Under the pieces are notes generated by a model that ran no database searches, was not told the origin of the DNA, and worked only from the letters and a program-made list of their open reading frames with translations. From positions 80,104,001 to 80,168,000 of the forward strand of contig JAGIQG010000010.1 of the NCBI GenBank assembly GCA_024679065.1: a stretch of DNA of 64,000 bases, given 5' to 3'. This DNA is from Sphyrna mokarran. Taxonomy: Eukaryota. The position numbers and the translations under genes are program-made. Positions 1 to 64,000 of the stretch are shown piece after piece. Numbering within the stretch: position 1 is the stretch's first letter; each line of letters begins with the position of its first letter.

Positions 1-73
1 TCGGCGCAACATCGAAGGCCGAAGGGCCTGTTCTGTGCTGTAATGTTCTATGTTCTATGTTCTATGTTCTATG
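1..73 (+). mobile_element. 3' end of HER1/CR1 LINE
   Basis: GGCCGAAGGGCCTGTTCTGTGCTGTAA followed by (TTCTATG)n tail; near-identical to 8990-9056. Confidence 0.9.
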
Positions 74-1694
74 AGTTAATTAACCCTACAGACCATTGCC
101 AAGGTACAAAATTAATTTGCATTTCTTGAAGTTTATTTATGTGTTCTTTTTAAAGGTTTCAATGTAAATTCACTGGGGGATTGTGGTTACATTGCAACAT
201 ACGTAGAATGTGAAGCAGGTCATTCAGCCCAACTGGTCATGCTTGTACTTGTGCTTCACACCTCCTTTCAACCCTCTTCATCTAAGCTTTTAAGCACAAC
301 CTTCTCTTCATCTGTCCATGTGGCTTTCCTTTAAATATCTGAGACAGTTCAGATTCTCTTGTGCAAATGGCTTAATGGCAAAGCCACGTATAGAAACTAT
401 CATTTAAAACCTGAACCATTTACGCATGTCATTCTAAAGTTAGTGTAGCCCTGGTCTCACTGTGAATGCCAATTGTGGTAAATTACATGTTGGAGTAAAG
501 ATAAACATGCACTGAATAACGACAGAATAAACAATGGAAAAGATTGCACTGTCAAGCCACGTTGTACTGACTAAACTACCATCCAAGTTCACTTACAAAT
601 AAAAGCTTAGAAAACAAACTTTTAGAAACTCTTACTAATTCTTTTGATATGCAAAACAGCAATATGCTACAATGTAGAAACATTTCCCAAGACACGTATA
701 GAGTACAAATACACTGCGCTGTCCAAGTAATGCTTATATGGATACACAATTTACCTGACTGCAAAAGATGCTTTGGTAAAGTTACAGTAATCTTGTAGTA
801 GTTTTCATTAGTTCTTATGCTTGACAGTATCAGACTCTTTGATGTGGAGCACACCAACTTACTTGTCATAGTTACTGCAGGACTTCATTTCCTGCACACA
901 ATGTATTTGCAAACATGGAAATATATCCAAGCATGATGTGGAAAAACATTTTAAAATGTAGTGGTTTAACAAAAATGCAATTGATAACAGGCTGCTTATA
1001 GATTATTGAAATAGGCACATTTAGAGTAGAAAGCAATGTATGCATTCCTTGACCTGGAGTTTCCTCTGCATAGATTTCAGTTTAGTCACTGTCTCTTGCC
1101 TTCTCAGTGAAGATGAATTTCAAGAATTGTTTATTTTTATGTTTGAACTAGAAACTCTACAACATTTGTTCACTCTATAAGCTCCACTATTAAGTTCAAA
1201 CTGAGCAATGACTACATTTTGTCCTGCGTTTCAGAACATATTTTACATGCTAATATCAGATTTTAATTGCAAGATCATTGCCACTTGAAATGATTCTGCA
1301 ATAGTCCAGATTTATTGTATTGAGGGGTAGAGGATACCACCTGGTTTATACTTTGGGACAGATTTTATAACATCTGCTGACAAGTTAACATTTACTTATT
1401 TCAATTCTGAAGATTATTCCTGCCCATGAAGCTTCTCCACTGCCTAATGAGCAACCAAGCTGGTGGCAAGTGAGGAACCAATGAAAATAAAAATCAGATC
1501 ACTTGTAGATCAGGTAACAATTCAAAATGCCAGTATTTTTACATCTGGGTGGAAACTTGAAAATCTACTTGCACTAAATCATCAGTGGAACATACTTTTG
1601 TGGTTTAGATTTTTGCTATGAGGTAGGTAGATTGAGTCGAGGTGGATAGCTTGAGTTAGGAGATAGGAGAGAGCTAGAATTGAGCCTGCCATCC

Positions 1695-1752
1695 ACATTC
1701 AGATGAGATGTCATTTGACCTAAAACGTTAACTCTGTTTCTGAACACAGATC
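1695..1752 (+). mobile_element. Penelope-derived terminal remnant with degenerate hammerhead; continuation probably at 3061-3095
   Basis: CAGATGAGATGTCATTTGACCTAAAACGTTAACTCTGTTTC resembles the arms at 2500-2706 and 49795-50015; TTTCTCCAGCAATTTCTGTTTT follows the intervening LINE. Confidence 0.5.
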
Positions 1753-1789
1753 TCTCAGTCAAGTGATGGAAGGGTCAAAAAATAGTGCA

Positions 1790-3060
1790 ATTAAATGGCA
1801 TGTACTCAGCAATAACCTGGCAACTCAATTCCTGATCTTATCACAGCTTTGGTTCAAACATGGACAAAACAGCTGAACTCTAGAGGTGAAATGAGAGTGA
1901 CTGCCCTTGATATCAAGGCAGCAGTTAACTGAGTGTGGCATCACAGTGGTCAATCGGAATCGGGGGGAAACTCTCCACTAGTTGGAGTCGTACTGAGCAC
2001 AAAGACGATGGATAATGTGGTTATTGGAGGTTAATTGCCACACTTCCAGCACATCATTGTAGGAGTGCTTCAGAGTAGTGTCTTAGGCCCAGCTGTTCAG
2101 CTGCTACATCAATTACCTTCCCTTGATTATTAGATCAGAAGTGGGGGTGATAATTGTACAATCATCAATGTTCAGCATCATCTGTGACTCCTCAGATACT
2201 AAAACAGTCCGTGTCCAAATGCAACAAGACATGGACAATATCCAGGCTTGGGCTGACAACTGGCAAGCAATATTCATGCCAAGCAATGATAATCTCCAAT
2301 AAGAGATAATCTAACCATCACTCCTTGACATTCAATGGCGTCATCATCACTGAATTCCCCACTATCAAGATCCTGGGGATTACTATTCATCAGAAACTGA
2401 ATGGACCAGCCATATAAATGCCATGCTTATAAGAGTAGATCAGAAGCTAGGAATCCTGCAACTCACCTTCTCACTCCCTAAAGCACGTTCATCATCTACA
2501 AAACTACTGTGGATGCTGGAATCTGAAGCCAAAAGAAAAAATACTGGAAAATCTCAGCAAACCTGGCAGCAACTATAAGGAGAGAAAAGAGTTGTTGTTT
2601 TAAGTTCAGATGACCTTTTGTCAATGCTTTGAACAAAAGAGTCATCTGGACTCAAAACATTAGCTCTTTTCCCTCGTTACAGATGCTGCCAAACCTGCTG
2701 AGATCTGCAATGTACAAGTCATCTCTCTCCAAGGATTCTTACCACTTCCCTAGACGAGTGAAGCTCTAACAACACTCAAGAAGCTTGACATCACTCAGGA
2801 CAAAACAGCCTGCTTAATTGACAGCCCATTTACAAACATTAAATCTTTTCATCACTGAAACATAGTGGCAGCAGTATGCACCATCTACAAGTAGTACTTC
2901 AAGAACCTATGAAGTTTAGACAGCACCTTCCAAGCACACTCACTACAATGTAGAAAGCCAAAGGCAGGAGATACAAGGGACACCACTATCCTGACTTAGA
3001 AATATATCATTGTTCCTTCATCATAGTTGTGTTGAAGCCCTGGAACCCTATCCTTAACAA
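1790..3060 (+). mobile_element. Decayed CR1-group (Crack/L2-like) LINE reverse transcriptase fragment
   Basis: Translates to DLITALVQTWTKQLNSRGEMRVTALDIKAA, GVLQSSVLGP, MQQDMDNIQAWADNWQ with frameshifts. Confidence 0.8.
2500..2706. mobile_element. Palindromic Penelope-derived mini-element with two degenerate hammerheads
   Basis: Arms CTCAGCAAACCTGGCAGC..CAGATGACCTTTTGTCAA and TTGAACAAAAGAGTCATCTGG..GCTGCCAAACCTGCTGAG are reverse complements; inserted in the LINE. Confidence 0.8.
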
Positions 3061-3292
3061 AGTTTCTCCAGCAATTTCTGTTTTCTTTATTTTATTAACA
3101 GAAGCTTTATCCATTACTCACCTTTTAATCTTGTCAAAATCAATACACATGGTAAGGATAACAAATTCCAATCTCATAAAATTCTCAATCAAATGAAGTA
3201 AAGATTTTACTTCAAATTATTCAAGCTGGCCCTTGCTGAGTTAATGCCTTTGTGAATAGTACAGGAGTTGAATATTGCTGAAAAGAGAGTTA

Positions 3293-3502
3293 TGGGGCAG
3301 AATTTTCCATGCAATCTGCTGAATGTTTCATAGCAGCAGAGGCAGCCCATCACTGACCAGTAGCAGGAGTTTCTGACCCTGCTGTTGTTAATGTGAGTTT
3401 TCAGTTGAATGCACCCCTTTCCACCAGGAAACCTTTGGCAGAGATGGGCCTTTAGTGGGATCCAAAGATCCATTCAGAGTGAAGAGTTGGAAAATTTCAG
3501 CT
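3293..3502. mobile_element. Harbinger-type MITE
   Basis: Termini GGGGCAGAATTTTCC / GGAAAATTTCAGC flanked by TAT-like sites. Confidence 0.5.
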
Positions 3503-4429
3503 ATGTTGCTGAAGTTTTTCAATTTACACTCATCAGGACAAATGTAGTTTCAAATGAGCATCACAATTTATACTACAGGAGAAGAGTGTCGATTGGTTGG
3601 CGTTCGACACTAAGTGGCTGAGATTTTGCTATGGAAAAAGTAATGAGGAACTATCAGCCCCCCAAGCTCCTGAGTTGTTTGTAACAGGCAAAGTACAGAT
3701 CATAACCAACCGACCTGCACATGCAAAACTAAAACCAAACTGTATTCTGTCAGCAAAAGGACTATGTTCAAACTTCATGCCTTTCTTTGATTTACCTGGG
3801 AGCTGGGGGAGCCAGATTAAGGCTGTCTCTGTGAAAATATAGCCCTTAGACTTTGAATTATTTTTAAGTTTGCTAATTATTGATTATTTTGCATGTAGTT
3901 AAACTAATCACAGGTACCAAAAGGCACACCTTATCAAACAACACTATGATTGCGATACGTGTTAACTATTCTTCCTCATTTTCTTTACCTGCAATATGTT
4001 TTTGAACATGGGATAGGAAACTTAATTCCAGGTTAGCTGCCAGAGGTGAATGAGATCAGTCTGACAGCACTTCATTGAAAATTCAGTACAGGAGATTTCT
4101 ACATGAAGTTGCACCCTCTCTGCCTAAGAGTTTCCATCCATTAGGCATCTGATCCATTGAAACAGAATTTTTATTTCTCTTTTATTGAAATTTGCATTGG
4201 AAGAGCAGAGTAGAAGGATTATTTGATCTTTCTTTCTTTCCTTTCATGCAGTGTCCTCACTATCTAAGGGTTCTTAACCTTGGGTCAACAATGTTATGAC
4301 ATCATCATGGAGAAAGTAGGAGAGGCAGGCCCTAAGAACTAATTCAGCTGGTACCATATACCATCAGTATTATTTAGCACCACTCCAACTATTTGAAATA
4401 ATCAACCCTAGCAGACAGAAAAAATATCT

Positions 4430-4557
4430 TGGACAGGAATCTACAATCACACTTGACTCGAGACCAGAAAATCCCATTAGGGGTCAACAAACTTTTCCAT
4501 TATCCGCCCCTCACCCACTCCAATTTCCATGGCAGGTGGGGCAATAGAATTCTGGCA
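4430..4557. mobile_element. Short Harbinger-type MITE
   Basis: GGACAGGAATCT..AGAATTCTGGC termini; similar to 62723-62852. Confidence 0.5.
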
Positions 4558-4599
4558 AATGAACTGAATGACCTGCTTCCATGCTTGGATGATTCCACG

Positions 4600-4882
4600 A
4601 TTCATTCTGAGGATATAGGCATCATTAGCAATGTTGTTGATCTTTATTGTTCATCCTTAATTGCCCTGAGAAGGTGATGTTGGGCCTTGTTATTGAATAG
4701 CTACCGTCCAATGAAATTATTTGTTTGGTTTGAAGGATTAACTTGTTAGGGCATATCACAGGGCAAGTTAGAGTCAACACAACAGTGACACTGGAATCAC
4801 GTTTAAGCCAATCTGGGTAAAGGGGGCAAATTTTCCCTTTATAATTTGAACCTGTTAATTTTTTATGATAATCCAACAACTT
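4600..4882 (-). mobile_element. Decayed MetaSINE-like SINE (3' part)
   Basis: Similar to 15668-15960; tail TTTATTGTTCATCCTTAATTGCCCTGAG shared with the CR1-group LINE 3' end at 51230-51446. Confidence 0.5.
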
Positions 4883-6001
4883 TAGAACCATAGAAAAGTT
4901 ACAGTCCAGAAGGAGGCCATTCAGCCCGTCTTGTCCTTGAGGGCCCAGGAACATCCAGATGCTCTTTTTCATCCCACCTTCCTGCACTTGGCTCATAGCC
5001 CTGTGGATTACAGCAGTTAAGGTGCAGATCTAGGTTCTTTTTAAAAGAGTTTAAGGTCTCTGGCTCCAACACCAACTCAGGTAGTGAACTCCAGACATCC
5101 ACCATCCTCTGCATAAAAAAGTTCTTCACGTAATTTCTACACATACTGCAATTTATCTTGAATCAATATCCAAATGGTTCTAGAATTCTCCACTAAAGGA
5201 AACTTTCTCTCTCTTCCCTTCATAATTTTGGACACTTCTATCAAGTCTTTAGCCCCAGTCTTCTTCATTCAAAGGAAAATAACACCAACCTAACCAATCT
5301 GTCCTCATAGTTATACCTTTCTAGACCTGGCAACATTCTTGTAAACCCCTCTGCACTCTCTCCAGGGCAATTACATCTTTGCTGTAATATGGTGACCAGC
5401 ACTGCATGCAATACTCAGTTGTAGCCTCACTGGTGTCTTATACAATTCCAACTTTATATCCTTACTTTTATATTCTATACTTCTGCCAATCATAGAATTA
5501 ACAATGTAGAAGGAGACCACTTAGTCCATCAAGTCTGCATCAATCACAATCCCAGCCAGGCCCTATCCTTATAACAACATGCAATTAACCTAGCCAGTCC
5601 CCCTGATATTTGGGTCAATTTAGCATAGCCACTCCACCCAACCCGCACACCTTTGGACTATGGGAAGAAACTGGAGCACCCAGAGGAAATCCACACAGAC
5701 ACAGGGAGAATGTGCAAATTCCACACACACAGTGGAGCGAACTTGGTGCTGTGAGGCAGCAGTGCTAACCACAGTACCACAGTGCTGCCCAGAATGAAGG
5801 AGAGCATTCCATATGCTTTCTTTCCAACCTTGTCTACTTGAACTGCTATCTCTTGGGACCTGTGTACATGTATATTAAGATCTCTGACTTCATTTACCCC
5901 TCTGAGTATATTCCTATTTATCATGTACCCCAGTAACTATTTGAACTCTCTAAATGCTTACCACACAATTATCTGTCTTGAAATCCATCTGCCACTTCAC
6001 A
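4883..6001 (-). mobile_element. CR1 LINE 3' fragment, interrupted by a SINE
   Basis: ORF2 C-terminal peptides KNFFMQRMVDVWSSLP and RDLNIHVHRSQEIAVQVDKVGKKAYGMLSFI; TTCTA-type tail at 4883. Confidence 0.85.
5490..5791 (-). mobile_element. HE1-type tRNA-derived V-SINE
   Basis: Reverse strand GGGCAGCACTGTGGTACTGTGGTTAGCACTGCTGCCTCACAGC head, V core (GGAATTTGCACATTCTCCC), CR1-like tail. Confidence 0.85.
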
Positions 6002-6775
6002 TCTATAGCGCCTGGAAAAATCCAGCCCTATATATGTACATATTTTGAATTACGGTAGTTCCCTTTCATTAATTAAAATATTTTTATGTTACATCTTCCA
6101 TCTGATGTTTACTAGAAGCTGTTATTGATTGGACCAGGTTGTTCAAGTACTAGACTCACATATGTCAACATGCTGCTTTACTTTGAACATAAAAAAGTCA
6201 TAGCAAGAACACGAAATTTGTATCTATATATATGATTTTGTTGAGAAATCCTTTCTGTTTGTGTGACCCTGATCATGAAGTCTAAATGAGATTGTTAGTG
6301 GAATGGAAAAACATACATTTTTTTGGAAGAATACTGAATGTAAGGTTCAGACAATTTGTGGATCAAATGTTTTGAAGGTGGTGACCTTCAAAAATTATAG
6401 TTTAGTTATATGTTGTTAAGTATAATTCTGAAATGTAGCCTTCCAACTGAACTGTTGGAAGGAGTCCTAAAGCTTTCAGGCAGACCAACTATTGCCTGAC
6501 TTGCATAATTCCCAGCCCACACTTCATTTTTGCTGGTGCAATGGAAACCTGGGGCAGGAAATCCTCACCATGAGTGGCAGGGTTCATGTGAGAATCCCAA
6601 AGAACCACGGCTGAGTCACAGCAGGCCACAGCTGAGGACCTCAGCAAGCTTTGAGATTCTGCAAGCCATGGCTGAGAGGCTTGAGAGCTTGCAGGAGACC
6701 CAGCGGAACAGTGCTGGGATTCAGTGCACTATGGCAACAACACTTGAGAACATGGCCCAGTCACAGAGGTCATGA

Positions 6776-6897
6776 TATAGAGAAGTGTTCTGACCAGAAC
6801 ACTGCATTTGCCTGACGAAGATGAAAAGTCAAAAGCTCACAGATTTACTATCAAATAAATCGGTTGGATTTAAAATTGGTGTTACCAGAGTCTTACT
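6776..6897 (+). mobile_element. About 120-bp Penelope 3'-end insertion (hammerhead plus AATAAA)
   Basis: Reverse complement of 26645-26745; flanked by CAGTCACAGAGG(G)TCATG at 6758-6775 and 6898-6915. Confidence 0.8.
6806..6844 (+). ncRNA. Minimal type-I hammerhead ribozyme motif (G12 mutated)
   Basis: ATTTGC-CTGACGA-A-GAT-GAAAA-GTC-AAAA-GCTC-ACAGAT. Confidence 0.7.
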
Positions 6898-7959
6898 CAG
6901 TCACAGAGGGTCATGGCTGAGGGACTGCAGAGTGTGGCCAAGTCACAGAGGATACTTGCTGCTCCCATTGACAGGTGGCTCCCGACTCAGAGGGTCATTG
7001 CAGAGGGCTTGGCCAACATGGCTAAAATGCAGGTGGTCTTCTAGGACTGGCAGAACCAGGTGAATTGGGGGAAACACTACAATGATTGTGGTTGGGGGTT
7101 GCCTGACCACGTCCCCCTCCCCTACAAGCTATGCTTACCATATCAGCCCCAGTGAGACTCCCGCAACATTGTGTGTGAACCTGTGATAAATTGCACCTTT
7201 TAAAAATATGATGAGAGGTCAAGATAACGGCAAGGTGGGATGTTGAATGATATAAATTGTGTTGTAAACCAGATTCATGTCAGAAATGTGCATAAACCTG
7301 ATGACATTGCCAGCGAATAACGGAGAAGATCCGAAGTCATAGTCCTGCTAGCAATAGCTGCGATTTCCGGTTTTGGGCCTCACTGCAGAAGTACTACCCA
7401 GGGGCCTTCAGGAGCTCAAAGGGAAGAAGATGGACTTGAGTCACTGCTGGGACTCCCATCCATGAGACTCTGGCAATGGATACATCCCCCCTTGCTGACA
7501 CTGGGACATCTCAAGACCAGCAGAATGAAGAGGGTGTCACGCAAACATCCCAGACATCTTGAAGCCAGCCAGGGCCCACAAGGTACAGGCCCTCGAGAGG
7601 ACAATCGCCAAGGGCATCACAGCCCATGGGGTGCAGTACAGACCTTTTCACCTCTGACATATATATATAAGGGATACCAAAATGTATGGGTATGCTATGG
7701 AAAGATAAAAAATTGTAGCAGAGGTAAGGTGGCACAGTAGAAGGGCAACACTAGATAGATAGAATATTTAGGCACTTCATAATCTCATGTTCATGTTTTT
7801 ATATTATCATTTATTTTGAAGGCACTTTTATTGGCACAAATTTCATACCACACCTGTGACTAATTTGTCTCTGATTAGCCTCTAACAGATGTGTACTTAC
7901 CTTTACAGTCATTGGTGGACCCTTCAAGTTGATGTAACTGGGGGAGGTGCCTTAGCACA

Positions 7960-8265
7960 TGGCTCAAATAATTCACTGGCTACATCACCCCATCTCCCCC
8001 ACCACTACTACCATCACCTCACCCAACCTGGGGCCTTGTATGGATGTTTTGTGCTCCCGTAGCCACTATCCAGATGTGGGTCACACACCAATTGCACATT
8101 TATTGAACGAAAGTCCTTCGTGTTCACGAATTTTCGTGGTCCCTTCACCAGGGCCTTGAGGGAGACATGGGTGCAGTGTTTTGCCCTCTGCACATGTGAC
8201 ATCCCCACAATGGTCGTGAATCCTGCAATCCCGGCTTCCTGCCCATGGGGAATAAAAAATAAAAC
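7960..8265 (-). pseudogene. PIF/Harbinger DDE transposase (HARBI1-like) fragment
   Basis: HCTHVSLKA..FVNTKDFRSINVQLVCD matches the HARBI1-family motif IDCTHV..NRKGFHSINVQLVCD; first catalytic Asp is lost. Confidence 0.8.
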
Positions 8266-8309
8266 ACTGGGGGTGATCCTGAGCTCGCATTCGCCATCTA
8301 TTTGAATGC

Positions 8310-10035
8310 TATTGGGGGTTCAAAATCCACAAGTTGCAGCTATTGCTGGCGGGAATACGACTTTGGATCTTCTCCGTTACACAGAAGCAACATCATCAGG
8401 TTTATGCACATAACAGGCATGAACCTGATTTACAAACATTTTATATAATTAAACATCCCATCCTGCTGTTATCTTGACCTCTCATCAAATTTTTAAAAGG
8501 TGCAATTTATCACAGGTTCACACACAGTGAACATGTTGCGGGAGTCTCACTGGGACCGATATGGTAAGCATAGCTCGTAGGGGAAGGGGACATGGCCAGG
8601 CAACCCCCAACCTCAATCATCATTTGCAGGTCTTATGAAGAGACGCTGAGGGATTTGAGGTTGTTTTTGTTAGAAAGGAGGCAGCTGAGAGGGGACCTAA
8701 TCGAAACATATAAGATGATTAGAGGTTTAGATAGGGTGGATAGTGATAGCCTTTTTCCTAGGATGGAAAAAGCTAGCACGAGGGGACACAGCTTTAAATT
8801 AAGGGGTGATAGTTATAGGACGGATATCAGAGGTAGGTTCTTTACCCAAAGGGTGGTTCGGGAGTGGAATGCCCTGCCTGCAGCAGATGTAGATGCGCCA
8901 AGTTTGGTGGCGTTTAAGAGGTTAGTTGATAAGTATATGGAAGAGAAGGGAATGGTTTAGTTTGGAGGGGCATTGCTTTTTATATTGGTCAGCGCAACAT
9001 TGAAGGCTGAAGGGCCTGTTCTGTGCTGTAATGTTCTATGTTCTATGTTCTATGTTCATTAGTGTTTCCCCCAACTGCCTGATAATGCCCCATGACACTG
9101 CATTGTGTCATGATACTGTCAGGTTGGCAACATGCCATTCTGGCAGTGCCACCCTGGAAGTGCCAACCTGGCAGTTGTCAACTTGTGCCAAGGGGTAGGC
9201 TCCAGTGGGAGCTTCATGGGGGCTTCATGCAGATGTGGTTGCGGGCCAGGAGCAGACAGAAGAGCAGAAGATGCCAGCGATGGTCATTTGGTGGAGGTGG
9301 GGGGAGGTGAGAGAGAGAGAATGGTCCAATGATCATGGTGGGCAGGTGGAAGGAGCAGAGGCTGATGATTATTGCAGGAGAAATAGGACCAACGATCACT
9401 GGGGAATGGGGAAGGGGTCAATGATTGCTCTGAGCAAAGAAAATTTCAATGATCACAGGGGGGATGGGAGAGGGGGTCAATGGTGGTCATGGGGAAGATA
9501 AGAGTTGATGATCAATGTGGGGGAAAAGGAGCCAATGGTTGTGGGGGGAGTAGTAGGGGCTGATGATCACGATGAGGGGGAGAAGGGAACGATGATCAAT
9601 GGTGATGGGGGGGGGAGAAGGGCCTAATGATCGGCCCAATGGGAGGGAGAAGGGGCTGATGATCATGATGGGGGAAGAAAGAGCTGATGATCATGGGAAG
9701 TAGAGGTTGGGAGAGATGTGGTGAATGCAGCCAGAATAAATGCTGGCTCTGATCAGGTGTTTGAAGGGGAGTCCCTGAAGCCTTTGTGGTGGGGTTGGGG
9801 GGATTAATACTACTCTGATCGGGCTACTGTTTATTATTGGTACCCCATCTCTAAGCAGCCAGGTTTTGCCTGTATTGAAGCACTGCCCCCATGGCATGAA
9901 TCAGCCTCTCCCTTGATTTTATTTTGGCAGAGTGTTGTAAGATTTAGAGAGAAAACCGACTAGTTTCTCTGAAGAGGAACACACTGATTTTCTCGCCAGA
10001 AAGAACTCTGCCATTTTTAGTAAGATTTTGCCAGG
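8310..10035. mobile_element. Non-autonomous Harbinger-like element with internal G-rich degenerate repeats (9300-9700)
   Basis: GGGGGTTCAAAAT start, GCCATTTTTAGTAAGATTTTGCC end (end shared with the 60300 region); GGCAGTGCCAACC motifs shared with 13580 and 20190. Confidence 0.55.
8629..9056 (+). mobile_element. Young 5'-truncated HER1/CR1 LINE
   Basis: Open ORF2 C-terminus RSYEETLRDLRLFLLERRQLRGDLIETYK..FFTQRVVREWNALP, stop at 8960, (TTCTATG)3 tail. Confidence 0.92.
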
Positions 10036-11243
10036 CATCTTTCCATGCAGTAACCTGTCTTTTGGTTCAGATAGCATTCAGTAGGTGCTCAAGATTCATT
10101 CTCATGATTTGTGTCATCTGAACCTCTTGAAAAGTTAATATATTGCAATACATCCAAAATACATTTTATCTATAGTGCATACTGTTGAGTAAATAATGCA
10201 ATACATTACTGAAATAATAATGCCCTTCCACTTGGCATGCAATGCTTTAATCCTGCTAACAATGCTTTGCATGTACCACATGTCTCAGCCAGTTATGAAG
10301 CTGGGAATAATGCAATACATCTTAAATGAGGGTTTTTTTTCTCTCCCTTGAACATTATAAGCAGTGGGTATTAAAACAATAACAGATATTCACAAGTAAT
10401 TTGAAGATTGTAACTCAATCTTAGGGTTCAGCTTATGTCGGTGAACTACTCAAGCAAAGTTCTCACGGCTTATTGCGTCATCTGAATTCTTTGTTGGATG
10501 ATAGTTTTTAAACCCTTTTCCAACTCTATTATTTGATTTGTAACATGATAGTATCACAATTTGTTTTACATTAAAGCACTTTTCAGAAGCATTCTTAGGA
10601 TTTTCTTATCTTTCACTCCTGAAAGGAACGGTACAATTCTTTGTCTTCATAATTGCCTTTATTGTGCTGTACTAAGATCTCCCCAGGAGACTAGCCACAT
10701 CTGATAGTTCGGCTGCATTTGTTATTTTGATGCTACTTAGAACAGTGATGCAAGTAGTTAAATTAGTTCTATATAAAATTAAATCAAGGAGGTTAAAACC
10801 AACTGCAAACAAAGCCAATTTGCTCATTTTGTGTTAATTGCATAGGACAGCTTTCATGTGATAAATATAAAGCAGTGTTTTACATTTAGTATACTCCAAG
10901 TGGATTCAAATTTTAGAATTAATGCAAAATTGAATTCCAGCATTCATGTGGTGGTTCTTATTGTGACCACTTGTTCTATGTAATGAAGTACAGTAGAAAG
11001 AGTGAACTCAGTTGGACTGCTATTGTATTGCAATGATTGAATTAATGTGCACATACTAGGGTCTGCTGTTCAAATTTGCAACACGTGTCAAGATAGAATG
11101 GGTTGGAGTGATTGAAAGTGAGAAAAAAAGGCAAGAAGGAAGACCATGGCAAAAAGTAATGTAATCATGCAAGAAAGGCAAAAATGGTGAGGCTAATGCC
11201 ACATTCATCAACGTATTGACATGTGATTCGCCCTAACCCCTTC

Positions 11244-11590
11244 ATAAGAATATAAGAAATTGAAGTATCAATAAATTATTCTGTCCATCGAGCCTGCTTC
11301 ACCATTTAATAAGATTGTAACTAATCCTTAATCTCAACAATGCTTGCCAATCCAACCCGTGTGACTCTCTTACAGTTCAAAGTTCTACTGATCAAGCCTT
11401 GAATATACTAAATGAAGAAGAATCCAAAGACCCCTAGGGTAGAGAATTTCAAAGTTTCAGAATTCTCTGGGTATAAATTTTTCTTCATTTAAATCCAAAA
11501 TGGACATCTCTTATCCCAACACTCTCCTTCTCATTCTGGACGCTCCAGCCAGTAGAAACAGCCTTGCAGCACCTACTGTCTCTGCCGTCT
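11244..11590 (-). mobile_element. CR1 3' end fragment
   Basis: CATAAGAATATAAGAAAT tail and GAGCCTGCTTCACCATTTAATAAGAT 3' UTR motif on the reverse strand. Confidence 0.75.
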
Positions 11591-12558
11591 TCGACAGGAT
11601 TAATTAATGACCTCAGCATAAAGGCAACCCACCCCCACCTCCCCGCCTGCTCCCCCCCAACCCCCACCTCCCCAAGTATCAGCAACCACAATATGATTGA
11701 ATTTACATCCAATTTGAAGGGGAGAAGATTTGGTCTAAGAGTAGTAATTTAAATGTAAATAAGGATAACTATGTGGGCATGAAAATTGAGCTAGCTGAAA
11801 TGAACTAGGATACTAGGCTAAGGGACAAATCAGTAAAAATTAGTAGCAGACATTTAAGGGGATATTTCATAATATTCTGAATACATACATTTCTATTATA
11901 AAGAAAAATTCTAAAGAAAGGACCCATCATACATGGCTAACCAAAGAAGCTAAAGAAGGAAAAAGCATATAACTGTGCAAAGGTGAGTGGCAAGTCAGAT
12001 AATTGGTCAGAATATAAAGAACAGTAGAGAATAACTAAAAAGTTAATCAGGAAAAAGAATGGATGGCAAGGTTTTCTGCAGATACTTGAAAAGGAAAAGA
12101 GTAATTAGAGTCAGTGTTGGTTCACAAGAGAATGGAGAATTAATAGTAGATAATAAGGAAATGGGAGATTAAATGAATAAATACATTACTTCAATCTTTA
12201 CTATCAAAGATACAAAGAAATTCCAATAATAGCTATAAGTTGAGAGGTGAAAGGAAGAAAGGAACTGAGTGAAATTCCAATCACTAGAGTAGAGGTACTG
12301 AGCAAACTGAGAAGCTATGGACTGACAAGTCTCGAGTCCAAATGGACTTGATCCTAGTGCTCTAAAAGAAGTAACTAGTGAGATTAGAGTTAATTTCCCA
12401 AAATTCACTAGAATCTGCCAAAGGTTCTATCAGACATGGCAAGTAACAAATATACTCAAGAGGGAGGGAGGCAGAAAACAGGAAATTTGAGGCCAGTTAG
12501 CTTGGTGTCTTTTGTAGGAAGGCGTTAGAATTGATCATGAAGGAGTTCATTGCTGGGC

Positions 12559-12894
12559 TAGAAATCATAGAACCCTATAGTGCAGAAAGAGGCCCTGTGT
12601 GTCTGCACCGAACACAATCCCACCCAGGCCCTACCCCCATATCCCTATACGTTATCCCCACTAATCCCTCTAATCTACGCATCCCTGGACACAAAGAGGC
12701 AATTTCTTTACATAGCCAATCAACCTAACCCACACATTTTTGGACTGTGGGAGGAAACAGGAGTACCCAGAGGAAACCCACACAGACATGAGGAGAATGT
12801 GCAAACTCCACACAGACAGTGACCCGAGCCGGAATCAAACCCATGACCCTGGAGCTGTGAAGCAGTAGTGCTACCACTGTGCTACCATGCCACC
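12559..12894 (-). mobile_element. HE1-type V-SINE
   Basis: tRNA-like A/B-box head, V core, TTCTATGATTTCTA tail. Confidence 0.88.
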
Positions 12895-12895
12895 C

Positions 12896-14012
12896 AAGAC
12901 AAATCTCTTTTTGGCTCTTAGACAAATCCAATGGGTTGGTCCTACCAACAAAGTTCTAACTCCAGAACAAGCGTAAAAATGGGAGAGTTTCCAATCCATT
13001 ATTTTGACAAAGTCACCAGTCAAATCTTATGCACTCTGTACAATGAAAACACCCTTGGTCTGTTTTCTGTCAACAGGGGAAGTAGATGGTGTCTAAATTG
13101 CTCAAAAGCCAACTGATAGCAGCAAAGTGCGCCATTGCCCATGTGTGGGTTTCTGTGCTCTGAGAGCAGCAAAGACCTGTTACTGTCTCTGCTGCTATAA
13201 GCTGATCTCCACGGTCCAGCACCCAACCTCCCTGCCCTCCTCCCCACTGTATTACTGCAGACTTCAGTGGCCCTCACCCGACCCCCCCTACCCACAATCT
13301 GGAATAATCACTATAGTCCTTCCCCCCCCAATCGCTGATGTAAAGCAGCAAAGGTCATACCCTCCTTCCCCCACTATTTGCCATTGTAAAGTAACAATGG
13401 TCTCCCCCTCTGATTATTGTGCAAAGTACACAGCGATCTAATACTCCGTCCATCCAATGATCACCATTGTAGAGCGGCACTGGTCTCCCCCTTCCTTGCC
13501 CCATTGATTGCTGTGCAAGATGCTTGTCCTGGTCTGGCCCTGCCTCAGTAGGCCCCTCCATCTCTGGCCTCGCCCCCTTGGCACTGCCCACGCCTGCTTA
13601 ACATTGCCAGAATGCCAGTCTGGCAGTAACAGCATGCTCAGTGAGCAATACCTAGGTACCAGATTAGTATTGCCCTAGGGGCACCCTCTTTCTTCCACCC
13701 TCTTGGAGAGCCTCAATGGTTTCCAGTTCTAATGGTAAATTCATATCATGTCTGGGCCTCATTGATGGGGGACCATACATGATCCTCATCAGAGAGAGCT
13801 TTCCCCAGTGATGCCGCACAGGCAGGATTTTTCCCGGGCTCGCTTACTACATTTAAATGAATATTTAATTAAATTTAAATAATATCTGAATATCTAGTAC
13901 TGGTAAAATCATGAGAAGTAAGAAATCAGGCATGAACCTGATTTCTCAGCTCTCTCATGATCTTACGGGCACAACCCATCCATCGGCAGAGCGCAACTGT
14001 AAGATCATCCCC
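12896..14012. mobile_element. Non-autonomous Harbinger-like element
   Basis: C-rich repeats (mirror of 9300-9700), TTTAAATGAATATTTAA, AAGATCATCCCC terminus. Confidence 0.55.
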
Positions 14013-14249
14013 AAAGTAATCAGGAAGAGTCAGCACAGTTTTGTGAAAGGAAAATCATGTTTAACCAATTTTTTGGGGTTCTTTAAAGGACCAATTTGTG
14101 TTGTGGGTATATGACAGTATATAGACGGACTTTACTTGGATTTCCAGAAGGCATTTACCTTGGAATCACAGCAAAGATTATTATGGAAAATAATCTTGAT
14201 GCTAGGATTAACATATTAGCATGGATAGGAGAATGGCTGGCTGGAATAG

Positions 14250-15162
14250 ACGATGTGCAAATGCCGGCATTGGACTCGGATAAGCACAGTAAGAAGTCTC
14301 ACAATACCAGGTTAAAGTCCAACAGGCTTATTTGGTAGCACAGGCTTTTGGAGTGTCACTCCTTCTTCAGGTGAGTGAATAGTTGTGTTCACAGACAGGG
14401 CATATACAGACAATTTACAAGATAATACTTGGAATGCAAGTCTTTACAGGTTGTCGAATCTTAAAGGTACAGATAATGTAAATGGAGAGAGGATTAAGCA
14501 CAGGTTAAAGAGGTGTTAATTGTCTCCAGCCAATTCAGTTAGTGAGATTTTGCAAGCCTGAGCAAGTCATGTGTGTTACAGATAGTGTAGCATGAACGCA
14601 AGATCTCAGCTGAGGCTATCCTCATGCATGCGGAACTTGATTATCTGTGCTTGCTCGGCGATTCTGTATTGTTGTGTGTCGTGAGGGCTGCTTTGGAGAA
14701 TGCTTACCCGAAGATCGGAGGCTGAATGCCCCCATGACTGCTGAAGTGTTTCCTGACAGGAAGAGAACATTGCTATCTGGTGACTGTCGAGCAGTGTTCA
14801 TTCATCCGTTGTCATAGAGTCTGCATGGTCTCACCAATGTATCATGCCTCAGGACATCCTGTCCTACAATGTATCAGATAGACAACATTGGCAGAGTCGC
14901 AAGAGTTATGTACTATGTACCTGGTAGATGGTGTTCTCGCATGAAATGATGGCGTCTGTGTTGATGATCCGGCAAGAGTTGCAGAGGTCGCTGTGGCAGG
15001 GTTGTGTAGCGTTGTGGTCACTGTTCTCCTGAAGGTTGCTGTGGACAATAGTCTGCTTGAGGTTGTGCAGTTGTTTGAAGGCAAGAAGTGGGGGTGTGGG
15101 GTGGCCTTGGCAAGATGTTCAATGACTGTTGAAGGCTCCAGAGAAGATGTCATAGCTTCTCT
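14250..15162 (-). mobile_element. Penelope-like element 3' part (GIY-YIG endonuclease, pLTR with hammerhead at 14340-14373)
   Basis: CDSANVVYLIHCRTGCPEA*YIGETMQTL*QRMNEH; CACCTGAAGAAGGAGTGACACTCCAAAAGCCTGTG. Confidence 0.88.
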
Positions 15163-15667
15163 GATAGAATACAGGAAACGTACATAAATGGAGCTTTATG
15201 ATCTGCATGGTGTGGTGAGTGGAGTCTGGCAGGCGTCTCTGCTGGGTCTCAATATTTTACATTTACATAGATTGATACATACAAATGAGTATAGCTAGAT
15301 TGAAAGAATGGGCAAAAATATGACAGATGGAGTAAAATATGGAAAATTCAAATTGTCTACTTTGGCAAGAAGAATAAAAATTATTACTATTATTCAATGG
15401 AGAATCATTGCAGAATTCCAACGTGCAGAAGGATCTGACTTTTCTAGTGCGTGTGTCACAAATGGCTAATGGAAAAGGCTAATGCAATGTTATCCTTTAT
15501 TACAAGGGGAATTGATCATAAAATTATGCTTCAGTTATGCATCTTGAATACTGTACACAGCTTTGCTCTTTATCTTAATCTTTAATGGAGGCAGTTCAGA
15601 TGCAGTTTATTAGGTTGATATCTGAATTGAGGGGGTTGTGTTATGAGCAAAGGCTGGACAGACTTTC

Positions 15668-15960
15668 TTTTATTTGTCCAGGGAATGTAGGTGTCAGTGG
15701 CTGGGCCAGCGTTTATTCTCATCCCCAATTGTCCGTGAATGAGTGGTTTGCAAGGATATTTAAAAGTCAATCACATTGCTGGGTTATGTAGGCCATAATC
15801 AGATGGTTTTTACAACAATTAATGGTTTCATGGTCATTGTTAGACTATTAATTTTTTTATTGAAATCAGATTTCACCATCAGCCTTCGAATGTGGATCTC
15901 CAGAACATTACACGTGTCTCTAGATTGCTACTGATAATACTACTATGCCCCCACCTCCCC
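15668..15960 (-). mobile_element. MetaSINE-like tRNA-derived SINE
   Basis: Reverse strand GGGGAGGTGGGGGCATAGTAGTATTATC head, ATGACCATGAAACCATT..GTAAAAACCATCTG core, AATAAACGCTGGCCCAGCCACTGACACC tail. Confidence 0.65.
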
Positions 15961-16069
15961 TCAGCTTGTTTCTACTGGAGTTTAAATGAGTGATGATAAC
16001 TTAGTACAAGTATACAAGAATCTAAAGAGTTTTGAAATGGAAAACTGTAACACGATTTGCTAATTTTTA

Positions 16070-16620
16070 TACACTATGCCCTGACTGATGCCATGCCATA
16101 TGCCTTCTTGACTACCTTGTACACTTGTGTTGCTACTGTCAGGGAATTGTAGACTTTTACACCTAAATCGTGCTGTATATCAATGTTTCTAAGGGTTCTG
16201 CCATTTACTGTGTACCTCCCTCCTGCATTAGACTTTCAAAATGCATGACCTCAGATGTTTCTAGATTAAATTCTACCTGCCACTTCTCTGCCCAAACCTC
16301 CAGCCTATCTATATACTGCTGTATCTTCTGGCAATCCTCCTCACTGTCCAAGCTCCCCCAATCTGGTTGAAAGATTTACGAGCACAAGTTTACTCATCAG
16401 GCCACCTACATTTTCTTCCAAATCATTTGTACATATATTATAAGAAACAGGGGTCCCAGCACTGACCCCTGCAGAACACAACTAGTCACAGATCTCCAAT
16501 CAGAAAAACACCCTTCCATTGCTACTCACTATATTCAATGACCAAGCCAGTTCTGTATCCATCTTACCAGCTCACAGTGGGTCCCAGGTGACTTTGCCTT
16601 CTGTATCAGCTTGCCTGTGG
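16070..16620 (-). mobile_element. CR1 RT fragment
   Basis: Reverse strand SVTSCVLQGSVLGPLFL and EVWAEKWQVEFNL motifs. Confidence 0.8.
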
Positions 16621-18910
16621 TCATAACAATATCCACCACAGCCTCCATGACCCCTATATCCTCCCATGCCCATTACCCAGTATTCACCACAGACAGCATG
16701 AACTCTATAACATCAGGAAGTCCTTGAAATGCTAATGAAACTGTTAGAACAAGCAGACAACCACTTGAAAAGAAACCTTAATTTTATTAAGTGATCCTTA
16801 AAGTGTCAAAATAGACAATTTACCATTCAAAAATCATGCACAAATAATTTTATTTGGTGCTCATAAATCTTGAATCAAAACAAAGCTCATAAACTCACTT
16901 ACAGCTGTATCAACAACCTTTGCTGAGCTGAATCCATTTGTGAGATTTGGAGGTCAGCTATCATTCAGGATGAGGTTCCATTATACAACTATGTCAACAA
17001 AACCTCAAGGCTGAATACATTAAAATGTTTGAAATAACCTGAACAGATGGTTAGCTATTTAACTGCTTCTGAAGCTGATCAGTTGAGATGATCTGTATCT
17101 CCACCCATCCACTTAAACATTCAGCATGGCAAAGCTTTTGATGACTGTCAATCACATAAGTCAGGCATCAAAAGCTTAACAGACGGTTAGATGTCAATCA
17201 AAATAAAGATCAAAGTAGAGGATCCAAGTGACAGATTAAAACCTGTATTACTGATAATGTAGCCAAATGCATTTGAAAACTTTCACAATGCTTATCAATT
17301 TCATGACCATTTCGCTTTTACAAGCAAAGTGTTTTCAAAAGCACTAAATCAAAAACATGCTTAAATTATCATACAGCATCAATTTATGACTTATTAAGTT
17401 AACAACAACTGTTAAACTCACCTATAAAAAAAACTCTTGACTCCAGGAGACGTTCTTTTCATGAGTCATGACTTATCTGACCTGCTGTGAACCATGTCAC
17501 CTTTAGAAGCCTTCTGATGTTGTTCTAACTCCATGAAAATTGCTGAGATTCTGAAATCACCATTCCTGCAATGAAGCGTAGGTGTTGGAATTGTGGAGTC
17601 TGGAGTTGCAACTAGCACCCTTATACAGAAAATTGCCCTTGAAAACAGTAGAAGATAGGAATGGCATCAGGAATCTCAGAATTTGGTCCAGCCCACATCT
17701 TTCTCCCCACATTTTACAGAACCTGCCCTGCATCAGGATGGCAAAATCTAGCTCTTCATGTCAACTTACCTCACAAGTACACCTATCCTTCTTTGTCAAT
17801 GCACTTCCTCACATTTCATCTGGGCATCCATCATTGAGATCCACTCTCAGCCTAAGGCAACGTGAAGGTTTTTCACACATCTGTTCAACACATGCCATAC
17901 TCTCACTGATTGATCTCTTGAGCAGCAACGTGACACAGCTGAGTGGCAAGGTGGCACTGTGATTAGCACTGCTGCCTCACAGTGCCAGGCACCTAGGTTC
18001 AATTCCCTGCTTAGTCACTGTTGGTATGGAGTCAGCATGTTCTCTCCGTATCTGCATGGATTTCATCTGGGTGCTCTGTTTCTCCCACAGTCTGAAAGGC
18101 GTGCTGGTTAGGTATATTGGCCATGCTAAATTCTCCTTCAATGTACCCAAACAGATACCAGAGTGTGGTGACCAGGGGACTTCACAGTAACTTCATTGCA
18201 GTGTTAATATAAGACTACTTGTGACACTAACAAATAAACTTATACTTACAACTCTTACCCCTCCTAGCAGAAGAAGAGAGCATAGAACATGAAGGTGTGG
18301 TAGAGAATGAGAAGTGGCCCTCTTGCCACCTCACAGTTAACACGTGTTAGAAATCAGTGCAAGTCTCTTCATGCCTGGTCATCAGAGATGAAAAGTTGGG
18401 AGTCTCATAGCAATCTGATGAGGGAATGAAATATCAGACATACAACACTAAATACCAACAGCAAATGTAATGTGATCATGCGCAAAATGATAACTTCAAA
18501 CATTTCTAACTACACGGTATCCATTCATGTTTTTTATCTTCCTTGTGCCTTCACACGCTCCATAGGAATTCCTTGCCCTCGTTTCCATGACACACTCTCA
18601 AGTTACTCCACTGATTATAACAGAACTTTGGCAAACCATGGAGGAATGTTAACCTGAGGAGTTAAAAAGGAAGCTGGGACCTGCCAGGCCTTTGGTTCTA
18701 CAGAGGATGATTGCTAAAGTTATCCAGGGCAACAGAGCCATTACAAGCATTCTGTGGCATATGCTGAGTTTGCATCCATCAAAGGCTCACATCCTTAATC
18801 CTTAATATTATCAGTATTCTGTGGTTCTCTTTCAGTTGTTCAGTTGAGATGACCCGTATCTCCACCCATCCACTTAAACATTCAGCATGGCAAAGCTTTT
18901 TATGACTGAT
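16620..18910 (+). mobile_element. Highly decayed Harbinger-like element with Myb-partner exon remnant
   Basis: 18268-18350 QKKRA*NMKVW*RMRSGPLATSQLT resembles the KRAHN..RTGGG..LT segment seen at 27810; boundaries uncertain. Confidence 0.35.
17940..18242 (+). mobile_element. V-SINE, ACTAATAAATAAAC-tail subfamily
   Basis: tRNA-like head, V core, CACAGTAACTTCATTGCAGTGTTAAT tail. Confidence 0.85.
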
Positions 18911-18977
18911 CAACTGAAATGGTCCAGTTTGTTCACATTTATTGCAATACATCATCACAGCATCTACATTAATTAAT

Positions 18978-19110
18978 GATCGGAATTCTCTGGCCGTTTT
19001 CAACCCATTACAATCAACAGTGAGAACAGGGAATTTGGTGCTCAGCTCTCCATTCGTGGCATCAAGATTAGAGAATTCCAGCTGCGGTCAAGGTTGGAGA
19101 ATCTGGTCCA
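18978..19110. mobile_element. Short Harbinger-type MITE
   Basis: GATCGGAATTCTC / GGAGAATCTGGTC imperfect inverted termini. Confidence 0.5.
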
Positions 19111-19244
19111 CTATAATTATCTACAAAACACTGGCTTAAATCACTGGCAAATGGAATTGTAGTGCAGATAAGCTTTTAAAATCAATTTTAATCCAGAGTG
19201 AATGAGCATATTTTCACTTGTTTGTAAATATTATTTTCTATAAT

Positions 19245-19572
19245 GGATGGCACAGTAGTAGTGGTTAGCACTGCTGCTTCACAGCTCAGAGACCTGGGTT
19301 CGATTCCTGGCTTGGGTCACATCTGTGTGGAGTTTGCACATTCTCCTCGCATCTGAGTGGGTTTCCTCCGGGTGCTCCAGTTTCCTCCCACAGTTCAAAG
19401 ATGTGCAGGTTAGGTTGATTGGCCATGCTAAAATTGCCCCTTAGTGTACTAAGATGCATAGGTTAGAGGGATGTAGGGATATAGGGGTAGGGCCCGGATG
19501 GGATTGTGGTCAATACAGGCTCAATGGGTCAAGTGACCTCTCTCTGAAATGTAGGGTTTCTATGATTCTATG
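19245..19572 (+). mobile_element. HE1-type V-SINE with HER1 tail
   Basis: GTGGTTAGCACTGCTGC, GGGTTCGATTCC B-box, V core, TTCTATGATTCTATG tail. Confidence 0.9.
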
Positions 19573-19884
19573 GTAACATATATTGTAGTTCACCTCCATT
19601 AATACAATTTATGTTCAGAAAATAATTGGTGCAAATATCCCAAAACATTTCTAAGTGTGATTTCCAGTGGTAATCATGGTGTGATTCTTGCCAGGTGGGT
19701 TGGTGGGATCCAGACTGCAATCCACCCACAAGTAGAGCAGGATTCTCCACTCTTTTTGCCTTGCCACTGCTGCCAGTGAGAATAGAAAATTTGGTGCTCA
19801 ATTACAACTCTGTTCACTGCAGTGGGACAGAAAAATCCACCTGTGGACAAAGTTAGAGAATTATGGCATAACTTTTTTTTTTAG

Positions 19885-20622
19885 GGAGTTTCCAGCTGGC
19901 AGAGAGATATGCGGGACCTAAAGATGCCAGCAAAGCCACATCCTTGGAGATCAGGACAACCCTTTTAAAGGATCCCCCTTCCCCAGACAATCCTACAGAC
20001 TGTCCCCCTCTCCCATACTCACTGGCAAAGACTACTGCTCCCACTTGGATCAGCACTCCCCCCCACCCCACCCCCCATCACTGTGATCAATGGCAACCTC
20101 CTCAAATATATGAAACATTGCTATGGATTCACCCAAGATCCTCTCCCTCAGACACACCCCTTTCAGGTCCCCTCTTCAGGTCCTCTCCTTTGGCAGTGCC
20201 AACCTGGCAGAGCACCATGGCACCCTGAAAGTGCCAACTTGGCAGTGCCAACCTTGTGATGCCTGGCAATGCTATGGTGCCAGGAGGCAGTGATAGGGCA
20301 CTGCCTAGCCATATATCTGACCATTCCATTTATGGAAATCAGTATTAATTCCCGCCAGCTTCCCGTTGTGCCAGCAGATCGATGAATACCAGGAGCTGGG
20401 CGAATACAACGAAAATCCAGAAATGCATATTTGAAAGAAGATTCAAATATGCTAATCTGGTTCACATCCTTGCTGGGCAAAGAACCAGATTATAATGTCA
20501 TAGGGGTGGGGTGAATCCCAAAAGGGGTTCTCCCTGGCTCAAATTGTGCAATGGCCCCTCTCATGAGATTCTCCAGCTTTGAACTGATTTATCCTTGGAT
20601 ATAGAGGCTGGAGCATTGGCCT
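19885..20622. mobile_element. Non-autonomous Harbinger-like element
   Basis: GGCAGTGCCAACC repeats, ATGCATATTTGAAA..TTCAAATATGC hairpin, GAGCATTGGCC end. Confidence 0.5.
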
Positions 20623-20910
20623 CAGCATGTTGGATCTTTACCATTTGCTTCAAAATGCATTTGGGACCTTGATTTAGTATTCCATTGACAACATGGTATC
20701 TCAAACAATATGCCCTGCCTCAAAACAACCCTATGTATCAGCCTAAGCTGTAGTCCAAGTACTGTAATGAGACTTGGTGCTAACTGAAAGAAACTGCCAT
20801 TGCTCTTGGGATATTCAAACCCTGCATAATACTTATGGTGTATAAATTTAAAAAATGATTATCATGCTTTCTGCAAATCTCTTTGCATAGTGGCAGAGAT
20901 TGCTGTACGT

Positions 20911-21214
20911 TTAAAGTTTATTTATTAGTGTCACAGATTGCAGAGTTAACGTAAACCAATGAAGTAACTGCGAAAATCTCCTAGTTACCACATTCTGGTG
21001 CCTATTCGGATACATCGAAGGAGAATTTAGCATGGCCAATGCACCTAACCTGCACATCTTTGGACTGTGGAAGGAAATGGGAGCACCCAGGGGAAACCAC
21101 CAAACACAGGAGAATGTCTTTGCGGAGTCTGCACAATGACCCAAGCTGGGCATCGAATCCAGGTTGCTGGCGCTGTAAGGCAGCAATGCTAACCATTGTG
21201 TCATCATGCCACCC
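20911..21214 (-). mobile_element. V-SINE
   Basis: Reverse complement of the 17940-type SINE. Confidence 0.85.
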
Positions 21215-22254
21215 TATGTGCAAGACACAAGTAGTTTCAAGAGAAAAAATTGTTTTGATCTTTTTTTCTCTACCTGGGTGCACTGGTACAAATATTTTTA
21301 TATTTGATATTTTCAAAGTCTGCACTGAAACTGATGTTAATGGAAATACATCCCACATCAATGGGAAATGCCTACATTAAATTTATTAAAAGTTAAGAAA
21401 TATCTTAACTCTGCAACTTGATAGGGTCTGTTATAGGAGGGCTTGTTTCCTCTTTTCAAAATAAAATTCAGATTGTTAAGTTAACAGCTAAGCTAAAATA
21501 CTGGGAACTGAGCCAAGCCAAATGAGACCCAGATGGTCTGACTGCCAGGAGTAAAGATAAATGAATTTTGGACATGGCAAAAGCAGGTTAAGTGCTGTTA
21601 ATGAAAACTTGAAGCATTCGTGTTTTCATGAATATCATACAAGCTTCCTTTTTCCTTCCTTTTCAGCATAATTGTTAGCTACAAGGGAAACACGCATGTT
21701 GTGGAAATTTTTGACTTTGGCTATGCAACTTTCTTAAAGCAGTGCAGACATCCAAAACATAACTTGGGTCACTCAGTGAGATCTTGACATGGTCAAGCAC
21801 ATGGCTGCACCTTCACTGTGGCAATCTGTTTATTTTGGCAACATGATAAAAGCCACCTTTGTTGTGGTAGTTATTCAGATACAATGTGCTTTACAGCAAT
21901 AGTTTGACTCTTTGAGTGATCAATTTTTAAAACACCAATTAATCACAAAGAGTTTTTGAGAAAAGACAAAAGATCAATGTGTGAGTGCATGACTTATTTA
22001 AATGGAGGTAACAAAGAAAACAATAATGTTTCAAAATCTTTTCTTTTAAATTATCCCCAATTATATAGCTCCAGGCTCTTCTAGCAGACCTAATTAGGCT
22101 TCTGTTGTAGTCAAATAGAACATGTGTAGGAGATTCAACAGGATATTTGGTGGCCTCTGTACATTGATTAAAGAAAGCATATGGAGTGGAACGATATAGA
22201 ATTCATCATTCGTTTCATGACTGAGGAAGATCTTGCTCATCAATTTTGTCACTT

Positions 22255-22523
22255 TGGCATAATGACATAATAGTTAGCACTACTGCCTCACAATGCCAGG
22301 GACTTGGATTAGATTCCTAGCTTGGGTCACTGTCTGTGTGGCATCTGCATGATCTCCCTGTATCTGTGTGGGTTTCCTCCGGGTGCTCCAGCCTCCTCCC
22401 ACAGTCTGAAAGATGTGCTGGTTAGGTGCATTGACCTGAACAAGAATGGGAGTGTGGCGAGTAGGGGAATTTCACAGTAGCCTCATTATAGTGTTAATGT
22501 AAGCCTTACTTGCGATTAATAAA
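22255..22523 (+). mobile_element. V-SINE
   Basis: TTAGCACTACTGCCTCAC head, GGGTTTCCTCCGGGTGCTCC core, ATTAATAAAT tail. Confidence 0.85.
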
Positions 22524-25277
22524 TGGAGTTCACAAAAGGAATAAGTAGAGTGCTTCAGATCCTCTCACTGATATTCCTCCTCATAAAAGGGTAGATAAAA
22601 TAGAAATCTCAAAAAAGTATTGTAATTTTATGCTTTTACTTTGTTCTCCAGGAAACCAGTACAGAACAAAATTTAATATTTTCTATCACCTCACACTAAT
22701 CACATGTCTGGGACATTGCTCGGCTTTTTTTAAACATGTAGGTAATTAACAGGGGAAAGTGAGTTCAGGAAGTTCCAAAAGCACTGAAAACTAATTCAAA
22801 CAATAAATGGCAGAGCTAATTTGAAAAGAGTGCTGGGTACAGGAGGGAAAGAGGAGAGGGAGGGGACAAATGAATATGTGAGAACTTTTAAAGGAAATAG
22901 GCATTGTTCTATTAAATCCATTAATCTCAATAGACATTATTCAACTTATGCTGTCGCCAAGTTCACCCGACACAGAGCAGTTCTGAAATGCTGTCCTGTT
23001 GGCATAGGGCCTCACCAACATCAAGCATATGTTAGCGATTTGAGATGACAGTTGATTTCTAACAAGACTTTGACCAGCAGTAGAATCACAGAAAAGTATT
23101 CCTTTAAATTCCCATTGAAAATTAAATTAAAATAGACAAGCAAATAATAGTCTTTCAAATTCCCCCCTTATTCACAAAGTTATTCAAAAAAGGTTCCAAG
23201 ATGTCAGTCTATCATCAAAACCAATATTATTCATTGATGACCAGTTACATTGTCCAGATGGCATTTCAATGATCTCATCTAGGCTGAAATCCCAGTAATC
23301 CTTAGATAGTTTGGTCATCCATCTATAACCTCTATAGTCTTTACAGACCCCATTATTCTTAATCTGATATATATATCCTTTTAAAAGTCATTTATGTGAA
23401 TAGCATGATTGGTTTCGACAGGAGTCTTTCCACATTTGGTTAGATTTCAGGATAAGTAGCTATTGCAATAATAATAACACAGGAACCATTTATGATATTT
23501 GTATTTATTAATTAGCCTTCTTATAAATAGGTTTATGAATGAATGTTTGTAAAAGCAATTCAGAGCTTATATTTTTAGGAAATTATTTAACAGACATAAA
23601 TGTATCTAGAGTTTGTTAAATCAAATCATGATTAACATTTTGATCATGTTTTGAAAAATAATTGGTGATTGGTATTAGTTTGTATTTATTAACTCTTGTT
23701 CAACTTTCATTCTAAATGAAGAACTGTGCTTGTTTAAATAAAAGAACAATTTAAAATTGCAGACCAAATGCTGCATGTGGAGAGAGAATTAGGATGCTCA
23801 CATTGGTCTTTGGATATTTTGCTGAACTGACAACACAAATAGCAAACTTTATAAAACCACAAGCCATGTTTCTGAATCAAATGTGTGACAAAATGCAGTT
23901 TAGATTCCCACTTGAGAAACATGATGCTTTGAATATTATTTACCTACTGCTGCAGTTGAAGCAAAGACCACCCTTAAGAATAGATGAGATGGGTGATTGA
24001 AGAATAAAGGGATAAAAGAATGTAAGTACTGGGCAGGCATGTGAGATTAAACTTGATTGCCCTTCTGGAAAATAAACTGCTTGGGCCAAATAGTCTGTTA
24101 TCGATATTATTATTTCAATATAATTTTATGCAATTATTTGTCAGTGAAGAATATAAAATTAGAAGCTAATACAATATTAATTCTTTACCCAATATATTTT
24201 ATAAAACGCTAAAAAAATGATGATCAGTGTAATATTTCAAAGGTACATACAATACTGAGGTGATTTGTGGCCAATATGTGTGTGAGAAGTTGAGCATGAC
24301 ATCAAATATTAAAAGGGGAAAAAATTCAAGTTAAAATTCTCAGACACATTCTGACTCCGTTCTTTTAAGATACAGGCTTTTTTTAATTCCAAAAGATATA
24401 ACCACCATGCTGCATACAACATATTAAAACTAACAACTCTGATCACACACAAATATCAATCACTCTATATCTGTTTCGACATGAGTCACTGTTGTACTCA
24501 ATTAATTTTGCAGCTCAAGTCATGTCGCTCTAGAGCATAATCCTTCTTCTGTCACAGCTTTTAGAGCTAAAAGCCAAGAAAACATATGTTTTCACAGCGT
24601 TCCACATTTAAATAATCAAAATGGGTTGACCATTCCTGCCAAACTATTAAATTCCAGCTGCATTTTGAGTGACAACAAAAAAATGACATAAATGCATCAA
24701 ATATTTGGAGTAGAAAGAAAAAATATAACCACTCACGTTAAAAGAGAAAACTTCCCATTAGTTCACCAACTCAATCAGCGACTTTTATATTATCCTATGC
24801 CTTTCTATGTGTGAGCAATATCTCCTTGTGGGTCTGATGTACAGCAAGAGGCATGCAGAACAAGCTAAGTTAACGAGTGTGAGAGAACAGGATATTGGTC
24901 TGTATTTGCATATTTGTGATTAATGTTTTCCCACCCCCTTTTTCATTCAAGGGAAAAAATCTTCCAAACCTCTGAAGGGAGGCAATTAGTTTACACAAAT
25001 GATTGCCTTTGAGTAATAAGCTTTGATTGTGTTAAATGTCATGCCGTAACTTATGATTGTGCTGCACACTGACTGTGACAGCATTTTGTATAGTTTATAA
25101 AAATGTGCAATCAAATCTTTGTATAAAGTAAGGCAATTTTATCGTGAACACACTGTTCAGTCTGAACACTTACAACTTCATATAAACATATAGCTATTGC
25201 AATGGTTAAACAATGTGTGCAAGGCATTAAATGTCAGTACTTTTGAACACAGTCATATCAGATTAAACTTAATACTT

Positions 25278-25822
25278 TACATACAAATATACAAATTAGG
25301 AGCAGGAGTAGGCAACACAATGCCTTGAACCTGCTCTGCCATTCAGTAAAATTATGGCTGACTGATTGTAACTTCAACCCTACCTTTCTGCCTATCCTGA
25401 TAACCTTTCACTTCTTTGTTAATTAAGAATTTATCTAGTTCAGCTTTAAAATATTCTGTCTCTGTTTTCATTGCCTTTTGAGCAAAAGAGTCCAGAGACT
25501 CACAACCTTCTGAAAGAAAAGAATTCTCCTCATCACTGTCTTAAATAAATGACCCTTTATTTGTAAACATTGACCTCTAGTTCTAGAATCTCCGACAAGA
25601 GGAAATATTACTCCACATTCACTCTGCCAAAATCCCACAGGGTTTTAAAGGTTTTGATAAAATTGCCTCTTACTCTTCTAAACTCTAGGTGGTACAAACC
25701 AACCTTTCCAATCTTTATTCATAAGACAGCCCTCCCGTTCTTGGTACTAGTCCAGTAAGCCTTCTCTGAACTGCTTCCAACACATTTACATCTTTTCTTA
25801 GATAAGAGACCAATACTGCACC
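25278..25822 (-). mobile_element. CR1 3' fragment
   Basis: AATTAGGAGCAGGAGTAGGC tail motif; reverse-strand LEFRRVRGNFIK. Confidence 0.8.
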
Positions 25823-26600
25823 GTTTCTATTAAGGTGACAATTCAATTACTATTACTAAAGTGTTTACGATCACATCAAATGTTAATTTGAAAGAAAGAA
25901 AATCTTGTGTTACAATAATAAGGTTTACAACATTATAGCAGTTTAGGACTTTGGGTGAAATTTTCCATTTAGGACACAAAGCACAGTGGTGTGCAGTTCC
26001 AGCAGTGCCCATGCTCCTGGTTGGAATAGCAGGGATTTGTGCCTGGTTCTGCACTTGGAAGCTTATCATTTATGCAAAGGCGAGTATTGGGCCAAATCAC
26101 CTGGTGGATTAGAAGCTAACTCGTTCACCCATTGTCAACTGGCGGATCGAAGGTCCAGGTGACATATTTATGAACCAGTCCAATATATACATCTCCCTCA
26201 TCAGCCCATCTGTCTCCAAGATACTTTCAGAGGTGTCTTGCAGCCATCAGAAGAAAGGTGAAAGCTTCAAGAAGAAGGCAGCACTACAATTCACCCATCA
26301 GGCCCTCAAAGCTTTGATCAGAGGAATATGGACACACAGACATGTTCTGTATCCCAGGAATGGCTCCAGGAAACACACCAATCAGCGCAGGAAGAAGATG
26401 AATGATACCATCTACTCCATTATCTCTCAACTCCCTCCAATATCAAACTCTCATCATGGCATCATGTATTCAAATCACTATTCTCTTCAGGGATCGAACA
26501 CAAATATTAGTTCAGGATTCATTCTCTCATGAAAAGTTTCACATCAGCACCATCCCATCTATCCTGTTGCTTATATTACGTCTCTTGGCCCTATTAGGGA

Positions 26601-27715
26601 TGATGTAGAGATGCTGGCGTTGGACTGGGGTAAACTCAGTAATAATCTGGCAACACCAATTTTAAATCCAACCGATTTATTTGATAGTAAATCTGCGAAC
26701 TTTCGACTTTTTCGTCTTTGTCAGGCAAATGCAGTGATCTGGTCTGCAATAGCACACATGTCAGCACAGACGGTCACAGATTGCTGATTAGAATGCAAAT
26801 CCTTACACCTAACGTGCTATTCAAGTGTTAAAGTGACTAACGATGTGTGTGAAGGGAACCCTGAGCATTGGTTAGAGAAATGTGCATTTTCTTCAGACAG
26901 CACAGTAAGTGAGGTTTTTTGCTAACCCAGGCAAGTCACAGGGGTTACAGATAGTGTGACATGAAGCCAAGATCCCTGTTAAGGCCGTCCTCATGTGTGC
27001 GGAACTTGGCTATCAGTCTCTGCTTAGCGACTCTGCGCTGTCGTGTGTCATGAAGGCCCTCTTGAAGAACATTTACCTGAAAGTCGGAGGCCGAATGTCC
27101 GTGACTGCTGAAGTGTTCGCCCACAGGAAGGGAACTGTTTTGCCTGGTGATTGTTGAGCGATGTTCATTCATCCGCTGTTGTAGTGTCTATATGGTCTCC
27201 CCAATGTACCATGCTTCGGGACATACTTTCTTGTGATGAATTAGGTAGACAACATTGGCCGAGTTGCAAGAGTATGTACCGTATACCTGGTGAATGGTAT
27301 TCTCACGTTTGATGGTGTCGTCCATGTCTGTGATCCGGCAGGTCTTGCAGAGGTTGCTGTGGCAGGGTTGTGTGGTATTGTGGTCACTGTTCTCCTGAAG
27401 GTTGGGTAGTTTGCTGCGAACAATGATCTGTTTGAGGTTGTGCGGTTGTCTGAAAGCAGTAAGTGGGGGGGATGGCCCTAGCGAGATGTTCATCGTCATC
27501 AATGATATGTTGAAGACTCCGGAGAAGATGTCGTAGCTTCTCCGCTCCGGGAAAGTACAGGACAACAAAGGGTACTCTGTCTACCATGTCCCGTGTTCGT
27601 CTTCTGAGGAGGTCAGTGCGGTTTATCGCTGTGGCATGTCGGAACTGTCGATCGATGAGTCGAGCGCCATATCCTGTTCTCACGAGGGCATCTTTCAGCG
27701 ACTGGAGGTGTCTGT
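26601..27715 (-). mobile_element. Penelope-like element (RT thumb/linker, GIY-YIG, pLTR) with 12-bp TSD
   Basis: CNSANVVYLIHHKKVCPEAWYIGET..MNEHR..PVGEHF; TSD CCCTATTAGGGA (26589-26600) / CCCTTTTAGGGA (27716-27727). Confidence 0.9.
26691..26730 (-). ncRNA. Minimal hammerhead ribozyme motif (G8 mutated)
   Basis: ATTTGC-CTGACAA-A-GAC-GAAAAA-GTC-GAAA-GTTC-GCAGAT; stems I and II pair. Confidence 0.72.
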
Positions 27716-28210
27716 CCCTTTTAGGGAGACTTCAACACTAACAAGTGTATCTCACCCAACCTTTGCTCCAATCTCTCTTATCACAAGCCTTTATTTTGTC
27801 TTCATTCAGGCCACGCTCACACACAACTAGAGTGAAAGATCACAGACTTGGAAAGGAACAGCTAATAGCATTGATCTCACTGAATTTGTGAAGGTGCAGA
27901 CAATAGCTGGGGAGGACAAGAAATGCTTAAGTGGGGAAAGGGAGATTGGCCTCTCCCAGTAACCAAGTATGAAATACAGCTCCATTGCTTCAGCAAATCA
28001 TGATAACCACTGTGAGTCACATATGCCTATGTATGCTCCTCAACTGGAACTCTATTCTCTGTTTTTTAAGCAATTTGAGGCCCACAAGGCAACTCAGCCC
28101 CAGTTTGATCCTCCAGAACACCCTGAGGGGGAGGCTCAGGAAGACCCATTACACCCCCACCCTTCTCCACCTTAGTGCAGCATATCTCTAGATTAGGCTT
28201 GGACTCACTT

Positions 28211-29205
28211 TTTAGTGTAGGGTCCTGGACCAGACCCAACGTTTTTTTTAAGATTCATTTATTAGTGTCACAAGTAGGCTTGCATTAACACTGCAATGAA
28301 GTTACTGTGAAAATCCACTAATTACCATTGTGTTTGCTGAGGTACACTGTGGGAGAATTCGGCATGACCAATTTACCTAACCAGCATTTCTTGCTGACTG
28401 TGGTAAGAAACCAGAATACCTGGAAGAAAGCCACGCAGACATTGGAGGAGTTTTAGACTCTGTACAGACTGTGATCAAAACCAGGAATTGAACCTAGGTC
28501 ATGCTAACCATTGTGCCACCATGCTGCCCAAAGCTCCACAAATGTTCTATTTTGGTATAAATGTGAGGAAAGGATGCTTCCCTTTAGGAATGATTCCACT
28601 CACAAAAGTAGTGACCTTTGATAGTAAAACAAACTTTATTTAGTAACATAGCTTAAATATAACTCTAACAAATGAACTAATTTAACTAACAACAATTGAG
28701 CAATATTTAAAAATGAAAAGGAAAGAAAACTTTAATTTCTAACTTATCACTGTTTCAGTTCCAAATAAGCAAAATTTTTCTTGCAGACTTAAATACCATT
28801 TAAATATAGTTAGCAACCGTAAACATACTTGTTATAATGGAGGTATACAGTCTTGAAGCTTTTAGAGAGAGATGGAGTTCCAGTTGCCTCTAAAATCCTT
28901 CTAACTTCAACCAGGTTTCAACAGCAAACTAAACTGCTTTTCTACAAAGGTGTTTTTCTCTCTGCCACAGACCCAGGACTGCATATTAACCACATCTCAC
29001 GTCCCTGTCAGTCAATCACTCTAATCAGAAATCTTAGAGAATCTAGGTAAACAAAAGTCCATTAGTTCTACTTGAAATAAACACTTGCAAAAGTTGAAAT
29101 GAGTAATTATCCTGCTCTCTCAAAATTAAGTAGAATTTTTAAACATTCCCCTGATATATATTAATACATCTATAGATATATGTCAGTTGCACTACTATCA
29201 TCACA
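28211..29205 (-). mobile_element. Candidate solo LTR
   Basis: About 700 bp (excluding the SINE) interrupting the Harbinger gene; ends in CA, reverse-strand AATAAA near 28636, possible CACTT TSD (28206-28210 / 29204-29208); left terminus is not a clean TG. Confidence 0.4.
28245..28530 (-). mobile_element. V-SINE
   Basis: TTTATTAGTGTCACAAGTAGGC tail; GCTAACCATTGTGCCACCATGCTGCCC head on the reverse strand. Confidence 0.85.
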
Positions 29206-29541
29206 CTTGCAAACTGGAGAATAACTCACTGATGTGTCCACACAGCAGTCAGACACAAGAGCAGCCCAGGTTTCTAGCACTCAAAAGGCTGCTGGAAATC
29301 AGCCACTCATTCTGTCTGAATCAGATGAGCCTCTGGAACCAGTTGCCAACTCAATACGGGAGATGCAATGCGCACTTCATAACCACACATCCTAGTGGGC
29401 ACAATCAGGATACAGGCGACATGGGTATGAGGCATCTTGATCTCCCTCTAGATGCATCATCTCGAGTTGGAGTCAGACAAGGTCCTGGGGCTCCTAAAAG
29501 AAGGATGAACGTCAGCTGGATACCCATCTCGGCACTAATAT

Positions 29542-30522
29542 GATGTGGAGATGCTGTGTTAGACTGCGGTAAGCACAGTGAAGGAAGTCTCACAACACCA
29601 GGTTAAAGTCCAACAGGTTTATTTAGTGGTACAGCTTTCGGAGTGTTGCTCCTTCTTCAGGTGAGTGAGGAGTTGTGTTCGCAAACAGGGTATATATGTA
29701 ACAGCGAACTCAATTTACAAGATAATTGTTGTAATGCGAGTCTTTACATGTATTTGAGTCTTAAAGGTACAGACAATGTGAATGGAGAGAGCGTTAAGCA
29801 CAGGTTTAAAGAGGGGTGTATTGTCTCCAGCCAGGACAGTGAGTGAGATTTTGCAAGCCTAGGCAAGTCGTGGGGAATACAGATAGTGTGACATGAAACC
29901 ACGATCCTGGTTGAGGCCATCTTCAAGTGCGTAAATCTTGTAAATCTTTTCTGTACTGGACAACGAAGGGTACTCTGTCCCTTGTTTCTCTTCTGAGGAG
30001 GTTGGTGTGTTTTGGCTGTGGTGCATCAGAACTGTTAATCGGATAAGTGTCTCCAAGGTGGCCTTCATGACATACGACAGTGCAGAATTGCTGAGCAGAA
30101 ATCGAGAGCGAAGTTCCACATGCATGAGGACGGTCTCAACCAGGATCTTGGGTTCATGTCATATTATCTATAATCCCCATAACTTGCCTGGGTTTGCAAA
30201 ATCTCACTAACTGTCCTGGTTGGACATAATACACATCTCTTTAACCTATGCTTAACCCTCTCTCCACGCATATTGTCTGTACCTTTAAGATTTGATTATT
30301 TATAAAGACTTGCATTCCAACCATTACCTTGTAAATTGAATTTGTGTCCATGTATGCCCTGTTTGTGAACATTACTCCTCACTCACCTGAAGAAGGAGTG
30401 ATATTTCAAAAGCTTGTCCAGGCACCCACCATCCTCTATGTAAAAAACTTGCCTCGCACATCTCCTTTAAACCTTGCCAATAAACCTGTTGGACTTCAAC
30501 CTGGTGTTTGTGAGACTTCGTA
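29542..30522. mobile_element. Penelope-like element ends in inverted arrangement
   Basis: 29585-29930 is the reverse complement of about 30110-30520; both arms carry a hammerhead motif. Confidence 0.88.
29629..29663 (-). ncRNA. Hammerhead ribozyme motif with intact CUGANGA/GAAA core
   Basis: CAC-CTGAAGA-A-GGAG-CAACA-CTCC-GAAA-GCT-GT; the cleavage-site H17 appears deleted. Confidence 0.72.
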
Positions 30523-30524
30523 CA

Positions 30525-30856
30525 GATAAAGTAGATGGGAAAACACTTGCTGGAGGGATCAAATGACTAGGAGACATAGATTTAAGGAATGGAACAGAAG
30601 GTTTAGAGATGATGTGAAGAAAAGCTTTTTCATCCTAAAGTGGTGACAGTCTAGAACTCACTGCCTGAAAGGGTGGTGGAAGCAGAGATCCTCATAACAT
30701 TTAATATTTAGATATATACTTGCAATGCCAAGATTTTGGGCCACTTGCTGGAAAATGGAATTAGAATAGTTAGGTGGTTTGTCTTTGACCAGCCCCAGCG
30801 TTGATGCAATGAGCCAAAGGGCCTTTTTCTGTGCTGTACAATTCTTTGACTCTATA
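30525..30856 (+). mobile_element. CR1 3' end
   Basis: TRRHRFK..LPERVVEAE; GAGCCAAAGGGCCTTTTTCTGTGCTGT terminus. Confidence 0.8.
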
Positions 30857-31694
30857 AGACAGAAAAGAAAGCCTGGAGATAGTCACTCAAAATGAAATGA
30901 GGATTAAGGACCCCTCTGGAAAGTATGAGAACTTGCAGACTGTTTGCTAAAAATGCAGTAATTCTGTGTACAGTGCAATGGATGTTAAGTATAAAATGGG
31001 AACATCACTTTCTGTAGTTTAAAACATAAGTTGCTTCCAAAACTTAGTGCATATTATTCATTTTCCTTTTAGTCATTTACAACAGGAGAAATTTTAAATG
31101 TGAAATTTTATCATTTAATTCTTTCAACTAGTAACCAGAAGTTCAAATTTTTTTTGTAAATTATTGGTCACTACAGAGATCCTAACACTTATTTTTAAAG
31201 AAGTTGAACTGTAAGCAAAGGTGGAGCTCTTAGCATATTAATACAAAAACACATAATGCACTATAATACCAACTTGCAAATCACTGGTTGTAAGGTGAAG
31301 GTTTATTTTGTCACATAACAAGTTCCAGTCTCAGTCATGCTGTCAAGAAAAATATCAAACAGACCATAAGTAGAGGAAAGAAAAGTCATCTTGATTCTTC
31401 ATGGAACTACTGTTTCTCCAGCAACTGATGTCACAGGGTAGGTATTGTTGAGCTACTATTGTATGGCAATTGGACTCAGTTGCATAATATGTTGCCTGAC
31501 ATAGGGAAAAAAAGGAGCTTTGGAAGTATGTTAAATAAATAAGCTAGATCTTTGGTCCCAGATATTATGACATCATCGTTATGATATTATCCCAGACATT
31601 TTGTTTGTCCATTCTCAATGTGCTGGATAGTGGACAGCTACAGATAGAAAACTAATTATGATGGTTGATGACAAAAGCCCCCCAACCTAAAAAA

Positions 31695-31850
31695 AATCAT
31701 AGAATCATACAGTGCATCTTTCGGCCCATCAGATCTGCACCAACATGCGCAAAACACCTGAACTCCCGCCTAATCTTATTTACCAGCGCTGGGCCCATAT
31801 CTTTGACATGCCAAGTGCTCATCCAGTTACTTTTTAAAGGATGTGAGGCA
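31695..31850 (-). mobile_element. CR1 3' tail fragment
   Basis: AATCATAGAATCATACAGTGC..TTCGGCCCATC. Confidence 0.7.
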
Positions 31851-32694
31851 AACCTGCAGAATCAGATCCCCTACATGCTATCATAAATCTGGGGTTGATT
31901 TTAATTTTAATCTCCAAGTGTAAACTGTGCAGATGAGCCAATAAAAAAGCCAGCAGTTTATTTATCCGTTCTGATCTTGACCCTTTCATTTTTAATCTGT
32001 GCAGCTTTGAAGATGGATGAGATAGTCACCTTGGTTTGCATTCTCTAGGTGGACATATAGGTGATACTTTAATCATGATCTTCTGCCTTAAACCACACTG
32101 CTCCACACTCCCGCTATTGGTCCATCCTCCAGAAACATTGTCTACCCACGCATAAAAGCTTTGAGGCATGATTGAACTGATTTAACTACCTGAAAAATTT
32201 CATAACTAATAAATTGAAATGTTCAAAGAAAATACAACAAACTTTTTGTTACTGCCCCTATAATTATTCTCTGAGATTACTCAGAGTAAGTGTCCCTGAT
32301 TTTGATTTTCATTTCCTGGAGACTCCAGCAAAATGCTGGAGAAGCACCAACATTATAACTATTGAAAGCATGGATTTATGAAAACTAATGCTCTACTATG
32401 TTAAAAGTGTCCCAATTGCATGCTCTGATGGTGGCCTGAGTGAGTCAGCTGATGTAGTTCTGCTGAAGCATGTCAGTAATAGCTGCAAAGAATGAAAAGA
32501 CTCTCCAAGTAGATGAGAAAAAGCTCTTTTTAGGACTAGGGAGGTACAGTAGTTTTCCTCAAGGCTCAGAAGGAAAGTTGCTGCCTTTCCTGTGTGGGAC
32601 TTCCTCCTTGCCTCCCATTAGTCACTACTAAAAAACTCTGCAGTACTTATCTACAACTTGCTCTTTCCTTGTCAGCATCCATTTTCCATTTCAA

Positions 32695-33180
32695 AGAACA
32701 AGGAAAATTATAGCACAGAAATAGGTCCTTTGGCCTTCCAAGCCTGCACTGGCCACATTGCCTGGCTGAACTAAAACTCCCTATCCTTCTAGCGACCTTA
32801 TCCCTCTATTCATGTATTTATCCTGACACTTCTTAAAAATCACTATCATATCCATTTCCATTGCCTCTCCCAGCGGCAAGTTCCAGGCACCCACCATCCT
32901 CTATGTAAAAAAAAAACTTGCCTCGCACATCTCCTTTAAACCTTGCCCCTCACACTTTAAATCTATTCCCCCTAGTAATTGACTCTTCCACCCTGGGAAA
33001 AAGCTTCTGACTATCCACTCTGTCCATGCTCCTCATAATCTTGTAGAGTTCTTCAGCTCGCCCCTTAACCTCCATCGTTCTAGTGAGTTTCTCCAGCTCT
33101 CCTCATAACTAATGTCTCCCAGCCAGGCATATTCTGGGAAATCTTTTCTGTACCGTCTCCAAAGCCCCAACATCATTCAG
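32695..33180 (-). mobile_element. CR1 3' fragment
   Basis: AAAGAACAAGGAAAATT tail; reverse-strand YKIMRSMDRVDSQKLFPRVEESITRG. Confidence 0.85.
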
Positions 33181-33262
33181 ACATGAGGTGAATAAACAGC
33201 ACTCGTGTTAAAATTTTCTGGAACTTAGATGAATCAGTGCATTTCAAAGCTTACCCACTTGA

Positions 33263-36200
33263 ATATAAGAACATAAGAAATAGGAGCAGGAGTATGCCAT
33301 CTAGCCCTTTGGACCTGCCCTGCCATTCAATAAGATCATGGCTGATCTGAAGTGGATCAGTTCTACCACCTGCTCCCCATAACTCTTAATTCCCTTATTG
33401 ATCAGGAATCTTTCTCCCCTTGACTTAAGCATATTGCAGACAACAAATATTTGTATATGGCCTTTAATGTAATAAACCATCCCAAGGCACTTCTCGGGTT
33501 CATAATAAAACAAAATAATGACAACAAGCCAAGAAAGAAGATATGCCAGATGACCAAATATTTGGTCAAAGACAGCAGAGGGAAGCAATATAGAGAGGCG
33601 GAAAGGTGAACAAAGAATATTCCAGAATTTAGGGCCGAGACAAATGTGAAAGCATAGCACCAAAGGTGGAGCCTCCACCACTTCAATGGGCAGGGAATTC
33701 CAGAGATTTACCACCCTCTAAGAGAAGAAGTTCCTCCTCAACTCTGTTCTAAACTACCCTCCCTCCTCCCCTTATTTTGAGGCTATGCCCTCTAATTCTG
33801 GTTTCCTTTCTAAGTGGAAAGAATCTCTCTACCTCTACCCTATCTAGCCACTTCATTATCTTGTAAGTCTCTATAAGATCCCTCCTCAGCCTTCTAAACT
33901 CCAACGAGTACAGGCACAATCTACTCAATCTCTCCTCATAAACTAACTCCCTCATCTCCGGCATCAGCTTGGTGAATCTTCTCTATCCTCCCTCCAAGGC
34001 CAATATATCCTTTCACAAATAAAGGGACCAAAATTGCACACAGTACTCCAGTTGCGGCCTCGCCAGTGCCTTGTATAGTTGCAGCAAGACCGTCCTACTT
34101 TTATATTCTACCCCTCTCGCGATAAAAGCCAACATTCCATTTCCCTTCTTGATCGCCTGCAGACTGAGTTTTTGTGGTTCATGCCCAAGGACCCCTAGGT
34201 CCTTCTGCACAGTAGCATGCTGCAACTTTTCACCATTTAAATAATATTCCATCCTATCATTATTTCTTCCAAAGTGGATAACCTCACATTTGCCAACATT
34301 ATACTCCATGTGCCATGTCCTCGCCCACTCAGTCAGCCTATCCAAATCTCTCTGCAGACTTTCCGCGTCCTCCATGCAATTCACTTTTCCACTCATCTTC
34401 ATGTCATCAGCAAATTTCGTTACCCTACACTCAGCCCCCTCCTCTAGATCGTCTATGTATATGGCAATCCCCGCGGCATGCCACTAATCACCAACTGCCA
34501 ACCAAAAAAGCACCCATTTATTTCAACTCTCTGCTTCCTGTTAGATAGCCAGTCCTCAATCCATGCTAACACTTTACTCCCAACTCTGTGTGCCTAACCT
34601 TCTGCAACCTTTTGTGAGGCACCTTATCAAACGCCTTCAGGAAATCCACCAGTTCCCCTCCGTCTACCACACCAGTCACATCTTCATAAAAATTCAGTAA
34701 ATTTGTCAAATATGACCTCCCCTTCATGAATCCATACTGTTTTTTTCTGGGTATCCTGTTATTTCTTCTTTAATGATGGATTCTAGCATTTTTCCAACCA
34801 CGGACATTAAGCTAACCAGCCTATAGTTACCTGCTTTTTGTCTGCTACCTTTTTTAAGCAGCGGTGCAACAGTAACTGTTTTCCAATCTGCTGGCACTTC
34901 CCCGGAGTCCAGCGAATTTTGATAAATAACTACTAGCGCATCTGTATTACTCCTGCCATTTTTTTCAGTGTCCTGGAATGCATTCCATTTGGTTCCGGGA
35001 ACTTGTCTACCTTCAGTCCAGTTAGTCTACCAAGCACTGCCTCTTTAGAAACAATAATTGTATTAAGGACCTTATCTCCTACTAACCCTCTATCTTTAAT
35101 ATTCGGTAAGGTATTTGTGTCCTCTACCGTGAAGACCAACACAAAAAACTTATTTAAAGCCTCAGCCATTTCCTCATTTCCCACCACTAAATCCCCCCCT
35201 CTTGTCCTCCAAGGGTCCAACATTCACTCTAGCCACTCTCTTCTTCTTTACATATTTGTAAAAAGTTTTACTATCATTTTTTATATTTAGAGCTAGTTTA
35301 GTTTTATACTCTATCTTTCCTTTTTTTAATTGCTTTTTAGTCATTCTTTGTTGCTTTTTAAATCTTTCCCAATCTTCTAATTCCCCACTATTTTTAGCCA
35401 TTCTGTAGCACCGGTTTTTAATTTAATACTCTCCTTTATTTCCTTTGATATCCATAGCTGGTTATCCCTTTTCTTACAGTTCTTCTTTATCCCCGGAATA
35501 TATTTTTGCTGAGTACAAAAAAGATCTCCTTAAAAATCCTCCACAGTTCATCAGCTGTCCTACCAACCAACCAGTCTACATTAGCCAATTCCACCCTCAT
35601 CTTATCATACTCATCTTTGTTCAAGCAGAGGACACTGCTTTGGGACCCTACTTTCTCACCCTCCATCTACATCAGAAATTCAACCATATTGTGATCACTC
35701 ATCCCAAGAGGATCCTTCACAAGGAGGTCCCTAATTCTTCCTGCCTCGTTACAGTGTACCAGATCTAAGATAACTCGCACTCTTATAGGTTTGATAACAT
35801 ACTGTCAAAGGAAACTATCCCAACAGCATTCTAAGAACTCTTCCTCAAGTACACCGCATCCGACTTGAATCAACCAATCAATATGCAGGTTAAAATCCCC
35901 CATGATTATTGCTGTTCCATTTTTGCATGCGGTCAATTATTTACTTGTTTATAGCCTGCCCCACCTCAAAGTTATTATTTGGGGGCCTATAGACCACCCA
36001 AGTGACTTTCTCCCCTTACTATTCCTTATCTCCACCTACAACAATTCCACATTTTGCTCTTTGGATCCTATATCGTCTCTCACTACCACCCTGATATTAT
36101 CCTTTATTAACAGAGCTACCTCACCTCCTTTTCCTTCCTGTCTATCTTTCCTAAATGTCTGATACCCCTGGATATTCAGTTCTCAGTCTCGGTCACCCTG

Positions 36201-36283
36201 CAAACACTTTTCTGTAATGACCACTAGATCATACCCATTTGTGCTGATTTGTGCCATCAACTCATTATTCTGTTATTTAGCAC
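33263..36283 (-). mobile_element. Large CR1 copy (ORF2 endonuclease to 3' end, frameshifted)
   Basis: ORF-track peptides ESLQRDLDRLTEWARTWHMEYNVGKCEVIHFG, EMAEALNKFF, LEFRRLRRDLIETYK; CATAAGAA tail. Confidence 0.92.
33440..33672 (-). mobile_element. L2 LINE 3' end inserted in the CR1
   Basis: ACAAC..TATATGGCCTTTAATGTAATAAACCATCCCAAGGCACTTC, TGACCAAATATTTGGTCAAAG hairpin, TTCCAGAATTTAGGGCC. Confidence 0.65.
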
Positions 36284-37659
36284 AATTTGTATTGTGCTAA
36301 GAACCCACTCAGGTAAACATACAAAGGTGTTTAAAATGGTAACCAAATGCCCCAACTTTCGAAACACATCCAAATTCATATCATGCAAAATTATGATCAC
36401 CTCTAGGTGAAAACTTCTTCTGACTTGAATGTTCTTTTGAAGCATATCAACCAATGAATCACTTTCTTGAAGTATAAGAACTATTTAATTTAATGTAATA
36501 ATTTATGTTGCTCCTACATAAGACAGCTCACAGTGTGAGAACCCTGTGCAGAAAGTCCATAAGATTTACCTCCATCTCCAGGATAATGCCTCAATTCTAC
36601 CAGATTTCTTTCCACAAAGCAACAAAAAACTCAACAAAGTGACAAGATTAGACTTGACCAATCTATGCTACATTTCTATTATATCATAATTCCATTACTC
36701 CTCACCTTCATCAAGCTAACTGCCAGATCAACAGCAATGTAAAGAAATAAACACCAACTGAAAAAGCACAACATTATGAAATAAGCTGTCATACTGACAG
36801 GCACCCAGCTCTTTATAAAACTGACATTCACATCTTCCTCCCATTATTGCTTAAAATAACCAGTTGAGGGCTGATGTCAGGACTCACCCTTTCTTTCCCA
36901 CTCCTCAATTGATCATAACGGGATTTTTTTTTAATTAATAAGGATGAAGGTGTCAATTCAATATCTGTACTTAACATGCTGACTGTAAAAAAAATTTCTG
37001 GCAGCCTTTCTTGAGTTTAAACACAAAAGGGATTAATTTGTATTGTGCTAAAAACCCACTCAGGTAAACATACAAAGGAGTTTAAAATGGTAACCAAATG
37101 CCCCAACTTTTGAAACATATCCATATTCACATCCATACAAAATTACAAGTTATAGAATAGAGGAGGTTAACTTTTGGTTAAATTAAGATTTAATGATAAA
37201 AGATAAAAACAGAAAATTCACTATGTATGAGTCATTTGCTGTTATTTATAGCTGAGGCAATTTCTTAAATGATAGTTTTTGTTTTTTCCTCTTGGAAATT
37301 GTGCTTCAGAATTTCTCTGTTTACCTCAGTATAAGAAGCTAGTGTTCCTTTCAATCGAAATTCTCTATCTCCTTGATGTATCCCAGAATGTAACAAGTCA
37401 GGCTCTGAACTTGAGTACAGCAGGGAGAAAGATGGTGTTACTTGTTCATTTGTAGACTTGTTTGGAACCCCTCATTTTAGTAGCTTGTATGGCCTTTTTC
37501 TACACTTGGCATTACAATTGGCTGCTGTCATGTGACTGGCTTTCAAATAGCACAATCGCTATCCCTTCTAACAGTGCGATTCTCTCTGATCAATTAGCTG
37601 TACAGATCAATGGTGTCCTCCAGCAGGTCAGATGATTCAGTCTTTACATGGAAATGTAG

Positions 37660-37912
37660 AAGTCAGGGACAGAAAGTTGCCATTTGGCCATTTGAGATGT
37701 TCAATTCAGTATGATCATGGCCGATCCTCAATATTGACACCATAATTCAGCATTCTCCCCAGTTCCCTTGATGTTTTTAGAGTCTAGAAATCTATCTATT
37801 TCCTTCTGATACAAATTCAGTGACTTGATCTCTGCAGCCTTCTGTAGCAGAGAATTTCACAAGTTCACCACTCCAAATGAAGAATTTTCTCGTCATCTTA
37901 GACCTAAATGAC
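37660..37912 (-). mobile_element. CR1 3' end fragment
   Basis: ATTCAGTATGATCATGGCCGATC; AATCTATCTATTTCC; GAATTTCACAAGTTCACCAC. Confidence 0.7.
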
Positions 37913-37914
37913 CA

Positions 37915-38200
37915 AGGGTTACTAGCTCACCGGTTTGCACTGCTGCCTCACAGGTACTCAGTTCATTTTCTGGCTAGGTGATGTCTGTGCGGGATCTCCT
38001 CATCTCTCTATGGGTTTCCTCCAGGTGCTCCAGTTTCTTCTCACAGTCCAAAAGACATGCGGGTTAGGTGCATTGACCATGCTAAATTCTCCCTCAGTGT
38101 ACCCAAACAGGTGCTGGAATGTGGCGATTAGGGATTTTCATAGTAACTTCATTGCAATGTTAATGTAAGCCTATTTGTGGCTAATAAATAAACTTTACTT
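37915..38200 (+). mobile_element. V-SINE
   Basis: GCACTGCTGCCTCACAG head, V core, CTAATAATAAATACTT tail. Confidence 0.85.
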
Positions 38201-39277
38201 TGGATCATTTCAAAACGCTATAGAGGGACAGGCAAGAGTTGATTTCAAAACAGAAGAGATTCCCAGCTGTTGGCAGTTTTTGACCCTGACTTTCTAGCAT
38301 GACTGCATGGACCATACACCAGATTTTGTTCTGCATATGATTCTCAAGAGATTGGTGCACTATTTTTAAAAGGTGCCTCTATTTAAACAAAATAAAATAA
38401 GGGAGTACTCCCGTTATGCACATATCTAACTCCCAATCTGCCAGGGAATTCACCCCCATAGTACAACGCTAGGGTATTGTCTGGCCATGCCCCTCTCTCC
38501 CTGGGGGCTGCATTTATCCATGCACCCCTGATAAGTTCTCTTTGCCAGGTCCTCATTTGTCGAAAGCTGTTGTAAATCCTGATGAAGTGACAGGGGAAAT
38601 CCAAACATGGCGGATAATAAGAAAGACCCCTTGGTGATTTTAAAATATATGGTAATAGGGCTCCTACCTCTTGTGGTGGGAACCCCACTGCGTCAGTGGT
38701 AAGGACAATCGGAACGGAAAATCCCGATGGCATAAAAGCCATTTGGTGATTCTTGGTGATTCTCCAAACCCGCCACCTTTCCCACCTGCTGAAAACAAGG
38801 GTAGAACGTCCTGGCCATTGAATCGGATAGTCAATGCCTTGCTCAAATCAAGCAACCTACGCAACAAGTTGCAACTCTACAAGTGCTGTAAGAAGTAGTG
38901 ACAAAAGGATGGCCTGAGAGCATTAAGGATATACCTGTGTTCACTAAAGTCTATATGGGTATACTGTGATGAATTGATAATACTTTTTACAAAGGTAGTA
39001 GGAATATCATCCCGAAGGTGCTGAATGGAGAGATAATGAAGTGTATCCATGCAAGTCATCAAGGAATTGAATCAACTCTGAGAAAGACAAGAGAAGTGCT
39101 CTACAAATGTGCACTGAAATTAAAGACCACATAGTCCAGTGCATGCAATGAGTACCAAACTAAGCAAATTGTGGAGCCATTGATGACACAGACAGAATCT
39201 GGGAGTAGACTTTTTCACTTTGGCAGGAACTGATTATCTTGTCACTGTTGACTATTTCTCTGGGTGCTGGGAGTTAA

Positions 39278-40989
39278 CACAGTAAAAAGTCTCATAACAC
39301 CAGGTTGAAGTCCAAATAGTTTATTTGATAGTAATTACACAAGCTTTCAGAAATGGTGTTCCTTTGTCAGGTGTATGGAAGGTTCTGATCAGAGAAAGTC
39401 ACACACAGTTTACAGAATACTGATTAGAATGCAAGTCTTTACAGCTAAACTACTATTCAATTCTTAAAGATGCAGACAATGTGAGTGGAGATAGCATTAG
39501 CATAGTCTAAAGAGATGTGTATTGTCTCCAGACAGGACAGTAAGTGAGATTTTACAAGACATGAACCCAAGATGACGTAGATACATCTATGACATTTTCT
39601 TCCTTTGGACTCATGGTGAAAAATCACTGAAACAACTATATGATGACATCAACAAATTCCACCCCACCATCAGACTCACCCATGGACTATTCTCCGGAAT
39701 CGGTGACGCACGTATCTCCATCAAGGATGGTCACCTCAGCACCTCACTTACCACAAACCCACAGATAACCTCATGATGCTCCACTTCTCCAGCTTCCACC
39801 CTAAATATGTGAAAGAAGCCATCCTCTATGGACAAACACAGGATCTGCTCAGATGAGGAGGATCATGACAGACACCTCCAGATGCTGAAAGATGCCCTCA
39901 TAAGAACAGGACATGGCGCTCAACTCATCAATCGACAGTTCCAACGCACCACAGTGAAAAACTACACTGACAGCTTCAGAAGACAAACACGGGACACGGT
40001 GGACAGAGTATCCTTCGTTGTCCACTACTTCCTCGGAGCGGATAAGTTACTACATCTTCTCTGGAATCTTCAACACATCACTGATGAAGATGAACATCTT
40101 GCCAGGGTCATCCCCACACCCCCACTTCTTGCCTTCAAACTGCATAACCTCAAACAGACCGTTGTTCACAGCAAACTACCCAACCTTCAGGAGAACAGTG
40201 ACCACAACACCACACAACCCTGCTACAGCAACCTCAGCAAGACATGCTGAATCAGCGACACAGATGACATCATCTCATGTGAGAACACCGTCCACCAGGT
40301 CCACGATACATACTGTTGCAACTCGCCAACATGGCCTATCTAATACGCTGCAGGAAAAGATTTCCTGAAGCATGTTACATTGGGGAGACCATGCAAACAC
40401 TATGACAACAGATGAATGAACATCACTCAACAATTACCAGACAAGACTGTTCCCTTCCTCTTGGTGAACACTTCAGCAGTCATGGGCATTCGGTCTCTGA
40501 TCTTCGGGTAAGCGTTCTTCAAAACGATCTTCATGACACACGACAGTGCAGAATCACTGAGTAGAGACTGATAGCCAAGTTCCGCACACATGTGGATGGT
40601 CTCAATCGGGAACTTGGGTTCATGTCGCACTATCTGTAACCCCCATGACTTGTCTGTGCTTGTAAAATCTCATTTACTGTCCTTTCTGGAGACAATACAC
40701 ATCCGTTTAACCTATGCTAATGCTATCTCCACTGACATTGTCTGCATCTTTAAGACTTGAATAACAGGTGAGCTGTAAAGACTTGCATTCTAATCAGTAT
40801 TCTGTAAACTGTGTGAGACTTTATATACCCTTCTCTGATCAGAACTTTTCACACACCTGACAAAAGAACACCATTTCCAAAAGCTTGTGGGATTACTATC
40901 AAATAAATTGATTGGACTTTAACTTGGTGTTCTGAGACTTCTTACTGTGTTTACTGCAGTCCAACGCCAGTATCTCCACATCATGACTA
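39278..40989 (+). mobile_element. Penelope-like element with inverted upstream pLTR, inserted in the Gypsy integrase
   Basis: RYIYDIFFLWTHG (degenerate RYxDD), STSLYHKPTD, YIGET..MNEH; 39278-39570 is inverted versus 40620-40950; TSD-like CTGGGAGTTAA / CTGAGAGTTAA. Confidence 0.9.
39338..39373 (-). ncRNA. Minimal hammerhead motif (partner copy at 40854-40889 +)
   Basis: CAC-CTGACAA-A-GGAA-CACCAT-TTCT-GAAA-GCTT-GTG. Confidence 0.65.
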
Positions 40990-41897
40990 CTGAGAGTTAA
41001 ACCAGCTGACTTCCACATTGGCAGGAGAATGGGTGAAAGCACACTTCTGTTGATATGGCATTCCAAACATTATGATATATAACAATGGCCCTCAGTTCAT
41101 GAATGAAGAATTCAGATGATTCACTAAGGATTGGGAATTCTGCATGACACCTCGCTTTTATATTATCCTCAGTCAAATGGGAGGGCTGAGGCAGTAGTGA
41201 AAATTGCCAAACAGTTCATCATAAATTCAGCAAATCTAGCACATGCAAGACAGTTTTTGAATGGAGAAACACACCATCAGAAAATATGGAAAGTCGTCCT
41301 ATCCTGAGACTAAAGTCATGCCACATCCAGAACCAGAATAGCAGGCACGAGTGAAAAAATCAAGGTGAAATGACAGAAGACCAAATTTCAGTTTGACAAG
41401 ACTGCTACACCATCACCAGAGTTGAATGTTAGAGATCCAGTCAGGGTGAAAACGTTGAATGATATCAACTGGAATCATCTTGACACATGTATCTAAAACT
41501 TGTAACCTTGATTAGAAGCAGTGGAAGTGAATGACCAAATATACCAGAGCAACTGCAGACATATCAAACAACTAGCAAAGCTATTCCTTCACAGTAATCG
41601 AGGAGAAAGGATCATCTCATCTGTACTGAGTACAAGATTATCATCAATCCTAGACGATGACAAGACCACAGTAACTTCAATGGAACAACAACAATCACCA
41701 AGGCAACAATGGCCATGGGAACAGCCAGTGGATAAGGAACATCACCCAAAAAAACAGTCAATATCAAAGCGCATGCTTATCATTAAAAGACCTGCACAAT
41801 TTGTGCAATGCATGTTCAGTGACTGACTAGTTAAATGAAGCAGTATTAATTCATGACAATATTGAATATATAGCAGGTAACCTGGGTAACTCACTAT

Positions 41898-42116
41898 CCA
41901 TGATGTGAAGATGCCGGCGTTGGAATACATACAGTAAACACAGTAAGAAGTCTCACAACACCAAGTTAAAATCCAACAGGTTTATTTGGTAGCACAAGCC
42001 ACTTGTGTTTTCTCTTGTTTTAATTGATAAAACTTTTTGATAATTTCCTTATTATTTAGTTGTGCTACCAAATAAACCTCTTGGACTTTTACCTGGTGTT
42101 GTGAGACTTCTTATTG
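41898..42116. mobile_element. 219-bp palindromic Penelope-end mini-element
   Basis: Inverted arms 41944-41997 / 42060-42114; perfect 10-bp TSD AACTCACTAT (41888-41897, 42117-42126). Confidence 0.85.
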
Positions 42117-42162
42117 AACTCACTATAACACAGGATCATGTCTGCAGATGTGTTTTTTTCAT

Positions 42163-42354
42163 GAGGGAAGAGGGGATGTTTGCATCTTATGTTTGATATG
42201 AAAAGGGGAACATTTGGATTTTCAAATATCATCAGTCTGAAGGCTCATCTAACTTTCCATAGTCACATGATGTCTGTAAGCAGACATTTTAAGATTAGTT
42301 CAATGAAGACTTTCACTCAAATAGAAATGAAACATCACTGTCAAACATAAAACA
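42163..42354 (+). mobile_element. Polypurine tract and 3' LTR of the Gypsy element
   Basis: GAGGGAAGAGGGGA directly before TGTTT (42177) ... AAACA (42354), downstream of the integrase. Confidence 0.6.
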
Positions 42355-42847
42355 GTGTGAGTTTATTTTAAACAGCGAGAAGAAGTCAGAACTCATTTTA
42401 AAACAGCAAGCAAAAAGGCAAGAATTTGTTTAAACAATGCAGAGAGAGAGATAAGGGTAATAAGAGTAAGTGTGAGGCTACAAAGAAACAGTAAGTGACC
42501 AATTGGTGTTTTTCAGGAAAGAGTATCTTATAAAAGTGTTGAATTTATTAGTAATTGTAAGGTTTTATTGATCGTATTAAGCTTTATTAGTGGTACTAAA
42601 GATTATTGGGAGTAGTAGGGTTTTGGAAAAGGTAATTAATTAATTAATACTGTGATTTTTTTTGTGCCTTTAAGAGGTTTTTTTTTAATATTCATGCTCA
42701 CAGCCTTAGGTGATTAATTGTTGGGAGCAGAACAAAGGCTGTGGGCAGCTCAGGTGACAAGAGTTCATTTTCAGTTTTGGGAGTTGGATGTTAGAAGCAT
42801 CACGCTGAAAAAAAAATCTATGTTTCTTTGGAAGTTCTGCTGCTTTT

Positions 42848-43110
42848 AGAACATGGAAAAACTACAACACAAACAGGCCCTTCAGCCCACAAGTTGCCAA
42901 ACATATCCCTACCTACTAGGCTTATCTATAACCCTCTATCTTACTCAGTCCCAAGTACTTATCCTCATAAGTACTTGGGACTGAGTAAGATAGAGGGTCT
43001 TAAAAAACCCTATCGAATCTGCCTCCAATACCACTGCCGGCAGCCAATTCCACACACCCACCACCCTCTGAGGAAAATCTTACCCCTGACATCCTCTGTA
43101 CCTACTCCCC
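42848..43110 (-). mobile_element. CR1 3' end
   Basis: AAACAGGCCCTTCAGCCCAC; TTCCACACACCCACCACCCTCTG. Confidence 0.8.
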
Positions 43111-43479
43111 AGTTTGAAAGTGCTGCGTTCCAATTGCAAACAAAAAAATCTTAAACATTAATTATCCCAATCTGAAAGTTTTTATTTCATTTTGCATACA
43201 TCTTGGCAGTTTTTAATAAGCACAATTAGCCTATTATTGTCGATTTTCATTGTATGGGTAGGCTCCCAATTTCCAGGCTTGCCAGTTAACTGTAGTATCA
43301 GTATCCCAGACTGGCGTGATTACCCTGGGAACACAATCCAATATCTTGGCGCTCAGTAATACATTGCGCATTTTGCCCCTGTTTTCAGAGCGTGTTACTC
43401 AAGCCATAGAATGCCATAGATAGCAGTGGCGTAAAACACAGGGAAGTTTGAAGTTATTCATTTTGATCATAACAATTAA

Positions 43480-44172
43480 AAAGCAGAATATTTTTGAAAA
43501 TGTGAGAAATTGTAATTGTTGACATTTAAAAAGACTTTGGTTTGTTTGTACAAGGAACATAGAGAATTACCACATAGGGGCAGCAAGCTACTCGGAAGGC
43601 AAAGGCATGTTGGCTTTTATTGCAGGGGGTTGAAGTACAAAAATAATTAAGTGTTGCTACTGATATACAGGGTTTTAGTGAATCTGTATTTGGAACACTG
43701 TGCAGTTTTGGTCCCAAATTTTAACAAAGAATATACTTGATTTGGAGGTGGTATAATGAAGCTTCACTAAATTGGCATCTGGGATGAAGGGGTTGTCCTA
43801 TGATGAGAGGCTGATTAAATTGGGCTTATTTTCTCTGGAGTGTAGAAAAATGAGAGGAGATCTCATTGAAACATAAGGTTCTGAAAGGGTTTGCTTGGGC
43901 AGACACTGAGATTGTTTCCCTGGTCAGGGAATGTAAAAGACAGGGACACAGGTGCGGGATAAAGAGCTTGAGATGTTGAAAATAACTTCATTCAAAGTGC
44001 TGCGAATCTTTAGAATTATCTACCTCAGAAAATTCTGAATGGTCCATCATTGAATATATTTAAGACTGAATGGGAAAATGGAGTTGAAGCCCAAGATCAG
44101 CCATGATTGTATTGAATGGAGGAGCAGACTTGATGGGTCGCATGGTCTATTCCTGCTGCTATTTCTTATGTC
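43480..44172 (+). mobile_element. Decayed CR1 3' fragment
   Basis: LEHCAVLV-like (LEYCVQFW), GMKGLSYDERLIKLGLFSLE, AGATCAGCCATGAT, ATTTCTTATG tail. Confidence 0.8.
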
Positions 44173-45699
44173 TCATTCCTATTCCAAGATTGGAAAAGCT
44201 TTGACAGTGTAAATTATTTCTTTCTGATGGGTACATTTCCCATTACTTCATAGGTTTTATTATCGTTCTTTATGCATTCTCAAAATAATGACCCTTTTTC
44301 TTGATTCAACCTACACATTTTTTTCAAAGCTCTGTTTAATCACAGGGACTGATAAGGCTGAAGTCTCCAGTTTGCTCTCTACAAATTCCATACATACTTT
44401 GAAAGACAACTGCATTATCTCATCAACAGAAGAATATAGGATACTATGAGAGAATGTTGTGGAGTGGAAGGAGGACTCCTGCTCCCCCTGACTCTAAGGA
44501 GTGATTAACTTTACCTTTTGTTGGCCGTGATCACTTAGGCTCAAGAATCTGCTCTGCTCATCCTAAAGCAATTTCTGCCAGTGGGCCTAAAACAGGCATT
44601 AGGTCAGTTATTGACATATGTAAAGGGCCTAATACTTGTTTCTGTCAGCTATATTACCTTTCAATACATCCCAACATCTGATTTGCTTTACTCACAGCTG
44701 CCCAGGATAATTGTAATTCCTTCTTTTTTTAATCAACCAAGATCCCCCAGACATTATTCATTCTCCATGCATATTATCTTCTTTATATTTAAGTAATAGT
44801 CCCTTTCTGGAATTTTTGAAACAGTTTGCATTTCTCCAAATTGAATTTAATTTGCCATCTGTCTCTGCTTAAACCCCATTTAATGTTTCTTGTTCTAATA
44901 AATATTGTTTCAATTTATCTTTATTAAAATCTATTTGCTATTCCTCAGATCATTTATTTATACCTGCGGAACACATCTAGTGATTGCCTCAAGATACTAT
45001 TTTTTATATTTATCATACCTTCTGCTGCCTGTTGCCAAGCCAAATAGATAATTTGCCAAGCTTTTACATCTATGAAACACAGAGGCATCTACACATAAGT
45101 CATTGTGCAGCATGCTCATCCTCAGACTACCAGATAACATTGAAGTATCACAGAAGAAACATTATTTACAGCTACTACACCATCTGTTCACCAATCATTG
45201 ACCAAATTCAGGTGCAACTGACTTGAGAGTAGGAGGAGGTTTTTGGCATCATATGCGTAGATAATGCTAAAACTGACTGTATTCTCATGCACCGCCACAT
45301 ATTTGAAATGGCAATGCTGCATCAGAATGGAGCCCTGTGGAACAACTGAGACCTCAGGAATACTAGGTATTGCAGTAAAGTGGGGTGAGCCCACTGGAGA
45401 AGATTGTACAAAGATTGGCCACTACTAGCATTGAAGAGCCCTCTGATATATAAAAACCAATGGAGATGAACTGAAACTGAGGTGAAGTCAGTCAGCAAGA
45501 TGGAGGGTTAGGGCTTTTTCAGTTATGGGATGTGGACAAAATCAGCTGGGCCAGCATTTAGTGCTCATCCCTAATTGTTTTTGAACTTAGTGACTTGCTC
45601 AGCCATTTTAGAGGGCATTTATGAGTCAAACTCGTTGAATGTAATTGTACTAAAATTAGCCAGTGTCAGTTTCAGACTGAAAACTGGTGTGTATCTTTC

Positions 45700-46082
45700 C
45701 AGATACATAGCTGAGTTTTCACTCCGGATTCTCTGGCACTCAAAACAGAATATCTGGGGACAAGGTTTGCATCTTCATTCTGTTGGGGCAGGGGCTGACA
45801 GAACCAGTAAGACCGATTCCACAGACATTGGGGCATCTGCATAAAACACAAACTCACAGCATCTGAAAACCAGTAATGATTTGTACCAGCATGACGTTAC
45901 ACTGATTGAGTGGGAAAATAAATTGAAGGTGGAAGTAGTGATGTCAAATCCGCCGGTTATACACAGCTGCATGCAAATCAGGATCGCACCAATCCTGGGT
46001 GTATTCAGTTGGAGAAACAAGGAAAATCCCAAACCAGAATTTTGCCAGCGTAAATCCTGTTTTTGGTCTAGCAGGATTGGTA
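45700..46082. mobile_element. Harbinger-type MITE
   Basis: GCTGAGTTTTCAC start, ATGCAAATCAGG and TGACGT motifs as in other MITEs here, CAGGATTGG end. Confidence 0.4.
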
Positions 46083-46489
46083 GGGGAGTTAGTTATGAAG
46101 GTCTACCTTCTCAACATTGCTGCTCACATGAACGATCCTCAGGTTAAATTTATCACCAATCAGCTCTCCCCTTAAAGGGACGGGCAGCCTATTGTCATCT
46201 GGGACAAAGGCTCTTCACGTTTCCCATCTGTAAAGTGGAAAACAAGGATATGGTGAATCCTATCACCATCTATAAGGGAAGGGAAGAGAACTGAAGTGCA
46301 GGAAATGTTGTGAACATGGTTGAGGGCCCTGTTAATCACAAATAGGAGGAATACTTGATTGAGGGAAAATAAAGACATATCGGCTAGAATTCTTCCATCC
46401 TACTGCTACTGGAATTTTAGTGGGCAGGTCAGGAAAGCATTTCCGGCTTATCGACCAGCATGGCTGGAGAATTCCACCCTTCACCTTCT

Positions 46490-47255
46490 CCTCTCCTTCT
46501 TTCCCTTTTTAGCATTCCAAAGGAAGCATTCATCTGTGTTACCTTGGTCCACATTTCCATTAACTAAGACACCTCATCCACTACCAACAACACCCTGACA
46601 TGCAATCTCAGGAATTGCAATTCCAGTCCTTTCATCTCCTTCCTTCTCAGTGCTCAAGATTGCAAACATTTCCAGGTAAAGCAGTGACTTAGGTTACTTT
46701 CAATTTACTATACTGTATTCACCATTCACAATACAGTGTCCTCAACATTAGCTGACGACTAAATGGAACAACTCCACAATTCTGCAAGTATGATCTCAAA
46801 TTTCTAGTTATTTGCTATTTTAATTCATCAACTTGCTCTTACTCAGCCTGCTGCAGTATTCCAGTGAAGTACAATCCAGGCTCAAGAGGCGGCACCTCAT
46901 CTTTCAAGAAGGCATTTTAGAGCCTTCACTGAGTTCAACAATTTCTGACACGAATTCTGTCCCCTATTTTGATTCTGTTTTTATCCTCCATCTGCCAGTA
47001 TGAATTTTGTTTTCTGTAATTTTGCTTTTGGAAGGACTGTTCATTATTCTGCCATTGACATTCATGTTGGACAAATGCTTTGCTTCTCTATTTCTTCTCT
47101 TTTGTTTCTGCCACCCACACCCCTCCCCACGGCTTCCAATGGCATAAAACTGATTATATTTCTACTTTCTTTCAATTCATATTTGTCTTGAAATGTTAAC
47201 TCTATTTCTCACTCCATAGATACTGCCGGACTTGCTGAGCATTTCCTGTTTTGAC
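46490..47255 (+). mobile_element. Second Penelope-like family, decayed GIY-YIG and terminal repeat
   Basis: CNLRNCNSSPFISFL..FQVKQ..FNLLYCI..CYFNS; ends GAAATGTTAACTCTATTTCTC..GCTGAGCATTTCC like the palindromic elements. Confidence 0.7.
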
Positions 47256-49794
47256 CCCAGCTCCATAATGTATCTGGTCAATAGCCATCAACAACAATCA
47301 CCCATTTGGACAATAGTGCATGTGGCGACTCTTGCAAAGACCTATCCAATTACTCACATTTCTCTGATCTTTCTCTACAATCTAGCAAATATTTCCAATT
47401 CCGTTTTGAAAATTATTATTGAATCTGCTAACACCACCCTTTCCAGCAATGCATTCCAAATAAAAACAACTCTGTAAAATTAGTTTTCTATATTTTCTTT
47501 CACTTCTGATTATTTTGCCATTACCTTATCTCTGCGTCCGCTGGTCACCAATCTCTCTGCTTTTGTAACAGTCCTTCTTTATTTACTCTTTTGTGAACTG
47601 CAAAGACGTTTTCACTTTTGACTTGCTATTTGTTTTTCCAAAATATCCTCAAAGTAGAGGGAGCTTAGTCTGCATTTATCCACTCCCGCTTTAGCCACAA
47701 CTTTTAAGATTGTAATTATCCTAAACAACCTGATTCTTAAAGAGAAAGACCATACTGTGAGACACTTAAAAAAACAAAAAGTCCTTTTGAAGGCTATTAC
47801 ATATTTCAATAATCATTAACGTTTCAGTATTTACTTTGATAAAGGATGACATTCAGCAGCGAACTTAAGTATTTATTCTACAGTAACAATGCTAGCTAAA
47901 ATAAGAGTACAGTCTTAGCATGCAAAGATAGATCTGAGGGGCTGGATTTTGTTTTGGGGATGAGACTCCAACATCAAGTGAAGTTTCAGGTCCTGGCCCC
48001 ACATCATGTCAGCATCAGACTCCCAACTTGATTTTTGTGGGGTGGCCATTTAGTGGCCAGATTCTCATCTAATTAAGGCTGGGGGAATCAACAGGAGGTA
48101 TCCATCAATAATACATCAACAACCCCATGATCCCAGGTTGGATAGTTGCCAATACATGTAAAAGAGTGAAAGAGAGTAGTGGTGTCACGCTTTAAGGGGA
48201 TGCTCCCTAAAGGCCGTGAGATCAGGCTGGACTCTTTGGAGTTTCAAAATGAGAAGCTGAGCCAATAGTGTGCAAGGGCACTTATCCCAGGTAAGAGAGA
48301 ATCCTCAGCTGGACCCAGGGAGGAATGTTGTACCGTTGTATACTTTATTCCATCTGATGCTTTTATTTTAAATATTTTTTATTGGCAATAAAGCCTTTGT
48401 TACTAATAGCCACATTGAGTTGCCCTTGAGCTATTACAGTGCCTCATGATGGAGGCACTCTCTGATGATAAATTAAAATGTTTTAACTAGAATTTTCCAC
48501 TAGATGGCAAGTCGCTGCAGCTGTAGCTTGACACCCATGACAGGTATGGGAGGAGCAGGGGGTGGGGGTGAGGCATAGTCCCTGAGAAGAATGGGGTGCT
48601 ACTGGGATGACGCTTCCATTCTCTGACCGTACTTCAGTGTGGGGCCATAAGGAGAATGGAAAATTCTGGTTCGCTCCTTCTCTGTGACCTTAGTGGGCTT
48701 AATTGACCTAATACACACTCGCTGCTCATTGCATCCAGAGCCCTGCCCAGAATGAAAATGACCTAGTGGCAGGAACATGTTGCTCTCCCACACCAATTTT
48801 TGAACCTTCCCACTTCAAACAGGAGTCCAAAATTTGGCCCAAGGTCAGCCTAATAAATTATTCTGAGAAGATAAATAAATGGCTAATCATAAAATTAACT
48901 GAATCAGAAAAGATCTTTGTTCTGCTTTTATTTGTATTGAGATTATGAGCCAATGCAACATGCACGGACACTGTCTCCTGTTCTTCACCATGTACATAAG
49001 ATCTACTTAAAAGGACACAACTTATCCTTAGGCAAGTTTATAGCCACTTTACTGAATTTTGAACTTCTAAGATATTTTGGAGTGGAGGTAGGAATTTAAT
49101 TCCTCTTATCTTTGGCTGTTTTCCCTCTGCTTTATTCATTTCAGGAGTTCTGCAATCTTTCTCAATGATACAAACAATGATTCAAAGGATTTTATATGAC
49201 TATTTATCTCCTCATGAGTTCAACATTTTGGAATATCTCAGTTTATATGACGATTAAAGTAGGGTTTCTTAATAATGGAAGGGTAAAAAAATTTTAAAAA
49301 TTACAATTTATACATTTGCAAACAGAGTGCTTACATTTATACATTTGCAAACAGAGTGCTTTTATTTATATAAGTTGCCTGAGGTGCCTTTTTCTGGTAG
49401 TAATTTCAAATTACAATTTCTGGAGTTCATAGAAGTTTGCTGCTGCCATTTTCACTTGGTGCTTAATTGAGATTGACAAGGCTGAAAACATAAACAGGGA
49501 GGAGAATGGATAGAGCCTGTTGTACCCGTGCTGGTCTCCATTGTAAAAGTGGGCCTCCATATATAACAAAGTATTGAAATTTACCACATTTGTTTCATGT
49601 ATTAACCATTGCAACTTTTAAAGTTCTAGTCAAGGAGAATAGAGTCACAAACTACAATTATTTTCATCAGCACCAACAATTAATAGGCACTCAAATTGAC
49701 TATTGAGGCAAGATAGTGTGCTTAGTTTTACGAGGGACATTGGAGCACCAACATCAGGTTGAAAGCAGGTTCAACCCTACATTTGACAGCATGG

Positions 49795-50015
49795 CACAAA
49801 AACAGAAAATGCTGGAAAATCTCAGTAGGTCTGACGATATCTCTGGGGAGAAAATAGAGCCAATGTTTTGAGTTTAGATGACCCTTCATCAGAGGTGGAT
49901 GAAGGGCCATGTAAACTCAATATTAGCTCTATTCTCTCCCCACACATGCTGTCAGACTTCTTGAGATTTTCTGTTTTTGTTTCAGATTCCAGCATCTGCA
50001 ATATTTTGTTTTTAT
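49795..50015. mobile_element. Palindromic Penelope-derived mini-element with hammerhead (49862-49892 -)
   Basis: Inverted arms centred near 49895; reverse strand CTGATGA-A-GGGT-CATCTAA-ACTC-AAAAC. Confidence 0.85.
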
Positions 50016-51229
50016 AGCAGTCAGCACCATTTGACAATTTTATGACAGGTGGCCTACTAACCGGCCTGTGAGCCCACTGACCAAGTAAAGAGAACAGGAA
50101 AACAAACTCCTGCTGAAGCCTCAGCAGTGCCACTAGAGAGTTGGCAATGCATAATGCCTCAGTAGCTAGGCAGGTAAGTGAAAAAGTCACTGTGCTGAAT
50201 ATTGAAGGGCAAACCCTCTGAGGAGGTCGTAGGAGCCACAAGTGCTGACTTCACTGCCTGCAGTTCTTCTTTGACCCATGACACCCTCTCTCCTGGGCTA
50301 TTACTGAGAGGTCACATCCACAGCCACCACATCCACTCTGATGCTATTGAAAGAAATGCCTTCTAAAAATGTAAATAAGCTTCTTACTTCCTTGGGGCAG
50401 TATCTAGTTCTGCCATTGGTAAAATATCCCGACTGCAGAACAGGATCAAGGAGTCAGTCCAACCTGATTGCTCACAATTTTATGAGTGCCGTAGCTTCCC
50501 ACCTTCTGTCTTAGTTAAAATCCAACCAATGGCTTTCAATCTAAGGCTGACAAGAATGTTTGAAATCCTAGGCCTACTAGGCCTTCTTTCATGCTTTTGG
50601 AAATCACTGGTCAAATGTTGCCGAATTTCAATAACACTGATTTCAGGTTCTATAGCCTGTTCATGTTGAGACCAAAGGCAGAAGTTTCCCAGACCTTTGG
50701 AGGCATGTTCTGGGGTGACCGGGTTGGAAAAGTCTCAGAAATTGATGTTAGGTTGGGATAACAATATGATCCCACTGTTCTTTGGCTTTCATTGGGTAGC
50801 AGTGAACAAGGTTGATGAACCCCCATGTATCTATCATGCAACTAATTAAGAAGTTGTTGAGGTAAACCAATTATGAACTGCTTTAGCCCAGTATCCTGGA
50901 TTTCCTGCCCAGGAACAGTCTTCCTGACCTGCCAACATGTGGCACTGAGAGAGTGTGAAGTGAGAACAGCTTCTACAATGGAACCGACAAGCTGTGAAGT
51001 CTTTGATTAATTATACAGAACAGCTCCAGCCATTGCCTTTGAGAGATTTTTATTTAAAGTACTTCATCTTTCAGATGTCCTTTAACTGATGACAATGATT
51101 GCCAACTTCCTGGAAGACAAGTTGGGATTCTCTAGTTAAGTTCATGCATCTTAGTAATGAAGAGGATGAATCCGTCCATGCAAGAACACCTCATTGTACA
51201 GATTAAGTTGTCATAATTAGACAAATCCA

Positions 51230-51446
51230 AGTCACTGTTCATCCTGACTTGGAAATAGTTGCTTCACTGTCACTAGGTCAAAATCCTGGAATTCCTGCCA
51301 CAACAGCACTTGGGCATACCTACACAACATAGGCTTCAGCAGTTCTATAAGGCAGCTCACCACCATCTTCTGAATGCAATTATGGATGGGTAAAACTACT
51401 GTCATGGCCAGTGAAGCCCAGGTCCCTCAAATTAGTAAAAGAAAAA
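51230..51446 (+). mobile_element. 3' end of CR1-group LINE (same family as 1790-3060)
   Basis: ATCCTGACTTGGAAAT..TCCTGGAATTCC..AAGGCAGCTCACCACCATCTTCT. Confidence 0.75.
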
Positions 51447-51865
51447 TCTGATGCCCATCTGCCCATACCATAGTCAACCATTTACCAATTCTATATTGGT
51501 TCGTTAGTCTGAGTAGCAACTACTGACTAAGGAAACTCCTATCCAAGGCCATTTCAAAATTCAGTGCACAGTTACTACTAGTTATTCTGTTTTATATGAT
51601 AGAATGGCTGGTTAAAGACATCTGGGTCTCAGAATTTTGGATAAATATTCACTTGACCCATTGTCTCAGACAGAAGCTGGGCAGAGAAGACCAAATGTCT
51701 TTTCAATGGAAACCATCCAAGTTTAGATGAATTCTCACTTTTGGGCCTCAGTACTATTCTATCAGTGAGTTGCTCATTCAATAGGGGTACTTCATGGATA
51801 GGACACTGCCAAAATATGTAAATCCATTATTAGGTCCATTATCAAGCCTTAGTCCTGACAACTTT

Positions 51866-54800
51866 TTGATAAGGTTGATAAGGTTCCCCATGGTAGGCTA
51901 CTGCAGAAAGTGCAGATGCATGGGATTGAAGGTGATTTAGCAGTTTGGATTAGGCATTGGCTAGCTGATAGAAGACAGAGGGTGGTGGTTGATGGGAAAT
52001 ATTCAACCTGGAGTGCAGTTACAAGTGGTGTACCTCAAGGATCTGTTTAGGGCCACTGCTGTTTGTCATTTTTATAAATGACCTAGATGAGGGTGTAGAG
52101 GGTTGGATTAGTAAATTTGCTGACGATACCAAAATGGGGGGAGTTGTAGATAGCGAGGATGGATGTTATAGTTTGCAGAGGGACATAGATAGGTTGCAGA
52201 GCTGGGCCGTGAGGTGGCAAATGGAATTCAATACGGATAAGGGTGAGGTGATTCACTTTGGTAGGAATAACAGGCATATGAAATATAGGGCTAATGGAAG
52301 GACCATTAATAGTGTTGTCGAGCAGAGGGATCTTGGGGTACAAGTACATAGCTCTTTGAAAGTTGGCACCCAGGTTGATAAAGTTGTTAAGAAGGCGTAC
52401 GGTGTGTTAGATTTTATTGGTAGAGGGATTGAATTTAGGAGCCGTGAGGTTATGTTACAACTGTACAAAACTCTGGTGCGGCCGCACTTGGAGTATTGTG
52501 TACAGTTCTGGTCGCCGCATTATAAGAAAGATAATTTAATAATTTTTTTTTTAGAGCAACACAGCACGGGAAACAGGCCCTTCGGCCCAACGAGCCCGCG
52601 CCGCCGTCATAACTATATAGTAACAGTTCCATTATCCTATCCTAATTTTAGGTTATTCCTAATATAGAAGAGTCTAAATGTAGGGACAATTTGTTTCCCA
52701 ATCAGCCTAAGAGCCAATTTTTGGGATGTGGGAGGAAACCGGAGCGCCCGGAGAAAACCCACGCAACCACGGGGAGAACGTGCAAACTCCCGCAGACACC
52801 GGCCCAATTCCAAGTGTCTGCAAGCTACAGCAATAGTCACTGAGCTGTCATGGTGCCCTTCAGATGGTCCAGATAAAGCACTCATTTACGACATGAAGCA
52901 CCAGGCAACCCATGAATCAACATCCAAGAGCTGTCCTCGCACCACCTGCCAAATGCATGCTCCTTGATGGTCAAGTATGGACCGAAATACCTGTGGAAAA
53001 AAAAGCCATAGTTAAACAGTCCTACTATATCCCTCTATCTGCATACCGCTCATGTGGCTGTCCAAGAGACCCTTAAACAGCCCTAGCATGCCTGCTCCCA
53101 CCACCTTACTCGGCAGTGCATTCCACACCCCCACTACCCTTTGTGTGGAAAAACTGCCCTCTAATATTCGTCTTATACATAGCCCCCCTCACCCTATGGC
53201 CATGACCCCTCGTCCTATCCATTTCTGAAGGTGGGAAAAGTTTACCTCCATTTACTCTATCTATACCCCTTATAATCTTATACACCTCTATTAGATCCCC
53301 TCTAAGCCGACGTCTTTCAAGGGAAAACAACCCCAGTCTATTTAATCGTTCCTCATAAGATAGTCCTTCCATACCAGGCAGCATCCTGGTAAACCTCCTC
53401 TGCACTCTCTCCAAGGACTCCACATCTTTCCAATAGTACGGCGACCAGAACTGGACGCAGTATTCCAAATGAGGCCTAACCAACGTTCTATACAATTGCA
53501 ACATCAAATTCCTACTCTAGTATTCTATACCCTTTTCAATGAAAGCTAACATACTATACGCTTTCTTTATCACCTTCTCCACCTGTGAAGACACCTTCAG
53601 AGACTTGTGAACCTGCACCCCCAAGTCCCTCTGCGTCTCTATACTCCGAATAGTTTTACCTTTTATCCTATAATTCTCTTCTACATTTTTCCGGCCAAAA
53701 TGCATCACCTCGCATTTTTCCGGATTAAATTACATTTGCCATCTATCTGCCCAATCTACCAACCTGTCTATGTCCTGTTGTATTGCCTGACACTGCTCCT
53801 CTGTACCCACCAATCCAAGCATCTTGGTGTCATCAGCAAATTTGCTGATCTCACCACCTACCCCAACTTCCAAGTCGTTTATGTAGACCACAAATAGAAG
53901 AGGACCTAGTACTGAGCCTTGTCGCACTCCACTAGTGACAGGCTTCCAGTCGGAAAAAGAGCCTTCCACTACTACCCTCTGTCTCCTCCTCCCGAGCCAG
54001 TTCTCGACCCATCTACATACCCGGCCCTGTATCCCACGCACCTTCACCTTCTCTATCAGTCTACCATGAGGAACCTTGTCAAACGCCTTACTGAAATCCA
54101 TGTAGACGACATCAACAGCATGTCCTTCATCAACTGTTTTTGTCACTTCTTCAAAAAATTCCACTAGATTTGTAAGACAAGACTTTCCCTTGACGAAGCC
54201 ATGCTGCGTATCCCTGATCAGATCGCAGCGCTCCAGATGCTCATACATCCTGTCCCTAAGGATCCTCTCCATTAGCTTACCTATAAACTGAAGTCAAGCT
54301 CACCGGCCTATAGTTCCCTGGGTGATCCCTCTGACCTTTTTTAAACAACGGTACTACGTTTGCTATCCTCCAGTCCTCTGGGACCTCACCTGTGTCCAAG
54401 GAAGAGACAAAGATTTGCGTCAGAGGCCCAGCTAGGTCTTCCCTCAACTCCCTGAGCAGCCTGGGGTAAATGCCATCAGGCCCCGGAGCTTTATATGTCT
54501 TTAAGCTGCCTAACAGCCCCAACACCTCTTTCCTCGTAATCCTTATTTCCCTCAACCGATCCTCAACTTTGTCAACATCAGGCACAGACATCTGGCCTGT
54601 CTCCTGCATGAATACCGATGCAAAGTATTCATTCAGGATCTCCCCCATTCCCTCAGGCTCTAAGCATACATCCCCTCCTCTGTCCCTGAGAGGTCCAATC
54701 TTGCTTCTAACCATCCTTTTGCTCCTTATGTAGGAGTAAAATGCCTTAGGATTTTCCTTAATCCTACCTGCCAGAGCCACTTCGTGGCCCTTTTTGCCTT

Positions 54801-55888
54801 TCTAACACCCCTTTTAAGATCCCGTCTACACTCTCTATAAGCTTCTAGCGCTGTCTCAGTCCCCAGTTGCCTAGATCTAATGTAAGCCTCTCGCTTCTTC
54901 CTGATCAAGTCCTCAATATCCCTGGTAAGCCACGGTTCTCTAATCCTACCTTTCCCATCCTTCCTCCTTGCCAGCATGTATCTTTCCTGCAGAGAGTTTA
55001 GTTTTCCCTTGAAAGACTCCCACATGTACCTCATCGACCTGCTCTCGAAAAGCTTATCCCAGTCGGTATCTTTAAGATCTTGCCTAATCTGGCTGTATCT
55101 AGCCCTCCCCCAGTTAAATACCTTCCCTTCTGGGCAGGTCTCGTCCTTTCCATTAATATCCTAAAGCAGACAGAGTGTGATCACTATTGGACACATGCTA
55201 TTCCTACCTCGATGGTCAACCAACTGCCCGGGCTCATCCCCAGAACCAAATCAGTATAGCCCACCTCTCTAGTCGGGCCATCCACATACGCTCAAGGACC
55301 CTTCCAAAACACCTGACAAATCCTCCCGTCCACTCCTACAGCTTGTGGCCTCTCCAATCTTACCCAGGGAAAAAATGAAATCTCCCACTACTATACCCTA
55401 TTTCCTACACTGATCTAGAATGTGGAGCATTGGAAAGGTTGCGCAGAGGAGAGTTACCAGGATGTTTGATGGTATGGTGGGAAGGCCTTATGAGGAAAGC
55501 TAAGGGACTGAGGTTATTTTCATAGAGAGAAGAGGTTAAGTGGTGACCTTATTGAGGCGATAAGTGATTCAGGGATTGGATAGGGTGGATGTTGAGAGCC
55601 TTTTTCCTCAGATGGGATGGACCAACACGAGGGGAAATACTGTAAATTAAGAGGTGTAGGTAGTAGGACGGATGTAGAGGCAATTTTCTTTCACGAAGGG
55701 TGCGGTGCAGAGCGTGTCTGGAATGCCCTGCCTGCGCAGTTGTGGATCGATGCTTGGGCGGCCATTCAAATGTTCGGTGGATAGGCATATGGATGATATT
55801 AGAACAGTTTAGGTTAGAGGGTCCACTGGCCGGCGCAACATCGAGGGCCGAAGGGCCTGTACTGCGCTGTAATGTTCTATGTTCTATT
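51866..55888 (+). mobile_element. Young HER1/CR1 LINE split by a nested inverted LINE (own sequence 51866-52532 and 55419-55888)
   Basis: FDKVPHGRL..SKFADDTK..LEYCVQFWSPHYKKD, then VEALER resumes at 55421; TTCTATG tail. Confidence 0.9.
52533..55418 (-). mobile_element. Young CR1 of a different subfamily with near-intact ORF2 RT and a long SINE-containing 3' region
   Basis: Consecutive ORFs 54726-55034, 54277-54780, 53730-54272 (YMDFSKAFDKVPH, SKFADDTK), 53517-53708, 53106-53507; CpGs retained. Confidence 0.92.
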
Positions 55889-56924
55889 AACTTAAGGACT
55901 TGATGAGACATGACTCTGAGGGTAAGTCACAGAGGTTTGGGCACTGTGAAGATGGACTTTCTGGACCAGTTGTGTATTAATGCTCCTCCTGCCTCACAAT
56001 AATCATTTACAAAACTGCATTCCCTTTTTTATGGCTGCCTTTTAAAGATCCCACTTCGACCACATAATTCCACTATTATATGCAATCAGTATTTACCCAT
56101 ATTAACAGAATAATATCAGATATTTGCATCTATTAAGTAGATACTTTTCCACCTGACTTACACATCTACTGTTTTTCAGCTGAAATTATATACAATTATC
56201 TTTGTCATTTCAACAGTTCCCAAGTTATAGCAAATTTCATACTTGAAATTCTAAATCGAGCATTATTCCAGATATTGCCCAAAAATTCATTTTAAGCTCC
56301 TTGTAAAATACTGTGATAAAAATTAACACTTAATAATAGTTAGCTGTGTTAGAAACAAACATATGCAACCAAATTTGCATTGAATTCTGCTAGATTATCT
56401 CTTTTAAGATTGTAAGTCCTCTATACTTTTTCACAAGCATTGTATTTGATATTAAGTACCACTTGAAAATCACTTCATTTTTTGAATGTAGCTGCTGAAT
56501 GTAACCAAAAAATATATTAAAGGTTATATGAGATCCACAAGACAGCACAGCTAGACCTCAGCAGCTAATAAGTACTTACTGTAGTTTCAGCATTATTCAC
56601 ATAAATAGGAACACCGATTTATAACTCCGTCCTGCTGCACGTCATTTTTGAATGATTCAAAACTGAATCAAGAACAACTTGTTATTTAAGGGATGACCTA
56701 GATTGGGTTACTGCATAATAGCCAGCAGCTGGTCACTAATGAATGTAGATAGTCAAACACTCAGTAAGTGAAGGTCACCTCCGTTTGAGGTTCCAAACTG
56801 ATGTGCCAGTAAGCAAATAAGATAAATCTTGCATGTCATTGTTGTTAACCCTTCCATTGCTGTATTTCTTCTGCACCTTCAAAAAGTATAGTGCAAGATT
56901 TTCCATCATCTTTTAATTTTATTT

Positions 56925-59700
56925 CATATGTTGCAGACATTTAAGGAGATATTTCATAACTCAACAAAGATACCTCTTATTGAAAAAGATAACTCCACAA
57001 GAAGGATAAGCAAACCATGGCTAACGAAAGAAGTAAAGGATAGTTTCAGATTAAAAGATATGAGCAGAGTGGGGAGCAATCTTATCAAACAAAATTCTAA
57101 GTCTAAAATGAATGTGAAAACGGAAGAGTTTCAGATCTGCTTTTTTTGGCAATTTCAAATGTTGAATTTTAGCGCATGAAGGTAGACAAGTCCCCGGGAC
57201 CGGATGAAATGCACCCCATTTTTCTGAAAGAAATGGCAGAAGTAATAGCAGATGCCTTAGTAATTATTTATCAAAATTCGCTGGACTCTGGGGAAGTGCC
57301 AGAATATTGGAAAACGGCTAATGTTATGCTGCTGTATAAAAAGAGTAGCAGACAAAAGGCAGGGAATTATAGGCCCGTTAGCTTAATGTCCATAGTTGGA
57401 AAATGCTAGAATCCATCATCAAAGAAGAAATAGCATGACACCTAGAAAAGAACAGTTTGATCAAGTGGACACAGCACAGATTTGTGAAGGGGAAGCTGTG
57501 TTTAACGAATTTATTGGATTTCTATGAGGATGTGACTAGTGCGGTAGATAGAGGGGAACCAGTGAATATGGTGTTTTTAGATTTCCAGAAGGCGTTTGAT
57601 AAGGTTCCTCACAAAAGGTCGCTGCAAAAGATTAGGGTGCACGGAGTTGGGGGTAAGGTGTTAGCATGGATTTAGGATTTGTTGTCTAACAGGAAGCAGA
57701 GAGTTGGAATCAATCGGTGCTTTTCTGGTTGGCAGTTGGTGATTAATGGAGTGCTGCAGGAATCAGTGCTGGGGCCTCAACTGTTTACCATCTACACAGA
57801 CGATCTACAGAAGGGGGCTGAGTGTAGGATAACGAAATTTGCTGATACACAAAGACTGAGTGGAAAAACAAATTGCGTGGAAAGTCTGCAGAGAGATCTG
57901 GATAGGCTCAGTGAGTGGGCAAGAACCTGGCAGATGGAGTATAACATTAGCAAATGTGAGGTTATCCACTTTGGTAGATATAATAGTAGTAGGAGGTATT
58001 ATTATTTAAAGGGCGAAAAACTACAGCATGCTACAGTGCAGAGGGACCTGCGGGTCCTTGTGCATGAATCGCAAAAATTCGGTCTGCAGGTACAGCAAGT
58101 GATTAAGAAGGCAAATGGAATGTTGGCCTTTATCGTGAGGGGGATAGAATATAAAAGCAGGGAGGTCTTGCTGCAACTGTACAGGGCACTGGTGAGGCTG
58201 CAACTGGAGTACTATGTGCAGTTTTGGTCCCCGCATTTGAGAAAGGATGTATTGGCCTTGGAGGGAGTGCAGAGAAGGTTCACCAGGCTAATACTGGAGA
58301 TGGGATTAGCTTATGAAGAGAAGTTGAATAGACTGGGTCTGTACTTGTTAGAGTTTAGAAGGCTGAGGGGGAGATCTTATAGAGACTTACAAGATAATGA
58401 AGGGGCTAGATATGGTAGAGGTAAAGAAATTCTTCCTACTTAGAAAGGATAGCAGAACTAGAGGGCACAGCCTCAAAATAACAGGGGTGGGGAGGGTAGT
58501 TTAGAACGGAGTCAAGGAGGAACTTCTTCACTCAAAGGGTGGTGAATCTCTGGAATTTTTTGCCCATTGAAGTGGTGGAGACTACCTCACTGAATATAGT
58601 TAAATCATGGGTAGATAGATTTCTGATGGATAAGGGAATTAAGAGTTATGGAGAGCAGGCGGGAAAGTGGAACTGATCCATTTCAGATCAGCCATGATCT
58701 TATTAAATGGCAGGTAGGCTTGAAGGGCTAGATGGCCTATTCCTGCTTCTATTTCTTATGTCCTTATGTATGAAATAATGCTGAAAATAGTTTCTTGCCA
58801 GTAGGGGGAGTAGGCAGAGCATAGATCACCAGAAAGTCGGCTGATAGTAGCAGAAGGCATTATTGTTTGGCTCTATCACATTCTTACCGGTTTGCTCCAC
58901 AAATCGGCCAGCAGGGTGCAATGGTAACAGTACCCCTGAGGTAAATGCTGTAAAGATTAGTGGCAGGTCAGAAGAATGACAAAGTTAATGATAAGGGGAT
59001 AAATTAGCAATAAATATAAAAGTAATAAGCTCTTTTACAAGTGTAGGAAAAGGAAGAGAGTAGCTAAATAAAAATTTGTCCCTTAGTGAATCAGATTGGG
59101 GAATTAATAATTGGAAATAAGAAAATATCAGAGACTTTGAAAACCTCTTTTGCATCTGACTTCACAGTAGAATATACAAAAAGCATTCCAAAAATAGCTG
59201 AAAATCAATGGAAGGGCTTAAAGCAATCATAATAACAATGGAAAAGGTAACAGAATTAAAAGTTGGCAAGTCTCCTGAAACTGACAGCCTACATCCTGTG
59301 ATCTTAAAATAAATGATTGCACAAATAATTGAGATTGATAGATTGGTTGTAATCTTGCAAAATTGTCCAGATTCTGGAAAGATCCCTATGGATTGGAAAA
59401 CCACAAATGTAAAACTATATTCGAGAAAAAAGGGAGATAGATAGCAGGAAACTATAGATCAGTTAGTCTAATATCTAGAAACAGATGAACACCGAAAATA
59501 GAAGCAGGAGCAAGCCTTTATGGCCTGCACCACCATTCATTATAATTATGGCTGATCATCAAATTCAATAACCTGATCCCACCTTGCCCACATCCCTTCA
59601 TCGTTTTAATAAAAACATACACTGACAAAATGCTGGATTCCGTTATCAATGAAGTAGTCATAGGTCATTTAGAAAGTTATAACACAATCAAGTGAATTGG
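56925..59700 (+). mobile_element. Old CR1 fragment (56925-57070 and 58950-59700) hosting a younger CR1
   Basis: QTFKEIFHN..KPWLTKEVKD resumes after 58950; IPMDWKTTNV, AGNYRSVSL. Confidence 0.7.
57170..58770 (+). mobile_element. CR1 LINE RT and 3' end (same subfamily as 33263-36283)
   Basis: MKVDKSPGPDEMHP, FLDFQKAFDKVPH, 254-aa ORF 57679-58443; ATTTCTTATGTCCTTATG tail. Confidence 0.92.
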
Positions 59701-59779
59701 TTATCTGGTTCTATGACATGGAAATTCGGTGGAATGTCAGAGTGTCAGGCTCTGACTGAAAACTGGCATGTATTTTTCT

Positions 59780-60325
59780 AGATGCTGAGCTGAGTTTTAG
59801 ACCAGGTGGTTGAGTGAGAGAAAGGGTTGAGGTACAGGACGGGTGACAGACGGTGTCCATAGAAAAGACTGGCATGCTTCAATTAAAATGGCTGACTGAA
59901 GAAGAGCATTCACCTTTTGACACTGCTGCCCTGTCTTTTGCAGAACACTTGCTCTCACCACAGCTGACCTTACATCCCAGGGCAAGGATGGTGATCCTGC
60001 TTAAAGGCTATCCCTAGAGCGAGAGTAAAATGTGTCCTACTCTGCTCCACTCCATCCAGCATCCCGCTCTAAAACATATAGTGCAAGTTTTTTGCTGCCA
60101 TCCTCTGCAATCATTGTGGAACAAGTGCTAGGAAGTGTTTATATGGAGCTCCCTGGTGCTTGCAGCAGTTAAGTTATTGCGAGCGAGTCAGATAGAACAC
60201 ACTGCAAGTGTTGTGTGATACTCATGGGCATTCAATTATTGCAAATGAGACATAAGATTTAGTCAGAAAACACTCTGTTTTTCACGCCAGAACCAATACC
60301 TTCCATTTTTTGGTAAGGTTTTGCA
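59780..60325 (-). pseudogene. Harbinger end with Myb/SANT-like gene fragment
   Basis: PWDVRSAVVRASVLQKTGQQCQKVNALLQSA resembles W..VA..V....RT..QCRKK.NDL; terminus like 10035. Confidence 0.6.
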
Positions 60326-60904
60326 GATTGTCTATCATACACACTTAGAAATAGGCAAAAAAATACTCAATACTAATTCAATCAATGGGATGAGACAACA
60401 TCAACTTTGTTCACAGCCAGTATCTAAACTATGGCTGATCACATAATATTACAAGGGTAGCAGAAGATTAGTTTGAGATAAGTTCCCAGATTACTTGCTA
60501 CCTTCGCACACAGAGCCCTGTCATTTGATCTGCATTAGGTTGAAATATACACAAATTATTTGATTTCATAATAACTGGACACACTGCATTAACAGTCATG
60601 TGTTTAAGAGGCAAAATATAGAAATGAATAGAACAACAGAAATTTGCAAATACTAGAACAGAAAACATAGCCAAATGGCTTCATAAAAAATGTTTTTTTT
60701 TTGTCTTTTGCCTCACCAATGACTGTGTGAGTTTACCAACTGCTTTGCAATTGATCCAATTCCTGCAGAAGGGAAAATTATATTTCAGTGGGTTTTCTAT
60801 TGGCTATGTTCAATTAATCTCTTACTGACTGGAGCAACACTGAATGCCAGTAACATACTGCCATAATTTGGGTCCAATGGTCATGGTTGAAAATATGATG
60901 TCTG

Positions 60905-61750
60905 GAACTGAATTTTCATTCTGAGGTTGGTACACCGATGTCAGGCACATTTTGTGCATCATCTCGGCGCCTGATGCTTGGCATGGTTTTTAATAGGCGG
61001 GTTAATTAGTAACTAGGATGTGCAAGGCTGTTCTATTAAGGACAGTAGAACCAAAAGTGAGAAATGAATGAAGCAAATGCAGTTTAAAGATGGTTCAGAG
61101 CCATTATTGTGGCTGCAGGTTTAGGATGAAATAGAGAGAATCAGGTATCCATGCTAAGGTAGCCTTATGGTTCAGCAATGCTTGCTTTGATGTTCTTTGG
61201 AAGTGAGAGCATTCAATAAGTCCTAGAGAGCACCAAGTGAATGCCAGCCAGTGAGACAAGTAGGTATTGCTGGAGTTGGAAAAGGAAGTGCAGTGAGGTG
61301 TTCAGGACCTGGGTACAATGACACAAATGCTTCAGTAACTTTCTAGAGACTTGCAAGGTGAATACCACACTGAGATGCCAGATCTTTAGTCACAAACGTA
61401 CACAAGATAAACAATCTGACAGTGCATAATCCTCCAGAAACTTTCATGCCAGCAGCATTACAGTGCGGGCAAAGATCAAATCACCAGCAAAAATTCAGGA
61501 GGCAGTACTATAAATGATAACATTACACATGATGGTGCAGCTACAAGTACTGAAGGCAGACACTATGGTCCTAATTCTCACCCTTCTGAGCTTGCAGGAA
61601 CAAAAAATACACCATGCAAAAAAAAGTGTAGCCCAGTGGTGAAATGACATCTAGTTATTCTAATAGTCATAAAGGAGGTATCGTATGACTTGGCCAGGGT
61701 TGTAGCATAGGAGAGAATGGGCAATAATGAGATGGGAGTCCATCTAAGTC
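60905..61750 (+). pseudogene. Harbinger Myb/SANT-like gene remnant
   Basis: KVALWFSNACFDVL..RTWVQ*HKCFSNFLETCK followed by a GTGA donor-like site. Confidence 0.5.
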
Positions 61751-62439
61751 AGGGTGAAAAGATCTGATCATCTCCATTGATATGCCTCTTCTTGTTCAGA
61801 CTTCATTTCAGAAATCGCAGCATATTAGAACCCCTTCAGGAAACAATCATGTACATCCCTCCCTGCAGTAACTTTCCCGACTGCTTTAACCTCCAATGCC
61901 CTGAATTCATCCAGGATAATACTCGTTCATTCCCACCTACTTTAAAATGCATACTGATATTTATTTAGACAAAGTAGATTGCTGGAAATTGAATTGGAAA
62001 ATTCCCAAAGTGCCAACAATCAACATTAAACTTGAGGAATAGCTCTCTAATCCCTTCCTGCCATTAAAACAACAACATTGCTATAAAAATTCATACTCTC
62101 AATGTTCTCCACTGATCATACACATTTTCACAGGGATTGTAAATAGAGTTTATTGTAAACAGGAATATGGTAGCCAGAGTTTGAGCCTTGACAATCCCAC
62201 ACAATCATCTTTAGAGCTCCCAAAGAATTCTTGGCCTAATATTTTCCTCGTTTATATGCTGCACTTGATTACATAATTTTCAAACATGTCATCAACTTTC
62301 ACGTGTATATGATGACAGCCAGTTCGACCTCCCTCCGATCGCAGTCAATAACTCCATTGCTTCAACACTATTAAATCCTTTCTCTGATATCTAATCTTAG
62401 ATAAGCTGTAATTTCGCAAGCTAAACATTGGGAAGATCG

Positions 62440-62722
62440 TGTGTGGTACCGTGGCACAGTGGTTAATATTGCTGCCTCACAGCATCAGGGATCTGGGTTC
62501 AAATCCAATCTCGGGTCTGTGCGGAGTCTACACATTCCCCCCCTCTCTGCATGGGTTTTCTCTGGGTTCTCAGGTTTCCTTCCACAGTTCAAAGACGTGC
62601 ATGTTAGGTGAATTGGCCATCTAAATTGCCCCTTAGTATCAGGGAGATTAATGGGGTAAATACTTGAGGTTACAGGGGTAATGTCTGGGTGAAATTGGCC
62701 GCCTGCACTGTAGGGATTCTAT
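62440..62722 (+). mobile_element. HE1-type V-SINE
   Basis: GTGGCACAGTGGTT A-box, GGGTTCAAATCC B-box, V core, GTAGGGATTCTATG tail. Confidence 0.85.
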
Positions 62723-62852
62723 GGGCAGGATTTTCTGGCTGTACTCACCACAAGACCAGAAAATCCTGCCTGAGGTCAACAGACTTTTACATAATCCATT
62801 TCCTGCCCTCTTTGACTCTTGTGATGGGCGGGATGGGAAAATTCTACTCTAT
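62723..62852. mobile_element. Short Harbinger-type MITE
   Basis: TAT-GGGCAGGATTTTC .. GAAAATTCTACTC-TAT: imperfect TIRs with 3-bp TAT TSD. Confidence 0.65.
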
Positions 62853-64000
62853 AATTCTATAAGCCATCACCTTCAGCTCTCATTGCAAACTCATAAATTC
62901 TGTCTTGCTGACTACAGTCTCATGGTGAATTGTGCCATTTGTATCCTTGGCCTCTAGTTCAATTATGACCTGAGTTTCTGATCCTATATCTTCTCCCTAA
63001 TTCAGTCTATCTTCTGAAATTCTCATCAAATGCTCCAACGATCACCTGGCCACTCACTCATTGTACACTTTCTGTAAATTTTAGCTGATCCAAAACTTTT
63101 CTATCTGTATCTTGTCTTTCACAAAGCTCTACTCAGCTCTGTGGTCCTTGAATTTAATCTTTGTGACTGAACTACACCATGAGATTAGATTTATCACACT
63201 TATGCTAACAGGTTTGAAAAATGGGCACATTAAACCCATAAGATGGCCTGTCTGCCATCAGCCTTTCCAATCTCACCCCCAGTACAATTATACCAGCAGT
63301 TCATGGGAAGCTGGGCAGCTCACCTGCAGTGAGCCAATTGAGGCCTTTAAGTGGGCAATTAGTGTCCACTTAAAGGTATGTGCTCCCAAATAGCACTCAA
63401 CTGGTGCTGGGGAAAGGTCTATGTTAAGCAGCCAACCCAGCAGGTTTCCTACATTGGCTGATGGTGGGCCGAGAGGTGCCTCCTTAATTTGCCACCTGAA
63501 CCCATCAGACATCCCCAAGTTGTTACCTTCCCCACCAGATTGCCCTTCTCTTACAAACTCTCAAACCCCAGCCCCCACCTTGCCTTCTGATATCTAAATA
63601 CTTACAAAGTTCTGATCCATTGTTTTATCATTGCCTGAGTGTGGAGTAGTAATGGTCATCACTCGCAGTGGTGTTACCTCTGATTGACTGTCAGTCCTCT
63701 CAGGTAGAAATCCCACATCTAGCCTACTAATGCTAACGATTAAATGATGGTATGGCAGCCATCATTCCAGACTTTTTAGCTGTAGGAATCATGGCACCAC
63801 TGTTCTCTGTCCTTATTTTGTCTAAATTTTTCCATTATTTTTCCCCCTCCATCACAACTCCTTCACCTAGGAGCTTGAATACTGTGAAAGAATGAGGATA
63901 GAAACATAAAAACAAAGCAGAGTTAAAATAGAAGAGAAAAGCTAAGGTATAATGGCTTAAGGCAGGAAAGGCAACATGTACATGATATAGAGGGAAAGAA

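Follow-up and report, generated by a model that had tools for sequence, protein, structure and literature searches.

Genuine but broken minimal type-I hammerhead ribozymes at Penelope-like element ends in a shark genome

The window analysed here is a 64,000-nucleotide stretch of the Sphyrna mokarran genome (contig JAGIQG010000010.1), and it contains genuine but broken remnants of minimal type-I hammerhead ribozymes at the ends of Penelope-like elements. An earlier note on this DNA had named eight such sites, and at each of them we recover, at the coordinates it gave, CUGANGA, an extra A, stem II, GAAA and a 4-nt palindrome. Their C3 positions are 6812(+), 14370(-), 26724(-), 29660(-), 30387(+), 39370(-), 40857(+) and 49892(-). 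The sites had been presented as one hammerhead family; they do share this minimal anatomy, but they belong to two families, A (seven sites) and B (one site). The family A features, assigned to subfamilies A1, A2 and A3, are as follows.

6806 to 6844, + strand: A3 hammerhead with G12>A and a broken core-adjacent stem I pair, in a solo terminal fragment (6788-6901).
14250 to 15161, - strand: 5'-truncated, putative Neptune-type element with endonuclease remnant, pLTR and tail.
14339 to 14373, - strand: A1 hammerhead, C3 at 14370, with G12>A at 14349 and U16.1>C at 14343.
26600 to 27737, - strand: 5'-truncated, putative Neptune-type element; Cys linker and GIY-YIG-type endonuclease in frame at 27469-26948, with one internal stop.
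26691 to 26730, - strand: A3 hammerhead with the best-kept stems (stem I 6 bp, stem II 3 bp), G8>A and C16.2>U.
29540 to 30523, unstranded: outward-facing inverted pair of A1 ends, tail on the left arm only.
About 30417 to 30478, unstranded: piece of another repeat interrupting the right arm of that pair.
29629 to 29663, - strand: A1 hammerhead whose core boxes are exact, but stem I is missing and position 17 is G.
30384 to 30417, + strand: A1 hammerhead with G12>A; an insertion cuts off all but two stem I bases.
39272 to 40984, unstranded: inverted pair of A2 ends, left arm without tail.
39561 to 40984, unstranded: right arm of the A2 pair, with the RT C-terminal part, endonuclease, pLTR and tail.
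39336 to 39375, - strand: A2 hammerhead with G8>A and C11.1>U.
40854 to 40889, + strand: A2 hammerhead, C3 at 40857, with G8>A, G10.1>A and G12>A.
41900 to 42125, unstranded: inverted pair of family A ends without a ribozyme core, tail on the left arm only; absent from the earlier note.

The family A hammerhead lies about 220 nt past the ORF in the pseudo-LTR (221 nt past the ORF stop in the 26724 copy). All seven sites occupy one homologous pLTR position, and the Penelope origin proposed earlier holds for this family. The shark lineage is also supported by the protein matches of the element frame, which number 24, the best being to shark proteins at 82%. A full-length relative, P0004, carries RVT_1 (E 5e-9), a DKG motif and a CX4CxxC linker, which is also present in the 26724 copy, and its residues 274-643 are matched by window positions 39555-40636. 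The nearest Atlas clusters are RT/HTH_animal/GIY-YIG, with GIY-YIG in 52-77% of members. Of the four broken frames scanned with Pfam, one gave a weak GIY-YIG match below the cut-off (E 0.0035) and three gave none; a PDB search with P0004 returned nothing under E 0.49. By ORF layout, linker, ends and tail, and not by RT phylogeny, family A appears to be Neptune-type, Nematis being formally possible. The window contains no full-length family A copy and no tandem direct pair. A non-LTR retrozyme was considered and rejected: head-to-tail units are absent, same-strand copies lie kilobases apart and neighbours are inverted.

As the earlier note had described, the core is exact or single-mutant in most copies: CUGA.GA and GAAA are exact in 1/8 (29660), carry one change in 6/8 and two in 1/8 (40857). 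The extra A between positions 9 and 10.1 is present in all eight, and the G10.1-C11.1 pair is exact in six. None of the eight keeps all 12 core positions; the 29660 copy, despite its exact box, lacks both H17 and the stem I 3' strand, and the 14370 copy has U16.1>C besides its box change. Across family A every core base is present in at least one window copy, and for A1 every core base also appears in the loose-end consensus of 4/4 public runs. That consensus restores stem II, GAAA, GCU and GUG and has A or U at position 17; U16.1 accounts for 97-99% of the depth. The reported reduction of stem III to a palindrome stands, except that AAGCTT and AACGTT include core A14 and H17, leaving a formal stem III of 4 nt. 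AGCU is exact in five of the seven family A copies, and ACGU occurs in the 1700(+) arm of family B. This minimal, dimer-type anatomy agrees with the published min-HHR consensus (PMC4209133).

A full descriptor, written after the copies had been seen, allowed G>A at G8 and G12 and required at least 3 bp of stem II, the palindrome and at least 2 of 3 in stem I. It matches the window five times against a mean of 0.12 (maximum 1) in 60 order-4 Markov simulations, and fails to find 3/8 named copies; a looser scan gives five matches versus 0-3 in six simulations. These counts argue against chance resemblance to the hammerhead core, as do the fixed pLTR position, the intact boxes in the four-run consensus and the agreement with the published consensus. 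Chance would be in keeping with the shortness of the motif, with weak folding z-scores (best -2.0) and with the Rfam check proposed earlier, which returned no hammerhead model among 10 matches at E<=5 across the window; we nevertheless consider it extremely improbable. Rfam misses minimal hammerheads of this type, and its microRNA matches at 2568-2687 and 42915-43012 were rejected as hairpin look-alikes under the gathering score. The fold combining stems I and II is the minimum-energy structure in two of six folded copies (26724 and 39370). When three natural copies were cofolded with themselves, the active-dimer fold was never the minimum-energy one, a result of little meaning for non-canonical cores.

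Between subfamilies the stems differ yet pair, as previously claimed, although not every quoted variant survives. GGAA/TTCC is a composite of GGAA/TTCT and AGAA/TTCC, exact in neither copy, and GAGTC/GACTC is confined to the 2626(+) arm, where the core is destroyed. In stem I, both partners of pairs 2.2-1.2 and 2.3-1.3 differ between A1/A2 and A3, and an anchored comparison yields three further double changes in stem II. All five are paired, but independent events are few because they rest on three A subfamilies plus B, and four of the five are double transitions, the easiest kind to arise by drift. The covariation score was reached by 0/500 shuffles and the pair-count measure by 23/500, while a -2 slide control matches the true register in covariation score (0.357 vs 0.302). 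Flank identity between subfamilies is only 64-80%.

Damage to the core consists mostly of G-to-A changes in a CpG context that strike the catalytic G8 or G12: 7/11 CpG guanines are changed versus 2/73 other core cells, in a window with a CpG observed/expected of 0.25. Catalytic guanines are probably lost first because G12 follows C11.1 and, in two subfamilies, G8 follows C7. While the pattern is visible in the copies, its presumed chemistry is methyl-CpG deamination, which would remove these guanines first from unconstrained insertions. Altogether 9/84 family A core cells are changed, matching the 8-19% flank difference between sister copies. This correspondence, together with the absence of any intact named copy, speaks against co-option of some individual copies by the host as working ribozymes, which has no support in the window and which we judge very improbable. 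The named copies are almost certainly inactive fossils. Single genomic copies are unsuitable for assays, because CpG decay takes G8 or G12 first. In A2, G8 is present in none of the window copies; the G8>A change common to both arms may go back to a source element that was mobile although its ribozyme was already dead.

Family B comprises the following features.

49791 to 50007, unstranded: fold-back with its axis around 49893-49895, both strands bearing a decayed hammerhead and only the right arm a tail-like extension.
49862 to 49892, - strand: hammerhead core with G12>A, G16.2>A and a stem I of only 2 bp.
2500 to 2710, unstranded: fold-back with axis near 2625-2628, both cores destroyed.
1641 to 1768, unstranded: strongly decayed fold-back whose + arm retains the CG palindrome.
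47187 to 47253, + strand: fragment, the sole B arm with G12 (GAAA); absent from the earlier note.

The more decayed copies noted previously at 1700 and 2601-2663 are thus both fold-backs of this short family, which keeps G12 in one of six arms. It is unrelated to family A, with no blastn link to it, and has no attached ORF in the window; its Penelope origin is suggested by architecture only. Family B could instead be an independent, palindromic, non-autonomous element that is copied whole. The missing ORF and blastn link would fit this, as would a fold-back axis within a few bases of C3 in two of three cases and the folding of whole units as long hairpins (-92.8 and -86.5 kcal/mol). On the other hand, the one-sided extension at 49791-50007 fits separate truncation events, as in family A, and so do the different axis at 1700 and the solo fragment at 47187. 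We therefore regard unit copying as rather improbable and favour truncated Penelope ends.

Short 5'-truncated insertions are often inverted pairs with a one-sided tail, and the tail is on one arm only in 3/3 family A pairs. Element ends at 14252 and 14284-14288, both found in four public runs, give a tail of about 34 bp. Depth over 14289-14340 greatly exceeds that over the ribozyme. This was rejected as proof of truncation, since contig depths added together do not measure copy number and, at the ribozyme, the reference does not have the common variant. The eight loose ends listed on the 5' side of the element, at 14340, 14342 and 14353, out of a table with 1589 further rows, continue into the ribozyme and so give no sign of truncation at the cut site. 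Among the 15 joints listed of 74, seven change strand, and four of these have one side at 14359-14375; with 1-2 contigs per run behind each, they are too thinly supported to build on. No viral contig contained a 20-nt anchor chosen on the downstream side of the ribozyme; two metagenome contigs did, but neither matched the profiles of family A or B and both were dismissed as chance. None of the 24 runs listed was of RNA.

The motifs are, with high probability, dead-on-arrival or later-decayed copies of minimal type-I hammerheads carried in source Penelope-like pLTRs. In an active tandem element, two motifs per transcript would pair through the 4-nt palindrome (A15.1-G/C-C/G-U16.1), supplying the missing stem III, probably aided by the element's own protein. 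A cut after position 17 would then trim or free the element RNA, as published work leads us to expect. Selection on source elements presumably keeps core and pairing while the stems drift, giving the observed A1, A2, A3 and B. Reverse transcription starts downstream of the motif, so that even short 5'-truncated insertions carry it.

Cleavage may, however, be incidental, the hammerhead shape being kept in the source elements for another job (protein binding, RNA dimerisation, an RT landmark) or carried as a passenger, which we think unlikely though quite conceivable. Catalytic mutants of the anole Poseidon element left in vitro insertion unaffected, and none of the RNA reads had its end at the cut site (PMC11167929); Naiad elements do without canonical motifs yet are very successful (PMC8557442); and min-HHR activity in vitro is low (PMC4209133). 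Inserted copies here run through the site uncut, with sequence to either side of it, and both A2 arms lack G8. Against this, the catalytic positions, a non-G at 17 and the palindrome persist across subfamilies with changed stems, as selection for chemistry predicts, and the anole motif cleaves when protein is present (PMC11167929).

In the pair at 41900-42125, the left arm begins at 42002-42003, which is position 1.1 or 17 and 0-1 nt from the predicted scissile bond, and the right arm at 42057-42060, within about 5 nt of the predicted cut site. This cut-site start is one insertion only. A reverse transcriptase running off the 5' end of cleaved RNA would give it. In family B the fold-back point is the 5' strand of stem I, itself a palindrome, which gives a hammerhead on each strand. 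From these ends and the family B axis, we raise the tentative and rather doubtful idea that shark genomes preserve, as fossils, traces of ribozyme action during transposition. Published work has not shown in vivo template cutting by PLE hammerheads. Because copies are so numerous in sharks, a count of 5' ends could test whether the cut is used in transposition; if they piled up at the cut site across tens of thousands of copies, this would amount to in vivo evidence of template cutting.

The original observation is right, but nothing out of the ordinary. This sequence class was described in 2014 by Cervera and De la Pena, whose account already has the extra nucleotide, the palindrome and the presence of many covarying families in one genome (PMC4209133); the known min-HHR class now reaches one more vertebrate lineage, the shark. 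Shark, Callorhinchus, Leucoraja and Squalus had no matches in the searched supplement of that paper. The suggestion that several self-cleaving variants coexist here could apply to the source elements only, the window copies being almost certainly inactive; the coexistence of covarying families is already published for other vertebrates (six families in coelacanth, eight in Xenopus; PMC4209133).

The window copies resemble the min-HHR of metazoan PLEs (PMC4209133) in type-I topology, the lack of a real helix III, the extra nucleotide at 9/10.1, G10.1-C11.1, the palindromic 15.2-16.2, a short helix I, several apparently covarying families per genome, and mostly solo truncated copies with opposite-strand pairs 100-700 bp apart. 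They differ in their shark host and in a stem II of 3-5 bp versus 7-8 bp in Schistosoma, although 3-5 bp examples also occur in the published alignment (PMC4209133). With the Neptune clade (Craig et al. 2021, PMC8557442) they share a C-terminal GIY-YIG-type endonuclease, a CX2-5CxxC linker, the DKG motif (here in P0004), 5' truncation and inverted ends with a 30-40 bp one-sided tail. In the green anole's Poseidon element PAc (Frangieh et al. 2024, PMC11167929), too, two RT start sites bound the tail downstream of the hammerhead; PAc, however, belongs to the Penelope/Poseidon clade, which lacks the Cys linker, and its ORF starts inside the hammerhead. Finally, non-LTR retrozymes, which a 2026 preprint by Li et al. 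(10.64898/2026.07.22.740005) reports from the only chondrichthyan in its sample, likewise have type-I hammerheads from pLTRs, but are head-to-tail tandem, whereas the window copies are solo or inverted.

Direct scanning and hand-anchored parsing of the window recovered all eight hammerhead motifs of the earlier note where it had placed them, given here by their C3:

6812, forward strand, family A (Penelope-like element ends)
14370, reverse strand, family A (subfamily A1)
26724, reverse strand, family A
29660, reverse strand, family A
30387, forward strand, family A
39370, reverse strand, family A (A2)
40857, forward strand, family A (A2)
49892, reverse strand, family B (short fold-back family)

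Over the ten letters of the CUGANGA and GAAA boxes, one copy is exact, six carry one change and one carries two, in agreement with the description of most cores as exact or single-mutant, and the extra A following A9 is present in all eight. No copy (0/8) is intact once U16.1 and position 17 are included, and the proposed Rfam search returned no hammerhead model match in the window. A descriptor of both stems and the palindrome, composed after the copies had been seen and missing three of the eight, matched 5 sites in the window vs 0.12 expected (60 Markov simulations). Of the paired stems quoted previously, GGAA/TTCC is a composite and GAGTC/GACTC belongs to an arm whose core is destroyed; the six-letter forms of the palindrome, AAGCTT and AACGTT, take in two core positions.

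The motifs had been read as one family. Our blastn searches and window-built profiles instead separate two unlinked families, with no match joining them within the window. Family A comprises nine arms, seven with the motif, and covers ~5.1 kb; family B comprises seven profile matches at four loci, including one very decayed arm, and covers ~0.6 kb.

The family A motif lies 221 nt past the stop codon of a broken ORF, whose frame matches 24 of 118 candidate proteins. The best eight matches are shark proteins (62–82% identity), supporting the shark origin proposed for these elements. The longest relative, P0004, contains a reverse transcriptase (RT) domain, DKG and a CX4CxxC linker, and the Atlas clusters nearest to it contain RT, HTH_animal and GIY-YIG. 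By features described in the available text of Craig et al. 2021 (PMC8557442), rather than by phylogeny, family A is a Neptune-type element. In all three family A inverted pairs a terminal extension occurs on a single arm, and the commonest ends among those listed in four public runs, 14252 and 14284–14288, lie ~34 bp apart. This one-arm extension is a Penelope tail; tails of this type have been linked to a pair of RT start sites (Frangieh et al. 2024, PMC11167929). For family B, which lacks an ORF in the window, we infer a Penelope origin from its inverted arms and a one-sided extension at 49791–50007.

Further relatives (P0010–P0012, 55–58% identity) lie on short JGI/ENA contigs and have the same linker and endonuclease as family A. 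Pieces of the family A ORF also occur in annotated shark proteins P0001, P0007, P0014, P0017, P0019, P0023 and P0024, through either exonisation or gene-model artefacts; the product names in this set are pyrin-domain, NOXP20-like, septin 5a, XRCC5, PPP1R12A-like, USP8 and HMG-CoA lyase isoforms. The ribozyme at 30387 is interrupted, two bases past its predicted cut site, by a 62-bp piece of another repeat (30417–30478), 94% like 32882–32947.

Subfamilies A1, A2 and A3, whose flanks are 64–80% identical, share the two boxes with the extra A, as well as the palindrome and the G10.1-C11.1 pair. Between them, stem I changes from CAC/GUG to UGC/GCA (two double changes) and stem II from GGAG/CUCC to GGAA/UUCC and to GAC/GUC (three). 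In a seven-copy alignment the stem I covariation score exceeded 500/500 shuffles, its pair count was reached in 23/500, and a control slid by −2 scored 0.357 vs 0.302 for the true register. For stem II, whose register was lost in the alignment supplied to the covariation tool, the copies were compared with the boxes as anchors. The stems differ between subfamilies by five double changes, all paired; coming from three subfamilies and being mostly transitions, these are consistent with selection but fall short of statistical proof.

We compared 14250–14620, the A1 end with motif 14370, to four public runs (31,000–60,000 contigs placed per run). Among the matches listed, U16.1 is present in 97–99% of depth and G12 in 38–50%, a depth-weighted value that leans towards the A of the reference; the loose-end consensus in 4/4 runs has a paired stem II, GAAA, GCU, A/U at 17 and GUG. 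The core was intact in source elements, at least of A1. Across the seven family A copies, core guanines after C are changed to A in 7/11 cases vs 2/73 other core cells (Fisher p 2e-6, which is optimistic; the safer count is 6/10 because both A2 arms, one insertion, have G8>A in common). The family B GAAA box reads AAAA in four of six arms, has a deletion in one and keeps G in one. Since C precedes GAAA in the published min-HHR consensus (available text of PMC4209133), G12 lies within a CpG in most such motifs, which is a built-in inactivation route in a methylated genome. The CpG ratio of the window is 0.25. A brief literature search found no published account of CpG deamination in retrotransposon hammerhead ribozymes. 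G8 is absent from both arms of the A2 insertion (39370 and 40857); if this loss is fixed in A2, the subfamily moved although its ribozyme was inactive.

What we observe directly is the position and anatomy of the motifs, the differences between subfamilies, and truncation and decay. As for action, two motifs in a tandem source element would pair via the palindrome and then cut after position 17; the window contains no tandem motif pair. Long hairpins of −85 to −93 kcal/mol are predicted for transcripts through the fold-backs and would hide the motif. Arm starts were mapped with the common variant of the four runs as guide. In the 41900–42125 pair, the left-arm match runs to 42002–42003, corresponding to position 1.1 or 17; the start of the right arm lies no more than ~5 nt from the cut. 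Such starts occur in 2/9 family A arms, from one insertion, the other seven starting upstream of the core. The family B axis at 2500–2710 is three changes short of a perfect palindrome in which stem I would have 6 bp on each strand, and that at 49893 fits more poorly. We consider it unlikely that shark genomes preserve a fossil record of the hammerhead acting during transposition; a search of titles and abstract openings found no published work addressing cut-site pile-up of these ends.

Other repeats in the window are:

42931–42998, perfect inverted repeat (32 bp, 4-nt loop), matched below gathering score by several microRNA hairpin models, which seems to lie in the tail of a LINE-type element
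7082–7374 and 8323–8620, inverted arms of ~300 bp, 85% alike and ~950 bp apart, with no other window copy, which may represent a non-autonomous DNA transposon or a further inverted retro-insertion
33670–34944, 51993–52667, 53730–54801 and 57249–58583, decayed reverse-transcriptase frames resembling CR1/L2-type LINEs
36284–36382 and 37035–37133, direct repeat, 94% identical, spaced by 751 bp, which probably arose by recent local duplication

Our literature search, in which "hammerhead" also matched as a shape word, found no report of hammerhead ribozymes in shark Penelope elements. Hosts named in the available text of PMC4209133 are fish, coelacanth, frog and reptiles, and sharks are absent from the one of its two supplement files that was searched. 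pLTR-derived retrozymes are described in one chondrichthyan (Li et al., preprint, 10.64898/2026.07.22.740005), whose supplements may already list the families found here. A Schistosoma min-HHR is reported not to cleave alone and to cleave weakly as a dimer or trimer (PMC4209133). The anole motif requires protein for cleavage, and insertion in vitro does not need the motif (PMC11167929). The min-HHRs of Cervera & De la Peña (PMC4209133, available text) have the extra nucleotide, G10.1-C11.1 and palindrome of our copies, and also form numerous covarying families within single genomes, with truncated solo copies and pairs on opposite strands. The hammerheads of the window belong to this already published kind.
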